From Candidatus Omnitrophota bacterium (GTDB taxonomy: Bacteria > Omnitrophota > Gorgyraeia > Gygaellales > Profunditerraquicolaceae): DNA of 64,000 nt. The stretch spans positions 40,793-104,792 of the forward strand of contig JAQUQW010000001.1 in the NCBI GenBank assembly GCA_028716245.1, written 5' to 3'. The position numbers and the translations under genes were made by a program. Below are positions 1 through 64,000 of the stretch, one piece after another. The notes below the pieces were generated by a model, which did no database searches, was not told the DNA's origin, and was given only the letters and a program-made list of their open reading frames with translations. Positions within the stretch are counted from its first letter, which is position 1; every line of letters begins with the position of its first letter.

Positions 1-17187: not shown

Positions 17188-18141
17188 GTGTTCATTGACA
17201 GCGCTAAAATCAATATTCGCGCCGGCAATGGCGGCAGAGGCTGCCAAAGCCTTTATCGCGATAAATACCAGCGCCGGGGAATTCCTGACGGCGGAGACGG
17301 GGGCAAGGGGGCCGATATCATTTTTCAGGCAGATCCCAACCTGCTTACTCTTTTGGATTTTCAGTACCATCGGCATTTTTTTGGCGCCCATGGGGGGCAC
17401 GGCTCAAGCAATCACAAAAAAGGTAAAGGGGCCGCGGATATAATTGTGGGCGTTCCTTTGGGTACAATTATAAAAGATGCGGCGACCGGCTCTATTTTAC
17501 GCGACTTAAATGTTGCAGGTGACCAGGTAATTGTCGCCCGCGGAGGCAAGGGTGGCATCGGCAATTGGCACCGTAAAGAAGCAACACCGGGTGAGCCGGG
17601 AGAAGAAAAAACAATTATTTTAGATTTAAAACTCCTGGCGGATGTGGCAGTGGTTGGATTTCCTAATTCCGGAAAGTCCACTTTGATTTCCGCGATTTCC
17701 AACGCTCACCCGAAGATTGCTGCCTATCCTTTTACGACAACGGCCCCGATTTTAGGGGTAGTCAACAGCAGTCATAAAAGATTTGTCGTTGCCGATATCC
17801 CCGGTTTAATCGAGGGTGCCTGGGAAGGCCGCGGATTAGGGGATAAATTCTTAAAACACGCGGAGCGGACAAAAGTTTTAATCCATTTGATTGATATGGC
17901 AGGCTTTGAAGGCAGGGATCCGGTCGATGATTACAAAAAGATAAATTTGGAATTAAAGAATTACAGCAAAGAGGTCTATAAGAAGCCCCAGGTTATCTGC
18001 GCCAATAAAATGGACCTTAGCGGCGCAGAGGAGAACCTGAAACGGTTTAAGAAGCTGGTCAAAAAACCAATTTATCCGATTTCGGCTTTAGAGAAAAAAA
18101 ATTTAGAGGAGTTAGTTGATGCGGTCGCCAAAAAAATATAA
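17188..18141 (+). CDS. obg: GTPase Obg (short form without the C-terminal OCT/TGS domain)
   Basis: Obg-fold N-terminus (GGDGGKGADIIFQ). G-domain GFPNSGKST, DIPGLIEGA. 317 aa. Confidence 0.9.
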   Translation: MFIDSAKINIRAGNGGRGCQSLYRDKYQRRGIPDGGDGGKGADIIFQADPNLLTLLDFQYHRHFFGAHGGHGSSNHKKGKGAADIIVGVPLGTIIKDAATGSILRDLNVAGDQVIVARGGKGGIGNWHRKEATPGEPGEEKTIILDLKLLADVAVVGFPNSGKSTLISAISNAHPKIAAYPFTTTAPILGVVNSSHKRFVVADIPGLIEGAWEGRGLGDKFLKHAERTKVLIHLIDMAGFEGRDPVDDYKKINLELKNYSKEVYKKPQVICANKMDLSGAEENLKRFKKLVKKPIYPISALEKKNLEELVDAVAKKI

Positions 18142-18892
18142 CAGAATCGTGGTAAAGATCGGGGCAAGTATTTTTGCCGCAGATAAGCATAAGATCGATG
18201 CCGCTTTAATTAATAATATCGTTGTTCAAATATCCGGCTTGGTAAAGGCAGGTAAAGAGGTGGTGGTTGTTTCTTCGGGGGCAATCGCTATCGGTATGTC
18301 AATTTTAAAGACTACCAACCGTCCCAAGGAACTTGCGTATTTGCAGGCAACCGCGGCTATCGGCCAGCATGAATTAATGCACATTTATAAACTGGCCTTT
18401 AATGAACACGGCATAAATTGCGCGCAATTACTTTTGACTTGGGATGATTTTTCGGACCGCAGGTTTCTCAATGCAAAGCATACATTGAATACTTTGCTTC
18501 GACTAAAGTGCGTGCCGATCATAAATGAGAATGACACAGTGGCAACCGAGGAAATTAAATTCGGCGACAATGATAAGCTTTCCGCCTTAGTTTCAATATT
18601 GGTGGATGCTGATTTATTGATTATACTTTCTGATGTCGACGGGCTATTGGATAAAAATAAGAAAGTTATCCGTTCGGTGGAAAAAATAACCGCACAGATA
18701 AAATCCCTGGCTTGCCCGACCAATAAGAAAACCTGTGTCGGCGGAATGATTACAAAAATCCAAGCAGCCTCCATTGCCGTTGATTCCGGAATCCCTTGCG
18801 TAATTGCTAATGGAAAGAAGAAGGGTATTATCAGCCAGGTGGCTAAGGATCCTTTTAGCTGCGGCACGGTATTTACAACTAAGAAAAAATGA
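18116..18892 (+). CDS. proB: Glutamate 5-kinase (no PUA domain)
   Basis: Amino-acid kinase fold with VVKIGASI and VVVVSSGAIAIGM. 258 aa. Confidence 0.85.
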   Translation: MMRSPKKYNRIVVKIGASIFAADKHKIDAALINNIVVQISGLVKAGKEVVVVSSGAIAIGMSILKTTNRPKELAYLQATAAIGQHELMHIYKLAFNEHGINCAQLLLTWDDFSDRRFLNAKHTLNTLLRLKCVPIINENDTVATEEIKFGDNDKLSALVSILVDADLLIILSDVDGLLDKNKKVIRSVEKITAQIKSLACPTNKKTCVGGMITKIQAASIAVDSGIPCVIANGKKKGIISQVAKDPFSCGTVFTTKKK

Positions 18893-20145
18893 AACAAAAT
18901 CTTAAGACAGAAATAGAAACTATTGCCAAAAAAGCACAGGCTGCATCAAGAGCGCTTGCTGTTTTGCCTAAAGAGGCCAAAGATAAAGTGCTTGTCGATA
19001 TGGCCGCTGCTTTATTGAGCAATAAAGATGCGATTTTAAAAGCGAATAAAAAAGATATTGCCGCATTGACCGGCAAAGGCATCTCTTTTATTGACCGCCT
19101 TTCTTTAAATGAGGAAAGAATTAAAGAGATGGCGGATTCTTTGCTTGATGTTGTTAAGTTGGCAGATCCTATCGGCCAGGTTTTACGCGATTGGAATACC
19201 CCCAGCGGCCTGCATATTCAAAAGGTGCGCTGCCCTATCGGGATAGTCGCCATAATTTATGAATCCCGGCCCAATGTTACCGCGGATTGTATCGGGCTTT
19301 GTTTTAAATCCGGGAACAGCGTAATTTTACGCGGCGGCAGTGAATCCTTAAATTCCAATCTTGCGATTTACAATGCGCTTAACGCGGTAATGAAAAAACA
19401 CGCTATAGCAAGCGGGGCAATTAACTTAATTGATACCCGCGGCCATAAAGCGGTGGATATTTTGTTAAAGCTAAATAATTATATTGACGTGGTGATCCCC
19501 CGCGGCGGAGAAGAACTGATCAATAAAGTAGTTAAGTCTTCGCGCATACCGGTGATCAAACATTATAAAGGCATTTGCCATGTTTATGTGGATGAGTGGG
19601 CGGATTTAAATATGGCCGAGAACATTTGTTTTAACGCTAAGGTGCAGCGTCCGGGAGTCTGTAATGCCATGGAAAGCATGCTGGTGCACCGGGATGTCGC
19701 CGCCAGGTTCTTGCCCGGGATGCTTAAAAAATTAAAAGAAGCAGGGGTAGAAATCCGCGGATGCGCCTTTACCAGAAAAATCGCTAAGTGGGCAAAAATT
19801 GCCACAGAGAAAGATTACCGCAGCGAGTACCTGGATTTAATCTTGTCGGTTAAGGTGGTTGATGATTTGGATGCGGCGATCAGCCATATCAATGATTACG
19901 GCTCGCATCATTCAGACAGCATTGTGACGGATAATCAGGATAACGCTTTAAAATTCCTGAAAGAAGTGGATTCGGCTTGCGTTTATCTAAATGCTTCGAC
20001 CCGTTTTACCGACGGAAATCAGTTCGGGATGGGGGCTGAGATCGGCATCTCAACGGATAAGCTGCATGCCCGCGGGCCCATGGCCCTTGAAGAATTGACT
20101 ACTTATAAATATATGGTTTTTGGCTCAGGGCAGGTCAGGCAATGA
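18889..20145 (+). CDS. proA: Gamma-glutamyl phosphate reductase
   Basis: Aldehyde dehydrogenase-like protein with a catalytic Cys region. It is translationally coupled to proB. Confidence 0.9.
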   Translation: MKQNLKTEIETIAKKAQAASRALAVLPKEAKDKVLVDMAAALLSNKDAILKANKKDIAALTGKGISFIDRLSLNEERIKEMADSLLDVVKLADPIGQVLRDWNTPSGLHIQKVRCPIGIVAIIYESRPNVTADCIGLCFKSGNSVILRGGSESLNSNLAIYNALNAVMKKHAIASGAINLIDTRGHKAVDILLKLNNYIDVVIPRGGEELINKVVKSSRIPVIKHYKGICHVYVDEWADLNMAENICFNAKVQRPGVCNAMESMLVHRDVAARFLPGMLKKLKEAGVEIRGCAFTRKIAKWAKIATEKDYRSEYLDLILSVKVVDDLDAAISHINDYGSHHSDSIVTDNQDNALKFLKEVDSACVYLNASTRFTDGNQFGMGAEIGISTDKLHARGPMALEELTTYKYMVFGSGQVRQ

Positions 20146-20708
20146 AGATCGGCATCCTCGGCGGGACTTTTAATCCGGTACATATCGGGCACTTGATTTT
20201 GGCCGAAGAAGCAAGAGAAAAGTTAGCGCTGGATAAAATTATCTTTATTCCCACGGCGCTGCCGCCGCATAAAGATAACGCGGGTATTGCCCCCGCGGAT
20301 GACCGCTTGAAAATGCTAAGAGCGGCGGTTAAAGGGAATAAGTTTTTTGCGGTTTCGGACATTGAAATCAGACGCCACGGGCGCTCTTATACAATCGATA
20401 CCTTAAAAGAATTAAAAAATAAATTTACCCGCGATGAGCTTTATTTTATTATCGGTTCTGATTTGCTTAAATATTTGAACGAGTGGAAGGATTTAAGTGA
20501 AATAATCAAAATGGTAAAATTTATCGCGGCTACCCGGCCCGGATATCCGCTTCAGCAGTTACCGCATTATATACAGACTTTGGCTATCCGGGCGGTAGAT
20601 GTTTCAGGTTTTGAGGTGCGCCAGTGTATTAAAGAAAATAAATCATTTAGATATCTGGTGCCGGATAAAGTTTTTGACTACATAAATAAAAGGAAGCTGT
20701 ATAAATGA
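20142..20708 (+). CDS. nadD: Nicotinate-nucleotide adenylyltransferase
   Basis: GILGGTFNPVHIGH, the (H/T)xGH nucleotidyltransferase motif. Confidence 0.85.
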   Translation: MKIGILGGTFNPVHIGHLILAEEAREKLALDKIIFIPTALPPHKDNAGIAPADDRLKMLRAAVKGNKFFAVSDIEIRRHGRSYTIDTLKELKNKFTRDELYFIIGSDLLKYLNEWKDLSEIIKMVKFIAATRPGYPLQQLPHYIQTLAIRAVDVSGFEVRQCIKENKSFRYLVPDKVFDYINKRKLYK

Positions 20709-21355
20709 AAATAAAGATTGCCCCGTCAATATTATCGGCGGATTTTACGCATCTTGCGCTTGAGCTTAAGAAAGTCGAGGAAGCGGGCGCGGATTTAATC
20801 CACGTTGATGTAATGGACGGCCACTTTGTACCGAATATTACTATCGGCCCGCAAGTCGTAAAATATTTACGCAAAGCAACCTCGTTACCTTTAGATGTGC
20901 ACTTAATGATTGAAAATCCCGCTAAATATGTGGATGCTTTTGTCAAGGCAGGAAGCGATATGATTACCGTGCATATTGAGACGGTTAGTTTGGGAGAATT
21001 ATCCGCTATTGCTAAAAAATTAAAAGCCAAAGGAGTAAAACTGGGGATTTCTTTAAATCCGGGCACGCCTTTAACTAAGATTAAAAAAGCTTTAACGCTG
21101 GTTGATTTTGTTTTGGTTATGTCGGTTAATCCCGGTTTTGGAGGACAAGCATTTATCCCGGGAGCAATAAATAAAATAAAACAGCTGCGGGCAATTTTTA
21201 AGAAGGATATCTCTGTTGACGGGGGAATCAATAATATTACCGCTAAACTTGTAAAGAATGCCGGGGCAAACGTTTTGGCAGCCGGTTCATATATTTTTGG
21301 GGCAAAGAATATAAAAAAAGCAGTTAACAGTTTAAGGAGAAATACCGATGAGTGA
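20705..21355 (+). CDS. rpe: Ribulose-phosphate 3-epimerase
   Basis: IAPSILSADF, HVDVMDGHFVPN and VMSVNPGFGGQ motifs. Confidence 0.9.
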   Translation: MKIKIAPSILSADFTHLALELKKVEEAGADLIHVDVMDGHFVPNITIGPQVVKYLRKATSLPLDVHLMIENPAKYVDAFVKAGSDMITVHIETVSLGELSAIAKKLKAKGVKLGISLNPGTPLTKIKKALTLVDFVLVMSVNPGFGGQAFIPGAINKIKQLRAIFKKDISVDGGINNITAKLVKNAGANVLAAGSYIFGAKNIKKAVNSLRRNTDE

Positions 21356-22736
21356 TACTGTTGCGCAAATTAAATTCGGCACCGACGGATGGAGAGCAAT
21401 TATCGCCGACACTTATACCCTGGAAAACGTTAAGATCCTGGCTCAGGCCGTAGCGGATTATTTAGGCGCCGGGAAAAAGGTTGCGGTTGGTTTTGATACG
21501 CGTTTTATGTCGGATAAGTTCGCCCAGGCCGCGGCCATAGTATTAAAAAGCAATGATATAGAGGTGCTCCTTTCTGACCGGCCCACACCTACTCCGGCAT
21601 TGAGCTTCGCGATTAAGTCGCGCAAGCTGGATTTAGGGATCATGATTACCGCTTCGCATAATCCGGCCGAATATAACGGTTTTAAAATTAAGAACTCCAG
21701 CGGCGGAGGAGCCAGCTCTGAGTTGACTGAAGAAGTAGAAGATCTTCTTGGCAGGACCCCGGTAAAAGATGATGTTGCATCCAGTTCTATCCAAACCGTA
21801 GATATTATCAAAGATTACATAAAATTTATCCGCAATTATATTGATTTAAAGAAAATAAAGGATAAAAAATTTAAAGTTTTGGTGGATTCGATGTATGGTT
21901 CAGGGGACAGTTTTATTGCCCAGGTTTTAAAAGGCACAAGCATAAAACTGGAATTTATGCGCAATACTATTAATCCTTCTTTCGGCGGAGGCAGGCCGGA
22001 GCCGGTTGAAGATAACTTAAAGGAATTAAAGGCCCGCGTAAAAAAAGAGAAATTTGATTTAGGCATCGCCCTGGACGGTGATGCCGATAGGATTGCCGCG
22101 GTTGCCCCCGGCGGCGTGTTTATCCATCCGCAAAAAATCCTGGGCCTTCTGGCGTTGCATTTAAATCAGGACCGCCATTTTAGCGGCGGATTGGTCAAAA
22201 CTATCTGCGGCTCAACGATGATGGATGCGATCGCAGAATTTTTGGGAATTAAGCTTTATGAAACTCCCGTAGGATTTAAATATATTTCCAATCTTATGGA
22301 GACTGAAGATATTGTTGCCGGAGGAGAAGAGGCCGGCGGCATGGGGGTTAAAGGTTATATCCCTGAGCGCGATGGGACAATGGCAGGGTTGCTATTAATT
22401 GAAATGATGGCCTACCGCAATAAAAATATGTTAAAGATTTTAAATGAAACTGAAAAAAAATTCGGTAAATATTATTATGTGCGCCAGGATTTTCATCTGG
22501 ACAAGCGCGTTGAGCCCAAAAAAGAAAATCTGCCCAAAGAATTATTAGGCAAAAAAGTCATAGCTATCAAAGATTACGACGGAATAAAACTTATTTGTGA
22601 GGATTCAAGCTGGCTGATGTTCCGCGGTTCAGGCACCGAGCCGATTATGCGCACCTACGCCGAGGCCAGAAGCCTCACTCAAGCTAAAAAACTTCTTGTT
22701 TTGGCTAAAGAGATTATCATAAAGGATGGCGTATAG
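21348..22736 (+). CDS. Phosphoglucomutase / phosphomannomutase family protein
   Basis: Active-site serine loop TASHNPAEYNGFK. Mg-binding loop DGDADR. Confidence 0.8.
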   Translation: MSDTVAQIKFGTDGWRAIIADTYTLENVKILAQAVADYLGAGKKVAVGFDTRFMSDKFAQAAAIVLKSNDIEVLLSDRPTPTPALSFAIKSRKLDLGIMITASHNPAEYNGFKIKNSSGGGASSELTEEVEDLLGRTPVKDDVASSSIQTVDIIKDYIKFIRNYIDLKKIKDKKFKVLVDSMYGSGDSFIAQVLKGTSIKLEFMRNTINPSFGGGRPEPVEDNLKELKARVKKEKFDLGIALDGDADRIAAVAPGGVFIHPQKILGLLALHLNQDRHFSGGLVKTICGSTMMDAIAEFLGIKLYETPVGFKYISNLMETEDIVAGGEEAGGMGVKGYIPERDGTMAGLLLIEMMAYRNKNMLKILNETEKKFGKYYYVRQDFHLDKRVEPKKENLPKELLGKKVIAIKDYDGIKLICEDSSWLMFRGSGTEPIMRTYAEARSLTQAKKLLVLAKEIIIKDGV

Positions 22737-23331
22737 GTTCAGCAGATTCTTACTGTTAATTTTTTTAAAGCTCTTTTTTGATTTTAAGGTGGAGGGCAGG
22801 GAGAATCTGCCTAAAAATGGCGGATTCATTTTAGCCTGTAATCATCTAAGTTATCTGGATCCGGTTGTTTTGGGTTCAGGATGCCCGCGTACCGTGCATT
22901 TTATGGCGCGCGACACTTTATTTAATAACCGGTTTTTAGGTTTTTGGATGAAGTTAGTGGGGGCAATTCCGGTAAAAAGGGACAGCGCGGATTTTTCGGC
23001 GTTAAAAAAGTCGCTGCGTTTGGTTCGCAGCGGAGAAGGGCTGGCGATTTTTCCGGAGGGGGCGCGCCGGACCATTGATAGAGCGTTTATTAATCCGCAA
23101 CCCGGAGCCGGATTTTTGGCGGATAAAGCAAATGTACCGGTTATTCCGGCTTATGTTTCAGGAACATACGAAGCACTGCCTAAGGGGGTTAATAAGAAGA
23201 TTAATTTTGGCAGAGAAATTTTAGTGCGCTTCGGAAAAGAAATTCACATAGAAAGGGGGAAGCCTTATCAGGAAATTTCGAATATGATAATGGCTAGTAT
23301 TAAACAGTTATCGAATAATTCATTAAACTAA
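22726..23331 (+). CDS. plsC: 1-acyl-sn-glycerol-3-phosphate acyltransferase
   Basis: The NHLSYLD (HX4D) motif and the FPEGAR motif. Confidence 0.8.
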   Translation: MAYRFSRFLLLIFLKLFFDFKVEGRENLPKNGGFILACNHLSYLDPVVLGSGCPRTVHFMARDTLFNNRFLGFWMKLVGAIPVKRDSADFSALKKSLRLVRSGEGLAIFPEGARRTIDRAFINPQPGAGFLADKANVPVIPAYVSGTYEALPKGVNKKINFGREILVRFGKEIHIERGKPYQEISNMIMASIKQLSNNSLN

Positions 23332-23366
23332 TCAAAATATAATAATGAGAGAAGGAGTAATTAGAA

Positions 23367-24908
23367 ATGTCAGATACTAGAGCAGAATTAGAGCAGATGT
23401 ATAACCAAAGTATCAAAGTTTTAAAGGAAGGCCAGGTTGTAAGCGGCAAGATTGTGGAAATTAAGAGTAAAGAAGTTTTAGTGGACGTGGGTTTTAAATC
23501 AGAAGGTATTGTTCCGATCACTGAATTCAGCGCCGTGGATTTAGTTATAGGCCGCGAGATGGAATTTTTGCTGGAGTCTATGGAAAATGACGCCGGCGTC
23601 ATGACCCTGTCCCGTGAAAAGGCGATGAGGATGCAAGGATGGGACCGGATTGTTAAGTTGTCTAATGAGGGGACTTTAGTTGAAGGTAAACCGGTCAAGA
23701 AAGTCAAAGGGGGATTCCTGGTCGATATTATGGGTATCGAAGGGTTCTTGCCCAGCTCGCTTTCCTCTTTCCGGAATATGGCCGATAAGGATATCTTATA
23801 TAAGATATTCAAGTTTAAGATCGTCAAAGTTAATAATTTACGCCGATCCATTATTGTCAGCCGCCGCGAAGCAGTGCAGGCGGATAGGGACATCGCTAAG
23901 GGAAAAATCTGGGGTGAATTGAAAATCGGCAATATTTATCCCGGTTTGGTCAAAGCGATTACCGATTTTGGCGCCTTTATTGATTTGGGCGGAGTTGACG
24001 GCCTGCTGCATATTACGGATATGTCCTGGTCAAAGATCAGCCATCCTTCCGAAATTGTGGCTATCGGCGATAAAATCGAAGTCATGATTTTAAACCTTGA
24101 TCAGGCTTCGGGTAAAGTTTCTTTGGGCCTTAAGCAGAGGCTCTCTGATCCGTGGAAAGATATCGAGAACAAATTCAGCGTCGGGGCAAAGGTAAAAGGT
24201 AAGGTAGTTAATATTTTGCCTTACGGAGTTTTTGTGGAACTGGAAAAAGGAATCGAAGGCCTTATTCACGTTTCCGAGATCTCCTGGACCAAGCGCGTGA
24301 ATAATCCGGGCGAGATGTTTGCCGTCGGAGATATGGTGGAAACCCAGATCTTGAGCATTGAAAAAGATTCCCGCAGGATCTCCCTTAGCTTAAAACAACT
24401 GGAGCAGAATCCCTGGCTGGAAGCGGAATCAAAATACCCGGTTGGCACAAGCGTATCCGGAAAGATCCGCGGTTTTACCGAGTATGGCGCGTTTGTGGAG
24501 CTGGATTCCAACCTGGAAGGCATGATCCATGTTTCCGATATTTCCTGGACCAAAAGGATTGGCCATCCGCAGGATGTTTTAAAAAAGGGGCAGAAGGTCG
24601 ATGTTTCCATACTTTCGGTTGATTCTGCCAACCGCAGGATTGCTTTAGGCTTAAAGCAATTACAGGAGAATCCCTGGCCAAAAATCGCCGAGAAATATCC
24701 TCTGGATACCCAGTTGGAGGTTGAGGTATTTAGCCTGACTGAATTCGGCGTATTTGCCAAGATCGACAGCGAATTGGAAGGGCTGATTTATTCCAGTGAG
24801 ATTGAAAAAGAAACAGCCGCCAATTTAAAACCCGGTGATAAAATAAAGGTTAAAGTAATCAAGGTGGATGTGGAGCAGGCAAAAATCGGCCTGACAGCGC
24901 GTTTATAA
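23367..24908 (+). CDS. rpsA: 30S ribosomal protein S1
   Basis: 513 aa with repeated S1 domains (GxV..I..FGAFV motifs occur 5-6 times). Confidence 0.9.
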
Positions 24909-26074
24909 TGGATATAAACAAGCAGATAGAAATAATTAAAAGGGGCGCTGTAGAGATAATCTCTGAAGATGAGCTTCGTAAGAAGCTGGAGCAGAGCATA
25001 AAACTTAAGCGCCCCTTAAAAATTAAAGCCGGGTTTGATCCTACTGCCCCTGATTTGCACCTAGGCCACACTGTACTCTTAAGAAAACTGCGTCAATTTC
25101 AGGATTTGGGGCATGAAGTTTATTTTCTTATCGGTGATTTTACCGGCCAGATCGGCGATCCTAGCGGCCGCTCTGAAATTAGAAAACAACTCACCAAACA
25201 GGAGGTATCCAGGAATGCCCAAACCTATAAAAAGCAGGTGGCTAAAATTTTGGATATTGGTAAATTAAAGATCGTTTTTAACAGCAAATGGTTTGAAAAA
25301 ATGTCGGGGGTAGAGATGTTGCAGCTTACTACCCATGCTTCGGTTTCTCAGATGCTGGCGCGTGATGATTTCAAGAAGCGTTTTACAAACGGAGAAAATA
25401 TTTCGATTTTGGAGTTTGTTTATCCTTTAATGCAAGGGTATGATTCGGTCATGCTTGAGGCTGATGTGGAGATCGGAGGCACAGACCAGATATTTAACTT
25501 GCTGGTCGGCAGGGAATTTCAAAAAGATTTCAGCCAGCCGCAACAGGTGGTCCTGACTATGCCGCTTTTGGAAGGCACCGATGGCGTAGCTAAAATGAGC
25601 AAGTCCTACGGAAATTATATCGGCATCAATGAACCGGCAAGCGAGATCTTCGGTAAAATCATGTCAATCTCCGACGAGCTAATGCTTAAATATTACGAAT
25701 TGTTAACTGATGAAGAGTTGGTTAAAGTTAAACAGACGCATCCAAAAGAGGCAAAGGTAAATTTGGCCAAGATTATTATCACTCAATATCATTCTGCCGG
25801 GGCCGCGGAAAAAGAAGCGGAAGAATTTTCCCGCGTTTTTTCCCAGAAAGAAATTCCCCAAGATATGCCTGTTTTTAAAACTGACGGCAAAAAAAATATT
25901 CTTACTATCCTTACCGAAAGTAATTTAGCCGCCAGCGGCAACCAAGCGCGCAGGCTGATAAAACAGGGGGCAGTCAGCTTCAATAACGTAAAAATCGAAA
26001 AAGATGATTTTACCCCGATTGAAGCCGGCACCCTTAAGGCCGGTTCCCGCAGGTTCCTGAAAATTACTTTGTAG
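24908..26074 (+). CDS. tyrS: Tyrosine--tRNA ligase
   Basis: HLGH and KMSKS motifs. C-terminal S4-like domain. Confidence 0.9.
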
Positions 26075-26919
26075 ACAGTTTACGTAACCGCATATTCCCC
26101 AATCAGATCTATAAGAAATATTTCTCCGCAAAATAAATGTGGTTAGATTTTTCTACCTTCTGCGTCCATTATAACTGGAGGAGAGAGGACCATGCCATCA
26201 TATGCGCGTAAGCATCAATTGCAACAGTCATTAGTGTATCATGCGTTTAGCCGAAGCAGCGGACGCAAGGTGATTTTTCAAGAATCTAGGGACTTCGATC
26301 ATTTTAAGACCTTGCTTTGCGAGTATAGCAATAGGTTTGATTCAAAAATATATCATTGGGTCATTATGCCGAATCACTACCATCTTGTGGTTGAATTCGA
26401 ATGCCCTGAATTGATTTCGAAATTTATGGCAGGATTACATCGAGCGTATAGCCATTATTACCATAAGCAATATAACGCGGCGGGTTTTTTATGGCAAGGC
26501 AGATTTAAATTACAGCCGATACAAAAAGATTTATATTTGAAAAATTGCGGCAGATATGTGGAGAGAAATCCGGTGCGCGCGGGAATGGTTGCGGAGGCCT
26601 GCGAATATGCGCATAGCAGCGCGCGATTTTATTGTTTAGGACAAGAGGACGGAATAACGCGAGTTAGTCCCGATTTTGAAGACTTCGGAAAAGAGATTGT
26701 TGGGCGACAGGCAGCCTATAAAGAATTCTTGAGAGTTTTTGATAGTAAAGAGAATGTTTATTTCTCGAATATAGAGATCCCCCGTGGTGATCAGGATTTC
26801 CTACGCAGGCTGGTGAAGACAGGTATGCATTATTTTCCGAGAAGGCAAGGCAGGAAAGCCGCAATATTTGTTCCGTAACCATTTAACTTCAATAGAATTA
26901 CCTACACTGTCTATAATTC
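26069..26919 (+). mobile_element. Compact IS-like unit: an IS200-like Y1 transposase (RAYT) bounded by about 20 bp imperfect inverted repeats
   Basis: The left inverted repeat TTGTAGACAGTTTACGTAA (26069-26087) overlaps the tyrS stop. The right inverted repeat ATTACCTACACTGTCTATAATT is at 26897-26918. The reverse complement of the left repeat matches the right repeat at 16 of 19 positions. Both flanks recur around 34196-35544. Confidence 0.6.
26192..26878 (+). CDS. IS200-like / REP-associated tyrosine transposase (Y1 HUH, TnpA_REP-like)
   Basis: HUH motif HYHLVV. C-terminal NPVRAGMVAEACEYAHSSARFY matches the conserved Y1 transposase catalytic helix. 228 aa. Confidence 0.8.
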   Translation: MPSYARKHQLQQSLVYHAFSRSSGRKVIFQESRDFDHFKTLLCEYSNRFDSKIYHWVIMPNHYHLVVEFECPELISKFMAGLHRAYSHYYHKQYNAAGFLWQGRFKLQPIQKDLYLKNCGRYVERNPVRAGMVAEACEYAHSSARFYCLGQEDGITRVSPDFEDFGKEIVGRQAAYKEFLRVFDSKENVYFSNIEIPRGDQDFLRRLVKTGMHYFPRRQGRKAAIFVP

Positions 26920-26970
26920 TTAATTCTTTTACCTTTATTTTCCAGGGGTTTAGCGATATAATCATTAATT

Positions 26971-27234
26971 ATGCTTTGGATGATAATCGGCATTTGTGCC
27001 GCCACCCTAACCATGTTTTCTTTTATCCCCCAGATAGCCAGGTCTTTAAGGACCAAATCTGTCAAGGATGTAAGCCCGGTTACTTTATTTCAGCTTTCCG
27101 CGGGGGTTTTATTATGGATGATTTACGGAATTTACCGCAAAGACCCGATAATCATATCGGCAAACGCAGTAACTTTAGTAAGCTTATCGATATTAATATT
27201 TTTATATTTTAAATATGGGAGATTAGCCAAATGA
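26971..27234 (+). CDS. SemiSWEET / PQ-loop family small membrane sugar transporter
   Basis: 87 aa. Three TM helices with the PQ motif [10 protein letters not shown]. It ends where rmlA starts. Confidence 0.55.
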
Positions 27235-28097
27235 AAGGAATAATTTTAGCCGGAGGCAAAGCCACGCGCCTTTATCCGATCACTAAAGGCGTCTGCAAAC
27301 AGTTGCTGCCGATTTATGATAAACCGATGATTTATTATCCTTTGTCGGTATTGATGCTGGCTGGCATAAAAGATATCCTGGTGATTTCAACTCCAAAAGA
27401 CACCCCAAGATTCAAAGATTTGCTTGGCGATGGCCGCAACTTAGGGATCAAGCTTGCTTACGCGGCTCAACCTGAGCCAAAAGGAATCGCCCAGAGTTTT
27501 ATCATTGCCGAAGATTTTATCGGAGACGATAATGTGTGTCTTATTTTAGGCGATAATATATTTTACGGCCAAAACCTTACGGAATTGCTTCAAAAAACAG
27601 CTAAATTAAAAAAAGGGGCGGTAATTTTCGGTTATTATGTCAAGGATCCAGAGCGTTACGGCGTGCTTGAATTTGATAAAAAATGCAAGGTGACTTTAAT
27701 TGAAGAGAAGCCTAAAAAACCCAAGTCTAACTGGGCGGTGGCGGGTTTATATTTTTATGATAACAAGGTGGTAAAGATTGCCAAGAATATTAAACCTTCC
27801 GCAAGGGGAGAACTTGAGATCACCTCAGTAAATAACGAATACATTAAAAGAGGCAAGCTCAAGGCGGAATTTCTCGGCCGCGGCCACGCCTGGCTGGATA
27901 CCGGCACCTATGAATCGCTGATTGACGCGTCAGTTTTTATCAAGACAATCGAAGACAGGCAGGGATTAAAGATTGGTTGTATTGAAGAAGTGGCTTATCA
28001 CATGGGGTATATTAATAAAACGCAATTGCTAAAGCTCGCCGGCCAGACGCCAACCAGCTATGGGCAATACTTAAAGGATTTGCTCAAGAATGAATAA
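27231..28097 (+). CDS. rmlA: Glucose-1-phosphate thymidylyltransferase
   Basis: N-terminal [16 protein letters not shown]. Overall RmlA length. Confidence 0.9.
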
Positions 28098-28911
28098 AAA
28101 TATTTTGATTTTGGGAAAAGGATTTATCGGCCAAAGGCTGCAAAGAGAGCTTAACTGTGAAATTGACGGCTCGATGATAAATTGTTTTAGTGATGCGGAA
28201 AAACTGATAAAAAAATACAATCCAAAAATAATCATTAATTGCATCGGCTCGACCGGCAGGCGCAACGTGGATGACTGTGATCTGGATAAGGACGCGGCTT
28301 TGTTGGCAAATAGTTTTGTTCCGGTAATCTTGGCTGAGATATGCCTGCGTAACAGCATCAAGCTTGTGCATATAAGCAGCGGGTGTATTTTTAATTACGA
28401 TTATAAGAAAGATAAGCCGATTAAGGAGGAGAGTGAAGATTATTTTTTCAAGCTTTTTTACAGCAGGAGCAAGATTTACTCAGAGAGGGCTATTGAAGAG
28501 TTAGCGCGCGATTATGATATCCTGATTGCAAGAATTAGGATTCCGCTTATTAACGAAAAACATCCTAAGAATTTGTTAGATAAACTTTTAAAGTATAATA
28601 AGGTCATTAATATCCCTAATTCTGTTACTTATATCCCTGATTTTATCCGGGCAGTTAAACATTTGATAAAGATTGGCGCCCGGGGAGTTTATAATGTGGT
28701 AAATAAGGGTGGTTTACGTTATCCCGATCTTATGCGGGCATATCAAAAATATGTCCCATCGTATAAATTTAAGCTTATTCAAGTAAAGAGCCTTGGGTTG
28801 GTTAGGACCGATTTAATTTTATCTACAAACAAGCTTGAGAAATCCGGTTTTAAGGTTAGGAATATTAACTCAGTCTTAGAAGAATGCGTAAAAGAATACC
28901 TAAAATCTTAG
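28090..28911 (+). CDS. rmlD: dTDP-4-dehydrorhamnose reductase-like SDR
   Basis: Rossmann motif [13 protein letters not shown]. Position between rmlA and rmlB. Confidence 0.6.
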
Positions 28912-29915
28912 TTACCGGCGCCGCCGGCTTTATCGGCAGCGCATTTGTTAGATTATTATCGAAGGGACTGTCCCCGAAGGGGACTGTCCCTGAGGTTACT
29001 ATAATTGATAAACTCACTTATGCCGCAGACCTGAAGCGTCTCGAAGATATTGATAAAAGGGGACTGTCCCCGAAGGGGACTGTCCCCTTTTACAAAGCCG
29101 ATATTTGCAATAAAAAACAGATTGAAAGGATTTTTTTAAAAGAGAAACCGGATATCGTCGTCCATTTCGCCGCTGAAAGCCACGTCGACCGCAGCATTAA
29201 CGATGCTTCGCCGTTTATCGAAACTAACATTAAGGGCACGCAGGTTCTTATTGATGCCAGCCGCAAATACAATATAAAGCAATTTATTTTAATCTCGACT
29301 GACGAAATCTACGGAGAGATTGCCAATGGCAAGTTTAATGAGGATTCTCCGATTAAACCGAACAGCCCTTACGCGGCTTCTAAGGCCGCCGCGGATCTTT
29401 TAGTACAATCATATATCCGGACTTATAAGTTTCCCGCGATAATTATCCGTCCCTCAAATAATTACGGGCCATGGCAGTATCCGGAGAAGTTGATTCCACT
29501 GGCGATCTTAAGAATAATAGAGGGAGGTAAAGTTCCGCTTTATGGTAAGGGGCAAAATGTGCGTGAATGGCTCTATGTAGATGATTGCGCAAAAGGCATC
29601 CTGGCGATTATGGATAAAGGCGCAAGCGGGCAGATTTATAATTTAGGCAGCAGCCAGGAAAGCAGGAATATCGATACGGTAAAACTTTTATTGGAAACTT
29701 TGGGAGTCAGCCAGAAAAGATTTAAATTTGTTAAGGATCGCCTTGGCCACGATATAAGATATAGTTTGGATTCCAAAAAGCTTTACCAAAAGCTCGGCTG
29801 GGAACCCAGCGTTAAACTTGCGCAAGGCCTTAAGCTTACCGTGGACTGGTCGCTTAAGCATCAAGCTTGGCTTAGAAGTAAGCTAGGAGATATAAATAAA
29901 TTGTATAATAAATAG
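28884..29915 (+). CDS. rmlB: dTDP-glucose 4,6-dehydratase carrying two in-frame 10-codon palindromic repeat insertions
   Basis: [24 protein letters not shown] and the YAASKAA catalytic motif. Two surface-loop insertions GLSPKGTVP. The stop codon TAG is part of a REP-like palindrome. Confidence 0.85.
   Translation: MRKRIPKILVTGAAGFIGSAFVRLLSKGLSPKGTVPEVTIIDKLTYAADLKRLEDIDKRGLSPKGTVPFYKADICNKKQIERIFLKEKPDIVVHFAAESHVDRSINDASPFIETNIKGTQVLIDASRKYNIKQFILISTDEIYGEIANGKFNEDSPIKPNSPYAASKAAADLLVQSYIRTYKFPAIIIRPSNNYGPWQYPEKLIPLAILRIIEGGKVPLYGKGQNVREWLYVDDCAKGILAIMDKGASGQIYNLGSSQESRNIDTVKLLLETLGVSQKRFKFVKDRLGHDIRYSLDSKKLYQKLGWEPSVKLAQGLKLTVDWSLKHQAWLRSKLGDINKLYNK
28964..28990. repeat. In-frame tandem palindrome GGGACTGTCCCCGAAGGGGACTGTCCC (REP1 copy 1) inside rmlB
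   Basis: Two units of the GGGGAC-T-GTCCCC palindrome separated by GAA. It encodes GLSPKGTVP. Confidence 0.85.
29059..29087. repeat. REP1 copy 2 inside rmlB (GGGGACTGTCCCCGAAGGGGACTGTCCCC, flanked by AAAA and TTTT)
   Basis: Encodes RGLSPKGTVPF in frame. Confidence 0.85.
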
Positions 29916-29959
29916 GGACAGCGACCATTATTTTTGAAAAATAATGGTCGCTGTCCCTA
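29913..29959. repeat. REP-like palindrome copy 2. A 47 nt perfect palindrome TAGGGACAGCGACCATTATTTTT-G-AAAAATAATGGTCGCTGTCCCTA.
   Basis: Its leading TAG is the rmlB stop codon. It probably also acts as a terminator hairpin. Confidence 0.85.
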
Positions 29960-29975
29960 TTAAAAAAGGAGAGAT

Positions 29976-31034
29976 ATGCCGGTTGTTATAGTAACGGGTT
30001 CCTGCGGTTTAATCGGCTCTGAAACCGTCAGTTTCTTTGCCGAAAAAGGTTTTGATATCGTCGGTATCGATAATAATATGCGCAAAAGTTTTTTTGGCGC
30101 GGATGGCTCAATCCTTTGGAATAAACAGCGTCTCCAGAAACAACATAAAAACTACCGTCATTATCACGTGGATATCCGCGATCAAGGAAAAATAAATTCA
30201 ATATTCAAGAAATTCAATAAAGATATCGCTTTAATTGCGCACGCCGCGGCCCAGCCTTCCCATGATTGGGCGGCTAAAGATCCCATGGTTGATTTTGGGG
30301 TTAATGCTCAAGGCACGCTGGTTATGCTTGAGGCCCTGCGCAAATTCTCACCCCATGCGGTTTTTATCTTTACCTCAACGAATAAAGTCTACGGTGATAC
30401 TCCTAACCGCCTGCCCTTAATTGAAAAAGAAAAGCGTTTTGAAATAGCCGGCGGCCATAAATATTATAAGGGTATCGATGAAACCATGAGCATCGATAAT
30501 TGTTTACATTCAGTTTTTGGGGCATCTAAAGTTGCCGCGGATGTGATGGCCCAGGAATACGGAAAATATTTTCATTTAAAGACCGGCATATTTAGGGGAG
30601 GCTGCCTTACCGGCCCGGCGCATTCCGGAGCCGAACTGCATGGATTTTTGTCTTATTTAGTAAAATGCGCGGTAACAAAACGCACATATAAAATTTACGG
30701 TTACAAGGGTAAGCAGGTAAGGGACAATATTCATTCATTTGATTTGGTTAACGCGTTTTACCACTACTTCCAGAATCCCCGCTTGGGTGAGGTTTATAAT
30801 ATTGGAGGAGGCAGGTTTGCCAATGTGTCGGTTTTAGAAGCAATTGAGATTTGCGAAAAATTAACCGGGGAACAGTTTGAGTATGAGTATATTGATACCA
30901 ACCGTATCGGCGACCACATCTGGTGGATCAGCGATGTCTCTAAATTTAAATCACATTATCCGAACTGGAATTACAAGTTTGGTATCGAAGAAACAATCAA
31001 ACAAATTCACGATAATTATAGACAGTCTATGTAA
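29976..31034 (+). CDS. NAD-dependent epimerase/dehydratase (CDP-paratose 2-epimerase-like SDR)
   Basis: [13 protein letters not shown]ossmann motif. Catalytic YGASKVAAD. Confidence 0.7.
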
Positions 31035-31069
31035 TTCCATAAAAGATAACCAGTTACAAAACAAATATT

Positions 31070-32116
31070 GTGGAAAATATGAAGTATAATAATATTTTAA
31101 TCACCGGCGGCGCGGGGTTTATCGGCAGTAACCTGGCGGTATATTTTAAGCGCGAATATCCGCGGCTTAAAGTTTTTGTTTTGGATAACTTGGTCCGCCG
31201 GGGAAGCGAATTTAATTTACCGCGGCTTAAGGAAAACGGCGTTAAGTTTATCCGCGGTGATGCCCGGCGCCCCAAAGACCTGGATCTGGAATTTGATATA
31301 GATTTGATATTGGAATGTTCAGCCGAGCCGTCGGTATTGGCGGGTTATCAGAATCCATCTTATATTATTGATACCAACCTGATGGGCACGGTTAACTGCC
31401 TTGAGTTGTGCCGCAAGCGTAAAGCGGGGATGATTTTCCTTTCCACAAGCAGGGTTTATCCCTATGAAAAAATAAACGCGATCAAGCGCCTTGAATCAAA
31501 GAGCAGGTTTGAGTGGCCGCGTTTTAGCGGTATCGATACGGATTTTTCTTTAACCGGCCCAAAGACTTTGTATGGGGCGACTAAGCTGGCGTCGGAATTT
31601 ATCCTGCAAGAGTATATTGCCGCCTACGGGATCAAGGCGGTTGTGAACCGCTGCGGAGTGGTTGCCGGGCCATGGCAGTTTGGCAAGGTTGACCAGGGGG
31701 TATTTACCTATTGGATGCTGGCGCACTATTTTAAAAAGCCGCTTAAATATATCGGTTTTGGCGGGCAAGGCAAACAGGTGCGCGACCTTTTACATGTTGA
31801 TGACCTTTGCCGGCTAATTGGCATACAGGCAAACAGCCTTCCTAAGTTAAGCGGCAATACTTATAATGTCGGCGGCGCAAGAGAAATAAGCCTTTCTTTA
31901 TTGGAAACCACCGCGCTTTGCCGGCAGATTTCCGGTAATAACGTTAAAGTTGGCCACAACTTGCGTAACCGTCCGGGCGATATCGCCGTATACCTTACGG
32001 ATAACAAAAAAGTTACCCGGGAACTAAAATGGCAGCCGCAAAAACCGGCAATAACGATCCTGAATGATATTTTTAACTGGATCAGGAATAATGAGGCGAA
32101 GCTAAGAAAACTCTAA
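31070..32116 (+). CDS. NAD-dependent epimerase/dehydratase family protein
   Basis: ILITGGAGFIGSNL. YGATKLASE (YxxxK). Confidence 0.7.
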   Translation: MENMKYNNILITGGAGFIGSNLAVYFKREYPRLKVFVLDNLVRRGSEFNLPRLKENGVKFIRGDARRPKDLDLEFDIDLILECSAEPSVLAGYQNPSYIIDTNLMGTVNCLELCRKRKAGMIFLSTSRVYPYEKINAIKRLESKSRFEWPRFSGIDTDFSLTGPKTLYGATKLASEFILQEYIAAYGIKAVVNRCGVVAGPWQFGKVDQGVFTYWMLAHYFKKPLKYIGFGGQGKQVRDLLHVDDLCRLIGIQANSLPKLSGNTYNVGGAREISLSLLETTALCRQISGNNVKVGHNLRNRPGDIAVYLTDNKKVTRELKWQPQKPAITILNDIFNWIRNNEAKLRKL

Positions 32117-32166
32117 ATAAAAAAAATAGATCCGATCACGGTTGTTTTAGTAAATACATAATTAAC

Positions 32167-32194
32167 TTGACAAATCATATTTGTATTATATAAT
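32167..32194 (+). promoter_or_regulatory. Putative sigma70 promoter TTGACA-16 nt-TATAAT. It lies only 6 nt before the ATG, so the transcript may be leaderless.
   Basis: TTGACA at 32167-32172 and TATAAT at 32189-32194. The ORF start is at 32201. Confidence 0.4.
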
Positions 32195-32200
32195 TTTAGC

Positions 32201-33379
32201 ATGAAGTATTACAGGCGAAATATAGAAGGTGTCCTTAAGAAAGCCGCTCTCCAATTCCGCGTTTTAGTTTTGACCGGGATGCGCCAGACGGGAAAGTCTA
32301 CGCTTCTTGCGCATCTTTTCCAAAAGACGCACCGCTATGTTTCTTTAGATAATCCGCGCGATTTAAAGCTCGCCCAGGAGGATCCGGAGCTATTTTTTGA
32401 TGAGTATAAAGAGCCGTTAATCATAGACGAAATTCAATATGCCCCGCAGCTTCTGCCGTATATTAAGATAAGGGCGGATGAATCAGGGAGAAGAGGGCGG
32501 TTTATACTCACCGGTTCGCAGCAATTTACGATGATCCATAATCTCCGAGAGAGTTTGGCGGGTAGGGCGGCGATTTTTCATCTTTTGCCCATGGCTATTA
32601 CTGAGGCAAAAAGCGCCACGCAGAACTATTCTTTCCGCGGTATTAATGGTTCATATCCAGAGTTAATGTTAAGGCCAAACCATGATTCGCAGCGCTGGTT
32701 TGGATCTTATGTATCCACATATTTAGAGAAAGACGTGCAGCCTTTTTATCGGCTGGAGAAAATAACCCATTTCCGCGACCTGCTCTTTCTTTTAGCTGCC
32801 CGCTCATCCCAGGCCTTAAATTATCAGTCTCTTTCTAATGATTTGGGCGTATCGATTCAAGCGGTGAAATTATGGGTAAGCATCCTTGAAGTATCCCAGG
32901 TTATATTTCTGCTTAGGCCATATCATCTTAATTTAGGCAGCCGTATTGTAAAATCTCCAAAAGTATATTTTACCGACATCGGATTAGTAAATTATTTAAT
33001 CGGCAATAAATCAAAAATTGCTCTTACGCGCGGCGCGCAGGCAGGGGCTATTTTCGAGAATTTTGTGATCCAGGAACTATTAAAACATTATTTTAACCTC
33101 GGATTAACGCCGCCTCTTTACTATTACCGGACAAACAACGGGCTGGAAATAGATATAATTATTGAAGAAAAGGCGGGTGTGATTAGGCCTTGTGAGATCA
33201 AATTAACTAAAACGCCCAATTCCAGCATGATTAATTCGATAGAACGGTTGCGCAATCTGAGCAAAAGCAAAAAATTGTCTATACTAGACGGTTGTGTTAT
33301 CTCGCTTGTTGATAAATCTTTTCCTCTTACTAAAACTGCTAGGGCATATAATCTAAAAGAGTTCTTGTCGGTTATTTAA
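32201..33379 (+). CDS. AAA+ ATPase (AAA_14 / DUF4143-type)
   Basis: Walker A GMRQTGKST. Walker B LIIDEIQY. C-terminal DUF4143-like region. Confidence 0.7.
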   Translation: MKYYRRNIEGVLKKAALQFRVLVLTGMRQTGKSTLLAHLFQKTHRYVSLDNPRDLKLAQEDPELFFDEYKEPLIIDEIQYAPQLLPYIKIRADESGRRGRFILTGSQQFTMIHNLRESLAGRAAIFHLLPMAITEAKSATQNYSFRGINGSYPELMLRPNHDSQRWFGSYVSTYLEKDVQPFYRLEKITHFRDLLFLLAARSSQALNYQSLSNDLGVSIQAVKLWVSILEVSQVIFLLRPYHLNLGSRIVKSPKVYFTDIGLVNYLIGNKSKIALTRGAQAGAIFENFVIQELLKHYFNLGLTPPLYYYRTNNGLEIDIIIEEKAGVIRPCEIKLTKTPNSSMINSIERLRNLSKSKKLSILDGCVISLVDKSFPLTKTARAYNLKEFLSVI

Positions 33380-33419
33380 TAATCTCGTAATAGGAAAACA
33401 GATCCGGCCCCAATTTGAG

Positions 33420-34193
33420 ATGAAATCAATTAAGCCAAAGAATATCCTGCGTAAACGTTTTATCGCCGCTGAATCTGGCGCCCTGGTTATCGAAACCATC
33501 CAAACAATAGAAGAGGACACTCTGCGAAGCAGGGTGTCCTCTGGTACTAGATTGCGCGTGCTTAAACTCAAAGGTACCTGGCGCGCCAATGATTACAATG
33601 AACTTTGCTTTGAAGTTACCTTACGTAAAGGCCCGCCTGAAACCTACACCTTTAAAGGAAGCTGGAAACTAAACAAAAACCAACAAATAGAATACACATC
33701 CGAAGATGGCCGCGACACATTAACCTTCCAGGGTTATTGGAACATATCTTCGGCCAATCGCCTTGTTTATATGCTTGAAGGCAGCTCAACCTCGCGCTTT
33801 GAATTCAAGGTTCAGCTTGAATCGCCGACGCTTTATCCTAAAAAAGGAGAAATCCGCTATCGTATTGGCGTAGGTATCCGCCAAAGCCGCCTGAGCGCGC
33901 CCGGCCAGATAATTATTCTCTACGGTGAATGGAAGTTTGGCCGCGATTTAGAACTGACTTTTCAAATGGATTATGGCCAGGGTAAGGTCAGGGCAATAGA
34001 ATTTGGGGCAGAGGTAACCTTTGGCCGTGACAAAGTAATTTTGGCGCTTAAGAACGAGTTTGGCAAGCCTTTAGGTCTAACTCTTACCATGACCCATAGA
34101 TTCTTAGAGCACCTTGACGCCGAAGCCTTTGTAAGGCTAAAATCCCGCCAAAAAGAACAAGCAATCGAAGCCGGCATCACCATCCCTTTCTAA
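33420..34193 (+). CDS. Hypothetical beta-rich protein
   Basis: 257 aa ORF with internal repeated tri-/tetra-strand-like segments. No recognisable motif. Confidence 0.3.
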   Translation: MKSIKPKNILRKRFIAAESGALVIETIQTIEEDTLRSRVSSGTRLRVLKLKGTWRANDYNELCFEVTLRKGPPETYTFKGSWKLNKNQQIEYTSEDGRDTLTFQGYWNISSANRLVYMLEGSSTSRFEFKVQLESPTLYPKKGEIRYRIGVGIRQSRLSAPGQIIILYGEWKFGRDLELTFQMDYGQGKVRAIEFGAEVTFGRDKVILALKNEFGKPLGLTLTMTHRFLEHLDAEAFVRLKSRQKEQAIEAGITIPF

Positions 34194-34374
34194 TAACGTA
34201 GACAGTGTAGCTAAGATCTTGTAATGTAAAGAGATATAAAACAAATATTTTATATTCAAAGAATTTTTATTAGATTTTACGTCTTTCTACGTCCATTGAT
34301 AGTAGAAAGGAGAGCTTAAATGAGCAATAAACTTTGAGGTTTCATTCTGCAACCTCATGTTTTTACTGGGTAAA

Positions 34375-34432
34375 TAGGGACAGCGACCATTTTTTTCTTC
34401 TATGTGAACAAGAAAAATGGTCGCTGTCCCTA
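34375..34432. repeat. REP-like palindrome copy 3 (TAGGGACAGCGACCAT...ATGGTCGCTGTCCCTA), intergenic
   Basis: Same 14 nt arms as the copies at 5408 and 29913. Confidence 0.8.
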
Positions 34433-34485
34433 TTTAACATCATATCTCTTGACTTTTTTACCTTGTTTGTTAAAATATCCGTTCA

Positions 34486-34818
34486 ATGACTGAACAGCCC
34501 CAAAAAGAAGAAACTCTCTTTATTTTCAAAGAGTTAGAGGCCAACCCAAATACTACTCAACGGGATCTTTCCAGCCGCCCGAACATCTCCTTAGGTAGAA
34601 CTAACTATCTTCTCCGTGAACTCATTTTAAAGGGTTTCATCAAAGCCAAAAGCTTCACCGGTAACCCCGGGAAGCTAAGAAAAATGCATTATCTTCTAAC
34701 CGAGAAAGGCTTGGAAGAAAAATTCAGGCTTATTAAACATTTCCTGCAAATAAAAGAAGTAGAATACAATAAACTGAAACAGGAAAGTGATCTACTGATG
34801 AAAACTTATGGAGATTAA
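34486..34818 (+). CDS. MarR-family winged-helix regulator (EPS-associated type)
   Basis: 110 aa. The wHTH region is QRDLSSRPNISLGRTNYLLRELILKGFIK. It lies inside a polysaccharide locus. Confidence 0.55.
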   Translation: MTEQPQKEETLFIFKELEANPNTTQRDLSSRPNISLGRTNYLLRELILKGFIKAKSFTGNPGKLRKMHYLLTEKGLEEKFRLIKHFLQIKEVEYNKLKQESDLLMKTYGD

Positions 34819-34833
34819 CTATATTAGAAATCC

Positions 34834-35363
34834 ATGAAAAATAATAAAAATGTATATATAATTGCTGGCCCCAATGGTTCAGGAAAGACTACATTTGCGA
34901 ATAAATTTTTGCCTGATTATGCCGTATGCCAGAATTTTGTGAACGCCGATCTCATAGCTCAAGGGCTTTCGCCATTTTCTCCCCGCGTATTTGCTATAAA
35001 AGCTGGAAGAATTGTTTTGGAGCAGATCAATGGGTTTGCGGAAAGCGGGGTTGATTTCGGATTTGAGACTACGTTGTCAGGTAAATCATATGTCAATATC
35101 CTAATTCACAGCTTGCTATCGCGCGCATTAAGGAGAGAGTCTTAATGGGCGGCCACGATGTCCCCTCTAAGGATGTGCGTAGGCGTTTTACCAGGTCTAT
35201 GGTTAATTTGTTTAGATTGTATCAGCCGTTATTGGATTCTTGGATGATTTTTAATAACTCCGGCATTACTCCCGTTTTAATCGCGAAAAATGTGGATGGG
35301 AATTTAATTATTTCTGATGAGCAATCATTTAACAAGATTATAAAAATGGAGAATAAAAAATGA
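34834..35363 (+). pseudogene. Zeta-toxin-like / AAA-family P-loop kinase, disrupted by an internal deletion plus frameshift
   Basis: ORF 34834-35145 carries the P-loop GPNGSGKTT. ORF 35145-35363 carries the C-terminal GGHDVPSKDVRRRF motif. The C-terminal frame is open from about 35090 (..SQLAIARIKERVLMGGH..). About 20 residues expected between the two halves are missing. Confidence 0.55.
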
Positions 35364-35509
35364 AAAGGGAGATTACTATACAGGATAAGGCGGAGTTAGC
35401 TATGAAAAGCGCGATTCGCCAGGTTGTCCAGGAGCATAAAAAATCCGGGCGTCCTTTGGCCGTATGGAAAAACGGTAAAATGGTAAGGATATCGGCAAAT
35501 AAACTTTAA
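35360..35509 (+). CDS. Small hypothetical protein (49 aa), translationally coupled to the broken ATPase (ATGA overlap)
   Basis: ORF MKREITIQDKAELAMKSAIRQVVQEHKKSGRPLAVWKNGKMVRISANKL. It is below the ORF-track size cutoff. Confidence 0.25.
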   Translation: MKREITIQDKAELAMKSAIRQVVQEHKKSGRPLAVWKNGKMVRISANKL

Positions 35510-35516
35510 TTATAGA

Positions 35517-36236
35517 ATGAGATTACGTACACTGTCTATAATTATTATTCTTCTCTTGGCCACCACTCGCGGATTTTGCTATCCGGCCGACGTAGTCAGC
35601 CTCAACAACCGGGAGTATTTTCCGGCGGCGCAAAAAGCGATCGCGCAGGCAAAGAAATCTATATTTATAGTGATGTATTTAATCAGTTTCGACAAAGAAA
35701 ACAAAAGCTCAAAAGTTTTTCAATTAGTGGACGAACTGGTTAAAGCTAAGCTTAGGGGGGTGGAGGTTAAGGCTATTTTGGATTACCAGAGTAGCTCTAC
35801 TTTTCCCGCGGGCCAGGAAAATTATGCGGCATTTAAGTTTCTTAAGGATAAGGGAATTGATGCTTATTTTGACGGCGCGGTAGTTTACACCCACACTAAA
35901 GCCATGGTTATCGATAAGAGGATAGTTATTTCCGGAAGCCACAACTGGTCTGACGCCGCGCTTGAGAGGAACAACGAGACTTCATTTTTAATCGATTCAC
36001 CTGAATTAGCCAGCCGGCTTTTGGATGAATTTTCGCGGATCAAGCTCTCGAGGCCTGAATTAAAAGAAGGCGCGGTGGCTAGAATTCCATATTGGGCAAT
36101 GGAAAAAAACGGAATTATCCTGGATATGCTCCACCGGCACGATGAAAAGTGTCTTGATACCTGGCTTTTGCTCCTAAGGGATTTTGATGGCAATGCCGCT
36201 GGCCTGGTAAATACAAATTATGAAGTGCTGGCTTGA
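35517..36236 (+). CDS. Phospholipase D-family (HKD) protein with signal peptide, Nuc-like
   Basis: HKD motif HTKAMVIDKRIVISGSHNWS. N-terminal signal peptide. The first codons overlap the right-end repeat of the IS-like unit. Confidence 0.75.
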   Translation: MRLRTLSIIIILLLATTRGFCYPADVVSLNNREYFPAAQKAIAQAKKSIFIVMYLISFDKENKSSKVFQLVDELVKAKLRGVEVKAILDYQSSSTFPAGQENYAAFKFLKDKGIDAYFDGAVVYTHTKAMVIDKRIVISGSHNWSDAALERNNETSFLIDSPELASRLLDEFSRIKLSRPELKEGAVARIPYWAMEKNGIILDMLHRHDEKCLDTWLLLLRDFDGNAAGLVNTNYEVLA

Positions 36237-36969
36237 AGGTTTAGGGATGTTAAAGGATATAGATCATCCGTTTTACCGCAGGGATATAAACGCGCTACTT
36301 CGGCACTTAAATAAATTATACAAATTAGTTGAGATAGATACCCGGCTTAATCAGCCGATTAAAGTGAAGCTTTTAAGAAAAGTAGAAGGAGAAAATTTTA
36401 GCCTTCCTAGGGCCTATTGGGATTATGGCTGGGCAAATAGATTGGATCTGAATGCCAAGGCCTGCCTTTTGATTAATTTAGCCGAGCTGGGGCGTAATCC
36501 GCGGTCGCCGGAGTGGTCGCTCTCTCGCCCTCAGCTTATCGAAAAATATGGGGTAGGTATGAATTCGCTTTATCGGGGAATGAAGGCCTTAAGGGATTTT
36601 AATATCATTGATGTTAAGTGTAGCGAGATTGATGTGGGGTATGAGAGCAGGATGGCCTCCACAACCACTTTCCTGGGATTATATGATCCGCGCGAATTTG
36701 AGCAAAGCCTAAAACACCTTGAGGATACTCACGGTAGAGAATTAATAACCAAAAGCAGAAATTATGCTTTTGTGGTTTTTAAGGGATATGATTTAACCGT
36801 GATTGAGATGATCGCCGGTTTTATTAACACTTATGGGCCAGCTAAAGTGGATGAGGCTTTTAAGGTAGTTGCGAAGAAAAACCCGGATAATCCCAAAAGA
36901 TCATTCGGCTACGTAACCGGAATTTTAGGCAAGATGAAAGGTAAAGTATCGCATTCTTATGTTAAGTAA
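36220..36969 (+). CDS. Hypothetical protein
   Basis: 249 aa ORF overlapping the PLD gene end. Possible wHTH-like segment RPQLIEKYGVGMNSLYRGMKALRDFNIIDV. Confidence 0.3.
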   Translation: MKCWLEGLGMLKDIDHPFYRRDINALLRHLNKLYKLVEIDTRLNQPIKVKLLRKVEGENFSLPRAYWDYGWANRLDLNAKACLLINLAELGRNPRSPEWSLSRPQLIEKYGVGMNSLYRGMKALRDFNIIDVKCSEIDVGYESRMASTTTFLGLYDPREFEQSLKHLEDTHGRELITKSRNYAFVVFKGYDLTVIEMIAGFINTYGPAKVDEAFKVVAKKNPDNPKRSFGYVTGILGKMKGKVSHSYVK

Positions 36970-38206
36970 AATTAAAAAACTCGACCATTTCACCAGGAAC
37001 ATAATCTTCGTTTTTCTGGGGACGTCCCTGGCTAATTTCCTTAATCTTATCTACCAGCTTTTAATCGCGCACAAGCTTTCTCCGCAAGATTTTGCTTCCT
37101 TCAATGCTTTGCTTGCCGTATTTATGCTTATTTCTAATCCTTTAGGAACACTCCAGGTAGCGGTAGCTAAATATGCTTCGCAATACCGCGCCCGCAAGGA
37201 AGCCCATAAAATCAACGCGTTAATCTATGGCTTATTCACCAAGGGTATAATTATTGCATTCTTTATTTTTATTTTATTTATTTTTATCTCGCCGTTTATT
37301 ATCAACAGCTTAAAAATATATTCTTTGCCTTCAGGTTATATCTTAGCCATGTTAATTGCTTTATCTTTGCTGGCTCCGGTTTTAGTCGGAGGATTGCAGG
37401 GTTTGGAATTATTTGGCTGGTTAGTTACCTCTTCATTATTCGGCGGGATTATAAAGCTGCTTTTTACAGTGTTATTTATTTCGCTGGGTTATCAGATCGC
37501 CGGAGCGTTGGGGGCGTTTTTGATCTCTGTTATTTTCGGAGTGATTATCGGAATTATCCCTTTGCGTAAATTCTTAACTGCTCAGGTGACAGCGGAGAAG
37601 CCGGATTACAAAGATGTATTTTTATATTTATTCCCTATTGCTATAAGCAATATGTGTTTTATCTGGTTGATCAGTTTTGATATGGTTCTGGTAAAATACT
37701 TTTTTTCGCCGCAGGCCTCAGGAGTATATTCCTTGGCACAGATGGTGGGTAAAATATTCCTATTCTTACCAGGGGCAATTAGCCTGGTAATGTTCCCGCG
37801 CACAAGCGGCCTAAACGCTATTAACTCTGATACCCGGAGTGTTTTAAAGAAGTCGCTGCTTTATGCGCTTTGTCTTTGTTTGAGCGCTGCGATATTTTAT
37901 AATATCTTTCCCGGGTTTACTTTAAAGCTTCTTACCGGTAAAGCGCTGCCGGAGTCAATATTATTAGGAAGGCTATTTAGTATTTCGATGACTTTTTTCG
38001 CATTGTGTTTTGTGCTGATTAATTATTTTCTTTCCCTTAAAAGTTTTAGTTTTATAAAATATTTGGTTATTTCAACGGTACTGCAATTCGCGGGTATTCT
38101 AATATTTCATAATAGCCTGTTTGAGGTACAGCTGGTTCTCTGCGTAAATTCATTTCTGCTTTTTACATTATTATTCTCAAAGTTAAGGATTAAACCTAGC
38201 GTATGA
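36959..38206 (+). CDS. wzx: Oligosaccharide flippase (Wzx / MOP superfamily polysaccharide biosynthesis protein)
   Basis: 415 aa with about 12 TM helices. N-terminal pattern typical of Wzx. Confidence 0.75.
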   Translation: MLSKIKKLDHFTRNIIFVFLGTSLANFLNLIYQLLIAHKLSPQDFASFNALLAVFMLISNPLGTLQVAVAKYASQYRARKEAHKINALIYGLFTKGIIIAFFIFILFIFISPFIINSLKIYSLPSGYILAMLIALSLLAPVLVGGLQGLELFGWLVTSSLFGGIIKLLFTVLFISLGYQIAGALGAFLISVIFGVIIGIIPLRKFLTAQVTAEKPDYKDVFLYLFPIAISNMCFIWLISFDMVLVKYFFSPQASGVYSLAQMVGKIFLFLPGAISLVMFPRTSGLNAINSDTRSVLKKSLLYALCLCLSAAIFYNIFPGFTLKLLTGKALPESILLGRLFSISMTFFALCFVLINYFLSLKSFSFIKYLVISTVLQFAGILIFHNSLFEVQLVLCVNSFLLFTLLFSKLRIKPSV

Positions 38207-38997
38207 AAGATATTAAAGAAAAAGTATCCGTAATCATGCCTGCTTATAAAGAAGTAGGACATATTGCCAACAGCATAGATATTACGGCTAAGACTTTTCA
38301 GGATTTTGGCTGCCCCTGGGAATTGATTGTGGTCGATGATGGTTCAGAAGATGGGACCTATGAAGCGGCGCTTGAAGCCGCAAAGAAATACCCCGGTTGC
38401 GTCATTGTAAAGAAGAACGCTTTTAATATAGGCAAGGGCCGGGCATTAAAAAGAGCAATCCATTTTGTAACCGGTGATTATACCGTGTTATTGGATGCGG
38501 ATATGGATTTACATCCTTTACAGATAGTAACCCTCTTTGATATTATGCGCCTGAATAATGCTGATGTAGTAATCGGCTCAAAGATGCATCCTAATTCAGT
38601 CGTTAATTATTCGCTGCAGCGTAGAATGATCAGTTTAGGTTACTATATCTTTGTGAAAATACTTTTTGGTTTGCCTTGTCATGATACCCAGACAGGTTTA
38701 AAATTGTTTAAGACTAAGGTTTTAAAGGATGTATTTCCGCGTATTCTGGTTAAGAAATTTGCTTTTGACCTTGAGTTATTGGTAAATGTTTTTCATTTGG
38801 GCTATAAAATAACCGAGGCGTCGATTGTGCTTACTCCTCAGAGAAGATTTGGAAGGGTCAGTTTTTCTTCAATATATACTACTTGGTGGGATACTTGCGC
38901 TGTTTGGTACAGAATGTATGTTTTAAAATATTATGATCGTATCGATTATCATCGCCGTAAAAACCTGGCAAAAGAATTTAGAAGAATGCGTCGCTAA
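38203..38997 (+). CDS. Glycosyltransferase family 2 (Dpm1-like)
   Basis: VSVIMPAYKE, VVDDGSEDGT and DADMD motifs. Confidence 0.8.
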   Translation: MKDIKEKVSVIMPAYKEVGHIANSIDITAKTFQDFGCPWELIVVDDGSEDGTYEAALEAAKKYPGCVIVKKNAFNIGKGRALKRAIHFVTGDYTVLLDADMDLHPLQIVTLFDIMRLNNADVVIGSKMHPNSVVNYSLQRRMISLGYYIFVKILFGLPCHDTQTGLKLFKTKVLKDVFPRILVKKFAFDLELLVNVFHLGYKITEASIVLTPQRRFGRVSFSSIYTTWWDTCAVWYRMYVLKYYDRIDYHRRKNLAKEFRRMRR

Positions 38998-39916
38998 GTG
39001 TTTGGAATTGGATTATCCGGATTTTGAGATAATTATCCTTCCGGATAAAGCTTTCGCTAGGGGACTGTCCCCGAAGGGGGCTGTCCCCATAAAAGTAATT
39101 CCAACCGGTAATCTTAAGCCCGCTGACAAACGCGATATCGGTTCCAAACACGCCAAAGGTGAGATCATCGCCTTTATCGATGATGATGCTTATCCGGTTA
39201 AAGATTGGCTTAAATCTGCTATAGTAAATTTCTCAGATCCAGAAGTGGCCGCAGTCGGAGGCCCGGCAATAACCCCGCCGGATGATACCTTAAGCCAACA
39301 GGCAAGCGGCAAGATTTATTCATCACTTATGGTCAGTGGGAATTTTGTTTACCGCTATGTTCCTAAAGTAAAGAGGACAGTTGATGATTTGCCAAGCTGC
39401 AATTTTATTGTGCGTAAGGATGTAATTGAAGAACTGGGAGGTTTTAATACAAGCTTTTGGCCCGGAGAAGACACAAAGCTATGCCTTGATATTGCGCATA
39501 AGTTAGGCAAGAAGATTATCTATGATCCGGCTGTTCTGGTTTTTCATCATCGCCGCACAGTGTTTATGGCTCACTTGAAGCAAATCGCTAATTATGCTCT
39601 GCATCGGGGATATTTTGTTAAGAAATTTCCGGAGACATCCTTAAAACTATCATATTTTATCCCCAGTATATTTGTCGCAGGTTTAATCTTTGGTCCGGTT
39701 GTTGGATTATTGTCCTATCCGGCTAAGTTATTGTATCTTGTTTGTGCAGTTTTATATTTAACAATAGTTTTTATATCAAGCTTATCAGGGACTAGGGACT
39801 ATCCCCGAAGGGGACTGTCCCTAAGTTTTATGGTTTTCTCAGGTATTGTTCTCACGCATATTACTTATGGTATTTTTTTTATCAAAGGTTTGTTGGCTAG
39901 AGGGTTAAAAGAATGA
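38933..39916 (+). CDS. Glycosyltransferase family 2 with C-terminal TM helices, carrying two REP1 insertions
   Basis: GT-A DxD-like region IAFIDDDAY. Insertions GLSPKGAVP and a degenerate copy at 39788-39822. Confidence 0.7.
   Translation: MIVSIIIAVKTWQKNLEECVAKCLELDYPDFEIIILPDKAFARGLSPKGAVPIKVIPTGNLKPADKRDIGSKHAKGEIIAFIDDDAYPVKDWLKSAIVNFSDPEVAAVGGPAITPPDDTLSQQASGKIYSSLMVSGNFVYRYVPKVKRTVDDLPSCNFIVRKDVIEELGGFNTSFWPGEDTKLCLDIAHKLGKKIIYDPAVLVFHHRRTVFMAHLKQIANYALHRGYFVKKFPETSLKLSYFIPSIFVAGLIFGPVVGLLSYPAKLLYLVCAVLYLTIVFISSLSGTRDYPRRGLSLSFMVFSGIVLTHITYGIFFIKGLLARGLKE
39060..39088. repeat. REP1 copy 3 (GGGGACTGTCCCCGAAGGGGGCTGTCCCC) in frame in the GT2 gene
   Basis: Encodes RGLSPKGAVP. One substitution, A to G, relative to the consensus. 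Confidence 0.85.
39788..39822. repeat. Degenerate REP1 copy 4 (GGGACTAGGGACTATCCCCGAAGGGGACTGTCCC) in frame in the GT2 gene
   Basis: The first unit is disrupted and the second is intact. It encodes TRDYPRRGLSLS in frame. Confidence 0.7.
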
Positions 39917-41418
39917 TGAAAGTCATAATTTCTTATCCGCCATTAAGCAATGAAAAAGGTTGTCCTACTTTAGGCCAGAACCGGCAGTTCCAGTATTTTA
40001 AAGAGCCAACTCTGATTTATCCGGTTGTTCCGGCTACCGCGGCGACTATGCTTAAACAGGCAGGATATGATGTTATTTGGAACGATTGCCTGGCTAAGGG
40101 CTGGAGTTCTGCGCAGTTTCTTGATTTTATTCGTACAGAGCAGCCGGATGTTATTGTTTTTGAAACCAAAACCCCGGTTGTAAAAGAGCATTGGAAAATC
40201 ATTAATGACCTAAAGGAAAGCGCCAGGGGACTGTCCCCGCAGGGGACTGTCCCCGTGATCGTATTATTCGGCGACCACGTTACCGCCTTACCCGAAGAAT
40301 CTTTTCAGAATTCTCAGGTTGATTTTGTCATTACCGGTGGAGATTATGATTTTTTGCTTTTAAACTTATGTAATGTTCTTAAGCAAAGGGGACTGTCCCC
40401 GCAGGGGACTGTCCCCGACAGCGTTGAATTCGAGCCCGGTATATATTATCGAGAGAACGGCCAAATAAAGAATACCGGTAAATTTACTTTAAACCACAAT
40501 TTAGATAAAGTTCCTTTCATTGATCGTGTTCTGACATGTTGGCAGGATTATGCTTATAAGAATGGTAACTATAAGCGTATTCCCGGAACTTATATTATGA
40601 GCAGCCGTGATTGTTGGTGGGGAAAATGCACATTTTGCTCTTGGCCTACGCTTTATCCAAGCTTCCGCAGCCGGAGTGTTGAAAATGTCCTTAATGAAAT
40701 TGGGGAGCTTATTGAAAGGTATAATGTTCGGGAAATTATGGATGATAGCGGGTGTTTTCCGGCGGGAGAGTGGTTGCGTAATTTTTGTCAGGGCATGATT
40801 AGCCGCGGCTATAATAAAAAAATTTACTTTGGCTGTAATATGCGTTTTGGCGCACTAAGTGATGAAGATTATAGTCTTATGAAGCAGGCTAATTTTCGTC
40901 TGCTTTTATTCGGCCTTGAGTCAGCGAATCAAACAACATTAGACAGGATAAATAAGAACCTTAAGGTTGAGCGTATTGTGGAGGGATGTGAGGCAGCGAC
41001 TAAGGCCGGGCTTTACCCGCATATTACGGTTATGTTTGGTTATCCTTGGGAAAGTTATGAAGATGCGCTTAAAACATTACGGTTAGGCAGTTGGCTGCTT
41101 AAGAAGGGATACGCCTATACGATGCAGGCAACTATGGTAATTCCTTATCCGGGAACTCCATTATTTGAAGAATGCAAGAAAGAAGGATGGCTTAAGACTT
41201 TGGATTGGAATGATTATGATATGAAACAGCCGGTTATGCGCACTCCATTTGATGATGTTAAGGTGATGCAGCTTGTTCAGGGGATGTATAAGGTTTCCTA
41301 TCAGCCCGAATTTATCTTAAGAAAATTATTTTCCTTAAAAGATATTGATGATCTAAAGTATTGGTTACGCGCCGCCAGAAAGGTTTTCGGGCATATTGTT
41401 GATTTTAAGAAGGTTTAG
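39913..41418 (+). CDS. B12-binding domain radical SAM enzyme (class B) carrying two REP1 insertions
   Basis: CWWGKCTFCSW (CxxxCxxC). N-terminal B12-binding-like Rossmann region. Insertions GLSPQGTVP twice. Confidence 0.8.
   Translation: MMKVIISYPPLSNEKGCPTLGQNRQFQYFKEPTLIYPVVPATAATMLKQAGYDVIWNDCLAKGWSSAQFLDFIRTEQPDVIVFETKTPVVKEHWKIINDLKESARGLSPQGTVPVIVLFGDHVTALPEESFQNSQVDFVITGGDYDFLLLNLCNVLKQRGLSPQGTVPDSVEFEPGIYYRENGQIKNTGKFTLNHNLDKVPFIDRVLTCWQDYAYKNGNYKRIPGTYIMSSRDCWWGKCTFCSWPTLYPSFRSRSVENVLNEIGELIERYNVREIMDDSGCFPAGEWLRNFCQGMISRGYNKKIYFGCNMRFGALSDEDYSLMKQANFRLLLFGLESANQTTLDRINKNLKVERIVEGCEAATKAGLYPHITVMFGYPWESYEDALKTLRLGSWLLKKGYAYTMQATMVIPYPGTPLFEECKKEGWLKTLDWNDYDMKQPVMRTPFDDVKVMQLVQGMYKVSYQPEFILRKLFSLKDIDDLKYWLRAARKVFGHIVDFKKV
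40226..40254. repeat. REP1 copy 5 (GGGGACTGTCCCCGCAGGGGACTGTCCCC) in frame in the radical SAM gene
   Basis: The spacer is GCA instead of GAA. It encodes RGLSPQGTVP. Confidence 0.85.
40388..40416. repeat. REP1 copy 6 (GGGGACTGTCCCCGCAGGGGACTGTCCCC) in frame in the radical SAM gene
   Basis: Encodes RGLSPQGTVPD. Confidence 0.85.
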
Positions 41419-41423
41419 TTATT

Positions 41424-42263
41424 ATGATTGATGTTTCGGTAGTAATTACGACCAGGAACGAAGAGAAAAACATAGGGAACTGTCTGGATTCGATAAATAG
41501 GCAGGATTATCCTCGGGATAAAATAGAAGTTATTGTAGTCGATAATAATTCTACGGATAATACACAGGAGATAGCTAAGAGATACAATTGCCAATTGTAT
41601 CTGTATGGGCCTGAGCGTTCTGCCCAGCGTAATTTTGCAGCGCATAAGGCAATTGGGGGGTTTATTTTGTTTTTAGATGCGGACATGGCGATTTCAGAAG
41701 GCTTGATATCAGAGTGTGTGCAAAAGTGTAGACTTGATCATCTAGGGTCGCTTTATATTCCTGAAAGGATTACCGGGAATGGTTTTTGGATTAATGTCCG
41801 GGATTTCGAAAGAAGTTTTTATAACGGTACGGTTATTGATTGCGTTAGATTTGTTCGTAGGGAAAATTTTCTTGAGATCGGTGGATTTGACGAGAATCTT
41901 ACTGGGCCTGAAGACTGGGATTTCGATAGGCGGATAAGGGAGAAATATACCGTAGGAATTATTAAATCTTGTATCTATCATCATGAAGGCGTATTTAACT
42001 TAAAGAGGTATCTGTTAAAGAAAACGTATTATGGTTTTTCTTTCCAAAAATATAAAAATAAATGGGGTAGTTCTGATCCGATTATAAAGAAGCAATTTGG
42101 TTTTTTATATAGATTTTTCGGAGTTTTCTTAAGAGAGGATGGATGGATGAAACTCCTGATGCATCCTATTCTGACTCTAGGTATGTATTTATTAAGGTTT
42201 TCGGTGGGTTCAATATATTTAACGAAAACGGCCAAGATTTATTTTAAGGAGAAGAACGGTTGA
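41424..42263 (+). CDS. Glycosyltransferase family 2
   Basis: VSVVITTRNEEKNI, VVDNNSTD and LDADM motifs. Confidence 0.75.
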   Translation: MIDVSVVITTRNEEKNIGNCLDSINRQDYPRDKIEVIVVDNNSTDNTQEIAKRYNCQLYLYGPERSAQRNFAAHKAIGGFILFLDADMAISEGLISECVQKCRLDHLGSLYIPERITGNGFWINVRDFERSFYNGTVIDCVRFVRRENFLEIGGFDENLTGPEDWDFDRRIREKYTVGIIKSCIYHHEGVFNLKRYLLKKTYYGFSFQKYKNKWGSSDPIIKKQFGFLYRFFGVFLREDGWMKLLMHPILTLGMYLLRFSVGSIYLTKTAKIYFKEKNG

Positions 42264-42341
42264 AGTGGAGGTTACCTGTAGAATTGCTGAGTTTCTAGTT
42301 GGATTAGGATCTGCGTAAATAAATCTGAGATGTGCAAATTA

Positions 42342-42413
42342 CGGGATGAATTGCTAAATCGTGAGATCTTTGAGACATTATTTGAAGCAAAAGTGCTCGT
42401 AGAAGGCTGGAAG
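42342..42413 (+). mobile_element. Remnant of an rve-type (IS3-family-like) transposase C-terminus
   Basis: The translation RDELLNREIFETLFEAKVLVEGWK matches the conserved IS3-family OrfB C-terminal motif RDECLNxExFxSLxEAxxxIExWR. It then diverges and is not part of an intact ORF. Confidence 0.5.
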
Positions 42414-42493
42414 GTAGCCTTATTTATGTTCACTAAATTGTTTACAATCTTAGGATTATAGCAAGGTAATATGTTTATAAAAGGAGGAGTATT

Positions 42494-43192
42494 ATGGGCA
42501 AAATCACCAGAGTATTAATAGTTTTAATTTGTTGTTTGTTAACAATCTCTCTTATAGGTTGTGTTAAGCATTCTAAAAAAAATCACACACCTGCGTTTAT
42601 GGGTAGGCAGGTAGCATCTCCTCAAATAGCATATGTTGGAGATTCTTTGACTTTAGGTTATGGTGGGAATCACCCATACGATTATTACATTAAGCTCCCC
42701 GGTTGGAATGGGCAAACGATAACTTCATTAACTATTGCTGTAGCTGGTTTCCAAATATCAGATATGTATCATAGCTCAGACGATAAGCTTAATTCTATAT
42801 ATAACTATGATTCGGGATTAAATATCGTTGTTATATGGGGGGGGACTAATGATCTTTGGTATGGTGTTACTCCAGCACAAGCTTATTCTTACTTGAGAGA
42901 GTTTTGTCAACGCCAAAGAAGATTAGGATGGAAGGTTTTAGTAATGACAATGGTTTCACGAATTAATATTGATTCTCAGAAAAACCAATACAATGTTTTA
43001 ATCCGCAATAACTGGACTAAATTCGCTGACGGAATAATTGACATTGCCAGAGATATCAATATTGGCGCTGATGGAGCTTATTCCAATAAGGTTTATTTTA
43101 ATGCTGATGGAATTCATCTTACTGATGCAGGATACGCAATTATAGGTTCTATAGCTCAAACTACAATTACCGATTTTGTAATGAAACAATAA
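42494..43192 (+). CDS. SGNH/GDSL hydrolase family lipoprotein
   Basis: Lipobox LIGC. GDSL block YVGDSLTLG. Block III VIWGGTNDL. Confidence 0.7.
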   Translation: MGKITRVLIVLICCLLTISLIGCVKHSKKNHTPAFMGRQVASPQIAYVGDSLTLGYGGNHPYDYYIKLPGWNGQTITSLTIAVAGFQISDMYHSSDDKLNSIYNYDSGLNIVVIWGGTNDLWYGVTPAQAYSYLREFCQRQRRLGWKVLVMTMVSRINIDSQKNQYNVLIRNNWTKFADGIIDIARDINIGADGAYSNKVYFNADGIHLTDAGYAIIGSIAQTTITDFVMKQ

Positions 43193-43201
43193 AGGCCTCA
43201 G

Positions 43202-43762
43202 ATGATACTTAAAAAAAAGAATTTAATTCAGATTTGTCAAAGCTGCTATAACAAAATAATCTTTAGAATCTCTTTGATAAGGGCAGGATTTTGGAAGTTA
43301 TTTATGAAAAGAATGGGGAAAAAGGTTTATATTATGAATTCATGTATGATTGGTTCTCCTTCAGGGATTGAGATTGGAGATCATGTTTGCATTAATCATC
43401 ATACTACTATTTCCGGAATAGGTTCGTTAAAGATTGGCAGTTTTGTTATGATAGGTCCAAATTGTAATATTTTAACCGCAAACCATGGTTTTAGTGATCT
43501 GGGTAAGCCGATGATGTTTCAAGATATAGCCATTGGTTCGGTAGAGATAGGTGATGATGTGTGGTTAGGCGCTAATGTGGTTATATTGCCAAATGTTAAA
43601 ATCGGCCGGGGCGCTATTGTTGGGGCAAATGCCGTTGTCACTGAGGATGTACCTGCATTTGCGATAGTGGGCGGAGTTCCGGCTAGGCTTATCAAGTATA
43701 GATTTTCTCAAGAAGGTATGGAAAAAGCAAAGAATGAAACATTTCTAAACGATAGTTATTAA
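43202..43762 (+). CDS. Left-handed beta-helix (hexapeptide-repeat) sugar O-acetyltransferase. The true start is probably internal, near 43296.
   Basis: Hexapeptide repeats [31 protein letters not shown]. The N-terminal 30 aa of the ORF look non-coding. Confidence 0.7.
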
Positions 43763-43772
43763 ACTAAGTATT

Positions 43773-45182
43773 ATGAAAATTTTACTTATTCAACCTGAAT
43801 ATAAAGATACCTGGGCATCTCCACCTTTAGGATTAGGCTATATTGCTGCGGCTTTGGAAGGGGCAGGACATAAAATAGTATTAGTTGACCATACCTTAGA
43901 GCCTGTTTCAAACGAAGAATTTAAGGTACAGTTAGTTGCTTATAAACCTGATTTTGTAGGTATATCTTTAATGGTACGCGCTCTTCCACAGGTACGTTCG
44001 CTGATTCAACAGATTAAAGAAGCTGGAGATTACCCGATTGTGATTGGTGGTCCGCAGCCGACAATTGCACCTGAATTTACTCTCCGTTATACAAGAAGTG
44101 ATTTTGCCGTATTAGGAGAGGGAGAGCAAACTATTGTAGAGCTGGCGGCTGTTTTAGCGTCAGGAAGCAAAAATTACCATAATGTCCCCGGCATTGCGTT
44201 TAATGATGGCGATAAAGGTGTCGTGATTAATGCTAGCCGCGAATTCATCAAAGACCTTGATTCTATAGCTTTTCCAGCTTGGCATCATATCCCGCCTTCA
44301 AAATATAATTTGCAGCCAGCGCTTACACCGGTAAAGGAAAGACCGATCGCTCCTCTTATAACTACACGTGGTTGTCCTTATAAGTGTAACTTTTGCGGTG
44401 GTCCTCTTATGTGGAAACGTTCTTTTCGAATGCGCAGCGCCAAGAACATAATAGATGAAATTGAATTATTGATGCGTGAATATGGGGTAAAGCAGATTTT
44501 TCTTTCCGATGATAATTTTACAATGCAAAAAAGCCATGCACTTGCCATGTGCAAAGAGATATGTGCACGTAAGATTAAGATTCTCTGGGCCTGTCCAAAT
44601 GGTATCCGAATCGATAAGGTTGATGATGGGTTACTTAAAGCTATGCGTGAGGCAGGATGTTATCTGGTTGGTTTCGGGATAGAATCTGGTAGCCAGGAGA
44701 TACTCAACCGCGCCCAAAAACAACTTAATTTATCTCGCGTAGCGCAAGTGGTAAAAATGGCAAATAAACATGACATATTGACTTATGGTTTTTTTATTAT
44801 TGGGCTTCTTGGTGAAACCAAGAAAACAATTCGTCAGACTATTGATTTTGCCAAGAAACTTCCTTTAGACAGGGCATGGTTTAATGTGTTAGTGCCTTAT
44901 CCAGGGACAGAAATATTTGATTTATATTCTAAGGGAAAACCTTATAATGAAATTGAATGGGGCAAGGAAGATGCAACCTCCGGTATGATTGCTAAGGGGA
45001 TACATTATGATGGTTTAAGTGGTGAGGATTTAGTTTATTGGCAGAGAAGGGCATTAAGGGAGTTCTATCTTACCAATTTCCGGCGTTTTTTTAGCGTGAT
45101 TAAAAATATGAGCTGGGGAAGTTTAAAGACGCTTATGAAAACAAGCTTTTTTAAGCGTTGGTTAAGGCATAAAAATGACTGA
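43773..45182 (+). CDS. B12-binding domain radical SAM enzyme (class B)
   Basis: TRGCPYKCNFCGG (CxxxCxxC). N-terminal cobalamin-binding-like domain. Confidence 0.8.
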   Translation: MKILLIQPEYKDTWASPPLGLGYIAAALEGAGHKIVLVDHTLEPVSNEEFKVQLVAYKPDFVGISLMVRALPQVRSLIQQIKEAGDYPIVIGGPQPTIAPEFTLRYTRSDFAVLGEGEQTIVELAAVLASGSKNYHNVPGIAFNDGDKGVVINASREFIKDLDSIAFPAWHHIPPSKYNLQPALTPVKERPIAPLITTRGCPYKCNFCGGPLMWKRSFRMRSAKNIIDEIELLMREYGVKQIFLSDDNFTMQKSHALAMCKEICARKIKILWACPNGIRIDKVDDGLLKAMREAGCYLVGFGIESGSQEILNRAQKQLNLSRVAQVVKMANKHDILTYGFFIIGLLGETKKTIRQTIDFAKKLPLDRAWFNVLVPYPGTEIFDLYSKGKPYNEIEWGKEDATSGMIAKGIHYDGLSGEDLVYWQRRALREFYLTNFRRFFSVIKNMSWGSLKTLMKTSFFKRWLRHKND

Positions 45183-46338
45183 AAGTATTTTATTAGATAG
45201 ATTACGTAGTCTAAAAGTAGCTATTGTTACGCATGTTTATGCAACCGGTCCAGCGCAAGAGTTGGAGGTTTATCTTAAGGATAAAGTAGCCTCATTAATC
45301 TTTATTGGGCATCCTTTTAAATTCGCAGCAGATATCCGTTCGTTTTGTAAAATATATCAGAAAGGTGTAATTAAAAAGCAAACTAAGGCTTACGGTTTTA
45401 GATTGCCTGAGTTGCTTATGTATTTCAAAGATCTCTTATATACTTTTTATTGGGTTATTTATTACCAAGGTAAGTTGGATATTTATTTTGGCGTGGATCC
45501 ATTGAACGCCTTTGTGGGGATTATTCTAAAGAAGTTAGGTAAGGTTGAAAAAGTAATTCTCTACACGATTGATTATACTCCGAAAAGATTTGAAAATAAG
45601 TTTTTGAATTGGGTCTATCATCGAGTAGACAGTTTTTGCGTTCAAGAAAGCGATTTTGTCTGGAATTTATCAGCTCGGATGGCAAAAGCAAGAATGAAGA
45701 AGGGGATAAAAAGATACGAACATCAGATGGTCGTTCCGATAGGAGTAAATTCTGGTAAAATTGAAGGGTCGAGGAAAGAGAGGGTTAATCGCAATTATTT
45801 TGTTTATATGGGGCATCTGAGGAAAAATCAGGGCCTTGAATTGGTTGTTGATGGTTTTAGTGATATAATAAAAGTGGTTCCGGATGCTAGGTTAGTAATT
45901 ATAGGAGGAGGATGCTTAGAGGCGGGAATTAAGAAGATAGTGGTAGAAAATAATTTATCAACTTACGTTGAATTTAAAGGATATCTCCCTGAACATAGTG
46001 ATGTCGAAAATATTCTTGCAACTTGCGGTATTGGTTTAGCTTTATATGAACCAAGCCCTGACAGTATTACCTGGTATACGGATCCCAGTAAGCCAAAACA
46101 ATATATGGCAAGCGGTTTGCCGGTAATTATTACTGCGGTACCTGAGATATCGGAAGAGATAAAGTCGAGGGGTCTAGGTATCGTTATTAATTATAATAGG
46201 GAGAGTTTTGTAAACGGGGCGCTGAGACTTTTACGAGACGATAAACTCTATTTTGAATGTAGGAAGAATGCAACGGAATTTGTTTCAAGTATGCGCTGGG
46301 ATAATATTTTTAGTAAAGCGCTGTCTAGTTGTTTATAG
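45175..46338 (+). CDS. Glycosyltransferase family 4 (GT-B)
   Basis: C-terminal GT1/GT4 region with EX7E-like conservation (YMGHLRKNQGLELVV...IIGGG). 387 aa. Confidence 0.7.
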   Translation: MTESILLDRLRSLKVAIVTHVYATGPAQELEVYLKDKVASLIFIGHPFKFAADIRSFCKIYQKGVIKKQTKAYGFRLPELLMYFKDLLYTFYWVIYYQGKLDIYFGVDPLNAFVGIILKKLGKVEKVILYTIDYTPKRFENKFLNWVYHRVDSFCVQESDFVWNLSARMAKARMKKGIKRYEHQMVVPIGVNSGKIEGSRKERVNRNYFVYMGHLRKNQGLELVVDGFSDIIKVVPDARLVIIGGGCLEAGIKKIVVENNLSTYVEFKGYLPEHSDVENILATCGIGLALYEPSPDSITWYTDPSKPKQYMASGLPVIITAVPEISEEIKSRGLGIVINYNRESFVNGALRLLRDDKLYFECRKNATEFVSSMRWDNIFSKALSSCL

Positions 46339-46361
46339 TATTATAAAGGGGAGATATCAAA

Positions 46362-47405
46362 ATGAAGAAAGCTTTGATCACAGGGATTACGGGGCAGGAT
46401 GGTTCATATCTTGCTGAATTTTTATTAAGCAAAGGCTATCAGGTGCATGGAATTATCAGAAGGGCAAGTACCTTTAATACTGGAAGAATCGATCATATCT
46501 TTAAGGATCTACATGAACCCAAGGTACATCTTTTTCTTGAATATGGCGACCTTTCTGATGGTGAGCAGGTTTCAAACATCGTTTATAATATAAAGCCGGA
46601 TGAGATATACCATTTGGGTGCTCAAAGCCATGTGCGCGTAAGTTTTGATATGGCGGAGTATACAGGAAATGCCACTGCCTTAGGTACTACCAGGATCCTA
46701 GAGGCGGTAAGAAGAAGCAAACATAGTGTAAAGTTTTATCAGGCATCTTCAAGTGAGATGTTCGGTAACGCCTTGCCTCCGCAGGGTGAAGAAACGCCAT
46801 TTATCCCCAGAAGTCCTTATGCCTGCGCTAAGGTTTATTCATATTGGATGACTAAAAATTACCGTGAAGGCTATAATATTTTTGCTGCTAATGGTATTTT
46901 ATTCAATCATGAGTCACCAAGAAGAGGAGAAACATTTGTTACCAGAAAAATTACGCGGGCTCTGGCAAATATTATTGCCGGTAAACAAAAGAAACTTTAT
47001 CTCGGTAATCTTAAGGCTAAGAGAGACTGGGGTTACGCTCCGGAATATGTTGAGTTGATGTGGAAAATCTTACAACAAAAAAACTCTCAAGATTATGTAA
47101 TCGGTACTGGAGAATCGCATTCTGTGGGTGAATTTGTAACTCTTGCTTTTGATTATGCCAGATTGAATTATAAGGATTATTTGGGAATCGATGAACGTTA
47201 TTTTAGGCCTACGGAAGTCGAAAATTTGATTGCTGATACGGCTAAGGCTAAGAAGAGTTTAGGCTGGAAACCAAGGATTAAATTCGAAGAATTAGTAAAA
47301 ATAATGGTAGATGCAGATATGCGTCATATTGGTTTAAAGCCGATTGGCCAGGGAGATAAAATATTGCGCAATAAATTTCCTGATAGGTGGTGGGGTATAG
47401 ACTAG
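46362..47405 (+). CDS. gmd: GDP-mannose 4,6-dehydratase
   Basis: [29 protein letters not shown] catalytic Y/K. Overall Gmd length. Confidence 0.9.
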
Positions 47406-47409
47406 TATT

Positions 47410-48630
47410 ATGAAGAAGATCAATGTCGGTAATATAGAAATCGGAGAGCGAGAGAGGAGAGCAGTAATAAAGGTGCTGGACTCCGGCAGGATATCTGAAG
47501 GAGAAAAGACCCGTGAATTCGAAAAGAGATGGGCAGATTATATCGGCTCGAAGTACTGTGTTGCTACAAGTTCAGGTACTGCAGCGCTTATTACTGTGTT
47601 AACTGCTTTAAAATATCTGCATGCATTAGAGGGGCGCCCCAAAGTTATAACTTCGCCCTTAACCTATATTTCAGATGCCAACGCTCTTACTTTGACAGGT
47701 TTTAAGCCGATTTTTGTAGACGTGGATCCGGTGACTTTCTGCATTACTCCCGAAAATATAAGGAATTATTTAAGGAAGGCTAAGGATAAATCTGAATATA
47801 GCATGATTCTGGCTGTAGATTTAATGGGATATCCCGCCAGATTAGATGAGATAAAGAAGATTGCGCAAGAATATAACTTACTTGTTATTGATGATGCGGC
47901 GGAAGCACATGGTAGTGTTTACAGGGGTAAGAAATGCGGTTCTAATGCCGATGCGGGAGTATTCTCTTTCTATATAGCACATAATCTCTCTGCAGGAGAA
48001 ATGGGTGCAATTACTACCGACAATTATGAGCTTTATCATTTCTGTAAGAAAGTTAAAACCAATGGCAGGTATTGTAAGTGCGATATATGCTTGCGTCATC
48101 AGGAGAAATGTCCTTCTTTACGAGGCTATAGCGGAGAGGGAGACTTTGATCCGAGGTTTCTTCATGATATTGTGGGTTATAATTTCAAAATTACGGAGTT
48201 CCAGTCTGCTATTGCTTGCGTTCAAATAGAAGACGTTAACAAAATTATTAAAAAAAGACAGGATAATTTAAGTTATCTCAACCAGGGGCTAAAAGAATTA
48301 TCAGGAATATTACAACTTCCTCTTTTTAGCAAGAATGTAAGTTATTTAGCTTACCCTGTGGTTATAAAGAAACCCGAGGTTATTTCGCGTCGCGAATTAA
48401 GGATTAAGCTCGAGAAAAATGGGATAGAAACTAGGCCTATATTTGGGTGTATCCCTACTCAGCAACCGGCTTATTCTCATCTAAAGGAAGAATATGCTAG
48501 TGTTTTGCCGAATGCAGACTATATTGGAGCAAATGGTTTTTATATCGGTTGTCATCAATACTTTAAACGACGAGATTTGGATTATATAATTTCAACATTT
48601 AAAAAGATAATTAAGGAGCGCAATGCATAA
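47410..48630 (+). CDS. DegT/DnrJ/EryC1/StrS-family PLP-dependent sugar aminotransferase (GDP-perosamine synthase-like)
   Basis: The fold-type I sugar aminotransferase pattern sits between gmd and fcl. Confidence 0.8.
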   Translation: MKKINVGNIEIGERERRAVIKVLDSGRISEGEKTREFEKRWADYIGSKYCVATSSGTAALITVLTALKYLHALEGRPKVITSPLTYISDANALTLTGFKPIFVDVDPVTFCITPENIRNYLRKAKDKSEYSMILAVDLMGYPARLDEIKKIAQEYNLLVIDDAAEAHGSVYRGKKCGSNADAGVFSFYIAHNLSAGEMGAITTDNYELYHFCKKVKTNGRYCKCDICLRHQEKCPSLRGYSGEGDFDPRFLHDIVGYNFKITEFQSAIACVQIEDVNKIIKKRQDNLSYLNQGLKELSGILQLPLFSKNVSYLAYPVVIKKPEVISRRELRIKLEKNGIETRPIFGCIPTQQPAYSHLKEEYASVLPNADYIGANGFYIGCHQYFKRRDLDYIISTFKKIIKERNA

Positions 48631-49567
48631 GAAATCGAGGATTTTTGTTTCCGGGCACACCGGTATGGTAGGTATGGCCGTGGTGAGTCTTTTAAGGAAA
48701 GAAGGATATCGTAATCTTATTTTGAGGAGTTCACAAGAATTGGACTTGCGCAATCAGGCTAAAGTTTCAAGTTTTATGCATAAAGAAAAGCCTGAATATG
48801 TTTTTCTATTTGCTGCTAGAGTAGGAGGAATTCAGGCGAACATTAGCCATCCTGCAGAATTTCTTTATGATAATATTATGATTGAAGCCAACATAATTGA
48901 ATCTAGTTACCGCTTGGGAATAAAAAAACTGCTTTATCTGGGAAGTTCCTGTGCTTATCCCCGTGAATGTCCTCAACCGATGAAAGAAGAATATTTACTC
49001 ACCGGTAAGCCTGAACCGACTAATGAAGGGTATGCTTTGGCCAAGATTATTGGTCTAAAGATGTGCGAGTACTATAATCAGCAATATGGCACTAATTTTA
49101 TCTGTCTTGTTCCGCCCAATCTTTATGGGCCAGGGGACAATTTTGATTTGGCTAATTCGCATGTAATTCCTGCTTTAATCCGTAAATTTGTTGAAGCTAA
49201 AAGATACAATCTTCCTCATGTCGAAGTATGGGGTACGGGCCTGGCGAGAAGAGAGTTTTTGTATACGGAAGACGTGGCTTTGGCTTGTTTGTATTTCATA
49301 AAACGTTACGACGCTAAGAATTTTCCTTGTTTTGTAAATATAGGCTATGGAAAAGATCTTAGCATAAAGGAGTTGGCAGGGATTATAAGCGATAAGGTTG
49401 GCTATAAAGGTAAAATCTTATGGGATAAGGTAATTCCTGAGGGCATGCCTAGGAAACTATTAAATAATTCTAAAGCCAGAAAACTTCTCTGGAAACCGAA
49501 GACCACTCTTGATGATGGTATAGTTAAGACAGTTTTATGGTATAAGAATAATTATTTAGATTATTAA
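48623..49567 (+). CDS. fcl: GDP-L-fucose synthase (GDP-4-keto-6-deoxymannose 3,5-epimerase/4-reductase)
   Basis: IFVSGHTGMVGMAV. YALAKIIGLK. Typical Fcl length. Confidence 0.85.
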   Translation: MHKKSRIFVSGHTGMVGMAVVSLLRKEGYRNLILRSSQELDLRNQAKVSSFMHKEKPEYVFLFAARVGGIQANISHPAEFLYDNIMIEANIIESSYRLGIKKLLYLGSSCAYPRECPQPMKEEYLLTGKPEPTNEGYALAKIIGLKMCEYYNQQYGTNFICLVPPNLYGPGDNFDLANSHVIPALIRKFVEAKRYNLPHVEVWGTGLARREFLYTEDVALACLYFIKRYDAKNFPCFVNIGYGKDLSIKELAGIISDKVGYKGKILWDKVIPEGMPRKLLNNSKARKLLWKPKTTLDDGIVKTVLWYKNNYLDY

Positions 49568-49568
49568 A

Positions 49569-52163
49569 ATGCGTAAGAAATCATTTTTTTCAAGAGTTCC
49601 CTCTTTGATTACAAAATCTCCAGCTTTTCCATTTCTGGTCATTCTACTTATCATTTTAGCAATATCGATATTAAATAAATTTCCTAAAGGGCGTATCTTT
49701 TGTTATAGCGATTTCTTTCAATTTGTAAATTTTGAAGGTGCAATAAATTGGTTTACTAATGTTTTTGTAAACTATGGAGAAGGGAATTTAAATTTCTTAT
49801 ATGTTCCGTTCTATTATTCATTTCTCGGCTTTATCCAGAATATTATCGGACAGAAGTATATGTCTGTAGCCTATTTTTTCATTTTCCTCGGAGGCAGTTT
49901 CCTCTCTTTTTATATAGCAACCATTTTTTTTGGGCTTGATAAAAAAACAGATAAATTTACAATACTTTGTTTCTCGCTACTCTACTCACTAAATTCATAC
50001 ACAGCTATAAGATTTGAACTGCCGTGTATTTATTTCCTTCCGTATATTTTTATTCCGGTTTTATTTGCTACTCTTCATGCTTATTTTATGGATGTTCATC
50101 TTTTGAACAGGAACCTGCTCTGGTGCGCAGTAGCCATGTTGATAAGTACCGTTTGCTGGGCAGGTCCACCTTATTTTGTCGCTTATACTATATTAACTTC
50201 TATCTACATTATTTTCATCTCTATTTTTGATAGAAGATATAATTTTGCAATCTTAGGCAAAAAAATTTTTCTCTATTTCTTCGTATTTATCAGCAGTTTT
50301 GCGATGTATATTTTTACCTGGCCGGCGATATTGCTCGGTTACAATGCTGCTGTTAAGGCAGGAAGATATCAGGTAAATAATCTTGAGTGGATATATTCAC
50401 AATCATTACCCATGTTGGATGTTTTTTCATTCCGATCTAGATTCTTTGGCTTGGTTAACATTAATAAAGTAAGTTTCCTATTTTTTATTATGCTAAGTTT
50501 TTCCTTATTTCTGTTTTTAGCGGTAAGTTTCTTGTCCTCTCGGAAAAATACTTATAAAAGGATTATTATCATATTCGGGTTTATGGTATTGGTTATAGGT
50601 TTTTTCTTAAATAAAGGAAAAGGCTTTAGCTGGGAAGCAGCTGCACATTCCATATTTGCCAGTAATATTATTTTATGTTCACTGCGGAGTTTTGACAAAA
50701 CTCTAATTTTTCTTCCTTTCATGTTGCTGATGCCTTATTGTTTATATAGTGCAAATGCAAAACATAAAATCTTACCCTGGGTTATGTTGGCTTCTACACT
50801 TATTTTTTGTTGGCCCTTTATCAATGGTAATCTATACAAAAAATATTATGCCGTGGATCAGGGGAAGGATTATTTGACAAGCCGATACGCTTCATTGGTT
50901 AAAATCCCACAGGAATATTTTGACATAGCCAGCGCAACTAACCGCCTAAAAAGTGATTTCAGGATTCTTAGCGTTCCGTGGTTTTTGGATAATCCGGATC
51001 TGAAAGGTTGGCTAATATCTCCAAAATGGAAGAATATGGGAGCAAACCCCCTAATACAATATTTTAATCATCCTTTTTCTCAAATGAGCGAACCTAGTGC
51101 ATTCAGGAGCTGGAATTATGGAGTTACTTGGGGTGAGGAGTCTAGTAATGATGAATCTTTTTGGATAATACCGCTTTCGGGACTGATTAATGCTAAGTAT
51201 TTAATTTTTCAGAAAGACGTGTCGGATAAATTCGTAAACCAGGCTGCTCCTAAGATAGCTTCCTATAAAGATAAGGGGGCTATCAAGCTGTTAGTTTCTA
51301 ATCCCTACTTTGATTTCTTTGAAGTTTCTGATGCTTATTTCTTACCGCATTTTTATGTAGCAGATAAGCTTTACTGTGTTAAGAATGCCAAAAGCATACC
51401 TTCCATTCTAAAGAATGTCCCACTTGGAGAAAAGGCAGGAATTTTAGAATCGAATAACGAAAGTACTAACGAGCAAGCTTTAAACAATAGAGAAGTCGTT
51501 ATTGAATACAAACAGATTAATTCCGCGAAATATAAGGTAAAATTCCACGGCATTACTAAATCTTTTCCTTTTATTTTTTCCGAATCGTTTGATCCTTTTT
51601 GGAGAATATACCCTAAGCGTTATACTGAGGCCGAAGTTAGGAATATCGATACCTACCAAATTTTTAAGGGCAATGAAGCATTTCAGGCTTCCAGAGAAGA
51701 ATTTGGCACTTATCTAAAGGAAAATTGGGTTTCCGAGTTGGGTAATGGAAGCGTAAAGAATAGAAGAACAACTCTGTGGTTATCCTCTAATTTGCTGAGA
51801 AGCTTTGAGGAGCAATATCGCATAGACTTTATTTCAAAGAAAATTAAAGGGACTATTCAAAATGATAATATTTCAAAAGGTAGTTTTTACGATACATATT
51901 CTCTTAGGGCGATTGATGATAAATTTCATAGAATAGTAAACGGCTACGCTAACTTTTGGCAGATTGATTTGGGTTACCTAAAAAATAATTTCCCAGAAGA
52001 CCTAAAGAACAACAGTGACGGTTCGTATGACCTCGAGGTAATTATCGAGTTTTGGCCTCAAAAAGTTTTATACATAAGCCGGGTTTATGTTATCATCTTT
52101 TCGTTTATCGTTTTGGTCTTATTGGCCTGGTCTTTTATTATAAAAAGGAAGAATTTTATTTAA
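49569..52163 (+). CDS. Large polytopic membrane protein (GT-C-like glycosyltransferase or polymerase candidate) with a C-terminal extracytoplasmic domain
   Basis: 864 aa. The first ~400 aa are very hydrophobic with many TM helices. The C-terminal ~450 aa is soluble, followed by a terminal TM helix. Very AT-rich. Confidence 0.35.
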   Translation: MRKKSFFSRVPSLITKSPAFPFLVILLIILAISILNKFPKGRIFCYSDFFQFVNFEGAINWFTNVFVNYGEGNLNFLYVPFYYSFLGFIQNIIGQKYMSVAYFFIFLGGSFLSFYIATIFFGLDKKTDKFTILCFSLLYSLNSYTAIRFELPCIYFLPYIFIPVLFATLHAYFMDVHLLNRNLLWCAVAMLISTVCWAGPPYFVAYTILTSIYIIFISIFDRRYNFAILGKKIFLYFFVFISSFAMYIFTWPAILLGYNAAVKAGRYQVNNLEWIYSQSLPMLDVFSFRSRFFGLVNINKVSFLFFIMLSFSLFLFLAVSFLSSRKNTYKRIIIIFGFMVLVIGFFLNKGKGFSWEAAAHSIFASNIILCSLRSFDKTLIFLPFMLLMPYCLYSANAKHKILPWVMLASTLIFCWPFINGNLYKKYYAVDQGKDYLTSRYASLVKIPQEYFDIASATNRLKSDFRILSVPWFLDNPDLKGWLISPKWKNMGANPLIQYFNHPFSQMSEPSAFRSWNYGVTWGEESSNDESFWIIPLSGLINAKYLIFQKDVSDKFVNQAAPKIASYKDKGAIKLLVSNPYFDFFEVSDAYFLPHFYVADKLYCVKNAKSIPSILKNVPLGEKAGILESNNESTNEQALNNREVVIEYKQINSAKYKVKFHGITKSFPFIFSESFDPFWRIYPKRYTEAEVRNIDTYQIFKGNEAFQASREEFGTYLKENWVSELGNGSVKNRRTTLWLSSNLLRSFEEQYRIDFISKKIKGTIQNDNISKGSFYDTYSLRAIDDKFHRIVNGYANFWQIDLGYLKNNFPEDLKNNSDGSYDLEVIIEFWPQKVLYISRVYVIIFSFIVLVLLAWSFIIKRKNFI

Positions 52164-52176
52164 GTTTGCACAGAAA

Positions 52177-53397
52177 ATGAACTATAATCGCATTTGTCTT
52201 AGCACTTATATAAATACAGTTGATAACGAAGCCTATACGCTTTTTGGGCCCATCCAAAACATTACAGGATTTCTTTGTTTGAGGTTCTTTGATATTTATA
52301 TGATTAGTCAGCCTATGCCGGGTGAGTTTGATTTGACTCCGACATTAACCCTCTATCGAGGTGGAAAGCCTTTATGGATGAAGAAAATGCCGAAATTATG
52401 GCAATTGTTGTACTGGAGAAGTAATAAGAAGTTAACATCGGGTCAGACGGTAATTAGGCTTAAATTACGCGATTTTATTTCAAATTTCTATTTTATCCTG
52501 TTCTGTATTCCTCATAAGCTAGATTTGTTTATTGGTGTCGAGAGTATCAATGCTTTAAGCGCGGTTCTCTTGAAGAGGCTAGGCTGCATCCGAACTGTTT
52601 TATATTTTTCCAACGACTATCATCCTAATAGATATGCTAGGTTAAAAAACTGGATTTTTCTTAAGTTGGATGAGATAGCCGCCTATAGGTGTGATTACAT
52701 CTGGATGATGAATCCGAGGATACATAAATCTAGGCTGGAGAGGGGGCTTGACCCATTGAAGCTTGCACCTCATTTTATTATCCATGGTGGGCTTCCATTT
52801 TTCACTGGAGAGCCTTTAGCTATAAATGAAAGGCAGATGAATAGAATTGTTTATGCTACGCGGGCAGGTCATCTAGGCTTAGGGATTGTTCTGGAAGCTT
52901 TTTCGGTAGTAATTATGAAGCATCCCGATATAAAGCTTTATATAACTGGACACGCTGATAAGGAAGAGCCAAGAATGTGTTCGCTCATAGAGAAGTTAAA
53001 GATAGCTAGGAATCTCATCTTTACCGGTTTTATCAAAGAGGAGGAGTTGAATTACCTTATAAAATATTCCTATATCGGACTTGCAATATGGTCCTGTAGC
53101 GCTGCTGCATCGGCAACATACGGCGATCCGGAGAAAATCCGGCGCTATTTCCATTTTGGGTTACCTGTAGTTTCGACAGTAAATGCTTTTACATCTGAAG
53201 TCATCAGTAAGTATGGTGCAGGAATAGTCGTTGACGATAGAGTTGAGTCTGTTACCAAGGCTATTCTGACTTTGCTTGATGATAAAGATTTATATACAAA
53301 GTGCGCTCAGGCATCGGCAGAACTCGGAAAATTCTACAAGGAGCATAATCCGCTTGATGATTCGATAAAAGATCTAAAGAAGAAAAATTTGTTTTAG
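52177..53397 (+). CDS. Glycosyltransferase, GT-B (family 1/4-like)
   Basis: C-terminal GT-B region around GHLGLGIVLEAF...ITGHADKEE. Confidence 0.5.
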   Translation: MNYNRICLSTYINTVDNEAYTLFGPIQNITGFLCLRFFDIYMISQPMPGEFDLTPTLTLYRGGKPLWMKKMPKLWQLLYWRSNKKLTSGQTVIRLKLRDFISNFYFILFCIPHKLDLFIGVESINALSAVLLKRLGCIRTVLYFSNDYHPNRYARLKNWIFLKLDEIAAYRCDYIWMMNPRIHKSRLERGLDPLKLAPHFIIHGGLPFFTGEPLAINERQMNRIVYATRAGHLGLGIVLEAFSVVIMKHPDIKLYITGHADKEEPRMCSLIEKLKIARNLIFTGFIKEEELNYLIKYSYIGLAIWSCSAAASATYGDPEKIRRYFHFGLPVVSTVNAFTSEVISKYGAGIVVDDRVESVTKAILTLLDDKDLYTKCAQASAELGKFYKEHNPLDDSIKDLKKKNLF

Positions 53398-53450
53398 GTA
53401 TTATACTGAATAGTTGCGTCGTATTAATGGAAGTAGTATAATTAAAAATT

Positions 53451-54263
53451 ATGGTTTCTCCACTGTCAACAATTTATAATTTTGTCGGAAATATCCCTTA
53501 TAGGATACATCCAAGTTTACATTTTCAGATGTATAAATTTTTTGTAAATGTTGGATTAAAAAGTCTAACCCAGGATGCCGTTGTTAAATTTGCGATTAAG
53601 TACTTAAAAAAAGGCGATTGCGTGATAGATATTGGGGCAAACCGTGGAACTTACAGCTATTCTATGCTCAAGGCTGTAGGGGAAAGGGAGGGGGCGGTAT
53701 ATTCTTTTGAGCCGAATCCGTTGATCGCTAAGCAGCTAAGGAAAAATCTGAAACATTCAAATGTTGTAATCGAGAACTTTGCTCTCTCGAGTACATCGGG
53801 AAATAGAGTCTTTTATAGGCATACTAAAGGTTGCGGTCCTACGAGTTCTTTAGAGTTTTTTGATATATTGGATAAATCAGGAGAACTGGAAGAAACAGAA
53901 GTTAAGTGTGTAACTCTGGATGCATTTTGTCAGTCTCATAAGCTATCGCCAAATTTAATTAAAATTGATGTAGAGGGGCATGAATTCAATGTTTTTAAAG
54001 GAGCGAAGTCGACCATCCAGGGGTATCGTCCTTATATCATATTTGAATTCATAGAAGAATTTTGGCAGGAGAAGCATATCAAGGAAGTATTTGAATTCTT
54101 AGCGCCTGTTTACGATTTGATCCGTATTGAGGATGGCGCTAACGCAATAGAAGCCTATTTGGATTATAAACCCCATTGTTATTTCGATTTTAGGAAATCA
54201 AAGGTTGTGAATATTGGGTGTATCCCGCGGGGTGGATACGATACCGTTTTAGGAAGGATATAA
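53451..54263 (+). CDS. FkbM-family SAM-dependent methyltransferase
   Basis: DIGANRGTYS SAM motif I. FkbM-like length. Confidence 0.75.
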   Translation: MVSPLSTIYNFVGNIPYRIHPSLHFQMYKFFVNVGLKSLTQDAVVKFAIKYLKKGDCVIDIGANRGTYSYSMLKAVGEREGAVYSFEPNPLIAKQLRKNLKHSNVVIENFALSSTSGNRVFYRHTKGCGPTSSLEFFDILDKSGELEETEVKCVTLDAFCQSHKLSPNLIKIDVEGHEFNVFKGAKSTIQGYRPYIIFEFIEEFWQEKHIKEVFEFLAPVYDLIRIEDGANAIEAYLDYKPHCYFDFRKSKVVNIGCIPRGGYDTVLGRI

Positions 54264-54267
54264 AATT

Positions 54268-55281
54268 ATGAAAAAGAGAGTGTTGATCACGGGTATAACC
54301 GGGATGGTTGGATCGCATCTTGCCGATTTTTTACTCGAAAATAGTGATTGGGATATTTACGGTATGTGTCGTTGGCGTAGCCCGCTGGATAACGTGGAAC
54401 ACCTTTTGTCCAGGGTGAACAAAAAGGATCGCTTATATTTTATTTATGGAGAACTTGGCGATTATATTTCGTTACAGAATGCGGTTAAAGAGAGTAGTCC
54501 GGATTATGTTTTTCATCTTGCGGCGCAAAGTTATCCGCTGACAAGTTTCACTTCTCCACTTCAAACTCTGGATACGAATATCTTAGGAACAGAGCGCCTG
54601 CTTGAAGCCTTACGTAAATGCAAAGGGATTGATCCCGTTATTCATGTATGTTCTTCTTCGGAAATCTTCGGCAGAGTAAGTAAAGAAAAGCTACCAATCA
54701 ATGAGAGTTGCTCATTCCATCCGGCTTCTCCTTATGCGATCTCGAAAATCGGCACCGATCTGATTGGTAAGTTTCATGCTGAGGCTTATCAGCAAAAAGT
54801 AGTGGTAACCAGGATGTTTACTCATACTGGCCCCAGGAGGGGGGATGTTTTTGCTGAATCTACTTTCGCTAAGCAAATTGCAATGATTGAACGCGATCTT
54901 GTTCCACCGGTTGTAAAAACGGGTAATCTTAATTCTATGCGTACCTGGTCTGATGTACGTGATGCGGTCAGGGCTTATTATATGCTGGTAACAATTAACC
55001 CGGTTCCGGGGGAGTGTTATAACATCGGAGGTTCGTTTTCTTGTTCTGTTGGCGATATGCTGAAGCATCTTATTTCGATCTCAACGCGCAAAAATATTAC
55101 AGTTGAAACAGATAAAGAGAGGTTGCGTCCTATTGATGCGGATTTGCAGATTCCGGATACGAGAAAATTCAGGAAACATACGGGATGGGAACCAAAAATA
55201 ACTTTTGAGAAAACGATGCAGGATTTATTGAACTATTGGCGGGAAAAATTTAGCTCCGGGAAAATGTATCTGACCCGATAA
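54268..55281 (+). CDS. Gmd/Rmd-family NDP-sugar dehydratase/reductase (GDP-4-keto-6-deoxy-D-mannose reductase-like)
   Basis: VLITGITGMVGSHLADFLL and YAISKIGTD motifs. It is a paralog of gmd. Confidence 0.7.
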   Translation: MKKRVLITGITGMVGSHLADFLLENSDWDIYGMCRWRSPLDNVEHLLSRVNKKDRLYFIYGELGDYISLQNAVKESSPDYVFHLAAQSYPLTSFTSPLQTLDTNILGTERLLEALRKCKGIDPVIHVCSSSEIFGRVSKEKLPINESCSFHPASPYAISKIGTDLIGKFHAEAYQQKVVVTRMFTHTGPRRGDVFAESTFAKQIAMIERDLVPPVVKTGNLNSMRTWSDVRDAVRAYYMLVTINPVPGECYNIGGSFSCSVGDMLKHLISISTRKNITVETDKERLRPIDADLQIPDTRKFRKHTGWEPKITFEKTMQDLLNYWREKFSSGKMYLTR

Positions 55282-55286
55282 TTTTC

Positions 55287-56294
55287 TTGATAAGATTGGA
55301 AGATATCTTTAGGAAAAATATGTTAGTTAATCGTAATACTATGAAAGAATTAAACATCACTCTTTATAAAACTATGTATATGATCCGTAAGGTCGAAGAA
55401 AAGATTCAGGCTCATTACCTTGAAAATGAGATGAAAACTCCTATGCATATGTCTATGGGGGAGGAAGCTATAGCTGCCGGTGTTTGCCATGCCCTGAAGC
55501 CAGAGGATCAAGTTTTGGGTTCTTACAGAAGCCACGGTATCTATATCGCTAAGGTGCAGGAGACTGACAAATTTTTTGCCGAAATGTACGGAAAGGTTAC
55601 GGGAACATCTCAAGGCAAGGCTGGTTCTATGCATTTGCTAGCTCCGGAGGCAGGCCTGGTTTGTACTTCAGCTATTGTGGGTAGCTCTATCCCGGTGGCT
55701 ATCGGATTTGCTTTTGCCAATAAGCAAACTAAAAATGGTCGGATTACAACCGTATTTTTTGGGGATGGCGCTGTTGATGAAGGAGTGTTTTGGGAGAGTT
55801 TGAATTTTGCCTGTTTAAGTAAACTTCCGGTTGTATTTATTTGTGAAGATAACGGTTTTGCTGTGCATAGCCCTGTCAGTGAAAGGCATGGCTATGGTTC
55901 TATCGCAGAAATCGTGCGTAAGTTTGATTGTAGTGTTTTTCAGAGTGATTCTTCAGATGTGCAAGTCATATACAATCTTACCAAGAACGCGCTGAAAGAA
56001 ATGTCGAATAACAATAAGCCAGTTTTTCTTTATTTTAAATACTATCGTTATCTTGAACATGTTGGGGTATTTGATGATTTTAAGGCAGGTTACAGGCCAA
56101 AGGAAGATTTTGAGAAATGGCTGAAGGTTGACCCAGTCTGTATGCAGCGCAAGAAACTTGTAAGGTTAATAAACGAAGGAAAGGTAGCGTCATTAGAAAA
56201 AGAAATAGAGGATCGGATAAATTTAAGTAAGACTAGGGCCCAGCAGGCTGATTTTCCCGATGCAAGAATTGCCTGTGAGGATATTTATATATGA
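55287..56294 (+). CDS. Thiamine-diphosphate-dependent dehydrogenase E1 component, alpha subunit
   Basis: TPP-binding GDGAVDEG. Motif GSYRSHG. E1 alpha-like length. Confidence 0.8.
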   Translation: MIRLEDIFRKNMLVNRNTMKELNITLYKTMYMIRKVEEKIQAHYLENEMKTPMHMSMGEEAIAAGVCHALKPEDQVLGSYRSHGIYIAKVQETDKFFAEMYGKVTGTSQGKAGSMHLLAPEAGLVCTSAIVGSSIPVAIGFAFANKQTKNGRITTVFFGDGAVDEGVFWESLNFACLSKLPVVFICEDNGFAVHSPVSERHGYGSIAEIVRKFDCSVFQSDSSDVQVIYNLTKNALKEMSNNNKPVFLYFKYYRYLEHVGVFDDFKAGYRPKEDFEKWLKVDPVCMQRKKLVRLINEGKVASLEKEIEDRINLSKTRAQQADFPDARIACEDIYI

Positions 56295-57334
56295 AAAGAA
56301 TGATTACATATCGTGAGGCGCTGAACGAGGCCATAATCGGGGAAATGAGGCGTGACCCAAGAGTATTTATGTATGGGATAGATGTTGCGGATCATAAGCG
56401 TACTTTTGGGAGTGGTAATGGAATTTTAGAAGAGTTTGGGAATTCCCGTTGTTTTAGCACTCCTTTGTCCGAGTGTTCTATGACTGGCTTAGGGCTTGGA
56501 GCGGCTTTAAGCGGATTACGTCCGATTCATGTTCATATGCGAGTTGATTTCTTGATTTTAGCCATGAATGAGCTCACTAATATGATTGCCAGTTTTTCTT
56601 ATGGTTCCTGCGGGAAGATGAAAGTGCCTATGGTTATAAGGGCGGTAATTGGCCGTGGCTGGGGCCAATCCTGGCAGCATAGCAAAACATTGCATTCCTG
56701 GTTCGCCCATATTCCGGGATTAAAAGTTGTTATGCCTTCCAGGCCAAGTGATGCCAAAGGTATGCTCATTGCTGCTATACGAGATGATAATCCGGTTATT
56801 TTCATAGAACATCGCTGGCTATATGATGTCGTAGGGGAAGTTCCTGAAGAAGCTCTAACCGAGCCTCTTGTGGGAAGCAGAGTAATCCATTCGGGAAAAG
56901 ACGCAACAGTTCTTGCAGTTTCTTGGATGAACGTAGAAGCGTTGCAAGCAGCGGAAGTATTAGAGAAACACGGCATAAGCCTTGAAATAATCGATGCGCG
57001 GTCGATCTCTCCGTTTGACGATACAACAATTATAGATTCGATCAAGAAGACCGGGCATTTAATAGTGGCTGATTATGATTGGATTCACTGTGGATTTGGT
57101 GCCGAAGTAGCTACGCGGGTCTATGAAAAATGCATGAGAATACTGAAGTCACCGATAACCCGGATTGGTTTCGCCGAAGCACATTGCCCATGTTCGCGTC
57201 CGCTTGAAGTAAAATTCTATCCTTCAGCCATAGATATTATCCGATCAGTCGAAAAAAAACTTGGCCTTTCCGAGATTGACCTAGCGCAGGAAGAGTTCTA
57301 TTCGTATGAAAAGAAGTTCAAGGGCCCATTTTAG
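56291..57334 (+). CDS. Thiamine-diphosphate-dependent dehydrogenase E1 component, beta subunit (transketolase-like)
   Basis: Transketolase pyrimidine-binding and C-terminal domains. It is translationally coupled to the alpha subunit. Confidence 0.8.
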   Translation: MKRMITYREALNEAIIGEMRRDPRVFMYGIDVADHKRTFGSGNGILEEFGNSRCFSTPLSECSMTGLGLGAALSGLRPIHVHMRVDFLILAMNELTNMIASFSYGSCGKMKVPMVIRAVIGRGWGQSWQHSKTLHSWFAHIPGLKVVMPSRPSDAKGMLIAAIRDDNPVIFIEHRWLYDVVGEVPEEALTEPLVGSRVIHSGKDATVLAVSWMNVEALQAAEVLEKHGISLEIIDARSISPFDDTTIIDSIKKTGHLIVADYDWIHCGFGAEVATRVYEKCMRILKSPITRIGFAEAHCPCSRPLEVKFYPSAIDIIRSVEKKLGLSEIDLAQEEFYSYEKKFKGPF

Positions 57335-57352
57335 TTAGCTACCCATATAGTA

Positions 57353-59320
57353 ATGCAAAAACCTCAAAAGATAAAAGTTGGCTTAGTCCAGGTAGGGGAA
57401 AATTTCAGTGGCCAGTATTATCTTCCATATTCAGTCGGACTTTTGCAGGCTTATGCCTTGAAAAGATTAAAGAAACCCCGAGACTACATTTTTTCCCTGC
57501 CCCTCTATAAAAGAGAGCCATTTGAAAAAATAGATTTACACTTTAGAGACGCAGATATTATATTTTTTAGCGTCTATATGTGGAATTATAATTTTAGTTT
57601 AGAGATAGCAAAAACAATCAAAATTAATCATCCTAAATGTTGTATTGTTTTCGGCGGGCCGCAGATACCGGAGTCTTCAGAGAGATTGGAGATTATGTTG
57701 CGTAGATACCCGTTTGTCGATATAGCTTGTTATGGAGAAGGAGAAAATCCATTTGTAGAGATTCTGGAAAGTTTCCGGAAGAAAGATTGGCCAGGAGTTC
57801 CTTCTATCGCTTATATAAATACGGAGAAAAACTTTGTCAAAAATAAAAGCGGAAATCGAATCTCTGATTTGGATCAAATTCCCTCGCCATATTTAAGCGG
57901 AGTCTTTGGATCCTTAATGGAATCTAGCGCTGAAGGGGTATGGTCGGTTATGTGGGAGACCAACCGTGGTTGCCCGTTTTCTTGTTCTTATTGTGCCTGG
58001 GGTAAGGATTCTAAGAGAGGTATTTATAAATATGATCTGGGTCGGTTATTTGAAGAGATAGACTGGTTTAGTAAGAACAAAATTGAGTTTATCTTTTGTT
58101 GCGATGCGAACTTCGGGTTATTTAAAGAAAGGGATATGCAGATTGTCCAGAAAGTAGCTGAGAATAAGAAGCAATACGGTTATCCTAAAGCATTCTCCGT
58201 ACAGAGTACTAAGAATGCTACGCGTACAATTTTTGAGCTGCAAAAAGAATTAAATATCGCCGGTCTGCAAAAAGGAGTAAACTTAGCATTGCAGTCCGTA
58301 AATAATCAAACCTTAAAAAGCGTTAATCGTAGTAATATTTCACCCGGCCAGTTCCGGGATCTGCAGAAGATGTTTACGGATGCCGGTATTGCAACTTTCT
58401 CTGATATGATTTTAGGTTTGCCCGATGAATCGTACCAAACTTTTACCGGGGGGGTTTCCGATGTGATTGAAGGAGGCCAGTATAACAGAATTCAGTTTAT
58501 AAATCTAGCCGTGCTTGAGAATACTGAAATGTCCTCTCCGGAATACATTCAGAGATACGGGTTGATACTCAAGGAATGTAAAATGGTTTCACATCATACT
58601 AGTATTAGCTCTGATAACGAAATTCCGGAAACTCAAATCTTGGTTGTCGGCACCAGTACAATGCCTAAAGAGGATTGGGTTAAGACACGTATTTTTTGCT
58701 GGATGATCTCTTTGCTGCATTTTGATAAATTGCTCCAAATCCCGCTGATTATTTTAAACAAATCTTATGTATTAAACTATAAGGAGATAATGGGTTGGTT
58801 TTTAGCCAGTGGCAAGGAATATCCTATTATTTCCAGTATTGTTTCGCGCTTTAATGAAAAAGCCTCAATGATCCAATTCGGCGATACCGAATTTATTGCT
58901 TCTCCTGATTGGCTAAATATTTATTGGCCGGCAGATGAGTTCATTTTTATAAAATTGTGCAGCGAAAACAATTTATCGAAATTTTATGAAGAAGCGAGGA
59001 GTGTTATTCTTAGCGGTTTAAAGAAGAGCAAAATACCGATAGATGAAGACTTGCTTGATGATGCGCTCGCTTTTAATTGCAATTCAATAAAACAGCCCTT
59101 TATAACTGAAAATAAAAGAATCACGCTAAATTATAATCTGCCTGAGTTCTATCAGTCTGCCCTGGTTGGGAGGCAGATCTCGTTATCAAGAGGAAGTTTT
59201 AATTATGATATTGTGCGTACTCAGGATAAATGGAGTTCATGGCTGGATTGGTGCAAAGAGGTAGTCTGGTTTGGAACAAAAAAGGGGAATTATTTATATC
59301 CTTTTATAAAAACTAATTAA
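57353..59320 (+). CDS. B12-binding domain radical SAM enzyme (class B), with a long C-terminal extension
   Basis: NRGCPFSCSYCAW (CxxxCxxC). N-terminal B12-binding-like region. 655 aa. Confidence 0.8.
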   Translation: MQKPQKIKVGLVQVGENFSGQYYLPYSVGLLQAYALKRLKKPRDYIFSLPLYKREPFEKIDLHFRDADIIFFSVYMWNYNFSLEIAKTIKINHPKCCIVFGGPQIPESSERLEIMLRRYPFVDIACYGEGENPFVEILESFRKKDWPGVPSIAYINTEKNFVKNKSGNRISDLDQIPSPYLSGVFGSLMESSAEGVWSVMWETNRGCPFSCSYCAWGKDSKRGIYKYDLGRLFEEIDWFSKNKIEFIFCCDANFGLFKERDMQIVQKVAENKKQYGYPKAFSVQSTKNATRTIFELQKELNIAGLQKGVNLALQSVNNQTLKSVNRSNISPGQFRDLQKMFTDAGIATFSDMILGLPDESYQTFTGGVSDVIEGGQYNRIQFINLAVLENTEMSSPEYIQRYGLILKECKMVSHHTSISSDNEIPETQILVVGTSTMPKEDWVKTRIFCWMISLLHFDKLLQIPLIILNKSYVLNYKEIMGWFLASGKEYPIISSIVSRFNEKASMIQFGDTEFIASPDWLNIYWPADEFIFIKLCSENNLSKFYEEARSVILSGLKKSKIPIDEDLLDDALAFNCNSIKQPFITENKRITLNYNLPEFYQSALVGRQISLSRGSFNYDIVRTQDKWSSWLDWCKEVVWFGTKKGNYLYPFIKTN

Positions 59321-59347
59321 TTTCCATAAAAGTAAATAAGGAGATAG

Positions 59348-60337
59348 ATGCCTAATCCATTTTCAGGGAAGAGGGTTTTGGTTGCCGGCGGGACAGGTAT
59401 GATTGGTATCCAACTTGTAAAAATGCTTATTGAGCTAGGAGCGTCTGTGAGGATTGCTTCGTTGGATGATTCTTCCCGGGCGCATCCGGAAGCCGAATTT
59501 ATGCGTAAGGATCTTACTCTCATTGATAATTGCCTGGAGGTATGCCGTGGGATGGATTTTGTGTTTAATCTTTTAGGTGTCAAGGCTTCTCCCGGTGTTT
59601 CAGCTAATAAGCCGGCGCGTTTCCTTTATTCAACGGTATTGATGGAGATGAATATGCTTGAAGCAGCGCACCGCGAAAGAGTAAATGGATACCTGCTTAC
59701 AAGCTCAGTCGGAGTGTATGCTCCTGCGAAAGTATTGAATGAAGACGATGTCTGGAAAACATTTCCTTCTCTTAATGATTGGTACGCGGGTTGGTCTAAG
59801 CGCGTAGGAGAGCTTCAGATAGATGCCTATCGCAAAGAATACGATTGGGATGGGTTGACTATAGTCAGGCCGGCTAATGTATATGGGCCTTATGATAATT
59901 TTGAAAGCGAAAATGCGATGGTTGTGCCGTCGCTTATTAAACGGGTAATTTCAGGCGAGAATCCGTTAAGGGTTTGGGGAGATGGGACGGCAGTGCGGGA
60001 TTTTATCCACGCTAAAGATGTGGCTTCAGGCATGCTTTTAGTTGCTCAGGAACAGCCTCAAAAACCCGTTAACCTCGGTAGCGGCGTAGGAGTTTCGATT
60101 AAGGATTTGGTGGATGTTATTATTTTAAATTTGGATAAGAAGCCCCAAGTTTTGTGGGATAAGGCTAAGCCGAAAGGCGATGACTGCCGTATATTAAATA
60201 TTTCAAGAGCGAAAGAATTGGGGTTTGAACCCAAGGTAACCTTAGGGCAGGGGATAAAGGAGACAATGGATTGGTATAGGGCCAATAAAGATATCACCCA
60301 TCTTAGGTATGATGTTTACAATAATTCCGGAATATAA
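59348..60337 (+). CDS. NAD(P)-dependent epimerase/dehydratase (GDP-fucose synthase-like SDR)
   Basis: VLVAGGTGMIGIQL Rossmann motif. Confidence 0.7.
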   Translation: MPNPFSGKRVLVAGGTGMIGIQLVKMLIELGASVRIASLDDSSRAHPEAEFMRKDLTLIDNCLEVCRGMDFVFNLLGVKASPGVSANKPARFLYSTVLMEMNMLEAAHRERVNGYLLTSSVGVYAPAKVLNEDDVWKTFPSLNDWYAGWSKRVGELQIDAYRKEYDWDGLTIVRPANVYGPYDNFESENAMVVPSLIKRVISGENPLRVWGDGTAVRDFIHAKDVASGMLLVAQEQPQKPVNLGSGVGVSIKDLVDVIILNLDKKPQVLWDKAKPKGDDCRILNISRAKELGFEPKVTLGQGIKETMDWYRANKDITHLRYDVYNNSGI

Positions 60338-60342
60338 AAAAT

Positions 60343-61287
60343 ATGAAGAAAAGAATTCTAATAACCGGTGGCACTGGTTTGGTCGGAAGCAGCTTGACAA
60401 AAAGAATTAAGGAAGTTGGATTGCCAATTATTTCCGTCGGACACAAGGGGAGCGTATTAAAAAATAAAGATGACTCCCTAGGTTATGACTTTTGTAAATT
60501 TAAAGATTGCTTGGATGCCACCAGGAATATAGAAGCTGCGGTTTTTTGTGCCGCGATTTCATATGGCGTCAAGAAAAATAAAGAGTTGCCGACTGCCGCG
60601 ATACTTCCTAACCTGGAAATATTTACAGGATTATTTGAAGCTTGCGCCAGGAATAAGGTTAGGAGAATTATTATGTTGAGTAGTTCAACCATATATCAGC
60701 CTGCAGGTTATCCCATTAAAGAAGATGATCTCGATTTAAATCAGTCTCCTTATCAGGAGTATTTTGGAATAGGTTGGACATACCGTTATTTAGAGCAACT
60801 TGCCTGTTTGTATTCTATAACCTATGGTATTCAAGTGCTTATCCTGCGTCCTACGAATATTTATGGCCCTTTTGATAAGTTTGACGAAGAAAGGGCCCAT
60901 GTTATTCCGTCTCTAATTCGCAGAGCATTAAATAAACAAGAACCTTTTGAGGTTTGGGGTAAGCCTGATGTGATACGTGATTTTGTTTTTGTCGGCGATG
61001 TGGTCGATGATATATTATCTATAATTAAAGATGAAGTGGATTTGCATAGCTTACCGGTAAATATCTGTAGCGGTAGGCCGATTTCAATAAAGGAGGCTGC
61101 TGAAATTATATTAGAGACTTGCGGCCACAAAACCAAAGTAAATTTTAACTCCCAAAAGCCCACTGCGATACCGTATCGGGCTCTCGATAGTTCAAGATAT
61201 CTAAAAACTTTTGGTTCAAGGAAAAGGACTGCTTTTAGGGATGGAATTAAAAAAACGGTTGAATGGTTTAAGAAGAATGGAGAATAA
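60343..61287 (+). CDS. NAD(P)-dependent epimerase/dehydratase
   Basis: ILITGGTGLVGSSL Rossmann motif. Confidence 0.7.
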   Translation: MKKRILITGGTGLVGSSLTKRIKEVGLPIISVGHKGSVLKNKDDSLGYDFCKFKDCLDATRNIEAAVFCAAISYGVKKNKELPTAAILPNLEIFTGLFEACARNKVRRIIMLSSSTIYQPAGYPIKEDDLDLNQSPYQEYFGIGWTYRYLEQLACLYSITYGIQVLILRPTNIYGPFDKFDEERAHVIPSLIRRALNKQEPFEVWGKPDVIRDFVFVGDVVDDILSIIKDEVDLHSLPVNICSGRPISIKEAAEIILETCGHKTKVNFNSQKPTAIPYRALDSSRYLKTFGSRKRTAFRDGIKKTVEWFKKNGE

Positions 61288-61305
61288 AGAAAGGGCAATA
61301 AGACT

Positions 61306-61809
61306 ATGATCAATGTTGAAAAAACAAATTTGGATGGAGTTTTATTAATTAAACCCAGTGTATTTGAAGATCATCGCGGCCAATATGTTGAAATATACAA
61401 TGAGGCTCTTTATAAAGAAAATGGTATCGATCTGAGATTTATACAGGATGACATTTCTGTTTCATTTAAAAATGTCTTGAGGGGAATACACGGGGATTCG
61501 CAAACCTGGAAATTAATATCTTGTCTCTATGGAGAATTTTATCTGGTGGTTGTAAATTGGGATAACGCATCTTCCCAGTATAGAAAATGGGAATCATTTA
61601 TTTTATCGGAAAAGAACAGATTACAGGTTCTCGTGCCTCCTAAATTTGGTAATGGGCATCTTGTCCTTTCCGATAGGGCCATGTTTCACTATAAACAATC
61701 TACGTATTATAACCGGGCAGGGCAGTTTACGATTACTTGGAATGACCCAGGGCCGAAGATTGATTGGCCCATAAAGAATCCTATTCTTTCTAAGCGCGAT
61801 GGAGCATAA
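61306..61809 (+). CDS. dTDP-4-dehydrorhamnose 3,5-epimerase-like cupin (RmlC family NDP-sugar 3,5-epimerase)
   Basis: LIKPSVFEDHRGQYVEIYN is the RmlC N-terminal signature. Confidence 0.75.
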   Translation: MINVEKTNLDGVLLIKPSVFEDHRGQYVEIYNEALYKENGIDLRFIQDDISVSFKNVLRGIHGDSQTWKLISCLYGEFYLVVVNWDNASSQYRKWESFILSEKNRLQVLVPPKFGNGHLVLSDRAMFHYKQSTYYNRAGQFTITWNDPGPKIDWPIKNPILSKRDGA

Positions 61810-62782
61810 AGTAATGTTTAAAGGCAGGAATGTACTGGTTACTGGCGGAAGTGGATTTGTCGGGGTTAATTTAATTATAAAGCTTTTGTCTTTAGGTGCG
61901 AAAGTAAGAGCAACGATTCATCGGAAAGAAGCGGTTATAAAGGAAGATGCAATTGAATATGTGAGATGTGATCTCTTAAAGATGGATGATTGCAGAAAAA
62001 TAGTAAAAGATATGGATTATCTCTTTATGTGCGCGGCAAATACATCTGGAGCAGCGGTTATTGCTTCAACGCCATTAGTGCATGTAACTCCTAATATTAT
62101 AATGAATGCACAGATGCTCGAGGCAGCTTACCACGCTAAGATAAGAAAGTTTGTTTGGCTAAGTAGTAATGCCGCGTATCCTCCAACAGGCGATAGATCG
62201 GTGAAAGAAGAGGAGATGTTTGATGGCGATCCCTATGATGTATATTTTGGCGCTGGCTGGATGAAGCGCTATACCGAGATTTTGTGCCGGCTCTATTCGC
62301 AGAAACTTAAAGAGAAAATGCCTACCATAGTAATCAGGCCGACAAATATTTACGGCCCTTATGATGATTTTGATTTTGTTACCTCCCATGTAATGGCGGC
62401 GACAATCCGTAAAGTGATAGAAAGGCATCAACCGCTTGAAATTTGGGGGAGCGGAGATGAAGTAAGAGATTTGATTTATATAGATGATTTTATAGATGCA
62501 CTTATCCTAGCTGTGGAAAAGATTGATACCTACGACCCGATTAATATTGGTTTCGGTAGGGGGTATAGTATAAAAGAAATTCTAGAAATCATCTTAAAGC
62601 TGGAGAAGTGGAGTGATCCATTAATAAAGTTTGATAGAACAAAGCCGACTACGATTCCTAAAAGGTTGGTGGATACAACCAAAGCGCGAAGGTTGCTCGG
62701 GTTTAAAGCGGTAACTAGTATTCGCGAAGGGGCACGAAAAACAATTGAATGGTATAAGTCTAGCGGAGGTATAAAAAAATGA
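61799..62782 (+). CDS. NAD(P)-dependent epimerase/dehydratase (4-reductase-like SDR)
   Basis: VLVTGGSGFVGVNL Rossmann motif. Confidence 0.7.
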   Translation: MEHKVMFKGRNVLVTGGSGFVGVNLIIKLLSLGAKVRATIHRKEAVIKEDAIEYVRCDLLKMDDCRKIVKDMDYLFMCAANTSGAAVIASTPLVHVTPNIIMNAQMLEAAYHAKIRKFVWLSSNAAYPPTGDRSVKEEEMFDGDPYDVYFGAGWMKRYTEILCRLYSQKLKEKMPTIVIRPTNIYGPYDDFDFVTSHVMAATIRKVIERHQPLEIWGSGDEVRDLIYIDDFIDALILAVEKIDTYDPINIGFGRGYSIKEILEIILKLEKWSDPLIKFDRTKPTTIPKRLVDTTKARRLLGFKAVTSIREGARKTIEWYKSSGGIKK

Positions 62783-63768
62783 TTATTACGAGAACGCCTT
62801 TTCGTATTTCCTTTTTTGGCGGAGGGACGGATTATCCCGATTATTACAAAAAATACGGCGGTTCCTGTTTGAATGCCACAATTAACAGGTATTGCTATAT
62901 TGCTTGTCGTTACTTGCCCCCTTTTTTCGACCATAAATTTGTGGTTCGTTATTCAAAGAAGGAATTAGCTCAGACTATCGATCAAATTATTCATCCTTCT
63001 GCTCGCGAATGCCTGAAATTTATGGGCATAGATAAAGGAGTCGAGATTATACATACTAGTGACCTGCCGGCTATGTCAGGGATAGGTTCAAGCTCGGCAT
63101 TTACCGTAGGGCTTCTTAATGCTCTTTATTCTCTTAAAGGGCAGATGCAGACTAAGCGTAAGCTTGCTTTCGATGCTATTCATGTAGAGCAGGAGCTTAT
63201 CCGTGAGAACGTTGGATCACAGGATCAGCTGGCTGTTGCTTTTGGTGGTTTTAATAAGATAGAATTTAGCGGTGAAAACGAAATATTTGTGCAGCCGGTT
63301 ACGATCGGAAAAGAGAAAATGGAATATTTTCAGAACCACTTCCTCTTTTATTTTACGGGATTTTCAAGGTTTGCCTCAGAAATTGCAGAGGAACAAATAA
63401 AGAGAATACCTGAAAACCTAAAAGAGCTTGATGCTATGAAAGAAATGGTTAATACCGCCATCAGTATTCTTAATGGTTCATTGAATTCAATAAATGATTT
63501 TGGGAAATTACTCGATGATAGCTGGATTTTGAAAAAACAGCTCGGAAAGCTTATCTCAAATAACAATATCGACCAGATCTACGAAGCGGCCAGAAGCGCA
63601 GGAGCCCTGGGGGGTAAGATTTGCGGAGCTGGAGCTGGAGGTTTTATGGTCCTATTCGTTCCTCCGGAAAATCAGCCTAAGGTTAAAGAAATATTAAAGA
63701 AGTTAATATTGGTTCCATTTCAGTTTGAAAATATTGGGTCTCATGTAATTCATTATACAGCCTATTAA
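62779..63768 (+). CDS. GHMP-family sugar kinase (D-glycero-D-manno-heptose 7-phosphate kinase HddA-like)
   Basis: N-terminal ITRTPFRISFFGGGTDYPDY. GHMP motif PAMSGIGSSSAF. Confidence 0.7.
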   Translation: MIITRTPFRISFFGGGTDYPDYYKKYGGSCLNATINRYCYIACRYLPPFFDHKFVVRYSKKELAQTIDQIIHPSARECLKFMGIDKGVEIIHTSDLPAMSGIGSSSAFTVGLLNALYSLKGQMQTKRKLAFDAIHVEQELIRENVGSQDQLAVAFGGFNKIEFSGENEIFVQPVTIGKEKMEYFQNHFLFYFTGFSRFASEIAEEQIKRIPENLKELDAMKEMVNTAISILNGSLNSINDFGKLLDDSWILKKQLGKLISNNNIDQIYEAARSAGALGGKICGAGAGGFMVLFVPPENQPKVKEILKKLILVPFQFENIGSHVIHYTAY

Positions 63769-63784
63769 TGGCTCGGAGGTTAAT

Positions 63785-64000
63785 CTGAGAAAACCTTTCA
63801 CTGCTTTAGTTCTATCCGGGGGGTTAGGAATACGTCTTAAGCCGGTAGTGTCGGATTTACCAAAAGTCCTGGCAGTTATTAATGGTCGCCCTTTCTTAGC
63901 ATATCTTCTTGACCAACTTGTTGGAGCAGGCGTACAGAATATAATATTGTGTACAGGATATCTGGGGGGATTAATTAAAGATGCATTTGGCAATAAATAC
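63785..64000 (+). CDS. Sugar-1-phosphate nucleotidyltransferase (HddC/ManC-like), N-terminal part. The start codon is uncertain and continues beyond the window.
   Basis: LSGGLGIRLKPVVSDLPKVLAVINGRPFL is the NTP-transferase glycine-rich loop. There is no in-frame ATG. GGAGG at 63775-63779 precedes a CTG at 63785. Confidence 0.55.
   Translation, partial: MRKPFTALVLSGGLGIRLKPVVSDLPKVLAVINGRPFLAYLLDQLVGAGVQNIILCTGYLGGLIKDAFGNKY

Follow-up and report, generated by a model that had tools for sequence, protein, structure and literature searches.

It is characteristic of RAYT genes to have inverted REPs on either side, and one subgroup of them, the TIRYTs, is defined by long terminal inverted repeats, or TIRs (PMC3733652; PMC6006769). 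TIRtrons, TIRYTs and the TIR repeat families were described in 2013 by Di Nocera et al., who found the motif GGGGWSAS in many TIRs and reported other TIRs that do not contain it (PMC3733652). The corresponding protein classes are RAYT group 1 of Bertels et al. 2017 (PMC5581495) and TnpA-Y1 subclass 2.1 of Quentin et al. 2018 (PMC6006769). Members of subclass 2.1 carry NHVH or NH[YF]H, W[EQ] and Y[IV]xxNP and have a median length of about 238 aa, and no repeats were found near their genes (PMC6006769). In marine picocyanobacteria, tnpA-REP genes of this subclass lie beside prochlorosin genes; the causal claim first attached to this proximity was later withdrawn by its authors (bioRxiv 10.1101/2020.03.09.984088).

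We analysed a stretch of 64,000 nucleotides from a Candidatus Omnitrophota bacterium, referred to below as the window, in which a Y1 transposase gene follows tyrS. The region is very likely a TIRtron: a single-copy, vertically inherited TIRYT gene that lies between inverted copies of its cognate repeat, which is bipartite and about 55 nt long. Because this arrangement was already described in 2013, the locus at tyrS is a new example of it and not a new kind of element.

The TIRYT gene occupies positions 26192-26878 on the plus strand and encodes 228 aa, which match Pfam Y1_Tnp at 58.8 bits (cut-off 23) and published TIRYTs in BLASTP. The protein contains NHYH at residues 61-64 (H62 and H64), WQGRF at 101-105 and the catalytic-tyrosine motif Y122-VERNP at 122-127, and it terminates in PRRQGRK; H62, H64 and Y122 are invariant among 64 homologs. 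These motifs, together with the length, agree with the subclass 2.1 row in Table 1 of PMC6006769. An AlphaFold model (pLDDT 87.7) gave as its top solved-structure match 4ER8 (TnpA-REP), followed by the TnpA proteins of IS608 and ISDra2 (2VJV, 2XMA). The extension at residues 144-228 (about 85 aa) is predicted to be helical with high pLDDT and aligns with published TIRYT tails through G-D-x-x-F...P-R-R-x-G-R. A search of the C-terminal 86 aa against Pfam at E up to 10 returned 0 families; the TIRYT extension has been reported as HTH-like (Bac_DnaA_C, HTH_23, HTH_28). From its sequence, we conclude that the protein is a HUH/Y1 transposase of the RAYT branch, with predicted activity on single-stranded DNA. 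The initial annotation, which had proposed a 228 aa HUH/Y1 transposase of RAYT type, was correct on this point.

To place the protein within the family, we compared it by BLASTP with the TIRYT sequences in Additional file 5 of PMC3733652. Eight published TIRYTs scored 82-117 bits (gbm 2474, pfs 148A, sml 1152, dau 2153, gsu 2396, rba 2408, sml 4509 and, lowest, pca 3049), the best being gbm 2474 (117 bits, 38% identity, E = 5e-36), and aba 2776 scored 72 bits. The Acidobacteria-group TIRYTs gave 54 bits (aba 1552) and 33 bits (aba 3477), a range that overlaps that of two canonical RAYTs, pfs 3939 (52 bits) and E. coli b0228 (35 bits). Similarity to TnpA-REP was weak, at 35 bits in BLASTP and E 0.048 in another comparison. 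Of the NCBIfam models, REP_Tyr_transpos (NF047646) reached 65.2 bits, under its cut-off of 80, and transpos_IS200 (NF033573) reached 23.7 bits, under its cut-off of 55. Judged by these scores, the protein is closest to the published TIRYTs, that is, to RAYT group 1 or TnpA-Y1 subclass 2.1, and scores far lower against E. coli TnpA-REP and IS200. It also resembles TIRYTs in being a RAYT-like protein of about 230 aa with NH[YF]H, WQ and Y..xNP motifs and a C-terminal extension that finishes in a G-R-(P/K)-basic end.

The inverted repeats around this gene had first been noticed as arms of about 20 bp. The left arm, TTGTAGACAGTTTACGTAA (26069-26087, plus strand), and the right arm, TTATAGACAGTGTAGGTAA (the reverse complement of 26898-26916), are identical at 16 of 19 positions, a match above chance that was reached in only 2 of 500 shuffles of both intergenic flanks; the TAG at 26072-26074 within the left arm is the tyrS stop codon. 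The coordinates, the match and the overlap with tyrS were thus confirmed. The extent had to be revised: the arms of 19-20 nt are real and form the outer block alone of a bipartite repeat of about 55 nt. The left repeat (26069-26123, plus strand) consists of the outer block TTGTAGACAGTTTACGTAAC at 26069-26088 and the inner block CTATAAGAAATATT at 26109-26122. The right repeat (26862-26916, minus strand) has the outer block TTATAGACAGTGTAGGTAAT at 26897-26916 and the inner block GGTTACGGAACAAATATT at 26862-26879, which overlaps the final five codons of the TIRYT gene together with its TAA stop. Both features, long flanking inverted repeats instead of REP hairpins and a right repeat that overlaps the 3' end of the gene, are shared with TIRtrons. 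The premise of the initial annotation that RAYT elements normally lack inverted repeats was wrong, since inverted REPs are characteristic of them and long TIRs define the TIRYT subgroup.

We derived the two conserved blocks from 49 repeat copies in 8 independent loci, in which a (G/A)TAG head is present and the inner block is conserved as GTTAC-AAA-AAAT. At the left end, the outer block is 17-19/19 identical in orthologs whose synonymous sites are saturated (dS >1). The same inverted pair flanks the orthologous Y1 gene at every related locus with sufficient flank. Together, these results demonstrate that the repeats are genuine, that they extend beyond the arms noted at first, and that constraint has kept them conserved. 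We found no hairpin in a single repeat unit, either in DNA folds of single units (z-scores -1.3 to +1.8) or in the fold of the 49-copy alignment, and we therefore rejected the reading of the repeats as REP hairpins.

Several features set this locus apart from the published TIRtrons: the host phylum, Omnitrophota, is new for the kind; the head here is GTAGACAG, as opposed to the published GGGGWSAS, with which it agrees at 6 of 8 positions; and the bipartite 55-nt build with a GTTAC-AAA-AAAT inner block is one for which we found no earlier description. Homologs of 36-45% identity carry the heads GGGGACGC, GGGGACAG or GGGGACAC. We do not regard GGGGWSAS as strictly defining, because PMC3733652 itself reports TIRs without the motif. 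The E. coli REPtron (TnpA-REP, YafM, 4ER8) and the Pseudomonas RAYT/REPIN systems resemble the present locus in that they are single-copy, vertically inherited and accompanied by inverted cognate repeats; the repeat doublets found here resemble REPINs, and the (G/A)TAG start resembles the GT[AG]G foot of REPs. In contrast to both systems, the repeat unit here is non-palindromic and without a hairpin. The enzyme here also has a C-terminal extension of about 85 aa, and copies were seen mostly near the gene.

The repeat is not confined to the ends of the gene. Searching the window for the outer 19-mer with up to three mismatches yielded 4 copies where 0 were expected, and a fifth, weaker copy lies at 34196-34214; all fall within 26.0-35.5 kb. 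One full solo copy with both blocks (31016-31070, plus strand) takes up the space between two epimerase genes and contributes both the final residues (..DNYRQSM) and the stop codon of the ORF at 29976-31034. Epimerase orthologs without the repeat finish in ..IYEAQK and a stop, and replacement of the epimerase C-terminus by repeat-encoded residues was found in two different frames. Read in one orientation, the repeat contains TAG and TAA; in the opposite orientation, two of its frames are open. As a result, insertions at gene ends replace the last codons and supply a stop; the overlap with the tyrS stop codon is explained in the same way. A degenerate copy of the left-end type (34196-34325, plus strand) has the head ACGTAGACAGTGTAGCTAA and the inner block ATAAAACAAATATT, followed by a leader with TTAGATTTT and a CTTTCTAC/GTAGAAAG stem, and finishes at a 5-codon ORF. 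Finally, a head-only copy, TTATAGACAGTGTACGTAA (35523-35541, minus strand), lies inside the first codons (MRLRTLSI) of a PLD-like ORF at 35517-36236, and is placed equally at the orthologous gene in two relatives (L008 and L010).

Across the 8 independent loci, the 49 copies include singles, head-to-head doublets and pairs that enclose other genes, much as the moderately abundant TIR families include singles, dimers and clusters. They are denser within 10 kb of the Y1 gene than elsewhere: orthologous loci of 20 kb hold 4-10 copies, versus 2 per 20 kb at loci on the same contigs 15-20 kb away. The transposase gene itself is present once in the window and once per related locus. The flanking repeats are members of a repeat family with additional copies. 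A strict alternation of plus and minus copies was seen in one locus (L012) and is not general, and we therefore make no claim that all copies are paired. At the junction between CTP_transf and RPE, the window and three relatives (L001, L005 and L016) are empty, and eight other loci contain a repeat doublet; the junctions have diverged, and neither target-site duplications nor clean ends were readable there. We also considered a DDE-type MITE and rejected it: the unit contains no other transposase, and the repeats track the Y1 protein.

How the resident enzyme might act on these repeats is suggested by its homology to TnpA-REP and to the TnpA proteins of IS608 and ISDra2. The HUH metal site and Tyr122 would cut and rejoin single-stranded DNA at the repeats, probably upon pairing of the two inverted arms on the lagging-strand template, and by the same homology the DNA bounded by repeats would be copied or moved while the enzyme gene stays put. 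To our knowledge, every Y1 enzyme studied so far recognises a hairpin; as the repeat unit here has none, the pairing of left and right arms is an assumption. We know of no enzyme among the TIRYTs, or in subclass 2.1, that has been studied biochemically.

Several copies bound genes other than the transposase. In L001, an HTH gene is bounded on one side by a complete left end, with leader, and on the other by a right end that keeps the last transposase codons, as right-end copies do; inverted repeat copies also enclose an ORF6N gene (L012) and, within the window, an HTH_24 gene together with a fragment of an ATPase; and the content of one particular junction varies between genomes, being empty in some and a repeat doublet or a zeta-toxin cassette in others. 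One reading of such arrangements, speculative and in our judgement rather unlikely, is that the Y1 enzyme serves as a local single-strand recombinase, with repeat pairs bounding exchangeable units, and shuffles small accessory genes in the adjoining variable island. These accessory genes may include toxin-antitoxin, defence and sugar-modification genes, and the left end would supply a captured gene with a leader and ribosome-binding site; the whole may then be a hairpin-free, integron-like system in which the repeats are more than selfish passengers. A role in local gene-cluster diversification has likewise been proposed for the picocyanobacterial tnpA-REP genes, which are of the same subclass and have transposase 3'-end fragments scattered around them, comparable to the right-end copies with last codons seen here. 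In contrast, no inverted repeats were found at those genes, whereas this locus has clear repeats and heterogeneous cargo.

The window contains two further, palindromic repeat families: family A, GGGGACTGTCCCC, with 23 matches on both strands against 0.43 expected, and family B, GGGACAGCGACC, with 7 matches against 0.10 expected. The initial annotation had noted that both share GACAG/CTGTC with the terminal arms, which we confirmed, and had suggested that one enzyme recognises this core and spreads all three families. Such a scheme would be in keeping with the overlap of family B with a TAG stop codon, like that of the TIR at tyrS, and with the presence in relatives of other GGGAC-headed repeats at the intergenic site of a window TIR copy; moreover, a single motif, GGGGACAGT or GTAGACAGT, underlies the various heads found across the protein family. 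However, the 29-mer GGGGACTGTCCCC-NNN-GGGGACTGTCCCC flanks, in inverted orientation, a different Y1 gene in the metagenome contig L104, whose 200-aa product is 29% identical to the 228-aa protein. Omnitrophota paralogs of about 200 aa carry GGGGACGTCCC-N4-GGGGACACCC repeats, which are built like family A, and L091 carries TAGGGACAGCGCCCTA, which resembles family B. Furthermore, families A and B are absent from most of the orthologous loci, namely L004, L005, L008, L010, L012, L016, L018, L021 and L023 to L027, each of which retains the Y1 gene together with 4-10 copies of TAGACAGT. Each enzyme of the REP systems examined so far has a repeat family to itself (PMC6006769). We therefore find the proposal of a single enzyme unsupported and quite improbable: several paralogous enzymes, each with its own repeat family, are the likelier explanation, and some cross-mobilisation between families may occur.

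The same conclusion is consistent with the variation of the heads themselves. A genome scan found 564 homologous loci, and we compared repeat heads across 80 homologous loci. The head shifted along with the protein, from TAGACAGT to AAGACGCT and then to GGGGACGCT or GGGGACAGT; more distant homologs had GGGGACGCT, GGGGACAGT or GGGGACGG. Repeats of the AAGACGCTTTATCTAA type border the paralogs that occur on the same contigs at about 53% identity (L031 with L023, L033 with L004). Repeats of the protein family as a whole open with a head of the type G(G/T)(G/A)GAC(A/G)(C/G)T, published as GGGGWSAS, and the head tracks the protein lineage. The shared GACAG thus has a real basis, though a different one from that suggested in the initial annotation.

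Between the left repeat and the gene lies a leader (26124-26191, plus strand) that contains the conserved GTTAGATTTTT at 26142-26152, a pyrimidine tract, a GGAGGAG ribosome-binding site and the ATG. An identical type of leader precedes other genes, for example at window positions 34267-34325. In IS200, the leader at the left end has been reported to mask the ribosome-binding site, and the leader here may do likewise: pairing of the pyrimidine tract with GGAGGAG had a consensus energy of -1.38 kcal/mol with compensatory changes in 6 of 9 pairs, which weakly suggests a masking hairpin, and we offer this only as a tentative reading. A weak terminator-like stem is also present at 26126-26142 and seems not to be conserved in the orthologous leaders inspected. 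An Rfam search of 25.5-36.5 kb at E up to 1 returned sub-threshold chance matches alone, on family B hairpins.

We asked whether the repeats could instead serve the host as regulatory sites of the tyrS-rfb region, for example as operators, promoters or terminators, with their proximity to the Y1 gene a coincidence. Copies do sit at gene boundaries and are denser near the Y1 gene, the minus-orientation copy finishes with TATAAT, and the left-end leader lies directly upstream of several unrelated genes. Nevertheless, a scan of 25950-27050 for sigma-70 promoters and terminators did not exceed the shuffled controls and picked up no promoter and no conserved site within the repeats; copies are found in either orientation and inside coding ends, in different frames; inverted pairs flank the Y1 gene in every lineage, with a head that shifts with the protein; and filled and empty orthologous sites fit insertion and not a fixed operator. 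Such an explanation is very improbable, although the host may make secondary use of some repeat copies.

The order tyrS, Y1 gene, PQ-loop/rfbA persists in relatives whose proteins are between 93% and 66% identical. The Y1 gene follows tyrS in 13 orthologous loci, in 11 of which the tyrS stop codon lies within the repeat head. With dN/dS values of 0.08-0.14 (about 0.1), the Y1 gene is under purifying selection and has remained beside tyrS through deep divergence. We conclude that it is a domesticated, vertically inherited gene, single-copy in the 64-kb window. This fixed place and strong purifying selection stand against the description of Bertels' group 1 as the most IS-like RAYT group (PMC5581495).

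With IS200/IS605 elements (IS200, IS608, ISDra2), the locus shares the HUH/Y1 catalytic fold and the absence, at its diverged junctions, of a readable clean target duplication. At both ends, those elements carry subterminal hairpins of like orientation, and they have a Y---Q motif, many identical copies and often tnpB; here, by contrast, the ends are inverted and lack structure, the tyrosine motif reads YVERNP, the protein has 228 aa in place of about 150, and the gene is single in the window and at each locus. An active, autonomous insertion sequence of this type, recently inserted downstream of tyrS, is hardly credible. The Y1 gene does have defined ends, and in L014 and L015 a homolog of 63% identity that has the same repeat heads lies elsewhere, after an RHS gene, which indicates that the unit relocated or was duplicated at some time. 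But synteny largely refutes the idea, the position after tyrS being shared across all 13 loci down to 66% identity at saturated synonymous sites, and there is one gene copy per locus, a Y---NP instead of a Y---Q tyrosine motif, a transpos_IS200 score far under its cut-off, no subterminal hairpin and no tnpB gene.

Because elements of this kind have already been described, the conceptual gain is modest. The locus and its 80 relatives nonetheless suggest a concrete, testable substrate: a terminus of about 55 nt made of two parts, the conserved head and the inner block with GTTAC. The variation of the head with the protein, together with the filled and empty sites, which show that the repeats have moved, provides a test of the DNA substrate of subclass 2.1 enzymes and of their need for a hairpin. 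For annotators of Omnitrophota genomes, the locus also explains why housekeeping genes, tyrS among them, can owe their stop codons and C-terminal residues to a repeat.

We found that a 228-aa HUH/Y1 transposase gene downstream of tyrS (the Y1 gene; 26192-26878, + strand) is sited between two inverted arms. The left outer arm, TTGTAGACAGTTTACGTAA (26069-26087, + strand, read from the sequence), matches the reverse complement of the right outer arm, TTATAGACAGTGTAGGTAA (26898-26916), at 16 of 19 positions. It contains the stop codon (TAG, 26072-26074) of tyrS, whose product is a 388-aa tyrosyl-tRNA synthetase. When both flanks were shuffled, a match this good was reached in 2 of 500 trials. Allowing up to 3 mismatches, the 19-mer matched four sites in the window (26069, 26898, 31016 and 35523) versus none expected; a weaker copy at 34196 brings the window total to five, all between 26.0 and 35.5 kb. 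These results therefore confirm the initial annotation, which had reported reverse-complementary arms overlapping the tyrS stop codon.

The repeats of about 20 bp described there are real, but they form just the outer block of a bipartite unit of about 55 nt. All copies from the window and seven independent related loci, 49 in total, aligned without gaps over this length, placing the left repeat at 26069-26123 (+ strand) and the right repeat at 26862-26916 (- strand). The outer block consensus, (G/A)TAGACAGT-N-TACGTAA(T/C), is followed by about 20 nt of moderate conservation and an inner block, GTTAC(A/G)AAA(C/G)AAATA(T/C)T. In register, the window's left and right repeats agree at 16/19 positions of the outer and 9/10 of the inner block, and the right inner block covers the final five codons and TAA of the Y1 gene (..AAIFVP*). 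Within a single unit we found no secondary structure: the alignment fold was empty and individual DNA fold z-scores were about 0. Between the left repeat and the Y1 ATG lies a leader that includes GTTAGATTTTT and a pyrimidine tract; this tract might pair with the ribosome-binding site, a pairing weakly supported by structure prediction. Leaders of this type also precede other genes, at 34267-34325 in the window and, in related loci, at L001 11368 (HTH gene) and L012 14957 (ORF6N).

This anatomy is that of a TIRtron, a TIR-associated tyrosine transposase (TIRYT) gene with cognate long terminal inverted repeats (Di Nocera et al. 2013, PMC3733652). The Y1 protein corresponds to the TIRYTs of those authors, to subclass 2.1 of Quentin et al. 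2018 (PMC6006769) and to group 1 of Bertels et al. 2017 (PMC5581495). Its identification as an HUH/Y1 transposase was borne out by Pfam Y1_Tnp (58.8 bits) and by the motifs NHYH (61-64), WQGRF and Y122-VERNP, which are consistent with class 2, subclass 2.1 in the TnpA-Y1 scheme, where the median length is 238 aa (PMC6006769). The protein fell under the curated cut-offs of NCBIfam REP_Tyr_transpos (65.2; cut-off 80) and transpos_IS200 (23.7; cut-off 55). Compared with the sequences listed in Additional file 5 of PMC3733652, it scored 82-117 bits against eight published TIRYTs (best, Geobacter gbm 2474, 38% identity, E 5e-36), 72 bits against TIRYT aba 2776, and only 33-54 bits against the two Acidobacteria-group TIRYTs; the RAYTs Pseudomonas pfs 3939 and E. 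coli TnpA-REP gave 52 and 35 bits. An AlphaFold model built with 64 homologs (pLDDT 87.7) matched REP-bound TnpA-REP (4ER8) best, then IS608 and ISDra2 TnpA. The helical C-terminal 85 residues matched no Pfam family and align with published TIRYT tails.

Repeats and transposase co-occur in relatives. Scanning species-representative genomes, we surveyed 80 loci: almost all homologs whose flanks were long enough lie between inverted repeats of this same design, and the repeat head co-varies with protein lineage. Orthologs carry TAGACAGT; a paralog about 53% identical, found on the ortholog's own contigs (L031 with L023, L033 with L004), carries AAGACGCTTTATCTAA; homologs 42-50% identical carry (G)TAGACGCT or GGACGCT; and homologs 34-45% identical, from Planctomycetota, Deltaproteobacteria and others, carry GGGGACGCT, GGGGACAGT, GGGGACACT or GGGGACGG. 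The published TIR consensus, GGGGWSAS (PMC3733652), falls within these variants. A GTTAC-type inner block was also noted in several distant lineages (L047, L048, L049, L071 and L104).

Two further palindromic families of the window, both containing GACAG/CTGTC, are likewise real. Family A, GGGGACTGTCCCC-NNN-GGGGACTGTCCCC (29 nt, spacer GAA or GCA), occupies 28963-28991, 29059-29087, 39060-39088, 39794-39822, 40226-40254 and 40388-40416. Its palindromes lie in frame within rfbB (two sites) and ORFs 38933-39916 and 39913-41418, adding RGLSPKGTVP-like loops; in rfbB orthologs the 7-9 extra residues are missing, or occur at just one of these sites. Family B comprises TAGGGACAGCGACC...GGTCGCTGTCCCTA hairpins, found as TAGGGACAGCGACCATT...AATGGTCGCTGTCCCTA at 5410-5463, 29915-29957 and 34377-34430. 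These hairpins are long and perfect, with variable loops, and sit just 3' of genes; a family B TAG (29913-29915) is the rfbB stop codon.

From the shared pentamer, the initial annotation had proposed that one enzyme spreads all three families. Among closer relatives, however, families A and B occur at only three loci (both in L001 and L020, a single family A match in L017) and are absent from the remaining orthologous loci. Moreover, family A frames a different Y1 gene. The family A 29-mer was found in at least 120 DNA stretches of the metagenome scan, and in one of these, contig L104, a pair of inverted copies brackets a 200-aa Y1 gene whose product shares 29% identity with the window protein. 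Omnitrophota paralogs of about 200 aa have GGGGACGTCCC-N4-GGGGACACCC repeats of family A-like design; in L091, a distant Y1 paralog is flanked by TAGGGACAGCGCCCTA, a motif related to family B. The shared GACAG thus goes back to a head motif found throughout the enzyme family, and the evidence points to a separate cognate enzyme for each of the three families rather than a single one for all, perhaps with some cross-reaction. The initial annotation is thus confirmed in its observation and supported in part in its interpretation.

The repeats show insertion polymorphism. The CTP_transf_like/ribulose-phosphate epimerase junction (window ~20675-20708) has no insert in the window, L001, L005 and L016, where the genes overlap by 34-37 nt. 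Eight other loci carry a head-to-head repeat doublet there, L010 a zeta-toxin plus 49-aa cassette, and L020 a different, GGGGAC-headed repeat (occupied junctions: L004, L008, L010, L012, L017, L018, L020, L021, L023 and L027). This junction is an insertion hot spot. The epimerase of ORF 29976-31034 has a repeat-encoded end, ..IHDNYRQSM*, in the window, L016 and L017, and ..IYDNYRQCM* in L023; L012 and L027 use a different frame of the repeat (..IDSVRNSIKY*), and without the repeat the protein ends ..IYEAQK* or similar. In one orientation the repeat contains TAG and TAA; in the other, two frames are open. This explains why copies lie over stop codons (tyrS, epimerase) and once over a start region (PLD-like ORF at 35517). 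Copy density is 4-10 per 20 kb at orthologous loci, with most copies between 6 kb upstream and 10 kb downstream of the Y1 gene, and falls to 2 in loci on the same contigs at a distance of 15-20 kb.

At 34486-35145 in the window, an HTH_24 gene (110 aa) and a 103-aa ORF lie between plus and minus copies, together with a family B hairpin. The ORF, which has a P-loop N-terminus only and weak AAA, NACHT and zeta-toxin matches, is probably a truncated ATPase. At the site of the window's TAGACAGT intergenic repeat, L004 (15461-15545), L005 (14960-15055) and L018 (15487-15560) have unrelated hairpin repeats that begin GGGAC or GGGGAC right after a TAG stop (GGGACCGTTTC..., GGGGACAGTTTCC... and ...ACGTCCCC). 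Several repeat families with such heads appear to compete for shared positions at gene ends.

By analogy with E. coli TnpA-REP and IS608/ISDra2 TnpA, from published work and the fold match, the HUH site and Tyr122 would cleave single-stranded DNA at the repeats and rejoin it. Because a single unit lacks a hairpin, the likely substrate would be a stem in which a left arm pairs with a right arm on single-stranded DNA, for instance as a repeat doublet or a panhandle around a gene. That repeats and enzyme have a local, hairpin-free role in cassette shuffling strikes us as improbable.

Homologs at 55-93% identity come exclusively from Candidatus Omnitrophota. In loci with enough flank, the Y1 gene lies directly 3' of tyrS in orthologs down to 66% identity and is followed by PQ-loop/rfbA genes, a BrnT/BrnA pair or HTH gene sometimes intervening; one copy is present in the window and one per related locus. 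Six orthologs gave dN/dS of 0.08-0.14. The more distant of these reach dS of 1.3-3.0, yet the left outer block keeps 17-19/19 identity, and the repeat-head TAG is the tyrS stop codon in 11/13 loci. We conclude that the Y1 gene is resident and under selection, and that its ends are constrained too. We do not regard it as a recent insertion. The same repeat heads accompany a homolog (63% identity) at a different locus in L014 and L015, which indicates that the unit moved or duplicated sometime in the past.

In L024 (ortholog, 83% identity), a minus-orientation copy at 9930-10000 replaces the left end and leader, ending 18 nt 5' of the ATG; two same-orientation copies therefore flank that gene. 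BrnT/BrnA toxin-antitoxin pairs separate the Y1 and PQ-loop genes in L001 (10791-11887), L005 (10262-10870), L008 (10785-11368) and L010 (10774-11375). The L001 interval also holds an HTH_37 gene between a full left end with leader and a right end keeping the transposase's last codons. The window has neither insert there.

This category of element is already described, and the locus adds no new one. Its new features are the host phylum, the GTAGACAG head variant, the depth to which synteny with tyrS is kept, the occurrence of both filled and empty sites, the co-variation of head with protein across the family and, as far as we could find, the bipartite structure of the repeat. Quentin et al. 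recorded no repeats in the vicinity of subclass 2.1 genes (PMC6006769), and Bertels et al. viewed group 1 as the most IS-like (PMC5581495); the Omnitrophota lineage is therefore closer to a classical domesticated RAYT than the literature predicts, and the locus provides a clean natural system for TIRYT enzymes.

Follow-up and report, generated by a model that had tools for sequence, protein, structure and literature searches.

Gene and repeat content of the window

The window, by which we mean the whole 64-kb stretch of Omnitrophota DNA analyzed in the present study, encodes a dTDP-glucose 4,6-dehydratase (rmlB) that contains two copies of a 27-nt repeat, F1, and carries a second palindromic repeat, F2, at its stop codon. 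A Y1 transposase gene with a related dispersed repeat of its own is located 2 kb upstream of rmlB. The features are as follows.

5408..5465, palindromic, no strand: F2 copy at the junction of cbiQ and cbiO, read through by the cbiQ ORF
26072..26087, + strand: inverted repeat to the left of the Y1 gene, TAGACAGTTTACGTAA; tyrS (24908-26074) ends in the TAG of this repeat
26192..26878, + strand: RAYT-like Y1 (HUH) transposase, 228 aa, TIRYT / TnpA-Y1 subclass 2.1 type (tblastn, Pfam, NCBIfam)
26898..26913, - strand: inverted repeat to the right of the Y1 gene, reading TAGACAGTGTAGGTAA on the minus strand; matches the left repeat at 14/16 positions
28884..29915, + strand: rmlB (dTDP-glucose 4,6-dehydratase), 343 aa (TIGR01181, PDB matches, dN/dS, structure model)
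28964..28990, + strand: F1 doublet copy 1, GGGACTGTCCCC-GAA-GGGGACTGTCCC; encodes GLSPKGTVP, residues 28-36, alphaA-beta2 loop
29060..29086, + strand: F1 doublet copy 2, the same 27-mer as in copy 1; translated as GLSPKGTVP, residues 60-68, loop ahead of beta3
29911..29961, palindromic, no strand: F2 palindrome, core TAGGGACAGCGACC...GGTCGCTGTCCCTA, perfect 25-nt arms; abuts/overlaps the rmlB TAG
34375..34432, palindromic, no strand: F2 copy, intergenic
39061..39087, + strand: F1 doublet in the GT2 glycosyltransferase ORF (38933-39916), one mismatch; encodes RGLSPKGAVP
39795..39821, + strand: F1 doublet in the same GT2 ORF, one mismatch, in a different reading frame; encodes RDYPRRGLS
40227..40253, + strand: F1 doublet with a GCA loop in the B12-binding radical SAM ORF (39913-41418); encodes GLSPQGTVP
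40389..40415, + strand: second F1 doublet of the radical SAM ORF, likewise with a GCA loop; encodes GLSPQGTVP

RmlB and its inserts

The rmlB ORF scored 398 bits against TIGR01181 (cutoff, 365.1 bits) with profile positions 1-319 of 321 covered, and a PDB search returned RmlB/DesIV matches down to E = 6e-87. The extended-SDR motifs G12-A-A-G15-F-I-G18 (GxxGxxG), S138-T139-D140-E141, and Y163-A-A-S-K167 (YxxxK) were identified, and GxxGxxG, S/T-D-E, and YxxxK are invariant or nearly so across 34 orthologues. The dN/dS ratio against six orthologues was 0.07-0.11, indicating purifying selection, and the operon order rmlA-rmlD-like-rmlB is retained in six related genomes. No other scored ORF in the window attains the TIGR01181 cutoff. 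The first-pass annotation had treated rmlB as a working gene rather than a pseudogene, and its selection ratio, profile score, and intact motifs bear this out.

An AlphaFold model based on 34 close orthologues alone reached a pLDDT of 59; more orthologues together with three window paralogues gave a usable model (pLDDT 85, pTM 0.88). Foldseek matched this model to the solved RmlB structures 1keu, 1ker, and 1r66 (TMq 0.87-0.90, rmsd 1.8-2.4 A). In the model, residues 27-36 form a coil between alphaA (H16-26) and beta2 (E37-42), and residues 55-68 form a coil ahead of beta3 (E69-71), of which residues 57-65 are modeled with low confidence. The two repeat copies had been placed in loops of the Rossmann domain from the sequence, and the model agrees, assigning one to the alphaA-beta2 loop and the other to the loop ahead of beta3. 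The inserts had also been proposed to spare the NAD-binding core, and the modeled fold was indeed intact. DesIV (1r66) has a natural loop of equal length at the first insertion site. The RmlB protein tolerates the inserts: dN/dS is approximately 0.1, the inserts occupy predicted coil loops, and the modeled fold is preserved. RmlB most likely works as an enzyme, with two additional flexible loops predicted at the edge of the NAD-binding domain.

Compared with insertion-free RmlB orthologues, this protein is longer by a net 5 aa at site 1 and 7 aa at site 2, rather than by 9 aa at each. The sequence KGLSPxGTVPE is present at the first loop in many Omnitrophota orthologues. The inserts are common to many orthologues at 78-85% identity and recur at the same loops. 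Across lineages, the first site holds at least five hairpin families, including nested forms, and among orthologues this loop is present, absent, or replaced by unrelated hairpin-derived peptides. The second insert is missing from 102/120 orthologues, and its junctions belong to two distinct classes. Therefore, the earlier picture of one gene hit three times does not describe these inserts, which orthologues share, which recur at the same loops, and in place of which other hairpin families occur elsewhere. Independent insertion events are supported by the distinct element families and distinct junctions and not by tree counts; a neighbor-joining tree with parsimony gave 12 and 61 changes, numbers on which we do not rely because the tree is weak (proteins 72-85% identical). 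A clean empty site was not definable from orthologue DNA, in which dS is 0.7-1.5 and loop differences exceed the element.

Orthologous F1 copies are identical at 25-27 of 27 nt despite a pS of 0.55-0.65, at which synonymous sites are nearly saturated. For four-fold sites, P was 5e-5 and 2e-4. In a genome that lacks intact F1 units, a decayed copy is present (20/27).

F1 repeat

The F1 27-mer of rmlB, GGGACTGTCCCCGAAGGGGACTGTCCC, is present in two copies, both in frame. Its DNA hairpin has a folding energy of -13.1 kcal/mol (z = -5.7) at copy 1 and -16.3 kcal/mol (z = -5.4) at copy 2, and F1 folds as RNA into hairpins of -22 to -27 kcal/mol. The hairpin stem spans 12-15 bp, is interrupted at its center by a T.T mismatch, and is capped by a GNA triloop. 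The minimal unit is an 11-13-nt palindrome, which is usually doubled into a 27-29-nt hairpin with the T.T mismatch. With one mismatch or fewer, the 11-mer GGGACTGTCCC gave 22 strand-hits in the window (0.31 expected from shuffles), which correspond to six + strand doublets, with rmlB, GT2, and the B12-radical SAM gene each containing two. PDB alignments of the GT2 and radical SAM proteins did not extend over their F1 sites.

F1 was found in at least 120 loci of at least eight phyla, with the loops GCA (65), GAA (32), GGA (9), and GTA (5). It lies inside ORFs for all six window copies and for 21 of 30 Omnitrophota copies; it occurs in unrelated genes, in several reading frames and both orientations, and, in other phyla, in intergenic clusters. 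The frame G(L/Q)SPxGTVP is used by 20/27 intragenic copies (P = 2e-5). Read from the sequence, F1 with the common loops GAA, GCA, and GGA is free of stop codons in all six frames. The bases flanking 135 F1 copies show R...Y pairing, the base before F1 being R; no target-site duplication or target consensus was detected beyond this pairing. Position -2 is rarely G (11/135), and GTAG was not found there. F1 had no match in viral contigs, and thus no vector for spread between phyla was identified. A full-text literature search with the F1 11-mer returned eukaryotic and viral primer matches only and none from prokaryotes. An Rfam scan of the entire window revealed no family at the gathering score.

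F2 palindrome at the rmlB stop codon

The F2 arms at 29911-29935 and 29937-29961 are 100% complementary over 51 nt, with the rmlB TAG at 29913. The palindrome had been described as perfect, 47 nt long, and beginning with this TAG; it does start on the TAG and is perfect, while its full perfect length is 51 nt. It was also proposed that rmlB borrowed its stop codon from the palindrome, which the orthologues contradict: L123, which has no palindrome, also ends in ...TAT AAC AAA TAG, and L124 and L125 end in AAT TAG. Therefore, the TAG and the LYNK C terminus are either older than the palindrome or independent of it. In L122, F2 is placed identically at the end of rmlB.

The F2 arm GGGACAGCGACC has seven matches in the window (0.10 expected), which form three full copies (5408-5465, 29913-29959, and 34375-34432). 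At rmlB, its DNA fold has an energy of -26.9 kcal/mol (z = -13.9), and as RNA it forms a hairpin of -38 kcal/mol. TA stands on both sides of all three copies, with the palindrome itself running through TA, and the tetranucleotide at the foot of the hairpin is ATAG; metagenomic F2-like repeats lack the TA and have A/T runs only. F2 and related hairpins are located at gene ends. F1 and F2 had been assigned to two families. However, the ends of both read GGGACWG...CWGTCCC, and the two repeats fall within a single superfamily linked to the transposase.

Y1 transposases and their flanking repeats

The Y1 transposase encoded in the window is 91% identical to that of locus L127 (tblastn) and matches Pfam PF01797 (E = 7.5e-16). 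Its best NCBIfam match is NF047646 (65 bits; cutoff, 80 bits). It is 38% identical to the published TIRYT gbm 2474 (E = 3e-36) and 26% identical to E. coli b228 (E = 2e-6). Among 80 metagenomic loci, it had no close relative (37% identity or less), and its repeat was compared with L127 alone. The flanks of the window gene (TAGACAGT...) are unlike F1 (GGGACAGT...). Its repeat GTAGACAGT shares ACAG with the published flank consensus GGGG[AT][CG]A[CG] but lacks GGGG, and, alone among F1, F2, and itself, it begins with GTAG.

The 120 loci examined for linkage were selected solely by the F1 pattern. A Y1 gene with F1 units is present in four of them, always arranged as 5'-[GGGACTGTCCC]-gene-[GGGACAGTCCC]-3'. 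F1 stands in inverted orientation on both sides of the gene in L048 and L115 (Aminicenantes) and L016 (Planctomycetota), and only at the upstream flank in L096 (Actinomycetes) because the sequence block ends within the gene. By chance, approximately 0.7 F1-bracketed loci would be expected under an assumed per-locus probability of 0.006 (P = 0.006). The Y1 transposase is the only gene repeatedly bracketed by F1/F2-type repeats. Neither the window nor any Omnitrophota locus examined contained a transposase gene flanked by F1, and the exact F1 11-mer was beside the Y1 gene in none of the best 80 metagenomic Y1 relatives.

The F1-flanked proteins and the window protein have NF047646 and PF01797 as their best matches, with NF047646 scores of 56-70 bits, below the cutoff of 80. 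They carry a C-terminal extension of approximately 80-90 aa. They are 38-50% identical to the TIRYTs gbm 2474, dau 2153, and rba 2408, and only 20-25% identical to E. coli RAYT; identity to published TIRYTs was the highest for L048 and L016 (45-50%, E = 1e-64 to 7e-69). The transposases of phyla that share the identical hairpin are just 30-37% identical to each other.

The published flank consensus of TIRYT / TnpA-Y1 subclass 2.1, GGGG[AT][CG]A[CG] = GGGGWSAS (Di Nocera et al. 2013, PMC3733652; Quentin et al. 2018, PMC6006769), fits GGGGACAG. Flanks of this form border the Y1 genes of L048, L115, and L016 (one side in L096) and of at least 15 metagenomic relatives; the window gene does not strictly conform. 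At least 15 of the best 80 metagenomic Y1 relatives have flanks built as (A)nGGGGACAG+5 nt+T-run ... A-run+5 nt+CTGTCCCC(T)n, matching the build of F2. Judging from this layout, F2 resembles the inverted repeats around Y1 transposase genes with the gene itself missing.

Discussion

We consider that F1 and F2 are probably non-autonomous REP/TIR-like hairpin elements of the TIRYT / TnpA-Y1 subclass 2.1 Y1 system. Against this stand the lack of F1-flanked Y1 genes in the Omnitrophota loci and the window, the differing flanks of the window's own Y1 gene, the absence of the exact F1 11-mer beside the best 80 metagenomic Y1 relatives, the lack of a target-site duplication or target consensus around F1 beyond R...Y pairing, and the finding of Quentin et al. 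(2018) on subclass 2.1 genes given below. We speculate that the Y1 transposase binds to the hairpin in single-stranded DNA and, acting in trans, copies or re-seeds it. Insertions would land widely, and, in genes under selection, only those at permissive places would last, namely, surface loops, where the stop-free frame G(L/Q)SPxGTVP may be read, and gene ends. F1 DNA may be preserved, while the gene around it diverges, by continued re-insertion or conversion or by selection acting directly on the hairpin. F1 may have been mobile recently; its strong nucleotide conservation could equally mean that the hairpin is useful to the host.

A possible but unlikely extension is that the hairpin is kept and not merely tolerated. 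A domesticated Y1 transposase and its hairpins would then be in a long host partnership that reaches into coding sequences in many phyla, with the RmlB loops as reusable landing pads and the hairpins acting at the DNA or RNA level (as pause or processing sites, or as sites at the replication fork that the enzyme edits). Such a partnership would account for the cross-phyla identity of the hairpin despite transposases that are only 30-37% identical, as well as the conservation at saturated synonymous sites. It is similarly improbable that the hairpins are host-selected nucleic-acid motifs for which the transposase link is historical or incidental, with candidate roles in mRNA stability or RNase action, translational pausing, transcription attenuation, or protein binding to DNA. 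The arms of F1 and F2 at orthologous sites are conserved far past synonymous divergence, the GNA form of the loop is kept, both repeats form strong RNA hairpins, and F2 and related hairpins are found at gene ends; moreover, the REPIN literature argues for a benefit to the host. However, the distribution of F1 over unrelated genes, frames, orientations, and intergenic clusters is a poor fit to one function, and many orthologues lack it. F1 also decays in the genome without intact units, has no Rfam match, and brackets transposase genes in a REPtron-like layout.

This bracketing of the Y1 gene alone also counts against spread without Y1, through a DDE-type transposase (as in MITEs, with TA target duplication) or replication template-switching, which we regard as quite improbable. 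The TA at both ends of every F2 copy in the window could be a TA duplication, and none of the Omnitrophota loci has an F1-flanked Y1 gene. However, metagenomic F2-like repeats have no TA, F1 shows no duplication, and template switching cannot yield one 27-mer across phyla. The occurrence of KGLSPxGTVPE in many orthologues and the natural length variation of RmlB at the first site, as in DesIV, may suggest that GLSPKGTVP is an ordinary ancient loop peptide of an RmlB clade under protein selection, its likeness to the repeat being secondary. This is barely plausible and is already contradicted by the nucleotide-level data, in which the identical 27-mer lies in unrelated window genes and at least eight phyla and third-codon positions are conserved against the pS noted above; the loop is also present in some orthologues, absent in others, or swapped for unrelated hairpin-derived peptides, and residues 57-65 are low-confidence coil. 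Three repeat elements in or at rmlB, and a second rmlB that may lie outside the 64-kb window, would accord with a decaying pseudogene, the frame of which is still open after the repeat hits. We give this reading almost no credence because of the low dN/dS, the score above the equivalog cutoff, the invariant catalytic and cofactor motifs, the retained rmlA-rmlD-like-rmlB context, and the lack of another scored window ORF at the RmlB cutoff.

As elements probably belonging to the Y1 system, F1 and F2 connect transposases of TIRYT / TnpA-Y1 subclass 2.1, a group that is little understood, with a hairpin repeat of high copy number in a REPtron-like arrangement. This link makes the DNA substrate of the transposase directly testable with a 29-nt oligonucleotide. 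The two RmlB loops are marked as natural permissive insertion sites. In metagenome annotation, peptides such as GLSPxGTVP, GQSPxGTVP, and GDCPRRGLS are best interpreted as repeat-derived, and the repeats may alter gene ends in such genomes.

Comparison with known systems

Imperfect hairpins are recognized on single-stranded DNA in the IS200/IS605 family, and no target duplication is produced. The Y1 proteins share the HUH/Y1 catalytic domain (PF01797) with this family and with PATEs. In contrast to IS200/IS605, the Y1 gene here is not multi-copy, and the IS200 model NF033573 scores only 23.7 bits; the repeats are bare hairpins and not the left-end/right-end pairs with a defined target tetranucleotide of IS200/IS605 and PATEs.

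Rickettsial palindromic elements (RPEs), as described by Ogata et al. (2000, 2002, cited in PMC10969869), are approximately 100-150 bp, occur in Rickettsia only, and have no known transposase in that account. Similar to RPEs, the present repeats are palindromes in frame in unrelated housekeeping genes at fold-compatible sites, where they add a peptide. Compared by size and host and not by alignment, F1 differs in being 27-29 nt, linked to Y1, and present in many phyla, with an Omnitrophota host. The window offers a checkable case outside Rickettsia of selfish palindromes in frame within housekeeping enzymes and supplies a candidate mobilizing enzyme, which is missing for RPEs.

F1 resembles the REP / REPIN-RAYT systems of E. 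coli and Pseudomonas in its short imperfect palindromes, high copy number, and hairpin-forming doublets, and, as in REPtrons, a single-copy Y1 gene is bracketed by inverted repeat copies and persistence is long. However, F1 lacks the GT[AG]G foot, and, at 56-70 bits, the proteins fall short of the RAYT equivalog cutoff of 80 bits. Classical REPs lie outside genes and are specific to their lineages, whereas the F1 copies here are intragenic and the repeat is identical across phyla.

The likeness to TIRYT / TnpA-Y1 subclass 2.1 is as follows: the proteins are 38-50% identical, the flanking repeats begin with GGGGACAG, and genomic repeat copies occur as singles, dimers, and clusters. The differences are that F1 is a minimal 11-13-nt palindrome, mostly found as a doublet that forms a 27-29-nt hairpin containing a T.T mismatch, that the Omnitrophota copies lie largely within coding regions, and that the Y1 gene in the window carries TAGACAGT and not GGGGACAG. 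Quentin et al. (2018, PMC6006769) reported no REP-like sequences near subclass 2.1 genes.

rmlB and its two inserted loops

The rmlB gene, which matches its description in the first-pass annotation, contains two copies of F1, a 27-nt hairpin doublet, both read in frame as GLSPKGTVP.

28884-29915, + strand: rmlB ORF, 343 aa
28964-28990, + strand: F1 copy 1 in rmlB, GGGACTGTCCCC-GAA-GGGGACTGTCCC
29060-29086, + strand: F1 copy 2 in rmlB, its 27 nt identical to copy 1

The product is a predicted dTDP-glucose 4,6-dehydratase. It scored 398 bits against TIGR01181 in a profile search (cutoff 365.1), aligned over its full length with experimental RmlB/DesIV structures (E = 6e-87), and was 100% identical to a protein from a Candidatus Omnitrophica metagenome genome. 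The surrounding rmlA / rmlD-like / rmlB operon is kept in six related genomes. The dN/dS against six orthologues was 0.07-0.11, and the GxxGxxG, S/T-D-E, and YxxxK motifs were all intact. In a structure model from 82 input sequences (pLDDT 85, pTM 0.88), residues 27-36 were coil, following alphaA (16-26) and preceding beta2 (37-42), and residues 55-68 were coil ahead of beta3 (69-71), with pLDDT below 50 for residues 57-65. The model superposed on Salmonella RmlB, Streptococcus suis RmlB, and DesIV (TM 0.87-0.90, rmsd 1.8-2.4 A); DesIV has a natural loop of equal length at the first position. Based on the low dN/dS, intact motifs, coil placement, and superposition, we conclude that the inserts are in loops, as proposed from the sequence, and that the alternative of a pseudogene is very unlikely. 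RmlB tolerates both inserts.

Residue 13 (28920-28925) lies in TGAAGFIGS in the window, compared with TGGAGFIGS in 33 aligned orthologues (TGSAGFIGS in one of them). This G13 to A change is inside GxxGxxG, not at its conserved glycines.

Recurrent insertion in RmlB orthologues

We surveyed the alphaA-beta2 loop (site 1) and the loop before beta3 (site 2) in 120 Omnitrophota RmlB proteins of 71-100% identity. Site 1 carried the F1 doublet peptide in about 36 to 45 of the 120 (36 by a stricter automatic classification) and a single unit (K/RGTVPE) in a few. Also present were nested insert forms and peptides that derive from other hairpin families, at least four in number (NKWDRFYFS...KNRNGP, RDGSQLKAELSPKKGQFSFGLRTVP, VIARREAPKQS, and KKGISP); the shortest loops were LAKVTATKI and LTKDASFEV. 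At the DNA level, site 1 of L126 holds a 60-nt hairpin of a non-F1 family. Site 2 was empty (LEEVKGKFKF) in 102 of the 120. Its filled forms showed two junction classes, LE(D/E)I(D/G)K(R/T)-GLSPKGTVP-FYK and LN(W/E/R)-GLSPxGTVP-(N/H/D)FKFYK, indicating at least two independent events. Since other families occupy site 1 and site 2 has two junction classes, both loops are recurrent landing or survival sites. The insertions had been regarded as private hits on one gene, which does not agree with these frequencies.

In the window, two more intergenic hairpins of the same build lie at 8093-8146 and 16779-16831 (GGGGACGGTTCTATTTTTT...AAAAAATAGAACCGTCCCC and GGGAACGTTTCTATTTTTTTT...AGAAACGTTCCC), and their relatives are in frame at site 1 of other Omnitrophota (NKWDRFYFS...KNRNGP, e.g. 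L126). The rmlB-downstream spacer of L121 (4009-4074) contains a hairpin from a further family, gtcattgcgaagcgccgtaggcgctgaagcaatc; the translation of this family, VIARxxAxKQS, was found in site 1 of about 15 orthologues.

Repeats at stop codons

Judged from the sequence, the palindrome F2 abuts or shares the rmlB TAG. The window also contains an element with a RAYT-like Y1 (HUH) tyrosine transposase gene, located exactly at the tyrS stop.

29911-29961: F2, perfect palindrome over 51 nt at the rmlB stop codon
5408-5465 and 34375-34432: further F2 copies, arms conserved, loops differing
24908-26074: tyrS
26072-26913: Y1 element, repeat to repeat, 842 bp
26072-26087: Y1 left repeat, TAGACAGTTTACGTAA
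26898-26913: Y1 right repeat, imperfect inverse of the left
26192-26878, + strand: Y1 gene, 2 kb upstream of rmlB
31019-31034, 34199-34214, 35523-35538, and 45194-45209: solo copies of the Y1 repeat, TAGACAGTNTANNTAA, all at gene boundaries

Among related loci, L122 has F2 as in the window at the same place, and L121 has a different hairpin in the spacer. The palindrome-free rmlB of L123 ends ...TAT AAC AAA TAG with the same LYNK C-terminus, and those of L124 and L125 end AAT TAG, directly followed by the RBS of the next gene. The TAG in these three loci without F2 indicates that this codon is ancestral and that the protein end is unaltered; rmlB did not borrow its stop codon from the palindrome, as had been suggested. 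The original observation is confirmed, and its interpretation is partly supported: for the loop placement, not for stop borrowing or private insertions. The Y1 left repeat starts with the tyrS TAG (26072-26074), and tyrS orthologues that lack the element terminate at the equivalent codon position. It is plausible that elements with TAG at their outer edge persist beside pre-existing TAG stops; a target preference for TAG or TA is possible.

The SDR gene directly downstream of rmlB (29976-31034) ends ...GAT AAT TAT AGA CAG TCT ATG TAA, and its last 5-7 codons and TAA (3' end 31014-31034) overlap the Y1-repeat copy TAGACAGTCTATGTAA at 31019-31034. The L121, L124, and L125 SDR proteins, without the repeat, are of equal length with another tail, KQIYxSQKEL(L/I)*, and that of L122 has the repeat-derived tail. 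In this gene, a repeat does provide the C-terminus and the stop codon. The cbiQ ORF (4609-5466) runs through the F2 copy at 5408-5465, which encodes its last 18 codons (GTATIFLASLAGKNGRCP) and TAA; in the 285-residue product, the match to TIGR02454 (CbiQ) stops at residue 242.

The Y1 16-mer repeat had six matches in the window at up to 3 mismatches (0.39 expected), and two solo copies continue for a further 45 nt or so, resembling the right end of the element. The spacer between tyrS and the PQ-loop gene, in which the element lies, lacks it in L122, L123, and L125 and contains it in L127. These empty spacers indicate that the Y1 system has moved in this lineage.

Distribution and conservation of F1

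In the window, the F1 11-mer gave 22 strand-hits versus 0.31 expected. All six doublets are intragenic and on the + strand; rmlB, a GT2 glycosyltransferase gene, and a B12-radical-SAM gene contain two apiece. We noted that every F1-bearing gene has exactly two copies, that all six share one orientation, and that the four in the adjacent GT2 and B12-radical-SAM genes (38933-41418) lie within 1.4 kb.

The pattern GGGACTGTCCCCNNNGGGGACTGTCCC matched at least 120 loci, from Omnitrophota, Aminicenantes/Acidobacteriota, Actinomycetota, Gamma- and Betaproteobacteria, Planctomycetota including Kuenenia, Myxococcaceae, Eubacteriales, and Saccharibacteria. Among the matches listed, loops were mostly GNA (GCA 65, GAA 32, GGA 9, and GTA 5). 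The 5' neighboring base was R in 129/135 copies and the 3' base Y in 126/135; these pair, and the unit is thus effectively 29 nt. No target consensus beyond these bases was seen around the 135 copies. F1 folds into a hairpin of 12-15 bp in which a single T.T pair is mismatched (A.A on the opposite strand), at -13 to -16 kcal/mol as DNA (z about -5.5). High-GC genomes have units in intergenic clusters, as singles and doublets; in Omnitrophota, 21/30 doublets, of either orientation, lie inside ORFs (at least 120 codons long). Of the 27 intragenic copies in Omnitrophota and the window, 20 used the frame G(L/Q)SPxGTVP (P = 2e-5).

In several Omnitrophota and Planctomycetes loci (L014 at about 3975-4060; L009, L052, L011, L056, and L102), a longer inverted repeat flanks the F1 doublet, which forms its tip; one doublet lies within a gtcattgcgagg...gacgaagcaatc hairpin loop. 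The tip positions suggest nesting, with one hairpin family inserted into another.

Outside the loops, window rmlB and its orthologues differ at pS 0.46-0.65 and dS 0.7-1.5. Orthologous F1 copies matched the window at 25/27 and 27/27 nt in L122, 26/27 in L123, and 25/27 in L124. At four-fold third positions, eight per copy, there was 1 change in 16 sites against L122 (P = 5e-5) and 0 in 8 against L123 (P = 2e-4). The F2 arms were identical between the window and L122. The 7 kb of L121 contained no intact F1 unit and a decayed copy at 20/27.

Transposases and related repeat systems

A Y1 transposase encoded near rmlB in a related contig was used as a tblastn query against the window and 120 F1 loci. 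The window Y1 was 91% identical to it, and Y1 genes were found in five of the 120 loci, with a sixth, much weaker match in L077 (E = 0.008). F1 units lie on both sides of the Y1 gene in L048 and L115 (Aminicenantes) and L016 (Planctomycetota); L096 (Actinomycetes) has three doublets upstream, its sequence block stopping within the gene. The layout in gene sense is always 5'-GGGACTGTCCC ... gene ... GGGACAGTCCC-3' (upstream side in L096). The L019 Y1 is flanked by F2-like GGGGACAYGTACC hairpins, not F1. The F1-flanked Y1s of different phyla are 30-37% identical to each other, yet share one 11-mer. In L115 (4138-4722, Aminicenantales), the Y1 ends ...GQSPSGTVP*, its C-terminus and stop region coming from the downstream F1 doublet.

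A metagenome scan yielded 566 Y1 relatives, and flanks were examined for the best 80. The exact F1 unit was beside none of these 80, and at least 15 had the flanks (A)nGGGGACAG+5 nt+T-run ... A-run+5 nt+CTGTCCCC(T)n. Window F2 (TAGGGACAGCGACCATTTTT ... AAAAATGGTCGCTGTCCCTA) has the same build; therefore, it looks like both end repeats of a Y1 element that has lost its gene. F1 and F2 form two branches within a single superfamily.

We consider it probable that both F1 and F2 represent non-autonomous, REP/TIR-like hairpins of the TIRYT (TnpA-Y1 subclass 2.1) system, here in coding sequence and persisting only in permissive loops and gene ends. We regard their repeat status, hairpin form, bracketing of transposases, protein family membership, and insertion polarity and recurrence as established. 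The hairpins may be mobilized in trans on single-stranded DNA; they would have colonized coding sequence in this lineage and survived only in permissive loops and gene ends. The main rival explanation, which is possible, is that the host retains the hairpins because they serve it in some function. F1 and F2 DNA is kept beyond coding need, which may reflect re-insertion, conversion, or selection on the hairpin. The host-function explanation is the route to a more novel reading of the hairpins, and these features are worth testing for a specialist in mobile DNA.

The best matches of the Y1 proteins were NF047646 (REP-associated tyrosine transposase), with scores under its cutoff, and PF01797. 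Their identity is 38-50% to the TIRYTs described by Di Nocera et al. (2013, PMC3733652) and only 20-25% to E. coli RAYT. Quentin et al. (2018, PMC6006769) equated TIRYTs with TnpA-Y1 subclass 2.1, restated the consensus GGGG[AT][CG]A[CG], and found no REP-like sequences adjacent to subclass 2.1 genes. As its three outer bases on either side, the window Y1 repeat has TAG where F1 has GGG. Di Nocera et al. (2013) reported that TIRYT flanking repeats share GGGGWSAS, that genomic repeat copies occur as singles, dimers, and clusters, and that REPs are also found inside genes.

Follow-up and report, generated by a model that had tools for sequence, protein, structure and literature searches.

A 29-nt REP/REPIN-like hairpin repeat in frame within glycan genes of an Omnitrophota bacterium

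A 29-nt sequence, GGGGACTGTCCCC-GMA-GGGGACTGTCCCC, occurs six times in a 64-kb stretch of DNA from a Candidatus Omnitrophota bacterium (the window), always on the + strand and with 0-3 mismatches, while 0.00 copies are expected from shuffled sequences. This six-fold presence is real and non-random. All six copies lie inside three ORFs, and none of them breaks the reading frame (Table 1). The unit is best explained as a minimal REP/REPIN-like repeat, in which two 13-nt arms are paired around a GNA triloop. Judged from sequence comparison, it probably belongs to the GGGGWSAS class of such repeats, which flank, and are presumably moved by, Y1 (HUH) transposases of the RAYT/TIRYT type. The evidence for transposition is comparative throughout.

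A preliminary description of this DNA had reported six copies within coding sequence and in frame, as we found, with two starts that had to be moved (28964 to 28963 and 39788 to 39794). The copy at 39794 had been called degenerate; it and the copy at 28963 instead represent a subfamily with A...T ends, of which relatives have many members. Nor do all six encode one peptide, as had been stated: five are of the RGLSP[KQ]G[TA]VP type, and the 39794 copy is read in a different codon phase.

Table 1 Features of the window
Feature	Coordinates	Strand	Details
Y1 (HUH) tyrosine transposase gene, RAYT/TIRYT-like, 228 aa	26192-26878	+	Candidate mobiliser; Pfam Y1_Tnp E=7.6e-16
Upstream inverted-repeat arm of transposase gene	26072..26087	+	TAGACAGTTTACGTAA
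Downstream inverted-repeat arm of transposase gene	26898..26913	-	TAGACAGTGTAGGTAA
TAGACAGTnTAsGTAA repeat	31019..31034	+	End of ORF 29976-31034; one of five copies in the window
TAGACAGTnTAsGTAA repeat	34199..34214	+	One of five copies in the window
TAGACAGTnTAsGTAA repeat	35523..35538	-	Start of PLD-like ORF; one of five copies in the window
Host gene 1, dTDP-glucose 4,6-dehydratase (RmlB-like SDR), 343 aa	28884..29915	+	Pfam GDP_Man_Dehyd, Epimerase; PDB RmlB/DesIV E=6e-87
Copy 1	28963..28991	+	AGGGACTGTCCCCGAAGGGGACTGTCCCT, A...T-ended subfamily; RmlB-like gene; KGLSPKGTVP
Copy 2	29059..29087	+	Perfect 29-mer, GAA loop; RmlB-like gene; RGLSPKGTVP
Host gene 2, family 2 glycosyltransferase (GT2), 327 aa	38933..39916	+	Pfam Glycos_transf_2
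Copy 3	39060..39088	+	One mismatch, GAA loop; GT2 gene; RGLSPKGAVP
Copy 4	39794..39822	+	AGGGACTATCCCCGAAGGGGACTGTCCCT; hydrophobic C-terminal part of GT2; other phase, RDYPRRGLSLS
Host gene 3, B12-binding-domain radical SAM enzyme, 501 aa	39913..41418	+	Pfam Radical_SAM
Copy 5	40226..40254	+	Perfect 29-mer, GCA loop; radical SAM gene; RGLSPQGTVP
Copy 6	40388..40416	+	Perfect 29-mer, GCA loop; radical SAM gene; RGLSPQGTVP

The host genes had been presumed intact, and this was borne out by their unbroken frames, by the catalytic motifs that we read in the translated proteins, and by a Cys triad that is invariant across 47 orthologs of the radical SAM enzyme. The latter protein is identical to a Candidatus Omnitrophica MAG protein in NCBI (649-kb contig), and its B12-binding domain scored under the Pfam gathering score (27.6 vs 32.1 bits). 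In the predicted models, copy 1 forms a coil at residues 27-36, preceded by a helix (16-26) and followed by a strand (37-42), and copy 2 a coil at residues 58-68 (pLDDT <50 at 57-65). Copy 5 likewise is modelled as a coil, which at residues 105-114 links helix 90-104 to strand 115-119, and copy 6 as a coil at residues 160-176 (pLDDT <50 at 166-168). The insertion sites in the modelled RmlB-like and radical SAM proteins are thus predicted to be surface loops, in line with the tolerable loops proposed earlier.

When the complete 29-mer is folded single-stranded, a single 12-bp hairpin results, which contains a T.T mismatch and is capped by a GAA/GCA triloop (-13 kcal/mol, vs -3.3 kcal/mol for a lone 13-mer). 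Natural variants covary accordingly, with 21 cells changed on both sides vs 3.6 expected, and none of 500 shuffles reached 21. A model of two small hairpins per unit showed no covariation excess among the natural variants and was rejected, as covariation backs the long hairpin only. The element had been described with each GGGGAC-T-GTCCCC as a hairpin; given these energies and the covariation, it is best described as a single 12-bp hairpin.

As RNA, the 29-mer also folds into a hairpin, of -23 kcal/mol. A stable RNA structure would suit a hairpin domesticated for a host function, whether as a stabiliser or punctuation mark of a polycistronic glycan transcript, as a translational pause or as a protein-binding site. 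The REPs of E. coli are known mRNA stabilisers; in addition, the window and loci L122-L124 have clustered copies in the same glycan genes, and the nucleotide sequence of the copies is conserved above synonymous sites. In Thauera, exopolysaccharide genes are flanked by repeat arrays (PMC3733652). However, some orthologs do without a given copy, both orientations relative to the gene occur, the copies sit in protein loops and not at gene boundaries, and no Rfam family matches the 29-mer, so that we regard retention for a host function as decidedly unlikely.

The preliminary description had raised the possibility that the repeat is confined to this locus, which it clearly is not. The identical 29-mer was found in at least 120 stretches from at least five phyla, with a G+C of 0.40 to 0.74 and unrelated flanks, at many loci per single MAG (for example MFD09964 and MFD02242). 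It lies in unrelated proteins, in both orientations and in several frames. In the GC-rich genomes of other phyla it is mostly found outside read-through ORFs: a rough GC3 test assigned 10 copies to the read-through intragenic class and 105 to a 'not-through' class that pools intergenic with ambiguous cases and includes some probable intragenic copies below threshold. Intragenic copies make up nearly the whole set in the window and in the Omnitrophota loci of low G+C. Orientation relative to GC skew was unbiased (69 of 139), and therefore gives no support for a lagging-strand-template mode.

This distribution supports the 29-mer being a DNA-level repeat and not a protein motif. GLSPxGTVP does recur in many orthologs in the same loop, as a motif selected at the protein level would, but that reading is contradicted by identical DNA in unrelated genes and by its occurrence in GC-rich genomes outside read-through ORFs, after stop codons, in all frames and in both orientations. 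Assembly artefacts are countered by copies in an isolate genome and in assemblies made independently of each other, on different platforms and from different samples. Both explanations are extremely improbable.

Related Omnitrophota orthologs carry GLSP..GTVP at the same positions, and in most orthologs the same loops carry the element, at 70-85% identity. The state of a site ranges from absent through half, short and long forms to another orientation or another frame. Because the state differs from ortholog to ortholog, these loops are recurrent insertion sites, either hot spots or old insertions, and not an ancestral protein feature, as might otherwise have been suspected. Most orthologs carry LEEVKGKFKFYK at the site of copy 2, and short, long or reversed forms at that of copy 5 (40226). 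Copy 6 (40388) is a clean 30-nt gain relative to ortholog L121 and is absent in orthologs P0004, P0005, P0007, P0009 and P0011, so the proposed insertion holds against some orthologs at least. The claim that each copy adds about 10 residues was confirmed at this one site (10 codons) and failed at the three others measured (6-7): the net gain is about +6 aa at RmlB site 1 relative to the shortest orthologs, whereas RmlB site 2 gains about +7 aa, and 39794 gains +18 nt relative to L121. At GT2 site 39060, the L121 stretch is equal in length and by our count differs at about 12 of 29 positions, which suggests a decayed copy. In P0128 (LMSPKGTVPFYK), a half-unit takes the place of native residues with the length unchanged. 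This zero-change half-unit and the net length changes of 18-21 nt fit poorly with a simple 30-nt insertion.

A strong reading-phase filter exists for intragenic copies, since all but one of the 63 intragenic half-units (62 of 63) are read in a phase other than Cys/Asp (GDCP/GDSP). The earlier idea that only tolerable phases survive is upheld to this extent, although one window copy is in a different phase.

Several of these features would also fit inherited relics whose transposition has ceased. Short-patch gene conversion, or else a switch of template from hairpin to hairpin, would then keep them near-identical or re-create them at the same loops, in place of a transposase. In favour are the presence of the element in the same loops of most orthologs, the equal-length L121 stretch and the constant-length substitution in P0128. 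The third positions of the element codons are, moreover, kept in 21 of 26 cases, vs 43-56% for the remaining gene, and Omnitrophota yielded no cognate transposase. Relics alone are nevertheless rather unlikely. The gain at 40388 is clean; at single sites the orientation, frame and form vary, so that new insertions are needed; stretches of 13-29 nt are at or under the usual limit for homologous recombination, which counts against gene conversion; and elsewhere the element physically flanks transposase genes.

Such flanking of RAYT-like genes was observed in Planctomycetota, Actinomycetes and Acidobacteria. In three (L004, L025 and L035) of 120 element-centred 8-kb loci, no more than about 200 nt separate the element from a RAYT-like gene. 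In L004, T-form 13-mers precede the gene and an A-form 29-mer follows right behind its stop codon, and the gene of L208, an Acidobacteria homolog, has the 13-mer on both flanks. The flanking is inverted on both sides in L004 and L208, and on the visible side in L025 and L035; the L209 and L215 genes are flanked by close variants of the 13-mer. Homologs are 188-265 aa long, share 55-60% identity between phyla and in several cases bear the name RayT in their source. The GGGGWSAS motif stands beside the Y1 genes as GGGGACAG in L004 and L208 and as GGGGTCAG in L215, and GGGGACAT, one base off the motif, in L207 and L210-L214.

The identical 13-mer ends, together with a long form of the element that has a 27-nt interior, could alternatively indicate a classical MITE, for which a DDE transposase, 13-bp terminal repeats and a target-site duplication would be expected. 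No target-site duplication is visible at the six window copies or in the filled/empty pair of 40388 and L121, whose 25% divergence limits the resolution, and no target-site motif could be defined for the 29-mer. With no DDE transposase associated, an association with Y1 transposases instead, and covariation that indicates a folded single strand, a MITE is very unlikely.

The selfish-palindrome reading put forward earlier missed both the link to tyrosine transposases and the window's own Y1 transposase gene, which lies 2 kb upstream, and was to that extent incomplete. The window transposase contains the motifs HYHLVV and YVERNPV, and shares 30% identity with the L004 RAYT, which the element flanks. 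Its best NCBIfam match is the REP-associated tyrosine transposase model NF047646 (65 bits, cut-off 80), vs 24 bits with the IS200 model NF033573 (cut-off 55). NF047646 was best for the three transposases scored (65, 68 and 57 bits), all of which fell under the cut-off of 80. The gene has a repeat of its own, TAGACAGTnTAsGTAA, with five copies in the window vs 0.12 expected. The same arms flank the transposases of its near relatives L127 (73% identical) and L128 (54% identical), which have TAGACAGT-type arms and no GGGGAC copies. No 29-mer flanks the window transposase, the closest copy being 2.1 kb off; none of its 80 best metagenomic relatives is element-flanked, and no transposase of the L004 subfamily occurs among the Omnitrophota loci examined. 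Because it has its own repeat, the window transposase is only a candidate mobiliser of the 29-mer. The acting enzyme could be this one, whose own repeat has the GACAGT core in common with the 29-mer, or one encoded at a different place in the genome.

For the preferred reading, a mobile REP/REPIN-like repeat, we propose that a Y1 transposase acts on the folded single strand and would make copies as in IS200/IS605 and REP-RAYT systems. In a gene-dense Omnitrophota genome, copies would fall into coding DNA, and the survivors would be frame-keeping copies in permissive surface loops, read as G[LQ]SP-x-GTVP. The element may have spread between phyla along with its transposase.

Compared with REP/REPIN-RAYT systems, reportedly described by Nunvar in 2010, Bertels and Rainey in 2011 and Ton-Hoang in 2012, the element shares a short (20-40 nt), G+C-rich imperfect palindrome, a doublet that forms one hairpin, a high copy number, and a RAYT model as the best NCBIfam match of the transposases. 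Inverted copies around a RAYT-like gene are likewise shared in L004 and L208, but not around the window transposase. It differs in that no GTAG or CGTC tetranucleotide tag, which marks one end in the superfamilies of Di Nocera, is conserved beside the 29-mer in the flank listing, in transposases below the RAYT equivalog cut-off (65 vs 80 bits), and in location, as REPs are by definition mostly extragenic whereas the Omnitrophota copies are nearly all intragenic. The Y1 transposase TnpA of IS200/IS605 is known to recognise an imperfect hairpin with a mismatched T. These elements share the catalytic domain PF01797 and the lack of a target duplication; in contrast, the 29-mer is non-coding and carries no tnpA, the window transposase matches the IS200 model poorly, and strand bias relative to GC skew is missing.

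Rickettsia palindromic elements (RPEs), said to have been reported by Ogata in 2000, include RPE-1 elements that are longer than the 29-mer. In-frame palindromes had been considered rare beyond Rickettsia; however, intragenic REPs, often dimers, are present in Opitutus terrae and other species (PMC3733652). Both groups share with our element in-frame palindromes, often dimeric, in tolerated regions of genes that still look functional, and for the RPEs, whose hosts differ, the likeness is an analogy of in-frame insertion only. For CGTC-tagged repeats, including RPE-4 and RPE-6 of Rickettsia, a dedicated transposase was not found (PMC3733652). GGGGWSAS is the published motif of the repeats flanking the genes of TIR-associated tyrosine transposases (TIRYT), the 'TIRtrons' (Di Nocera et al. 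2013, PMC3733652), and the likeness to these lies in this motif, matched by GGGGACAG and GGGGTCAG, and in Y1 gene flanking. TIRtron repeats are likewise self-complementary in some cases, occur as singles, dimers and clusters, and are found in Acidobacteria, Planctomycetes and Proteobacteria. They differ from the present repeat, which is pared down to a 13-nt palindrome, set twice in a 29-nt hairpin, and which is letter-identical across phyla and, in Omnitrophota, almost entirely intragenic and in frame. REPINs, as characterised in one preprint (bioRxiv 10.1101/2022.05.22.493013), are lineage-specific and vertically inherited, whereas the 29-mer is identical in five phyla. The in-frame REP/REPIN-like element is real, but not an unprecedented kind of selfish DNA.

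A bolder interpretation, which we consider decidedly unlikely, is that the hairpin is an active 'loop writer', kept identical to the letter in at least five phyla by a horizontally moving Y1 family, that repeatedly inserts, expands and excises in the surface loops of Omnitrophota glycan enzymes and is semi-domesticated or domesticated. If this were true, the element would generate heritable, possibly reversible variation in cell-surface sugar chemistry rather than inert junk.

The window was scanned for GGGGACTGTCCCC-NNN-GGGGACTGTCCCC, the 29-nt element with two 13-nt arms around a triloop, with up to three mismatches allowed. Six sites were found, whereas shuffled sequence gave none, and the other 52 kb of the window contained no site resembling the 29-mer. 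In five copies the first base falls on codon position 2, giving RGLSP[KQ]G[TA]VP. The preliminary description had all six giving one peptide, which holds for these five but not for the copy at 39794, which begins at codon position 1 and therefore reads RDYPRRGLSLS. By direct reading, all six frames of the unit are free of stop codons. The radical SAM protein of the window is identical to a protein from a Candidatus Omnitrophica MAG (649-kb contig).

Positions of element copies, host genes, transposases and associated repeats (window coordinates unless a locus from another genome is named)
Feature	Position	Strand	Details
RmlB-like dTDP-glucose 4,6-dehydratase, host ORF	28884-29915		PDB matches, E=6e-87; model pTM 0.80, inserts at residues 27-36 and 58-68, pLDDT <50 at 57-65
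Family 2 glycosyltransferase (GT2), host ORF	38933-39916
Radical SAM enzyme with B12-binding domain, host ORF	39913-41418		Model pTM 0.87, inserts at residues 105-114 and 160-176, pLDDT <50 at 166-168
Element copies, RmlB-like gene	28963; 29059	+
Element copy, GT2	39060	+	Ortholog locus L121: equal-length stretch, ~12/29 positions differ
Element copy, GT2	39794	+	Versus L121: net +18 nt in window
Element copy, radical SAM gene	40226	+	L121: element present, 6 differences
Element copy, radical SAM gene	40388	+	Versus L121: clean gain in window, 30 nt = 10 codons
Y1 transposase gene, RAYT/TIRYT-like	26192-26878	+	Pfam Y1_Tnp, E=7.6e-16
Inverted TAGACAGTnTAsGTAA arms of transposase gene	26072-26087; 26898-26913
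Further TAGACAGTnTAsGTAA copies	31019; 34199; 35523
Interposed segment	26100-36950		Transposase, rmlA, rmlD-like gene, rmlB, two epimerases, AAA_14/DUF4143 ATPase, HTH_24 protein, PLD-like nuclease
Transposase flanks, L004 (Planctomycetota)			Three T-form 13-mers upstream of gene; A-form 29-mer three bases past stop codon
Transposase flanks, L025 and L035 (Actinomycetes)	30-215 nt upstream of gene		Element clusters
Transposase flanks, L208 (Acidobacteria)			13-mer either side of gene
Transposase flanks, L209			GGGGACAGGCCCC-TGC-GGGGCCAGTCCCC
Transposase flanks, L215			GGGGTCAGGCACC-type hairpins either side
Transposase flanks, L207 and L210-L214			Upstream GGGGACAT(T/G)CTACTTT; downstream AATGTCCCC in L212-L214
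Sister repeats, other core	L082 ~7460-7500; L100 ~1930-1980; L215 1115-1145 and 1839-1868		L082 and L100 positions are estimates from flank listings

Each 13-mer is palindromic, and the two are also complementary to one another. Computed folding of the 29-mer as ssDNA gave one hairpin (two 6-bp stem segments separated by a T.T mismatch and closed by the GAA or GCA triloop) of -13 kcal/mol, compared with -3.3 kcal/mol for a single 13-mer; the RNA version reached -23 kcal/mol. Covariation was analyzed in 40 distinct natural variants gathered from all loci examined. For the long hairpin, changes on both sides of the stem occurred in 21 cells versus 3.6 expected, a value reached by 0 of 500 shuffles, with the paired changes G1-C29 to A-T, A5-T25 to T-A, T9-A21 to G-C and C13-G17 to T-A. 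The same variants gave no excess for a model of two small hairpins (3 cells versus 3.0 expected). Several variants lose the palindromy of the single 13-mers yet retain half-to-half pairing, which points to the 29-nt hairpin as the object that is selected or recognised. Covariation and folding energy thus favour a single long hairpin over the earlier picture of each 13-mer as a hairpin. This form corresponds to the "doublet" of the REPIN literature. Relatives also have a long form with identical arms and a 27-nt interior, which folds with the same stem and encodes GLSPxxLNQSxxKGTVP.

The insertion sites were compared with those of orthologs, including the locus L121, with 75% nucleotide identity to the window. 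In 47 radical SAM orthologs (67-85% identity), both sites are hypervariable loops that are empty or hold the short or the long form or arrays of up to four half-units (single arms), and in further cases the reverse-orientation peptide GQSPSGTDP or unrelated repeat-like peptides. Among 120 RmlB orthologs, most close relatives have GLSPKGTVP in the loop past the GxxGxxG helix; elsewhere this loop holds GISP alone or GTVP alone, other frames (GDCRRGGLN, RDCPRR...), GDSSPIG, similar to the reading GDSP... from the opposite strand, or other repeats. The second RmlB site is LEEVKGKFKFYK in most orthologs versus LEDIDKRGLSPKGTVPFYK in the window (+7 aa), and one ortholog has LMSPKGTVPFYK with length unchanged. 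An ancestral protein feature would place the peptide at the same positions in orthologs, as is seen in most close RmlB relatives, but the states at orthologous sites are varied and partial, and there is therefore no single ancestral feature. These states, partial forms included, are best read as recurrent events at permissive sites. The proposed addition of about 10 residues per copy applies at 40388, but the net gains at 39794 and at the second RmlB site differ from it. Third-codon positions of identical residues are merely 43-56% conserved between the window and the loci L121-L124, compared with 21 of 26 kept in the element codons; on this comparison, the copies would be either young or maintained as DNA sequence, and conversion or a benefit to the host may have a part in this conservation.

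Other recurrent inserts occupy the same loops in radical SAM orthologs (P0017, P0023, P0027, P0028, P0033, P0043, P0052, P0114 and P0116) and RmlB orthologs (P0148, P0162, P0178, P0223 and P0237), examples being LRITDYGLRITD, INPSTxRLRIDGERSRTI, NKWDRFYFS and RDGSQLKAELSPKKGQFSFGLRTVP. These inserts from other lineages suggest that Omnitrophota have additional families of in-frame repeats.

Reading phase was scored in the window and 15 low-G+C loci (14 Omnitrophota, one labelled Planctomycetales). With orthologous copies included, so that not all are independent, 62 of 63 half-units within genes encode G[LQ]SP or GTVP regardless of gene strand, and one was in the GDCP/GDSP phase, in support of the proposal that only tolerable peptides survive. 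In AlphaFold models, the four inserts in RmlB and the radical SAM enzyme all lie in coils that lead from a helix to the next strand of Rossmann-like folds. Catalytic motifs were found in RmlB (GAAGFIG, STDE, YAASK) and GT2 (DDD), and the radical SAM Cys triad C234/C239/C242 is invariant across the 47 orthologs; the host motifs thus appear intact, as first described. The radical SAM cysteine motif at residues 234-242, CWWGKCTFC, is Cx4Cx2C, versus the usual Cx3Cx2C.

An exact-match scan covering one genome per species matched at least 120 stretches, so the repeat is not unique to this locus; uniqueness would have spoken against a mobile element. By source-record labels, the matches listed include Actinomycetes, Gamma- and Betaproteobacteria (among them cultured Pseudoduganella), Planctomycetota, Omnitrophota and Acidobacteriota/Aminicenantes; their G+C lies between 0.40 and 0.74, and their flanks are unrelated from lineage to lineage. 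In GC-rich genomes, many copies lie directly past stop codons, often with a nearby inverted partner. Longest-ORF coding calls were judged unreliable in GC-rich loci and were replaced by a rough GC3 test, which gave approximate counts of 10 read-through intragenic copies and 105 in a class pooling intergenic and unresolved copies. No exact match was found in 2.9 million viral contigs, and no megablast match in PLSDB. Rfam returned no family at gathering score within the window and only chance microRNA-hairpin matches on seven element-rich loci. The searchable literature yielded only unrelated eukaryotic primers for the element's sequence and nothing relevant on palindromic repeats in Omnitrophota. 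A CRISPR repeat, a DNA uptake sequence and an operator site were considered and dropped, as the element has neither array spacing nor species specificity and occurs within coding sequence in every frame.

All-against-all ORF clustering of the 120 loci gave mostly common families or spurious GC-rich frames, together with two shared insertion contexts, a GT9-GT2 linker and BioD. The element has apparently the same position in homologous genes of differently labelled MAGs, namely in the linker ahead of the GT2 domain of a GT9-GT2 protein and in BioD past a PxxPxxA segment. The pairs are L064/L101 (both Planctomycetota), L067/L095 (Omnitrophota and Planctomycetia) and L045/L055 (Planctomycetia and Omnitrophota); flanks are similar, with protein-level inspection for L064 and L045 only. 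Common descent, gene transfer or a common hot spot could account for them. Sister repeats with the same architecture and another core were also seen, such as GGGGTCAGACCCC-TTC-GGGGTCAGACCCC and GGGGTCAGGCACC-TGMAG-GTGCCAGACCCC, the latter on both sides of a RAYT-like gene.

All loci examined were then searched for transposases with E. coli RayT as query, followed by iteration. RAYT-like Y1 transposase genes were present in 3 of 120 element-centred loci (L004, L025 and L035), with a fourth in the window. For three such adjacencies of element and transposase gene the expectation is about 0.01, a rough figure assuming one transposase copy per ~5 Mb genome. Homologs of the element-flanked transposases occur at 55-60% identity across Planctomycetota, Gammaproteobacteria and Acidobacteria, and some sources name them RayT. 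Tyrosine transposases ("TIRYT") whose flanking repeats share GGGGWSAS have been described (Di Nocera et al., PMC3733652); the repeats occur as scattered singles, dimers and clusters, and some are self-complementary. That paper also documents REPs within genes, commonly in dimeric form, for Opitutus terrae and Rickettsia conorii among other species. The element-transposase loci found here fit the GGGGWSAS class. The kind is therefore already known, and the supposed rarity outside Rickettsia does not stand; the supplements of PMC3733652 contain neither the element sequence nor its peptides. The replication-strand bias expected for IS200/IS605-like insertion was not seen, 69 of 139 copies being on the G-rich strand.

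The window transposase matches the RAYT model best in NCBIfam (65 bits versus a cut-off of 80; IS200, 24 bits) and shares 30% identity with the L004 enzyme. Its flanks lack the 29-mer and carry inverted TAGACAGTnTAsGTAA arms; this repeat has five copies in the window, at gene boundaries between 26.0 and 35.6 kb, versus 0.12 expected. Arms of this type also flank its 73%- and 54%-identical relatives in the loci L127 and L128. None of its 80 best metagenomic relatives has flanking GGGGACWGTCCCC, and the closest have a different repeat; the enzyme is therefore only a candidate for the cognate transposase. The arms and the element have a GAC-A-GT core in common and the arms resemble GGGGACATTCTACTTT ends, so that cross-mobilisation of the 29-mer by this enzyme is conceivable, though we think it unlikely.

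In L122 and L123, tyrS is directly followed by a flippase-GT2-GT2-radical SAM cluster, whereas in the window ~11 kb (26.1-36.9 kb) is interposed at the same point and resembles an acquired island. Three large near-perfect intergenic palindromes (5405-5470, 29911-29961 and 34371-34436) consist of AATAGGGACAGCGACCATT(A)TTTTT and its complement, one directly past the rmlB stop codon; they have AGGGACAG in common with the element and could represent either terminators or a third family of related repeats. Other intergenic inverted-repeat families lie at 8078-8161, at 16772-16838 and at 2250-2298, 14945-14993 and 10129-10155; they include AAGGGGACGGTTCTATTTTTT, paired with its complement, and TTTCCCGATTAACTGCGAAACTGTTTCG. 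Every gene-like long ORF in the window (1-64000) is on the + strand, an unusually long run of genes in one direction, and each 2-kb bin has a positive GC skew. In L123, a 668-aa epimerase/dehydratase (12898-14904) has a faint LAGLIDADG_3 match between two enzyme halves, which probably marks an inserted intein or homing endonuclease.

The finding is real, and its description as a selfish in-frame palindrome is essentially correct; the core reading stands, but corrections apply to the codon phase of one copy, to the model of the hairpin, to the net gains in length and to the supposed rarity. We consider it probable that the hairpin is a REP/REPIN-like repeat of the GGGGWSAS class, that RAYT/TIRYT Y1 transposases would mobilise it, and that selection would leave copies in permissive loops and one reading phase. 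New here are the exactly identical 29-mer in different phyla, its minimal form as a 29-nt doublet together with the covariation, and the dense, phase-filtered, recurrent occupation of enzyme loops in Omnitrophota.

If this reading is right, the 29-nt hairpin with its natural compensatory variants would offer a compact system for Y1 transposase substrate recognition, and repeated use of the same RmlB and radical SAM loops would mark permissive insertion sites for protein engineering. The peptide signature G[LQ]SP..GTVP would mislead sequence alignment, the placing of domain boundaries and structure prediction when proteins of Omnitrophota and Planctomycetota are analyzed. The view of REPIN-like repeats as strictly lineage-specific and vertically inherited would be challenged, because the same 29 letters occur in genomes of 40% to 74% G+C. 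More broadly, transposase-associated palindromic repeats could occupy coding DNA widely in gene-dense uncultured bacteria.

Follow-up and report, generated by a model that had tools for sequence, protein, structure and literature searches.

The block at positions 34196-35544 lies in a polysaccharide locus of a Candidatus Omnitrophota bacterium, within a 64,000-nucleotide stretch of DNA that was analysed as a whole and is referred to below as the window. A preliminary description had taken the block for one element, bounded by inverted repeats at 34196-34216 and 35523-35544 and derived from the window's RAYT element by loss of the transposase or capture of cargo. Both repeats are real copies of a repeat, R, but R measures about 52 nt rather than 21 and the right copy is truncated. 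The features are listed here, with L numbers denoting related loci.

26069-26916, + strand: reference element, composed of R (26069-26124), leader (26137-26194), RAYT gene (26192-26878) and an inverted R (26859-26916, - strand)
31016-31073, + strand: solo R copy C (nhmmer and pattern), just upstream of the epimerase start (31079)
34197-34251, + strand: full-length R copy D (nhmmer E=1.4e-8, model positions 3-57; in-register pattern)
34264-34321, + strand: leader copy, with a GTTAGATT-like box and a hairpin (CTTTCTAC/GTAGAAAG, loop GTCCATTGATA)
34320-34337, + strand: five-codon ORF, MSNKL plus stop (ATGAGCAATAAACTTTGA), read from the sequence
34336-34364, + strand: small hairpin, GAGGTT..AACCTC followed by ATGTTTTT (sequence and fold)
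34371-34436, no strand: palindrome (AATAGGGACAGCGACCATTTTT) belonging to a second repeat family, with a fold of -33.5 kcal/mol (z=-10.6)
34449-34476, + strand: MarR promoter-like site, TTGACT-16-TAAAAT with TG upstream, conserved in L018 and L090
34486-34818, + strand: EPS-type MarR gene (TIGR04176 MarR_EPS, 91.3 bits, cutoff 88)
34834-35363, + strand: split ATPase gene of the zeta-toxin family, with ORFs of 103 aa and 72 aa (aligned to the intact L075 gene)
35360-35509, + strand: 49-aa partner ORF (p49), conserved and always directly downstream of the zeta ATPase
35513-35541, - strand: truncated R copy E (nhmmer positions 2-30 of the 60-position model)
35517-36969, + strand: PLD-like gene (DrmC/NucT-like domain) plus p249, with a frameshift near 36234

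The content of the block had been described correctly: the MarR-EPS regulator, the broken zeta-toxin-like ATPase and the 49-aa ORF are all present, the leader ATG at 34320 opens only five codons plus a stop, and a palindrome with perfect arms follows the leader.

The repeat R and the RAYT gene

The core of R, TAGACAGTGTA, occurs five times in the window when one mismatch at most is allowed (26072+, 26903-, 31019+, 34199+ and 35528-), as compared to 0.43 expected occurrences, and none of 100 shuffles reached five. A core match at 40940 was dropped, as it was not significant with the repeat HMM. At four of the five ends the pattern TAGACAGTnTAnnTAA-N28-AAATATT is in register; the spacer is fixed at 28 nt, conservation extends across about 52 nt, and R is about 52-55 nt long, with an outer end that reads GTAG or ATAG. 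The outer end of copy D is CGTAGACAGTGTAGCTAA and its inner end AACAAATATT. Beyond the two copies that bracket the block, the window holds the solo copy C at 31016-31073, and R occupies the equivalent position upstream of the orthologous epimerase gene in L014, L015, L018, L021 and L082.

An exact 20-base pattern returned 93 loci, 88 of which correspond to 28 assemblies, and all but one of these assemblies (27/28) are labelled Candidatus Omnitrophota or Omnitrophica. The sample consists of the 8-kb blocks that contain this exact pattern, and R copies were counted per block. ORFs of 70 aa or more make up 90% of the DNA, yet the midpoints of 206 of the 212 nhmmer matches (97%) lie outside them. 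Tight inverted doublets, 117-160 nt long, hold 60 of the 212 matches and form long hairpins when folded (z=-6.8 and -7.1 against shuffles), whereas single copies fold no better than shuffles (z=+0.3 and +0.9). A hairpin within the single R, with a GTAA..TTAC stem, was considered and rejected: its pairing equals the expectation from composition, covariation is absent, and the fold resembles that of shuffles. No stem covariation between R columns was found in the R alignment.

At the nadD|rpe junction, an R doublet that starts with GTAGACAGT and finishes with ACTGTCTAC is present in some genomes and absent in others, and no target duplication was found at it. R also sits between housekeeping genes, and single copies border toxin-antitoxin and defence genes. 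The inner side of a single R points toward a gene end in 76 cases and toward a gene start in 55, and a strict geometry of a gene plus a 3' R, when tested, was reduced to this mild bias. As for a role of R as a promoter with TAGACA as the -35 box, copy E scores 11/12, but the other copies, inspected by eye, have no comparable -10 hexamer at that spacing, and the idea was discarded. An Rfam scan of 25500-36500 (E up to 5) found no family at R or the leader, and gave generic hairpin matches at two palindromes only.

Two R copies flank the RAYT gene, and the left one supplies the stop codon (TAG) of tyrS. An R-flanked RAYT gene after tyrS is also present in the mapped relatives. The protein scores 58.8 bits against Pfam Y1_Tnp (cutoff 23), 65.2 bits against NCBIfam REP_Tyr_transpos, which is under the cutoff of 80, and 23.7 bits against the NCBIfam IS200 model (cutoff 55); by these profile scores it is closer to REP_Tyr_transpos than to IS200. 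The sequence shows the residues of the HUH motif (H62-Y63-H64), together with Y122 and W101-Q102..R104. In the R-containing blocks sampled, each of 16 other assemblies gave a single homologue, with 67-93% aa identity. In this sample, RAYT appears to be a single-copy, vertically inherited gene downstream of tyrS in many Omnitrophota. A search of solved structures with the RAYT sequence gave no match, and the RAYT, MarR and TyrS proteins of the window, looked up by exact sequence, returned nothing on record, so that context was drawn from pattern and protein scans.

An R-bounded unit that lacks RAYT was found in L090, where positions 2731-3319 hold R, the leader, a 19-codon ORF, an XRE HTH protein, a 3' remnant of RAYT and an inverted R. 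The 19-codon ORF looks like a truncated HigB/Gp49-type toxin. R-bounded units without RAYT and with toxin-antitoxin cargo do exist elsewhere, as this locus illustrates.

The pieces of the block in related genomes

The left piece, 34194-34440, begins with copy D and the leader copy. The R part of copy D is 90-92% identical to the copies in L025 and L011, as compared to 65% to the left end of the window's RAYT element. A covariance model built from 28 leaders scored 66.2 bits at the RAYT leader (26137-26194) and 46.3 bits at 34264-34321 (E=3.6e-9 over 641 kb). The leader copy previously noted just inside the left repeat is real, but its identity to the RAYT leader is 68% (34 of 50 aligned columns) and not about 75%. 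It folds into an 8-bp stem (z=-2.05), and the 3' arm of the hairpin contains a GGAG ribosome-binding site. Family-wide pairing of this hairpin received moderate support after realignment to the covariance model; RNAalifold, run on the leader alignment without gaps, gave no structure. The ATG at 34320 is an orphaned leader start with no gene behind it. The hairpin that follows at 34336-34364 is terminator-like, and a strict terminator scan did not pick it up. The arms of the palindrome (34371-34394 and 34413-34436) are 24 bp each and 100% complementary, and sister copies lie at 5405-5470 and 29904-29964 in the window.

The relation of repeats and leader to the ends of the RAYT element, claimed previously, holds in that all belong to one family, but the left module as a whole shares just 63.5% identity with the RAYT end of the window. 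It is 79.5% identical to a module in L025 and 73.8% to one in L004, both of which stand before Bro-N genes.

In L018 (87% nt identity) and L090, the p257 stop codon is followed after 8-10 nt by the same MarR promoter and MarR gene, and both copy D and the palindrome are missing at this site. This direct succession of p257 and MarR indicates that 34194-34440 is, as judged by alignment, a separate insertion of about 245 nt between p257 and MarR, with the polarity taken from two relatives, and that MarR is probably a resident gene with its own promoter, not cargo. A deletion in both L018 and L090, instead of an insertion in the window, is the less likely alternative. The remaining relatives show still other states after p257. 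The preliminary description had counted MarR as cargo and had itself named relatives with MarR at this site and no flanking repeats as the finding that would speak against its reading; L018 and L090 are such relatives. At the ends of the left piece (34194 and 34440), a search for a target-site signature gave no clear duplication; the TAAC that may flank the piece on either side is too short to carry weight, and Y1 elements create no such duplication in any case. On a larger scale, the epimerase gene of L077 is directly followed by the flippase gene, which identifies 32117-36950 of the window as a variable insert region.

The homology with L018 stops at 34785, within the 3' end of MarR, and the next module, zeta-p49, extends over about 34826-35516. 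As compared to the intact 191-aa homologues in L075 and L095, the ATPase gene of the window has lost 55 nt between 35099 and 35100 and is broken by this deletion, and the intact L075 homologue scores 39.2 bits against Pfam Zeta_toxin (cutoff 22.3). The p49 protein is 88% identical in L075 and 69% in L088, and L095 encodes a 50-aa homologue; family scans with p49 gave no match. In classical epsilon/zeta pairs the antitoxin is encoded upstream, whereas the partner of the window type sits downstream of the zeta ATPase. The pair is intact in L075, where it sits between nadD and rpe and has no R on either side, and in L095, where p257 is its neighbour. Zeta-p49 is an independent module.

At the right end, all that is left of copy E is the outer 26-29 of about 52 nt; the end of the zeta-p49 module stands in place of the inner half. 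The truncation is equally apparent against the full copies in L095, L063 and L064. The start codon of the PLD gene (35517) falls inside copy E. In L095, a full R lies immediately upstream of the PLD gene, and copy E is a stump of the R that precedes PLD there. In relatives, PLD-p249 is a single ORF of 471-481 aa; the window copy is split.

Interpretation of the block

Taken together, these comparisons point to a block that is probably a mosaic of four or more pieces, each with a history of its own, and that is bracketed by two unrelated R copies. R is a REP/REPIN-like extragenic repeat associated with RAYT; in the mechanism that we propose, RAYT would act on single-stranded R DNA and move R, as their association suggests. 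The mobile form would be the inverted doublet that folds as a hairpin, and single R copies would be half-elements left at gene borders. The left piece can then be understood as an orphaned 5' module, composed of R and a promoter/leader with a hairpin that would mask the ribosome-binding site, of the type that elsewhere precedes Bro-N, ORF6N and similar genes. Its own gene would have been lost save for five codons, with the small hairpin and the second-family palindrome behind them, and the insertion is now presumably functionally inert. As for the order of events, we infer that the zeta/49-aa module landed downstream of MarR and later decayed by the 55-nt deletion, while its 3' end came to abut and truncate the R that belongs upstream of the PLD gene. 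Alternatively, a decayed unit with R and leader at one end, an inverted R at the other and toxin-antitoxin cargo between them may have come to straddle MarR by two separate events. The L090 unit demonstrates that such units with toxin-antitoxin cargo can exist, and the picture expected from this history is the same as that from pure coincidence.

Among the rivals of the mosaic reading, an unlikely one deserves consideration first. R copies might be the borders of cassettes, each a toxin-antitoxin or defence gene plus R, that are shuffled at R near the RAYT locus, either by RAYT or by recombination between R copies; the block would then consist of an orphan cassette head, the resident MarR gene and a zeta-p49 cassette with a 3' R. 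Such an arrangement is suggested by L095, where nine same-strand R copies lie between the AbiEi/Eii, zeta-p49, p257, YhcG, PLD-p249 and DUF6036 genes, and by similar same-strand runs in GW1_22, STD1_209 and KR13. The AbiE pair keeps an R 18-20 nt past its stop codon in four genomes while its neighbours differ, and the zeta-p49 pair of L075 occupies the nadD|rpe site at which five relatives have an R doublet. However, that same pair has no R flanks, the geometry is loose (76 gene ends against 55 gene starts), and R is also found among housekeeping genes. Furthermore, much the same arrangements would result from ordinary homologous recombination and from the tendency, known for REPs, to lie at gene 3' ends. 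In its general form, with little confidence on our part, the idea holds that R, often with the leader hairpin, is the junction site of a gene-cassette system in Omnitrophota that is run by a Y1 homologue. AbiE, zeta-p49, BrnTA, HigBA-like, ORF6N, Bro-N, RhuM-Fic, RadC, YhcG and PLD may be its cassette genes. These may be inserted, swapped and expressed around tyrS-RAYT, with 34196-35544 as a decayed stretch of such an array, and the common leader may subject RAYT and the genes of the cassettes alike to a single translational control.

Very unlikely is the original proposal, in which 34196-35544 as a whole derives from the RAYT element as a non-autonomous form that captured cargo and is or was mobilised by the resident RAYT. 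The block does lie between inverted R copies, the left one is closely followed by a RAYT-type leader, and a comparable unit that lacks RAYT and carries a toxin-antitoxin pair and a RAYT 3' remnant lies beside RAYT in L090. However, the reading as one unit fails. The homology breakpoints, at 34785 and about 34826/35516, lie away from the repeats. In addition, the ends of the block are not two complete matching copies (15 matches over 24 columns; 59% over the full length), and the right repeat retains just 26-29 of about 52 nt, with no RAYT 3' remnant inside it, unlike the L090 unit. Nor is the block present or absent as a whole: L018 and L090, where MarR and its promoter abut p257 with no repeat, lack only 34194-34440. 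The left module belongs to the sublineage found before Bro-N genes, at 63.5% identity to the RAYT end, and no second copy of the block was found among the 95 related loci searched.

We regard as highly improbable that the 11-mer TAGAC-N-GTnTA is an operator for a transcription factor, for example the adjacent MarR, in control of the polysaccharide locus. The core is near-palindromic, and copies are intergenic and promoter-proximal in an EPS locus that encodes MarR. An operator of this kind is at odds with the conservation over about 52 nt with the fixed 28-nt spacer, and with the hairpin doublets of 117-160 nt that behave as discrete insertions, present or missing, between housekeeping genes. 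Copies also flank RAYT downstream of tyrS in relatives and occur in blocks that have no MarR homologue. Least credible of all is a phase switch in which an invertase flips the 1.3-kb MarR segment at the inverted repeats, an arrangement reminiscent of the invertible promoters of Bacteroides capsule loci insofar as a regulator is bracketed by inverted repeats in a surface-polysaccharide locus, since the right repeat is a stump with the few matches given above, the repeats are a dispersed family, no relative has the opposite orientation, and no recombinase-like ORF was evident from the N-termini of the ORFs in 20001-42000 with 70 aa or more, some of which were scanned against Pfam.

Relation to known systems and significance

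The mosaic reading places the block within a REPIN/RAYT-like system. As in REPIN-RAYT systems (Bertels & Rainey 2011, PMC3116915; Nunvar 2010, PMC2817692), a syntenic Y1 homologue, apparently single-copy and vertically inherited, is flanked by inverted copies of an extragenic repeat, and the repeat is dispersed as hairpin-folding inverted doublets and as singles. The outer terminus GTAG and the variability of the doublets between genomes, with no target duplication, are further points of agreement. On the other hand, a single R is not a palindrome, whereas a classical REP is an imperfect one with a GTAG foot on its 5' side, and its length of about 52 nt exceeds the 20-40 nt of typical REPs. 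The RAYT protein stays under the NCBIfam cutoff, the host phylum is Omnitrophota, and a leader module is attached to many R copies, which border toxin-antitoxin and defence genes. A literature search returned no paper linking REPIN-RAYT with Omnitrophota.

TIRtrons, or TIRYT, are Y1 genes with long terminal inverted repeats, the 3' one of which overlaps the gene end; the TIR families are moderately abundant, occur as single, dimeric or grouped copies, and were described as unrelated to the GTAG repeats (Di Nocera et al. 2013, PMC3733652). The in-register repeats of about 52 nt at the ends of the RAYT element, the overlap of the 3' one with the end of the RAYT gene and the occurrence of R as singles, doublets and runs agree with this class. 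In contrast to it, the outer end of R carries GTAG, and RAYT has the W-Q..R motif, which has been tied to GTAG recognition (Quentin et al.).

With IS200/IS605 elements and the PATEs/MITEs derived from them by loss of the gene, the RAYT gene shares the Y1 HUH fold (Pfam Y1_Tnp) and the lack of target duplication. A leader hairpin that would mask the ribosome-binding site also recalls the left end of IS200. However, RAYT falls well short of the IS200 model (23.7 bits; cutoff 55) and is syntenic and single-copy in the sample, whereas IS200 is multi-copy, and the R ends are one inverted-repeat family instead of distinct left and right subterminal hairpins. Finally, as an analogy only, integron cassettes resemble the R loci in that small accessory and toxin-antitoxin genes are separated by imperfect repeats of the same orientation, with the gene of a tyrosine-nucleophile enzyme adjacent at a fixed chromosomal site. 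They differ in that no IntI-type recombinase, attI or attC accompanies R, the repeat geometry is loose and R occurs among housekeeping genes.

The block at 34196-35544 is probably a mosaic scar within a REPIN/RAYT-like system, and as the claim of a cargo-carrying transposon falls, it should not be annotated as one. A REPIN/RAYT-type system in 28 assemblies, 27 of them Omnitrophota/Omnitrophica, appears to be undescribed, and it extends the partnerships between domesticated transposases and repeats to a poorly known phylum. The leader is a candidate 5' motif common to RAYT and genes of the mobile-element type, and no Rfam family covers it. R copies mark the seams of a fast-changing toxin-antitoxin and defence island inside a polysaccharide locus, which is of use for MAG annotation and offers a testable lead on RAYT function. 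If the cassette reading were true, the system would be a functional analogue of the integron built on HUH chemistry.

A repeat of about 52 nt and its transposase homologue

The 11-mer TAGACAGTGTA, with at most one mismatch, occurs at five sites in the window (26072+, 26903-, 31019+, 34199+ and 35528-), as compared to 0.43 expected by chance, and no shuffle reached five. When the ends were aligned from outer to inner, TAGACAGTnTAyGTAA, a 28-nt spacer and AAATATT were common to all; this pattern lies in register and without indels at four of the five ends, and had no match in the shuffles. The similarity is not confined to the 11-mer core: it reaches far beyond 21 nt, over a repeat unit (R) of about 52 nt. 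The sequence agrees with the repeats, leader copy and genes of the preliminary description, and that observation itself is confirmed.

R-related features of the window
34194-34440: insertion of about 245 nt, with R, leader, 5-codon ORF, small hairpin and second-family palindrome
35513-35541, minus strand: right repeat, outer half alone (repeat HMM positions 2-30)
31016-31073, plus strand: solo R, third copy, 80% complementary to the right end of RAYT over 60 nt

The Y1-transposase homologue (RAYT) is flanked by R in inverted orientation, and the stop codon of tyrS comes from the left R. RAYT matches Pfam Y1_Tnp, scores higher against the NCBIfam REP-associated tyrosine transposase (65 bits, cutoff 80) than against IS200 (24 bits, cutoff 55), and has the HUH residues, the tyrosine and the W-Q..R motif, which has been tied to GTAG recognition (Quentin et al.). 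Its homologues occur in 16 other assemblies, one in each, with 67-93% identity, and follow tyrS in the mapped relatives. The system has the architecture of REPIN-RAYT systems. Since a single R is long and not palindromic, the TIRtron variant (Di Nocera et al., PMC3733652) is another near counterpart. The system is a further member of an already known kind, for which we infer the RAYT-REPIN relationship from association. The literature searched held no paper linking such a system with Omnitrophota.

An exact search for a 20-base R pattern, with one genome per species, returned 93 loci. Of these, 88 fall in 28 assemblies, 27 labelled Candidatus Omnitrophota or Omnitrophica and one Planctomycetales, while the other five are lone matches put down to chance. 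A repeat HMM detected 212 copies in 656 kb; the midpoints of 97% lie outside ORFs of at least 70 aa, though such ORFs make up 90% of the DNA. Tight inverted doublets account for 60 of the 212 copies, and those of 117-160 nt form long hairpins in which the variable arm centres pair as well (fold z=-6.8 and -7.1). Single copies showed no folding, and a search for covarying column pairs found none. At the nadD|rpe junction, the genes overlap in the window (20700-20710) and in WC90, i.e. the site is empty, and the maps of five relatives carry an R doublet (among them L052, at 3701-3861, L022, L085 and L046; L numbers denote R-containing DNA blocks from related assemblies). In the four relatives aligned, each doublet is GTAGACAGT...ACTGTCTAC, and no target duplication was found. 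The doublet is a discrete insertion; where present, it provides new stop and start codons to the flanking genes. R displays indel polymorphism, hairpin doublets and an extragenic bias. The solo R of the window, which lies about 10 nt 5' of the epimerase start, has counterparts at the equivalent position in five other loci, and is therefore old rather than a recent insertion.

Two other palindromic repeats are present. AGGGGACTGTCCCCGAAGGGGACTGTCCCC occurs in frame at 28962-29007 and 29058-29103, within an rmlB-like gene (28884-29915), coding for GLSPKGTVP both times, with further copies near 39059, 39793, 40225 and 40387. The second insert in the gene is absent from four relatives, and AGGGGACTGTCCCCGAAGGGGACTGTCCCC is here an intragenic REP-like insertion with the reading frame preserved. 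The second family, AATAGGGACAGCGACCATTTTT, whose arms pair almost perfectly, lies at 5405-5470, 29904-29964 and 34366-34437; at the L018 site equivalent to 29904-29964, a copy of R takes its place.

Composition of the block at 34196-35544

The block had been proposed to be a transposase-deleted or cargo-capturing variant of the RAYT element. The family relationship stands, but the single unit and MarR as cargo are contradicted by relatives with a repeat-free MarR site, by the breakpoints and by the truncated right repeat. In our judgment, the block is probably a mosaic.

In L018, the closest relative compared (87% nucleotide identity over 27232-34192), the stop codon of the gene p257 is followed by about ten bases, a TTGACT-16/17-TAnAAT promoter and MarR; the window promoter and MarR are equivalent, and L090 has the same arrangement. 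Since both relatives run from p257 to the MarR promoter, 34194-34440 is an insertion. MarR, which passes the EPS-associated MarR model TIGR04176 (91.3 bits, cutoff 88), is by its sequence context evidently a resident gene. Homology with L018 stops at 34785, within the MarR 3' end, and gmd comes next in L018. The left module shares 79.5% identity with its counterpart in L025 and 73.8% with that in L004, both of which precede Bro-N genes, as compared to 63.5% with the window's own RAYT end, which argues that it was not derived from the resident element.

The zeta-toxin-family ATPase gene has lost 55 nt between 35099 and 35100. Its intact homologues in L075 and L095 encode 191 aa, and the L075 protein matches Pfam Zeta_toxin above the cutoff (39.2 bits). 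The 49-aa ORF (p49) is its constant downstream partner. By homology with L075, this module spans about 34826-35516; in L075 it lies intact at the nadD|rpe junction (720-1448) with no R nearby, and in L095 it is upstream of p257.

The right repeat retains AATGAGATTACGTACACTGTCTATAA only, its inner half being replaced by the module end. In L095, a full R of this subtype directly precedes the PLD gene and, together with a leader, heads a YhcG gene on the opposite strand; the subtype follows p257 in L063 and L064. The PLD ORF and p249 (35517-36969) are a single gene of 471-481 aa in L094 and L095; in the window, a frameshift near 36234 splits it. The PLD domain is similar to DISARM DrmC and to NucT, with scores below both cutoffs. 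The R stump encodes the PLD start codon and the first eight or nine codons (MRLRTLSII, 35517-35545), the start of a signal-peptide-like N-terminus. The ATG that opens PLD in L095 falls just beyond the R copy, and the equivalent window codon is ATA.

Because the flippase comes directly after the epimerase in L077, 32117-36950 as a whole is a variable insert. An AAA_14/DUF4143 ATPase at 32201-33379 shares 99% identity with its L018 orthologue, in surrounding DNA of about 87%, and matches PDC-S01, a candidate defence family of PADLOC (E=7e-101).

In such a mosaic, the left insertion would be the orphaned head of a cassette, with a promoter and leader that now open onto five codons and two hairpins. 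MarR would keep using its own predicted promoter (34449-34476), and the zeta module would be dead; the right repeat is a stump, now supplying the PLD start codon.

R-bounded islands in relatives

Same-strand runs of R separate toxin-antitoxin and defence genes in L095, GW1_22, STD1_209 and KR13, with AbiEi/Eii, zeta-p49, PLD, DUF6036, the PDC-S01 ATPase and YhcG between the copies. The runs in L095 1-8600 (Ga0265297_10000751) and GW1_22 (L052+L043+L063) hold six to nine copies on one strand, and also separate p257, PLD-p249 and ORF6N genes. The neighbours of the AbiE pair differ, while an R stays in place 18-20 nt past the stop of the pair. These runs and this constancy place R at the seams of an island that has been shuffled. 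In L095, a 3' fragment of p249 is also duplicated, with an R of its own (8223-8536). The shuffling could be due either to RAYT or to plain recombination, and the R geometry is loose; an R-based cassette system is an unlikely account of the block.

A genuine RAYT-less unit bounded by R and inverted R lies beside RAYT in L090 (2731-3319), in the order R, RAYT-type leader, 19-codon ORF, XRE HTH protein, 20-nt RAYT 3' remnant and inverted R. The 19-codon ORF looks like a truncated HigB/Gp49-type toxin, and ahead of the unit come a BrnT gene and its probable partner (whole region 2157-3319). This context partly rescues the earlier idea; for the window block, with its resident MarR and truncated right repeat, a single cargo-carrying element is nevertheless very improbable. 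Readings of the repeats as operators or as ends of an invertible segment have only a slight chance of being right.

The leader motif

The leader copy at 34270-34318 is kin to 26143-26191, with an identity of 68% (34 of 50 aligned columns) rather than the reported 75 percent or so. A covariance model of 28 leaders detects it at 34264-34321 with 46.3 bits (E=3.6e-9 over 641 kb), and it is a true member of the leader family. The motif consists of an invariant GTTAGATT box and a hairpin with a CGTC..TT loop (CGTC at the loop start), whose 3' arm includes a GGAGG ribosome-binding site immediately 5' of the ATG, making the hairpin a candidate for masking GGAGG. Among 53 distinct copies, 77.7% of cells are paired versus 73.2% in shuffles, with 47 double-change cells versus 20; both values exceed those of all 500 shuffles, and all slid registers score below the proposed one. 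Support for the pairing across copies is moderate. An Rfam scan gave no family matching the leader.

Altogether, 44 copies were significant (window 26137-26194 and 34264-34321, plus 42 in L003-L092). RAYT genes follow 17 of them, ORF6N genes about 12 and Bro-N genes about six; two precede YhcG genes (one in L095), one each precedes a RhuM-Fic and a RadC gene, and several have no gene behind them. The leader is not RAYT-specific, and is a candidate shared regulatory motif across many Omnitrophota. Follow-up is best directed at this motif and at the R-bounded island.

Follow-up and report, generated by a model that had tools for sequence, protein, structure and literature searches.

On balance, the segment analyzed here is probably the variable part of a Wzx-type cell-surface glycan locus, encoded on one strand and made of separable modules, one of which (54268-63768, together with an HddC-like gene downstream) is predicted from its sequence to turn GDP-heptose into a carbon-branched, radical-methylated sugar. 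No description of this cassette was found in the searchable literature: it is probably a previously undescribed variant of known chemistry, widely shared among loci, and its setting is the surface-glycan loci of uncultivated bacteria and archaea.

Layout and modules of the locus

All ORFs named in an initial annotation of the window (the whole 64-kb stretch of DNA analyzed, from a Candidatus Omnitrophota MAG) were present on the forward strand at the positions given, and its family calls were recovered, i.e., three radical SAM enzymes (rSAMs) of class B architecture, an FkbM methyltransferase, and an E1 alpha/beta ThDP pair (Table 1). Its placement of these genes in a glycan locus was also borne out: several GT2 and GT4 genes lie around them, with seven glycosyltransferases in the locus, alongside an O-acetyltransferase and an Acyl_transf_3 gene. 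Gene identities and homologies, like the synteny statistics given below, are direct observations. The three rSAMs do not form a single functional unit: synteny assigns them to three modules with differing evolutionary histories. All three clades occur in sugar contexts rather than among lipid- or peptide-modifying enzymes. Nor is their number exceptional, as had been proposed: 23 of 80 related loci (29%) hold at least two class-B-like rSAMs, and 7 of the 80 hold at least three (maximum of six, within ±10 kb).

Table 1 Features of the locus (window coordinates; scores in bits unless given as E-value)
Coordinates	Strand	Feature	Evidence or remark
36959..38206	+	Wzx-like flippase (Polysacc_synt)	PF01943, 55; opens Omnitrophota-conserved anchor block
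38203-38997	+	GT2 glycosyltransferase, anchor block	PF00535, 91
38933-39916	+	GT2 glycosyltransferase, anchor block	PF00535, 60
39913..41418	+	rSAM-1, 501 aa	Radical_SAM E=7e-16; class-B-like architecture
41424..43762	+	Variable tailoring block	GT2, GDSL and hexapeptide genes
41424-42263	+	GT2	Pfam
42494-43192	+	GDSL esterase/acyl-hydrolase	Pfam
43202-43762	+	Hexapeptide O-acetyltransferase	NCBIfam, WcaF/WbbJ-like
43773..45182	+	rSAM-2, 469 aa	Radical_SAM 84; B12-binding 82
45175..46338	+	GT4 glycosyltransferase, partner of rSAM-2	PF00534
46362..49567	+	GDP-mannose to 3,6-dideoxyhexose (colitose-like) module	
46362-47405	+	Gmd	495, cut-off 415
47410-48630	+	PMP-type 3-dehydrase ("DegT")	
48623-49567	+	Fcl/ColC-like epimerase-reductase	Fcl 413, cut-off 500
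49569..52163	+	Polytopic membrane protein, 864 aa	Candidate polymerase or GT-C-like enzyme
52177-53397	+	GT4 glycosyltransferase	
53451-54263	+	FkbM-family SAM methyltransferase	PF05050, 84; TIGR01444, 109, cut-off 37.7
54268..55281	+	GDP-D-glycero-D-manno-heptose 4,6-dehydratase ortholog	
55287-56294	+	E1 alpha	PF00676, 176; public gene call starts at ATG 55320
56291-57334	+	E1 beta	Transket_pyr and Transketolase_C (PF02779, PF02780)
57353..59320	+	rSAM-3, 655 aa	Radical_SAM 48; B12-binding 33.5
59348..62782	+	Keto-sugar processing set	
59348-60337	+	Fcl-like SDR	
60343-61287	+	Fcl-like SDR	
61306-61809	+	RmlC-like 3,5-epimerase	
61799 or 61814 to 62782	+	SDR	
62779..63768	+	HddA-like heptose-phosphate GHMP kinase	

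We read rSAM-1 as part of a phylum-conserved initiation and export block. Both GT2s are kept upstream of its orthologs, the order TyrRS-Wzx-GT2-GT2-rSAM-1 is repeated in loci L085-L087, and its relatives form >120 clusters (67–85% identity), of which those with a named source are nearly all from Omnitrophota. The class B label given to rSAM-1 holds for its architecture but is less secure for its cofactor: at 27.6 bits, the B12-binding match does not reach Pfam's gathering score (32.1 bits), and the fold also fits the cobalamin-independent AprD4 (predicted model with pLDDT 72; best folds QCMT, OxsB, AprD4, and TsrM). Its invariant cluster motif is Cx4Cx2C (C234, C239, C242), not CxxxCxxC. rSAM-2, with motif CPYKCNFC, is closest among solved structures to QCMT (9CCB, 105 bits) and AprD4 (94 bits). 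In every case its orthologs (80, 58, and 51% identity) are surrounded by glycosyltransferase genes, and a GT4 usually comes next, a pairing that recurs in L082 and L084; we read rSAM-2 as tailoring another residue together with its GT4.

There is a substantial possibility, if one somewhat short of even, that some of these enzymes, chiefly rSAM-1 and rSAM-2, do not methylate but act on a sugar or glycolipid by a different radical reaction, e.g., AprD4-like deoxygenation, HpnJ- or OxsB-like ring contraction, or epimerization. The top family match of rSAM-1 is HpnJ (138 bits, distant), its model matches AprD4 and OxsB in addition to methylases, and its gene immediately follows a flippase and two GT2s in a conserved block, an arrangement reminiscent of HpnI/HpnJ; its unusual cluster motif and sub-threshold B12 match point the same way, as do matches of rSAM-2 to AprD4 at 94–110 bits. 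However, all HpnJ- and AprD4-type matches are far under the family cut-offs, and rSAM-2 combines a strong B12-binding domain with a methylase, QCMT, as its best solved relative.

Between these genes and the heptose cassette, Gmd, the 3-dehydrase, and the Fcl-like gene are read as supplying a colitose-like 3,6-dideoxyhexose. The "DegT" protein best matches the E1 3-dehydrase 3BCX (184 bits) and ColD (137 bits), and because a histidine replaces the Schiff-base lysine (SFYIAH), it is of the 3-dehydrase type and was rejected as an aminotransferase. Of the Gmd/DegT/Fcl and RmlABD sets that had been proposed, Gmd, RmlA (473 bits, cut-off 361), and RmlB (398 bits, cut-off 365) exceed their cut-offs, while the "RmlD" at 28090 reaches 51 bits against 224. 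The RmlC-like gene at 61306 was likewise rejected as an rml member and belongs to the heptose cassette. The polytopic membrane protein has no family match in Pfam or NCBIfam; it carries ~10 hydrophobic segments in residues 10–420 plus a C-terminal transmembrane segment, and its gene also adjoins a GT4b-FkbM pair in L065, L082, and L088. The FkbM protein weakly resembles RfbT and is probably a sugar O-methyltransferase.

Heptose genes and the proposed pathway

The homologies of the cassette make a GDP-heptose derivative the most probable form of the branched sugar; the initial annotation overlooked this, as it did the wide spread of the cassette. The dehydratase matches the C. jejuni enzyme 7US5 over its full length (371 bits, vs 138 bits to Gmd 1DB3), and the top four PDB matches of the GHMP kinase are all heptose kinases (3K85 at 142 bits, 4N3O, WcbL 4USM, and 4USK), in line with the heptose module named in the initial annotation. 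An HddC-like guanylyltransferase gene lies just past the end of the window (L001 16496-17143); its product scores slightly higher against mannose-1-P guanylyltransferase (146 bits) than against HddC (135 bits). Against a heptose scaffold, the HddA-like (167 vs 600) and HddC-like (135 vs 300) proteins are far under the NCBIfam equivalog cut-offs, and GmhA/GmhB were found neither in the window nor, within ±10 kb, in most related loci; GmhA or GmhB adjoins the cassette in some related loci. The GDP-6-deoxy-heptose capsule pathways of C. jejuni and Burkholderia share the kinase, guanylyltransferase, 4,6-dehydratase, cupin epimerase, and SDR reductases, but include no ThDP or radical SAM enzyme.

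In the pathway we propose, HddA and HddC, with GmhA/GmhB encoded elsewhere, would make GDP-D-glycero-D-manno-heptose, which the dehydratase would convert into GDP-6-deoxy-4-keto-heptose. The E1 pair would then decarboxylate pyruvate and place the two-carbon (acetyl) unit on the C4 carbonyl, yielding a tertiary-alcohol branch, and rSAM-3 would use methylcobalamin to methylate an sp3 carbon of the branched sugar, once or possibly more often, either on the new branch or at heptose C6/C7. Finally, the Fcl-like SDRs and the RmlC-like epimerase would reduce and epimerize the product for use by glycosyltransferases. For this route we infer the donor, the acceptor position, the site and number of methylations, and the order of steps.

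rSAM-3 and its substrate

By sequence, rSAM-3 is a homolog of the TokK/CysS/KedN5-family methylcobalamin radical SAM C-methyltransferases, which fits the methylating chemistry suggested earlier for such class B enzymes. It matches TokK 7KDX at 272 bits over residues 22–477, spanning the Rossmann and radical SAM core, and CysS at 182 bits, and its motif CPFSCSYC is of the CxxxCxxC type. The two signature tryptophans of TokK, W76 and W215, whose roles PMC12931638 describes, correspond in the alignment to W77 and W216 of rSAM-3, which do not vary among 20 orthologs. Compared to the TokK/ThnK/CysS/KedN5 group (iterative), rSAM-3 differs in its C-terminal ~180 residues, which have no TokK match, in its score against the NCBIfam KedN5 subfamily (245 bits, cut-off 700), and in its nucleotide-sugar setting, vs carbapenem, cystobactamid, and enediyne. 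GenK, GenD1, and Fom3, which are likened to it by chemistry alone, i.e., cobalamin-radical SAM C-methylation of a sugar carbon or nucleotide-activated substrate, act in secondary-metabolite pathways.

Among 38 rSAM-3 loci with ≥8 kb on both sides, HddA occurred in 79%, the dehydratase in 63%, a ThDP enzyme (E1 alpha/beta or split transketolase) in 82%, Fcl-like SDRs in 97%, and an RmlC-like gene in 37%. Conversely, only 17% of E1-centered loci carry rSAM-3, which marks it as an optional tailoring step. Since six loci (L008, L017, L019, L032, L062, and L068) also encode rSAM-3 without heptose or ThDP genes, its substrate need not be a branched heptose.

These frequencies bear on an alternative in which the branched sugar arises by the same steps and rSAM-3 then puts its methyl on the heptose backbone, not on the branch installed by the ThDP enzyme, e.g., converting the C7 CH2OH into CH(OH)CH3 to give an 8-deoxy-octose skeleton. 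rSAM-3 accompanies heptose genes about as often as ThDP enzymes, and in one fully flanked locus (L052) it occurs with heptose genes while no ThDP gene was detected. There are parallels for such a reaction: GenK and Fom3 methylate a primary-alcohol carbon, GenK at C6′ of gentamicin X2 and Fom3 on CMP-linked hydroxyethylphosphonate. Both enzymes are listed among the Csp3 methylases in PMC12931638. We nevertheless consider backbone methylation rather unlikely, given that the closest relatives, TokK, CysS, and KedN5, extend alkyl or alkoxy side chains, not carbinol carbons, and that most complete rSAM-3 loci contain a ThDP enzyme.

The E1 pair, its precedents and the fate of the product

The E1 pair is a candidate C2-branching enzyme acting on a 4-keto sugar. 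E1-type "alphaKADH2" enzymes attach pyruvate-derived two-carbon branches to keto-sugars (PMC12247030, PMC4802897), the actinomycete precedents being AviB1/AviB2 (avilamycin), Plm8/Plm9 (paulomycin), the aldgamycin and kosinostatin enzymes, and KbDH-alpha/beta (kibdelomycin, tested in vitro). The likeness, drawn from subunit make-up and gene context and not from phylogeny, lies in a two-subunit E1-type ThDP enzyme without E2/E3, whose genes neighbor those for an NDP-sugar 4,6-dehydratase and ketoreductase; by analogy, the present pair too would be expected to add two carbons from pyruvate to the carbonyl of a keto-sugar. The systems differ in acceptor (a predicted GDP-heptose derivative vs a dTDP-deoxyhexose), in setting (surface-glycan loci vs actinomycete biosynthetic gene clusters), and in the coupling of a subset of the present loci to a TokK-like rSAM.

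Since every characterized sugar-branching enzyme of the E1 or split-transketolase type belongs to an actinomycete antibiotic cluster (PMC12247030), the product might be a glycosylated small-molecule secondary metabolite instead of a cell-surface polymer. This is very improbable in view of the flippase, glycosyltransferases, and acyltransferases in the locus, its position at a conserved Omnitrophota glycan site after TyrRS, and Wzm/Wzt-like ABC exporters in related loci; PKS, NRPS, or aglycone genes were not found in the window or downstream contig, and Omnitrophota are documented to carry hypervariable polysaccharide cassettes (bioRxiv 10.64898/2026.06.07.730766).

Synteny was also evaluated around E1 beta, for which 23 metagenome loci with ≥6 kb on both sides carried orthologs at 61–85% identity. 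E1 alpha was present in 100% of these loci, the heptose dehydratase and Fcl-like SDRs each in 91%, an RmlC-like gene in 70%, and HddA in 61%; in related loci, the dehydratase directly adjoins 31 of 93 E1 alpha-E1 beta pairs. In the window, 38 bases separate the dehydratase stop from the E1 alpha ATG at 55320, the two E1 reading frames share a 4-base overlap, and 18 bases separate E1 beta from rSAM-3. The pair retains the ThDP motif (GDG...EDNG), and both subunits score under the NCBIfam PDH cut-offs (252 vs 394 and 305 vs 321). A catabolic E1 of the usual 2-oxoacid or acetoin dehydrogenase kind that just happens to sit inside a glycan locus would fit the best solved relatives (BCKDH and PDH E1 subunits), the conserved catalytic histidine in YRYLEH, and an E1 beta just 16 bits under its subfamily cut-off, but is largely refuted, and scarcely credible, given this operon-like spacing, the adjacency to a GDP-heptose dehydratase across many phyla, and E2/E3 genes that are absent from the annotated ORFs of the window and from the downstream contig and form no recurrent family in 160 related loci.

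The non-catabolic role first assigned to the pair is thus sustained. Of the two-carbon branching proposed with it, the synteny with an NDP-sugar 4,6-dehydratase fits, while the yersiniose precedent was wrong: YerE (with YerF, yersiniose A) and ErwE (erwiniose) are single-chain, acetolactate-synthase-like enzymes of the decarboxylase superfamily acting on CDP-hexoses, in contrast to the E1 alpha/beta heteromer and GDP-heptose scaffold here. What they share with the present system is ThDP-dependent acyl branching, in their case at C4 of a 3,6-dideoxy-4-keto NDP-sugar, of a sugar bound for a surface polysaccharide (LPS), and a 3-dehydrase-type DegT, found in most related cassettes. Specifically, 42 of 62 DegT-like genes of related cassettes encode the dehydrase-type histidine, which points to 3,6-dideoxy-4-keto acceptors as in yersiniose; against this, the sole 3-dehydrase of the window lies in the Gmd module, outside the heptose cassette.

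Gene content and layout of the locus

Every coordinate in the initial annotation was reproduced by an ORF scan, and its family calls, i.e., three radical SAM genes, an FkbM methyltransferase, and an E1 alpha/beta ThDP pair, were upheld by Pfam and NCBIfam, while the interpretation placed on these observations was borne out only in part. From 18.9 kb to the window end, all genes lie on the + strand and either overlap or are separated by short gaps, with intergenic distances of -4 to 38 bases across 54268-63768 (hereafter the heptose cassette). Sugar genes assigned through Pfam/NCBIfam comprise Gmd, a DegT-family gene, an Fcl-like gene, RmlA, RmlB, several extended SDRs, an RmlC-like cupin, and a GHMP kinase, and are accompanied by three GT2s, two GT4s, a Wzx-like flippase, a GDSL protein, and a hexapeptide acetyltransferase. 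A public contig that runs past the window end (L001) carries, 3' of that end, an HddC-like guanylyltransferase, a class-I methyltransferase, an Acyl_transf_3 protein, and two unknowns.

Selected features in and around the glycan locus (window coordinates)
Feature	Coordinates	Strand	Basis
Small radical SAM protein, 279 aa	3036-3875		
CbiQ/ABC ECF-type transporter pair	4609-6295		
10.9-kb insert	26074-36959		
rSAM-1, radical SAM gene with N-terminal B12-type domain	39913-41418	+	Pfam, NCBIfam
rSAM-2, radical SAM gene with N-terminal B12-type domain	43773-45182	+	Pfam, NCBIfam
DegT-family gene beside Gmd	47410-48630	+	Pfam, NCBIfam
864-aa protein	49569-52163	+	
GT4b, GT4 glycosyltransferase	52177-53397	+	
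FkbM methyltransferase	53451 (start)	+	Pfam, NCBIfam
Heptose dehydratase	54268-55281	+	
E1 alpha/E1 beta ThDP pair	55287/55320-57334	+	Pfam, NCBIfam
rSAM-3, radical SAM gene with N-terminal B12-type domain	57353-59320	+	Pfam, NCBIfam
SDR59348, Fcl-like SDR	59348-60337	+	
HddA-like GHMP kinase	62779-63768	+	Pfam, NCBIfam

Identical proteins are present in NCBI (MDD5476684, -686, and -687, from a 649-kb contig of a Candidatus Omnitrophica/Omnitrophota MAG). Public labels for the cassette genes, namely "GDP-mannose 4,6-dehydratase", "transketolase C-terminal domain-containing protein", and "radical SAM protein", are generic or misleading. In public gene calls, E1 alpha begins at ATG 55320 (324 aa) and the last SDR at 61814, and the mechanical ORF starts at TTG 55287 and 61799 are probably too long.

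Upstream of FkbM, GT4b scored 27 bits against TIGR04157 ("glyco_rSAM_CFB"), far under the cut-off of 400, and membership in that family was set aside. Neither Pfam nor NCBIfam gave a match for the 864-aa protein encoded next to it, in which residues 10-420 hold about ten hydrophobic segments and are followed by a ~400-aa soluble region and a C-terminal TM segment. Counterparts with 57–59% identity adjoin GT4b and FkbM in two related loci from other genomes (L065 and L088), an 861-aa counterpart occupies the equivalent position in a third (L082), and this protein is possibly a polymerase or GT-C-like enzyme of a new kind. Near the window start, the small radical SAM gene lies close to a glycine-cleavage P-protein gene, and the ECF-type transporter pair follows these genes.

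An E1-type ThDP pair in a predicted GDP-heptose cassette

Next, we evaluated which genes accompany rSAM-3 and E1 beta across genomes. There were at least 586 pattern matches encoding rSAM-3 relatives in species-representative genomes, and at least 583 metagenome stretches with E1 beta relatives. For rSAM-3, we analyzed the best 80 loci from species-representative genomes (all MAGs, 43–56% identity), which span many bacterial phyla as well as Methanoperedens, Methanoregula, and Woesearchaeota; window proteins were mapped onto these loci, and leftover ORFs were clustered for recurrent families absent from the window. The reciprocal survey covered the best 80 metagenome loci around E1 beta orthologues (61–85% identity). 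Percentages were calculated for fully flanked loci, i.e., those with ≥8 kb (rSAM-3, 38/80 loci) or ≥6 kb (E1 beta, 23 loci) on each side.

Gene families in fully flanked rSAM-3 and E1 beta loci
Family	rSAM-3 loci (n = 38)	E1 beta loci (n = 23)
E1 alpha		100% (23/23)
E1 alpha/beta	39%	
Split transketolase	29%	
Any ThDP enzyme	82%	
Heptose dehydratase (in E1 beta loci often as a dehydratase-E1 alpha-E1 beta trio)	63%	91%
Fcl-like SDR	97%	91%
RmlC-like		70%
HddA	79%	61%
HddC	61%	
DegT-like gene	66%	
Further class-B-like radical SAM	47%	
rSAM-3 orthologue		17%

The dehydratase that opens the cassette, publicly labelled a GDP-mannose dehydratase, matched the C. jejuni GDP-D-glycero-D-manno-heptose 4,6-dehydratase (7US5) over its full length at 371 bits, versus ≤138 bits for Gmd structures. 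For the GHMP kinase, the four top PDB matches were all heptose-phosphate kinases, but its score against the NCBIfam HddA equivalog was 167 bits, below the cut-off of 600. The HddC-like gene (135 bits, cut-off 300) resembles both HddC and mannose-1-P guanylyltransferase. GmhA and GmhB were absent from the window and adjoin the cassette in a minority of loci, i.e., GmhA in 4/80 and GmhB in 8/80 rSAM-3 loci, along with several E1 loci, as judged with E. coli query sequences adequate for detection only.

The E1 alpha and E1 beta genes share a 4-base overlap, and the GDG...EDNG ThDP motif is intact. Both proteins fall under the NCBIfam cut-offs for pyruvate dehydrogenase (E1 alpha, 252 bits against TIGR03182, cut-off 394; E1 beta, 305 bits against NF006667, cut-off 321). 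The initial annotation had named nearby E2/E3 genes as one sign of a bona fide pyruvate/acetoin dehydrogenase: no lipoyl, E2, or E3 domain was found in the window or in L001, and no E2- or E3-like family recurs in the related loci. Given this absence, the sub-cut-off scores, and the co-occurrence described above, we link the function of the pair to what the heptose dehydratase produces. The suggested two-carbon branching of a keto-sugar fits the synteny with this dehydratase, but the pair is not of the YerE type of yersiniose pathways: YerE is a single-chain acetolactate-synthase-like ThDP (flavo)enzyme, whereas the pair here consists of E1_dh plus Transket_pyr and Transketolase_C, and no TPP_enzyme_N/M/C domain was found in the locus. 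It instead resembles the alphaKADH2 enzymes in being a pair without E2/E3 that is encoded with an enzyme making a keto-sugar acceptor.

For the DegT-family gene, the best matches were the PMP-dependent 3-dehydrases E1 (3BCX) and ColD (137 bits). In its product, a His replaces the Schiff-base Lys, and SFYIAH aligns with SFYPAH of the E1 dehydrase. With Gmd upstream (495 bits, cut-off 415) and an Fcl/ColC-like gene downstream (413 bits against Fcl, cut-off 500), this His-type dehydrase defines a colitose-like 3,6-dideoxyhexose module. An E1-dehydrase-type [2Fe-2S] cluster was rejected: the CxC aligns, but Ala-Ala replaces the upstream Cys pair ("DCCD" in E1). No E3-type reductase was found in the locus, and the enzyme is probably ColD-like. 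The dehydrase-type His is also present in 42/62 DegT-like genes of related cassettes, which points to 3,6-dideoxy-4-keto intermediates; 3,6-dideoxy-4-keto sugars are the classical acceptors for ThDP branching.

Three different radical SAM enzymes

The radical SAM core (PF04055) was above gathering in all three proteins, initially designated class B enzymes, and the B12-binding domain (PF02310, threshold 32.1 bits) exceeded its threshold in rSAM-2 and rSAM-3 only, with rSAM-1 at 27.6 bits. Beyond this shared core, the three are different things.

rSAM-3 (655 aa, cluster motif CPFSCSYC, PF02310 at 33.5 bits) matched TokK (PDB 7KDX) over residues 22-477 with E=7e-80 and 272 bits, and CysS (9N1B) with 182 bits. 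Its best NCBIfam match, NF033712 (KedN5 subfamily), covered model positions 62-397/624 only and reached 245 bits against a cut-off of 700, so that rSAM-3 represents a clade related to but distinct from the KedN5 subfamily. In the alignment, W77 and W216 of rSAM-3 correspond to TokK W76 and W215, and neither varies among 20 orthologues of different phyla. In TokK, the lower-axial position is taken by W76, a hydrophobic residue as is typical of radical methylases, and W215 sits between cobalamin and cluster (PMC12931638).

In a neighbour-joining tree of rSAM-3 orthologues, subclades follow the content of neighbouring genes: one, with SDR59348 and E1 alpha/beta, includes the window and its sister L088, a second is linked to SDR59348 and split transketolase, and a third is tied to an aldo-keto reductase. 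Families that recur in rSAM-3 loci and are missing from the window include aldo-keto reductase, classical SDR, NUDIX protein, split transketolase, TylF methyltransferase, and PhyH. An early impression that rSAM-3 is independent of ThDP enzymes was overturned by the clustering of unassigned ORFs, in which loci devoid of E1 were found to hold split transketolases. Overall, rSAM-3 is an optional tailoring enzyme for which a heptose and ThDP context is nearly always needed. In L065, an Elusimicrobia MAG, the neighbours are 57–84% identical to the genes of window 49569-63768. Its rSAM-3 occupies the corresponding position but shares only 43% identity, and the gene after it encodes an aldo-keto reductase in place of SDR59348; this suggests that rSAM-3 subtypes are swapped at the cassette level.

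rSAM-2 (469 aa, CPYKCNFC) carries a strong B12 domain (82 bits), and its nearest solved structures are QCMT (9CCB) and AprD4. Each of its orthologues (80, 58, and 51% identity) is surrounded by glycosyltransferases, typically with a GT4 next downstream. rSAM-1 (501 aa) displays a variant motif, CWWGKCTFC (Cx4Cx2C), invariant in 12 orthologues, and its AlphaFold model (pLDDT 72, pTM 0.78) resembles QCMT, OxsB, and TsrM, and the cobalamin-independent AprD4 equally well. A non-methylating radical chemistry is a serious possibility for rSAM-1 and rSAM-2, and for rSAM-1 above all.

Relatives of rSAM-1 form >120 database clusters (67–85% identity), nearly all of whose named sources are Omnitrophota. 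In three other Omnitrophota genomes, rSAM-1 closes a block of fixed order (PGM, acyltransferase, S1, TyrRS, Wzx, GT2, GT2, rSAM-1) followed by variable glycan genes. TyrRS directly adjoins Wzx-GT2-GT2-rSAM-1 in those genomes, whereas in the window the 10.9-kb insert separates them. This insert starts with an IS200-like Y1 transposase and holds RmlA, an RmlD-like gene, RmlB, and two SDRs, together with an AAA_14/DUF4143 ATPase, an HTH protein, a PLD-like protein, and two unknowns. It has the appearance of an insertion associated with a mobile element, through which the rml genes arrived.

The presence of three B12-radical SAM enzymes in one glycan locus, initially deemed exceptional, proved less so. 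Within +-10 kb, 23/80 rSAM-3 loci encode ≥2 class-B-like radical SAM genes and 7/80 encode ≥3, with six in one locus, and two such genes also occur in other Omnitrophota glycan loci. For this part of sequence space, three in one locus is a high count but not a unique one. Three Elusimicrobia/Nitrospirae MAG loci (L008, L017, and L019) combine 5–6 class-B-like radical SAM genes with a NUDIX hydrolase and SDRs, and heptose and ThDP genes are absent within +-10 kb of their rSAM-3 orthologue. These may represent a separate pathway very rich in radical SAM enzymes.

Predicted pathway and setting

Based on these observations, we propose a pathway in which GDP-heptose would be formed first and then converted by the dehydratase to a 4-keto-6-deoxy sugar, as predicted from strong homology. 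The E1 alpha/beta pair would add a C2 branch at C4 (from synteny and literature precedent), and rSAM-3 would carry out a methylcobalamin-dependent radical C-methylation (from homology and conserved active-site residues), placing one or more methyl groups on the branch or, in a rival version, on the sugar backbone, before SDRs and an epimerase process the product for use by the glycosyltransferases. E1-type "alphaKADH2" enzymes are known to put pyruvate-derived C2 branches on keto-sugars (PMC12247030; PMC4802897), and for split transketolases, hydroxyacetyl addition is proposed. A more specific version, in which the ThDP enzyme (E1 alpha/beta or split transketolase) and then a TokK-like iterative radical SAM enzyme act serially on GDP-6-deoxy-4-keto-heptose and the acetyl branch is grown one carbon at a time to propionyl- or isobutyryl-type groups, is in our view speculative and rather unlikely to be correct as it stands. 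If true, it would mean that many uncultivated phyla, archaeal as well as bacterial, build their surface glycans with a hitherto unseen family of branched, C-methylated heptoses of higher carbon number, and that there is a second, radical route to long-branched sugars beside the YerE-like route that uses long-chain keto-acids.

Two other readings were discarded. Erwiniose or caryophyllose as the product, i.e., a heptose with a C7 methyl and a C4 branch, was dropped since erwiniose derives from a CDP-hexose and a C4 keto-acid via the YerE-like ErwE (PMC9306805). A phosphonate (Fom3/Ppd-like) reading of the ThDP and class B radical SAM combination was rejected, as PEP mutase is absent and the ThDP enzyme is E1_dh and not Ppd-type.

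To our knowledge, a few actinomycete antibiotic pathways are the only known setting of either E1-type ThDP branching or cobalamin-radical SAM sugar C-methylation. A review assigns every known alphaKADH2 and transketolase example to secondary metabolism, the transketolases coming exclusively from Streptomycetes, and names YerE-like enzymes alone for LPS (PMC12247030). In the literature searched, which did not extend to the in-silico survey of Krug et al. 2024, no publication was found that connects radical SAM enzymes with heptose pathways, and nothing relevant on cobalamin with nucleotide sugars or heptose with thiamine. There are separate precedents for alphaKADH2 branching, for YerE branching in LPS, for TokK-type methylation, and for GDP-6-deoxyheptose pathways, and what is new is their combination and setting: in the surface-glycan loci of bacteria and archaea that are uncultivated, an E1-type or split-transketolase enzyme is coupled to a GDP-heptose dehydratase, and a radical SAM clade related to but distinct from TokK is often added. 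The lineages carrying the cassette include Omnitrophota, Elusimicrobiota, Nitrospirota, Planctomycetota, Desulfobacterota, Patescibacteria, Proteobacteria, Methanoperedens, and Woesearchaeota; the cassette is widespread, unannotated, and directly testable. Were the prediction true, uncultivated microbes would carry branched heptoses of a new class at their surface, biocatalysis would gain new ThDP carboligases that accept ketones as well as radical methylases directed at sugars, and the cassette would offer an expressible five-to-eight-gene system with an obtainable substrate, GDP-heptose, in which TokK-like enzymes can be probed beyond antibiotic pathways.

Some related cassettes appear more elaborate. 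Two E1 alpha/beta pairs of different subtypes are present per cassette in L003, L074, L078, L079, and L151, and L006 has an E1 alpha/beta pair together with a split transketolase, which suggests two successive ThDP-dependent C-C bond formations in these six loci. A ~310-aa class-I SAM methyltransferase family, missing from the window, was found in 31/80 E1 beta loci and 10 rSAM-3 loci (representative L109:1887-2825, also L011:12984-13913), and may provide an alternative, non-radical methylation step in the cassette.
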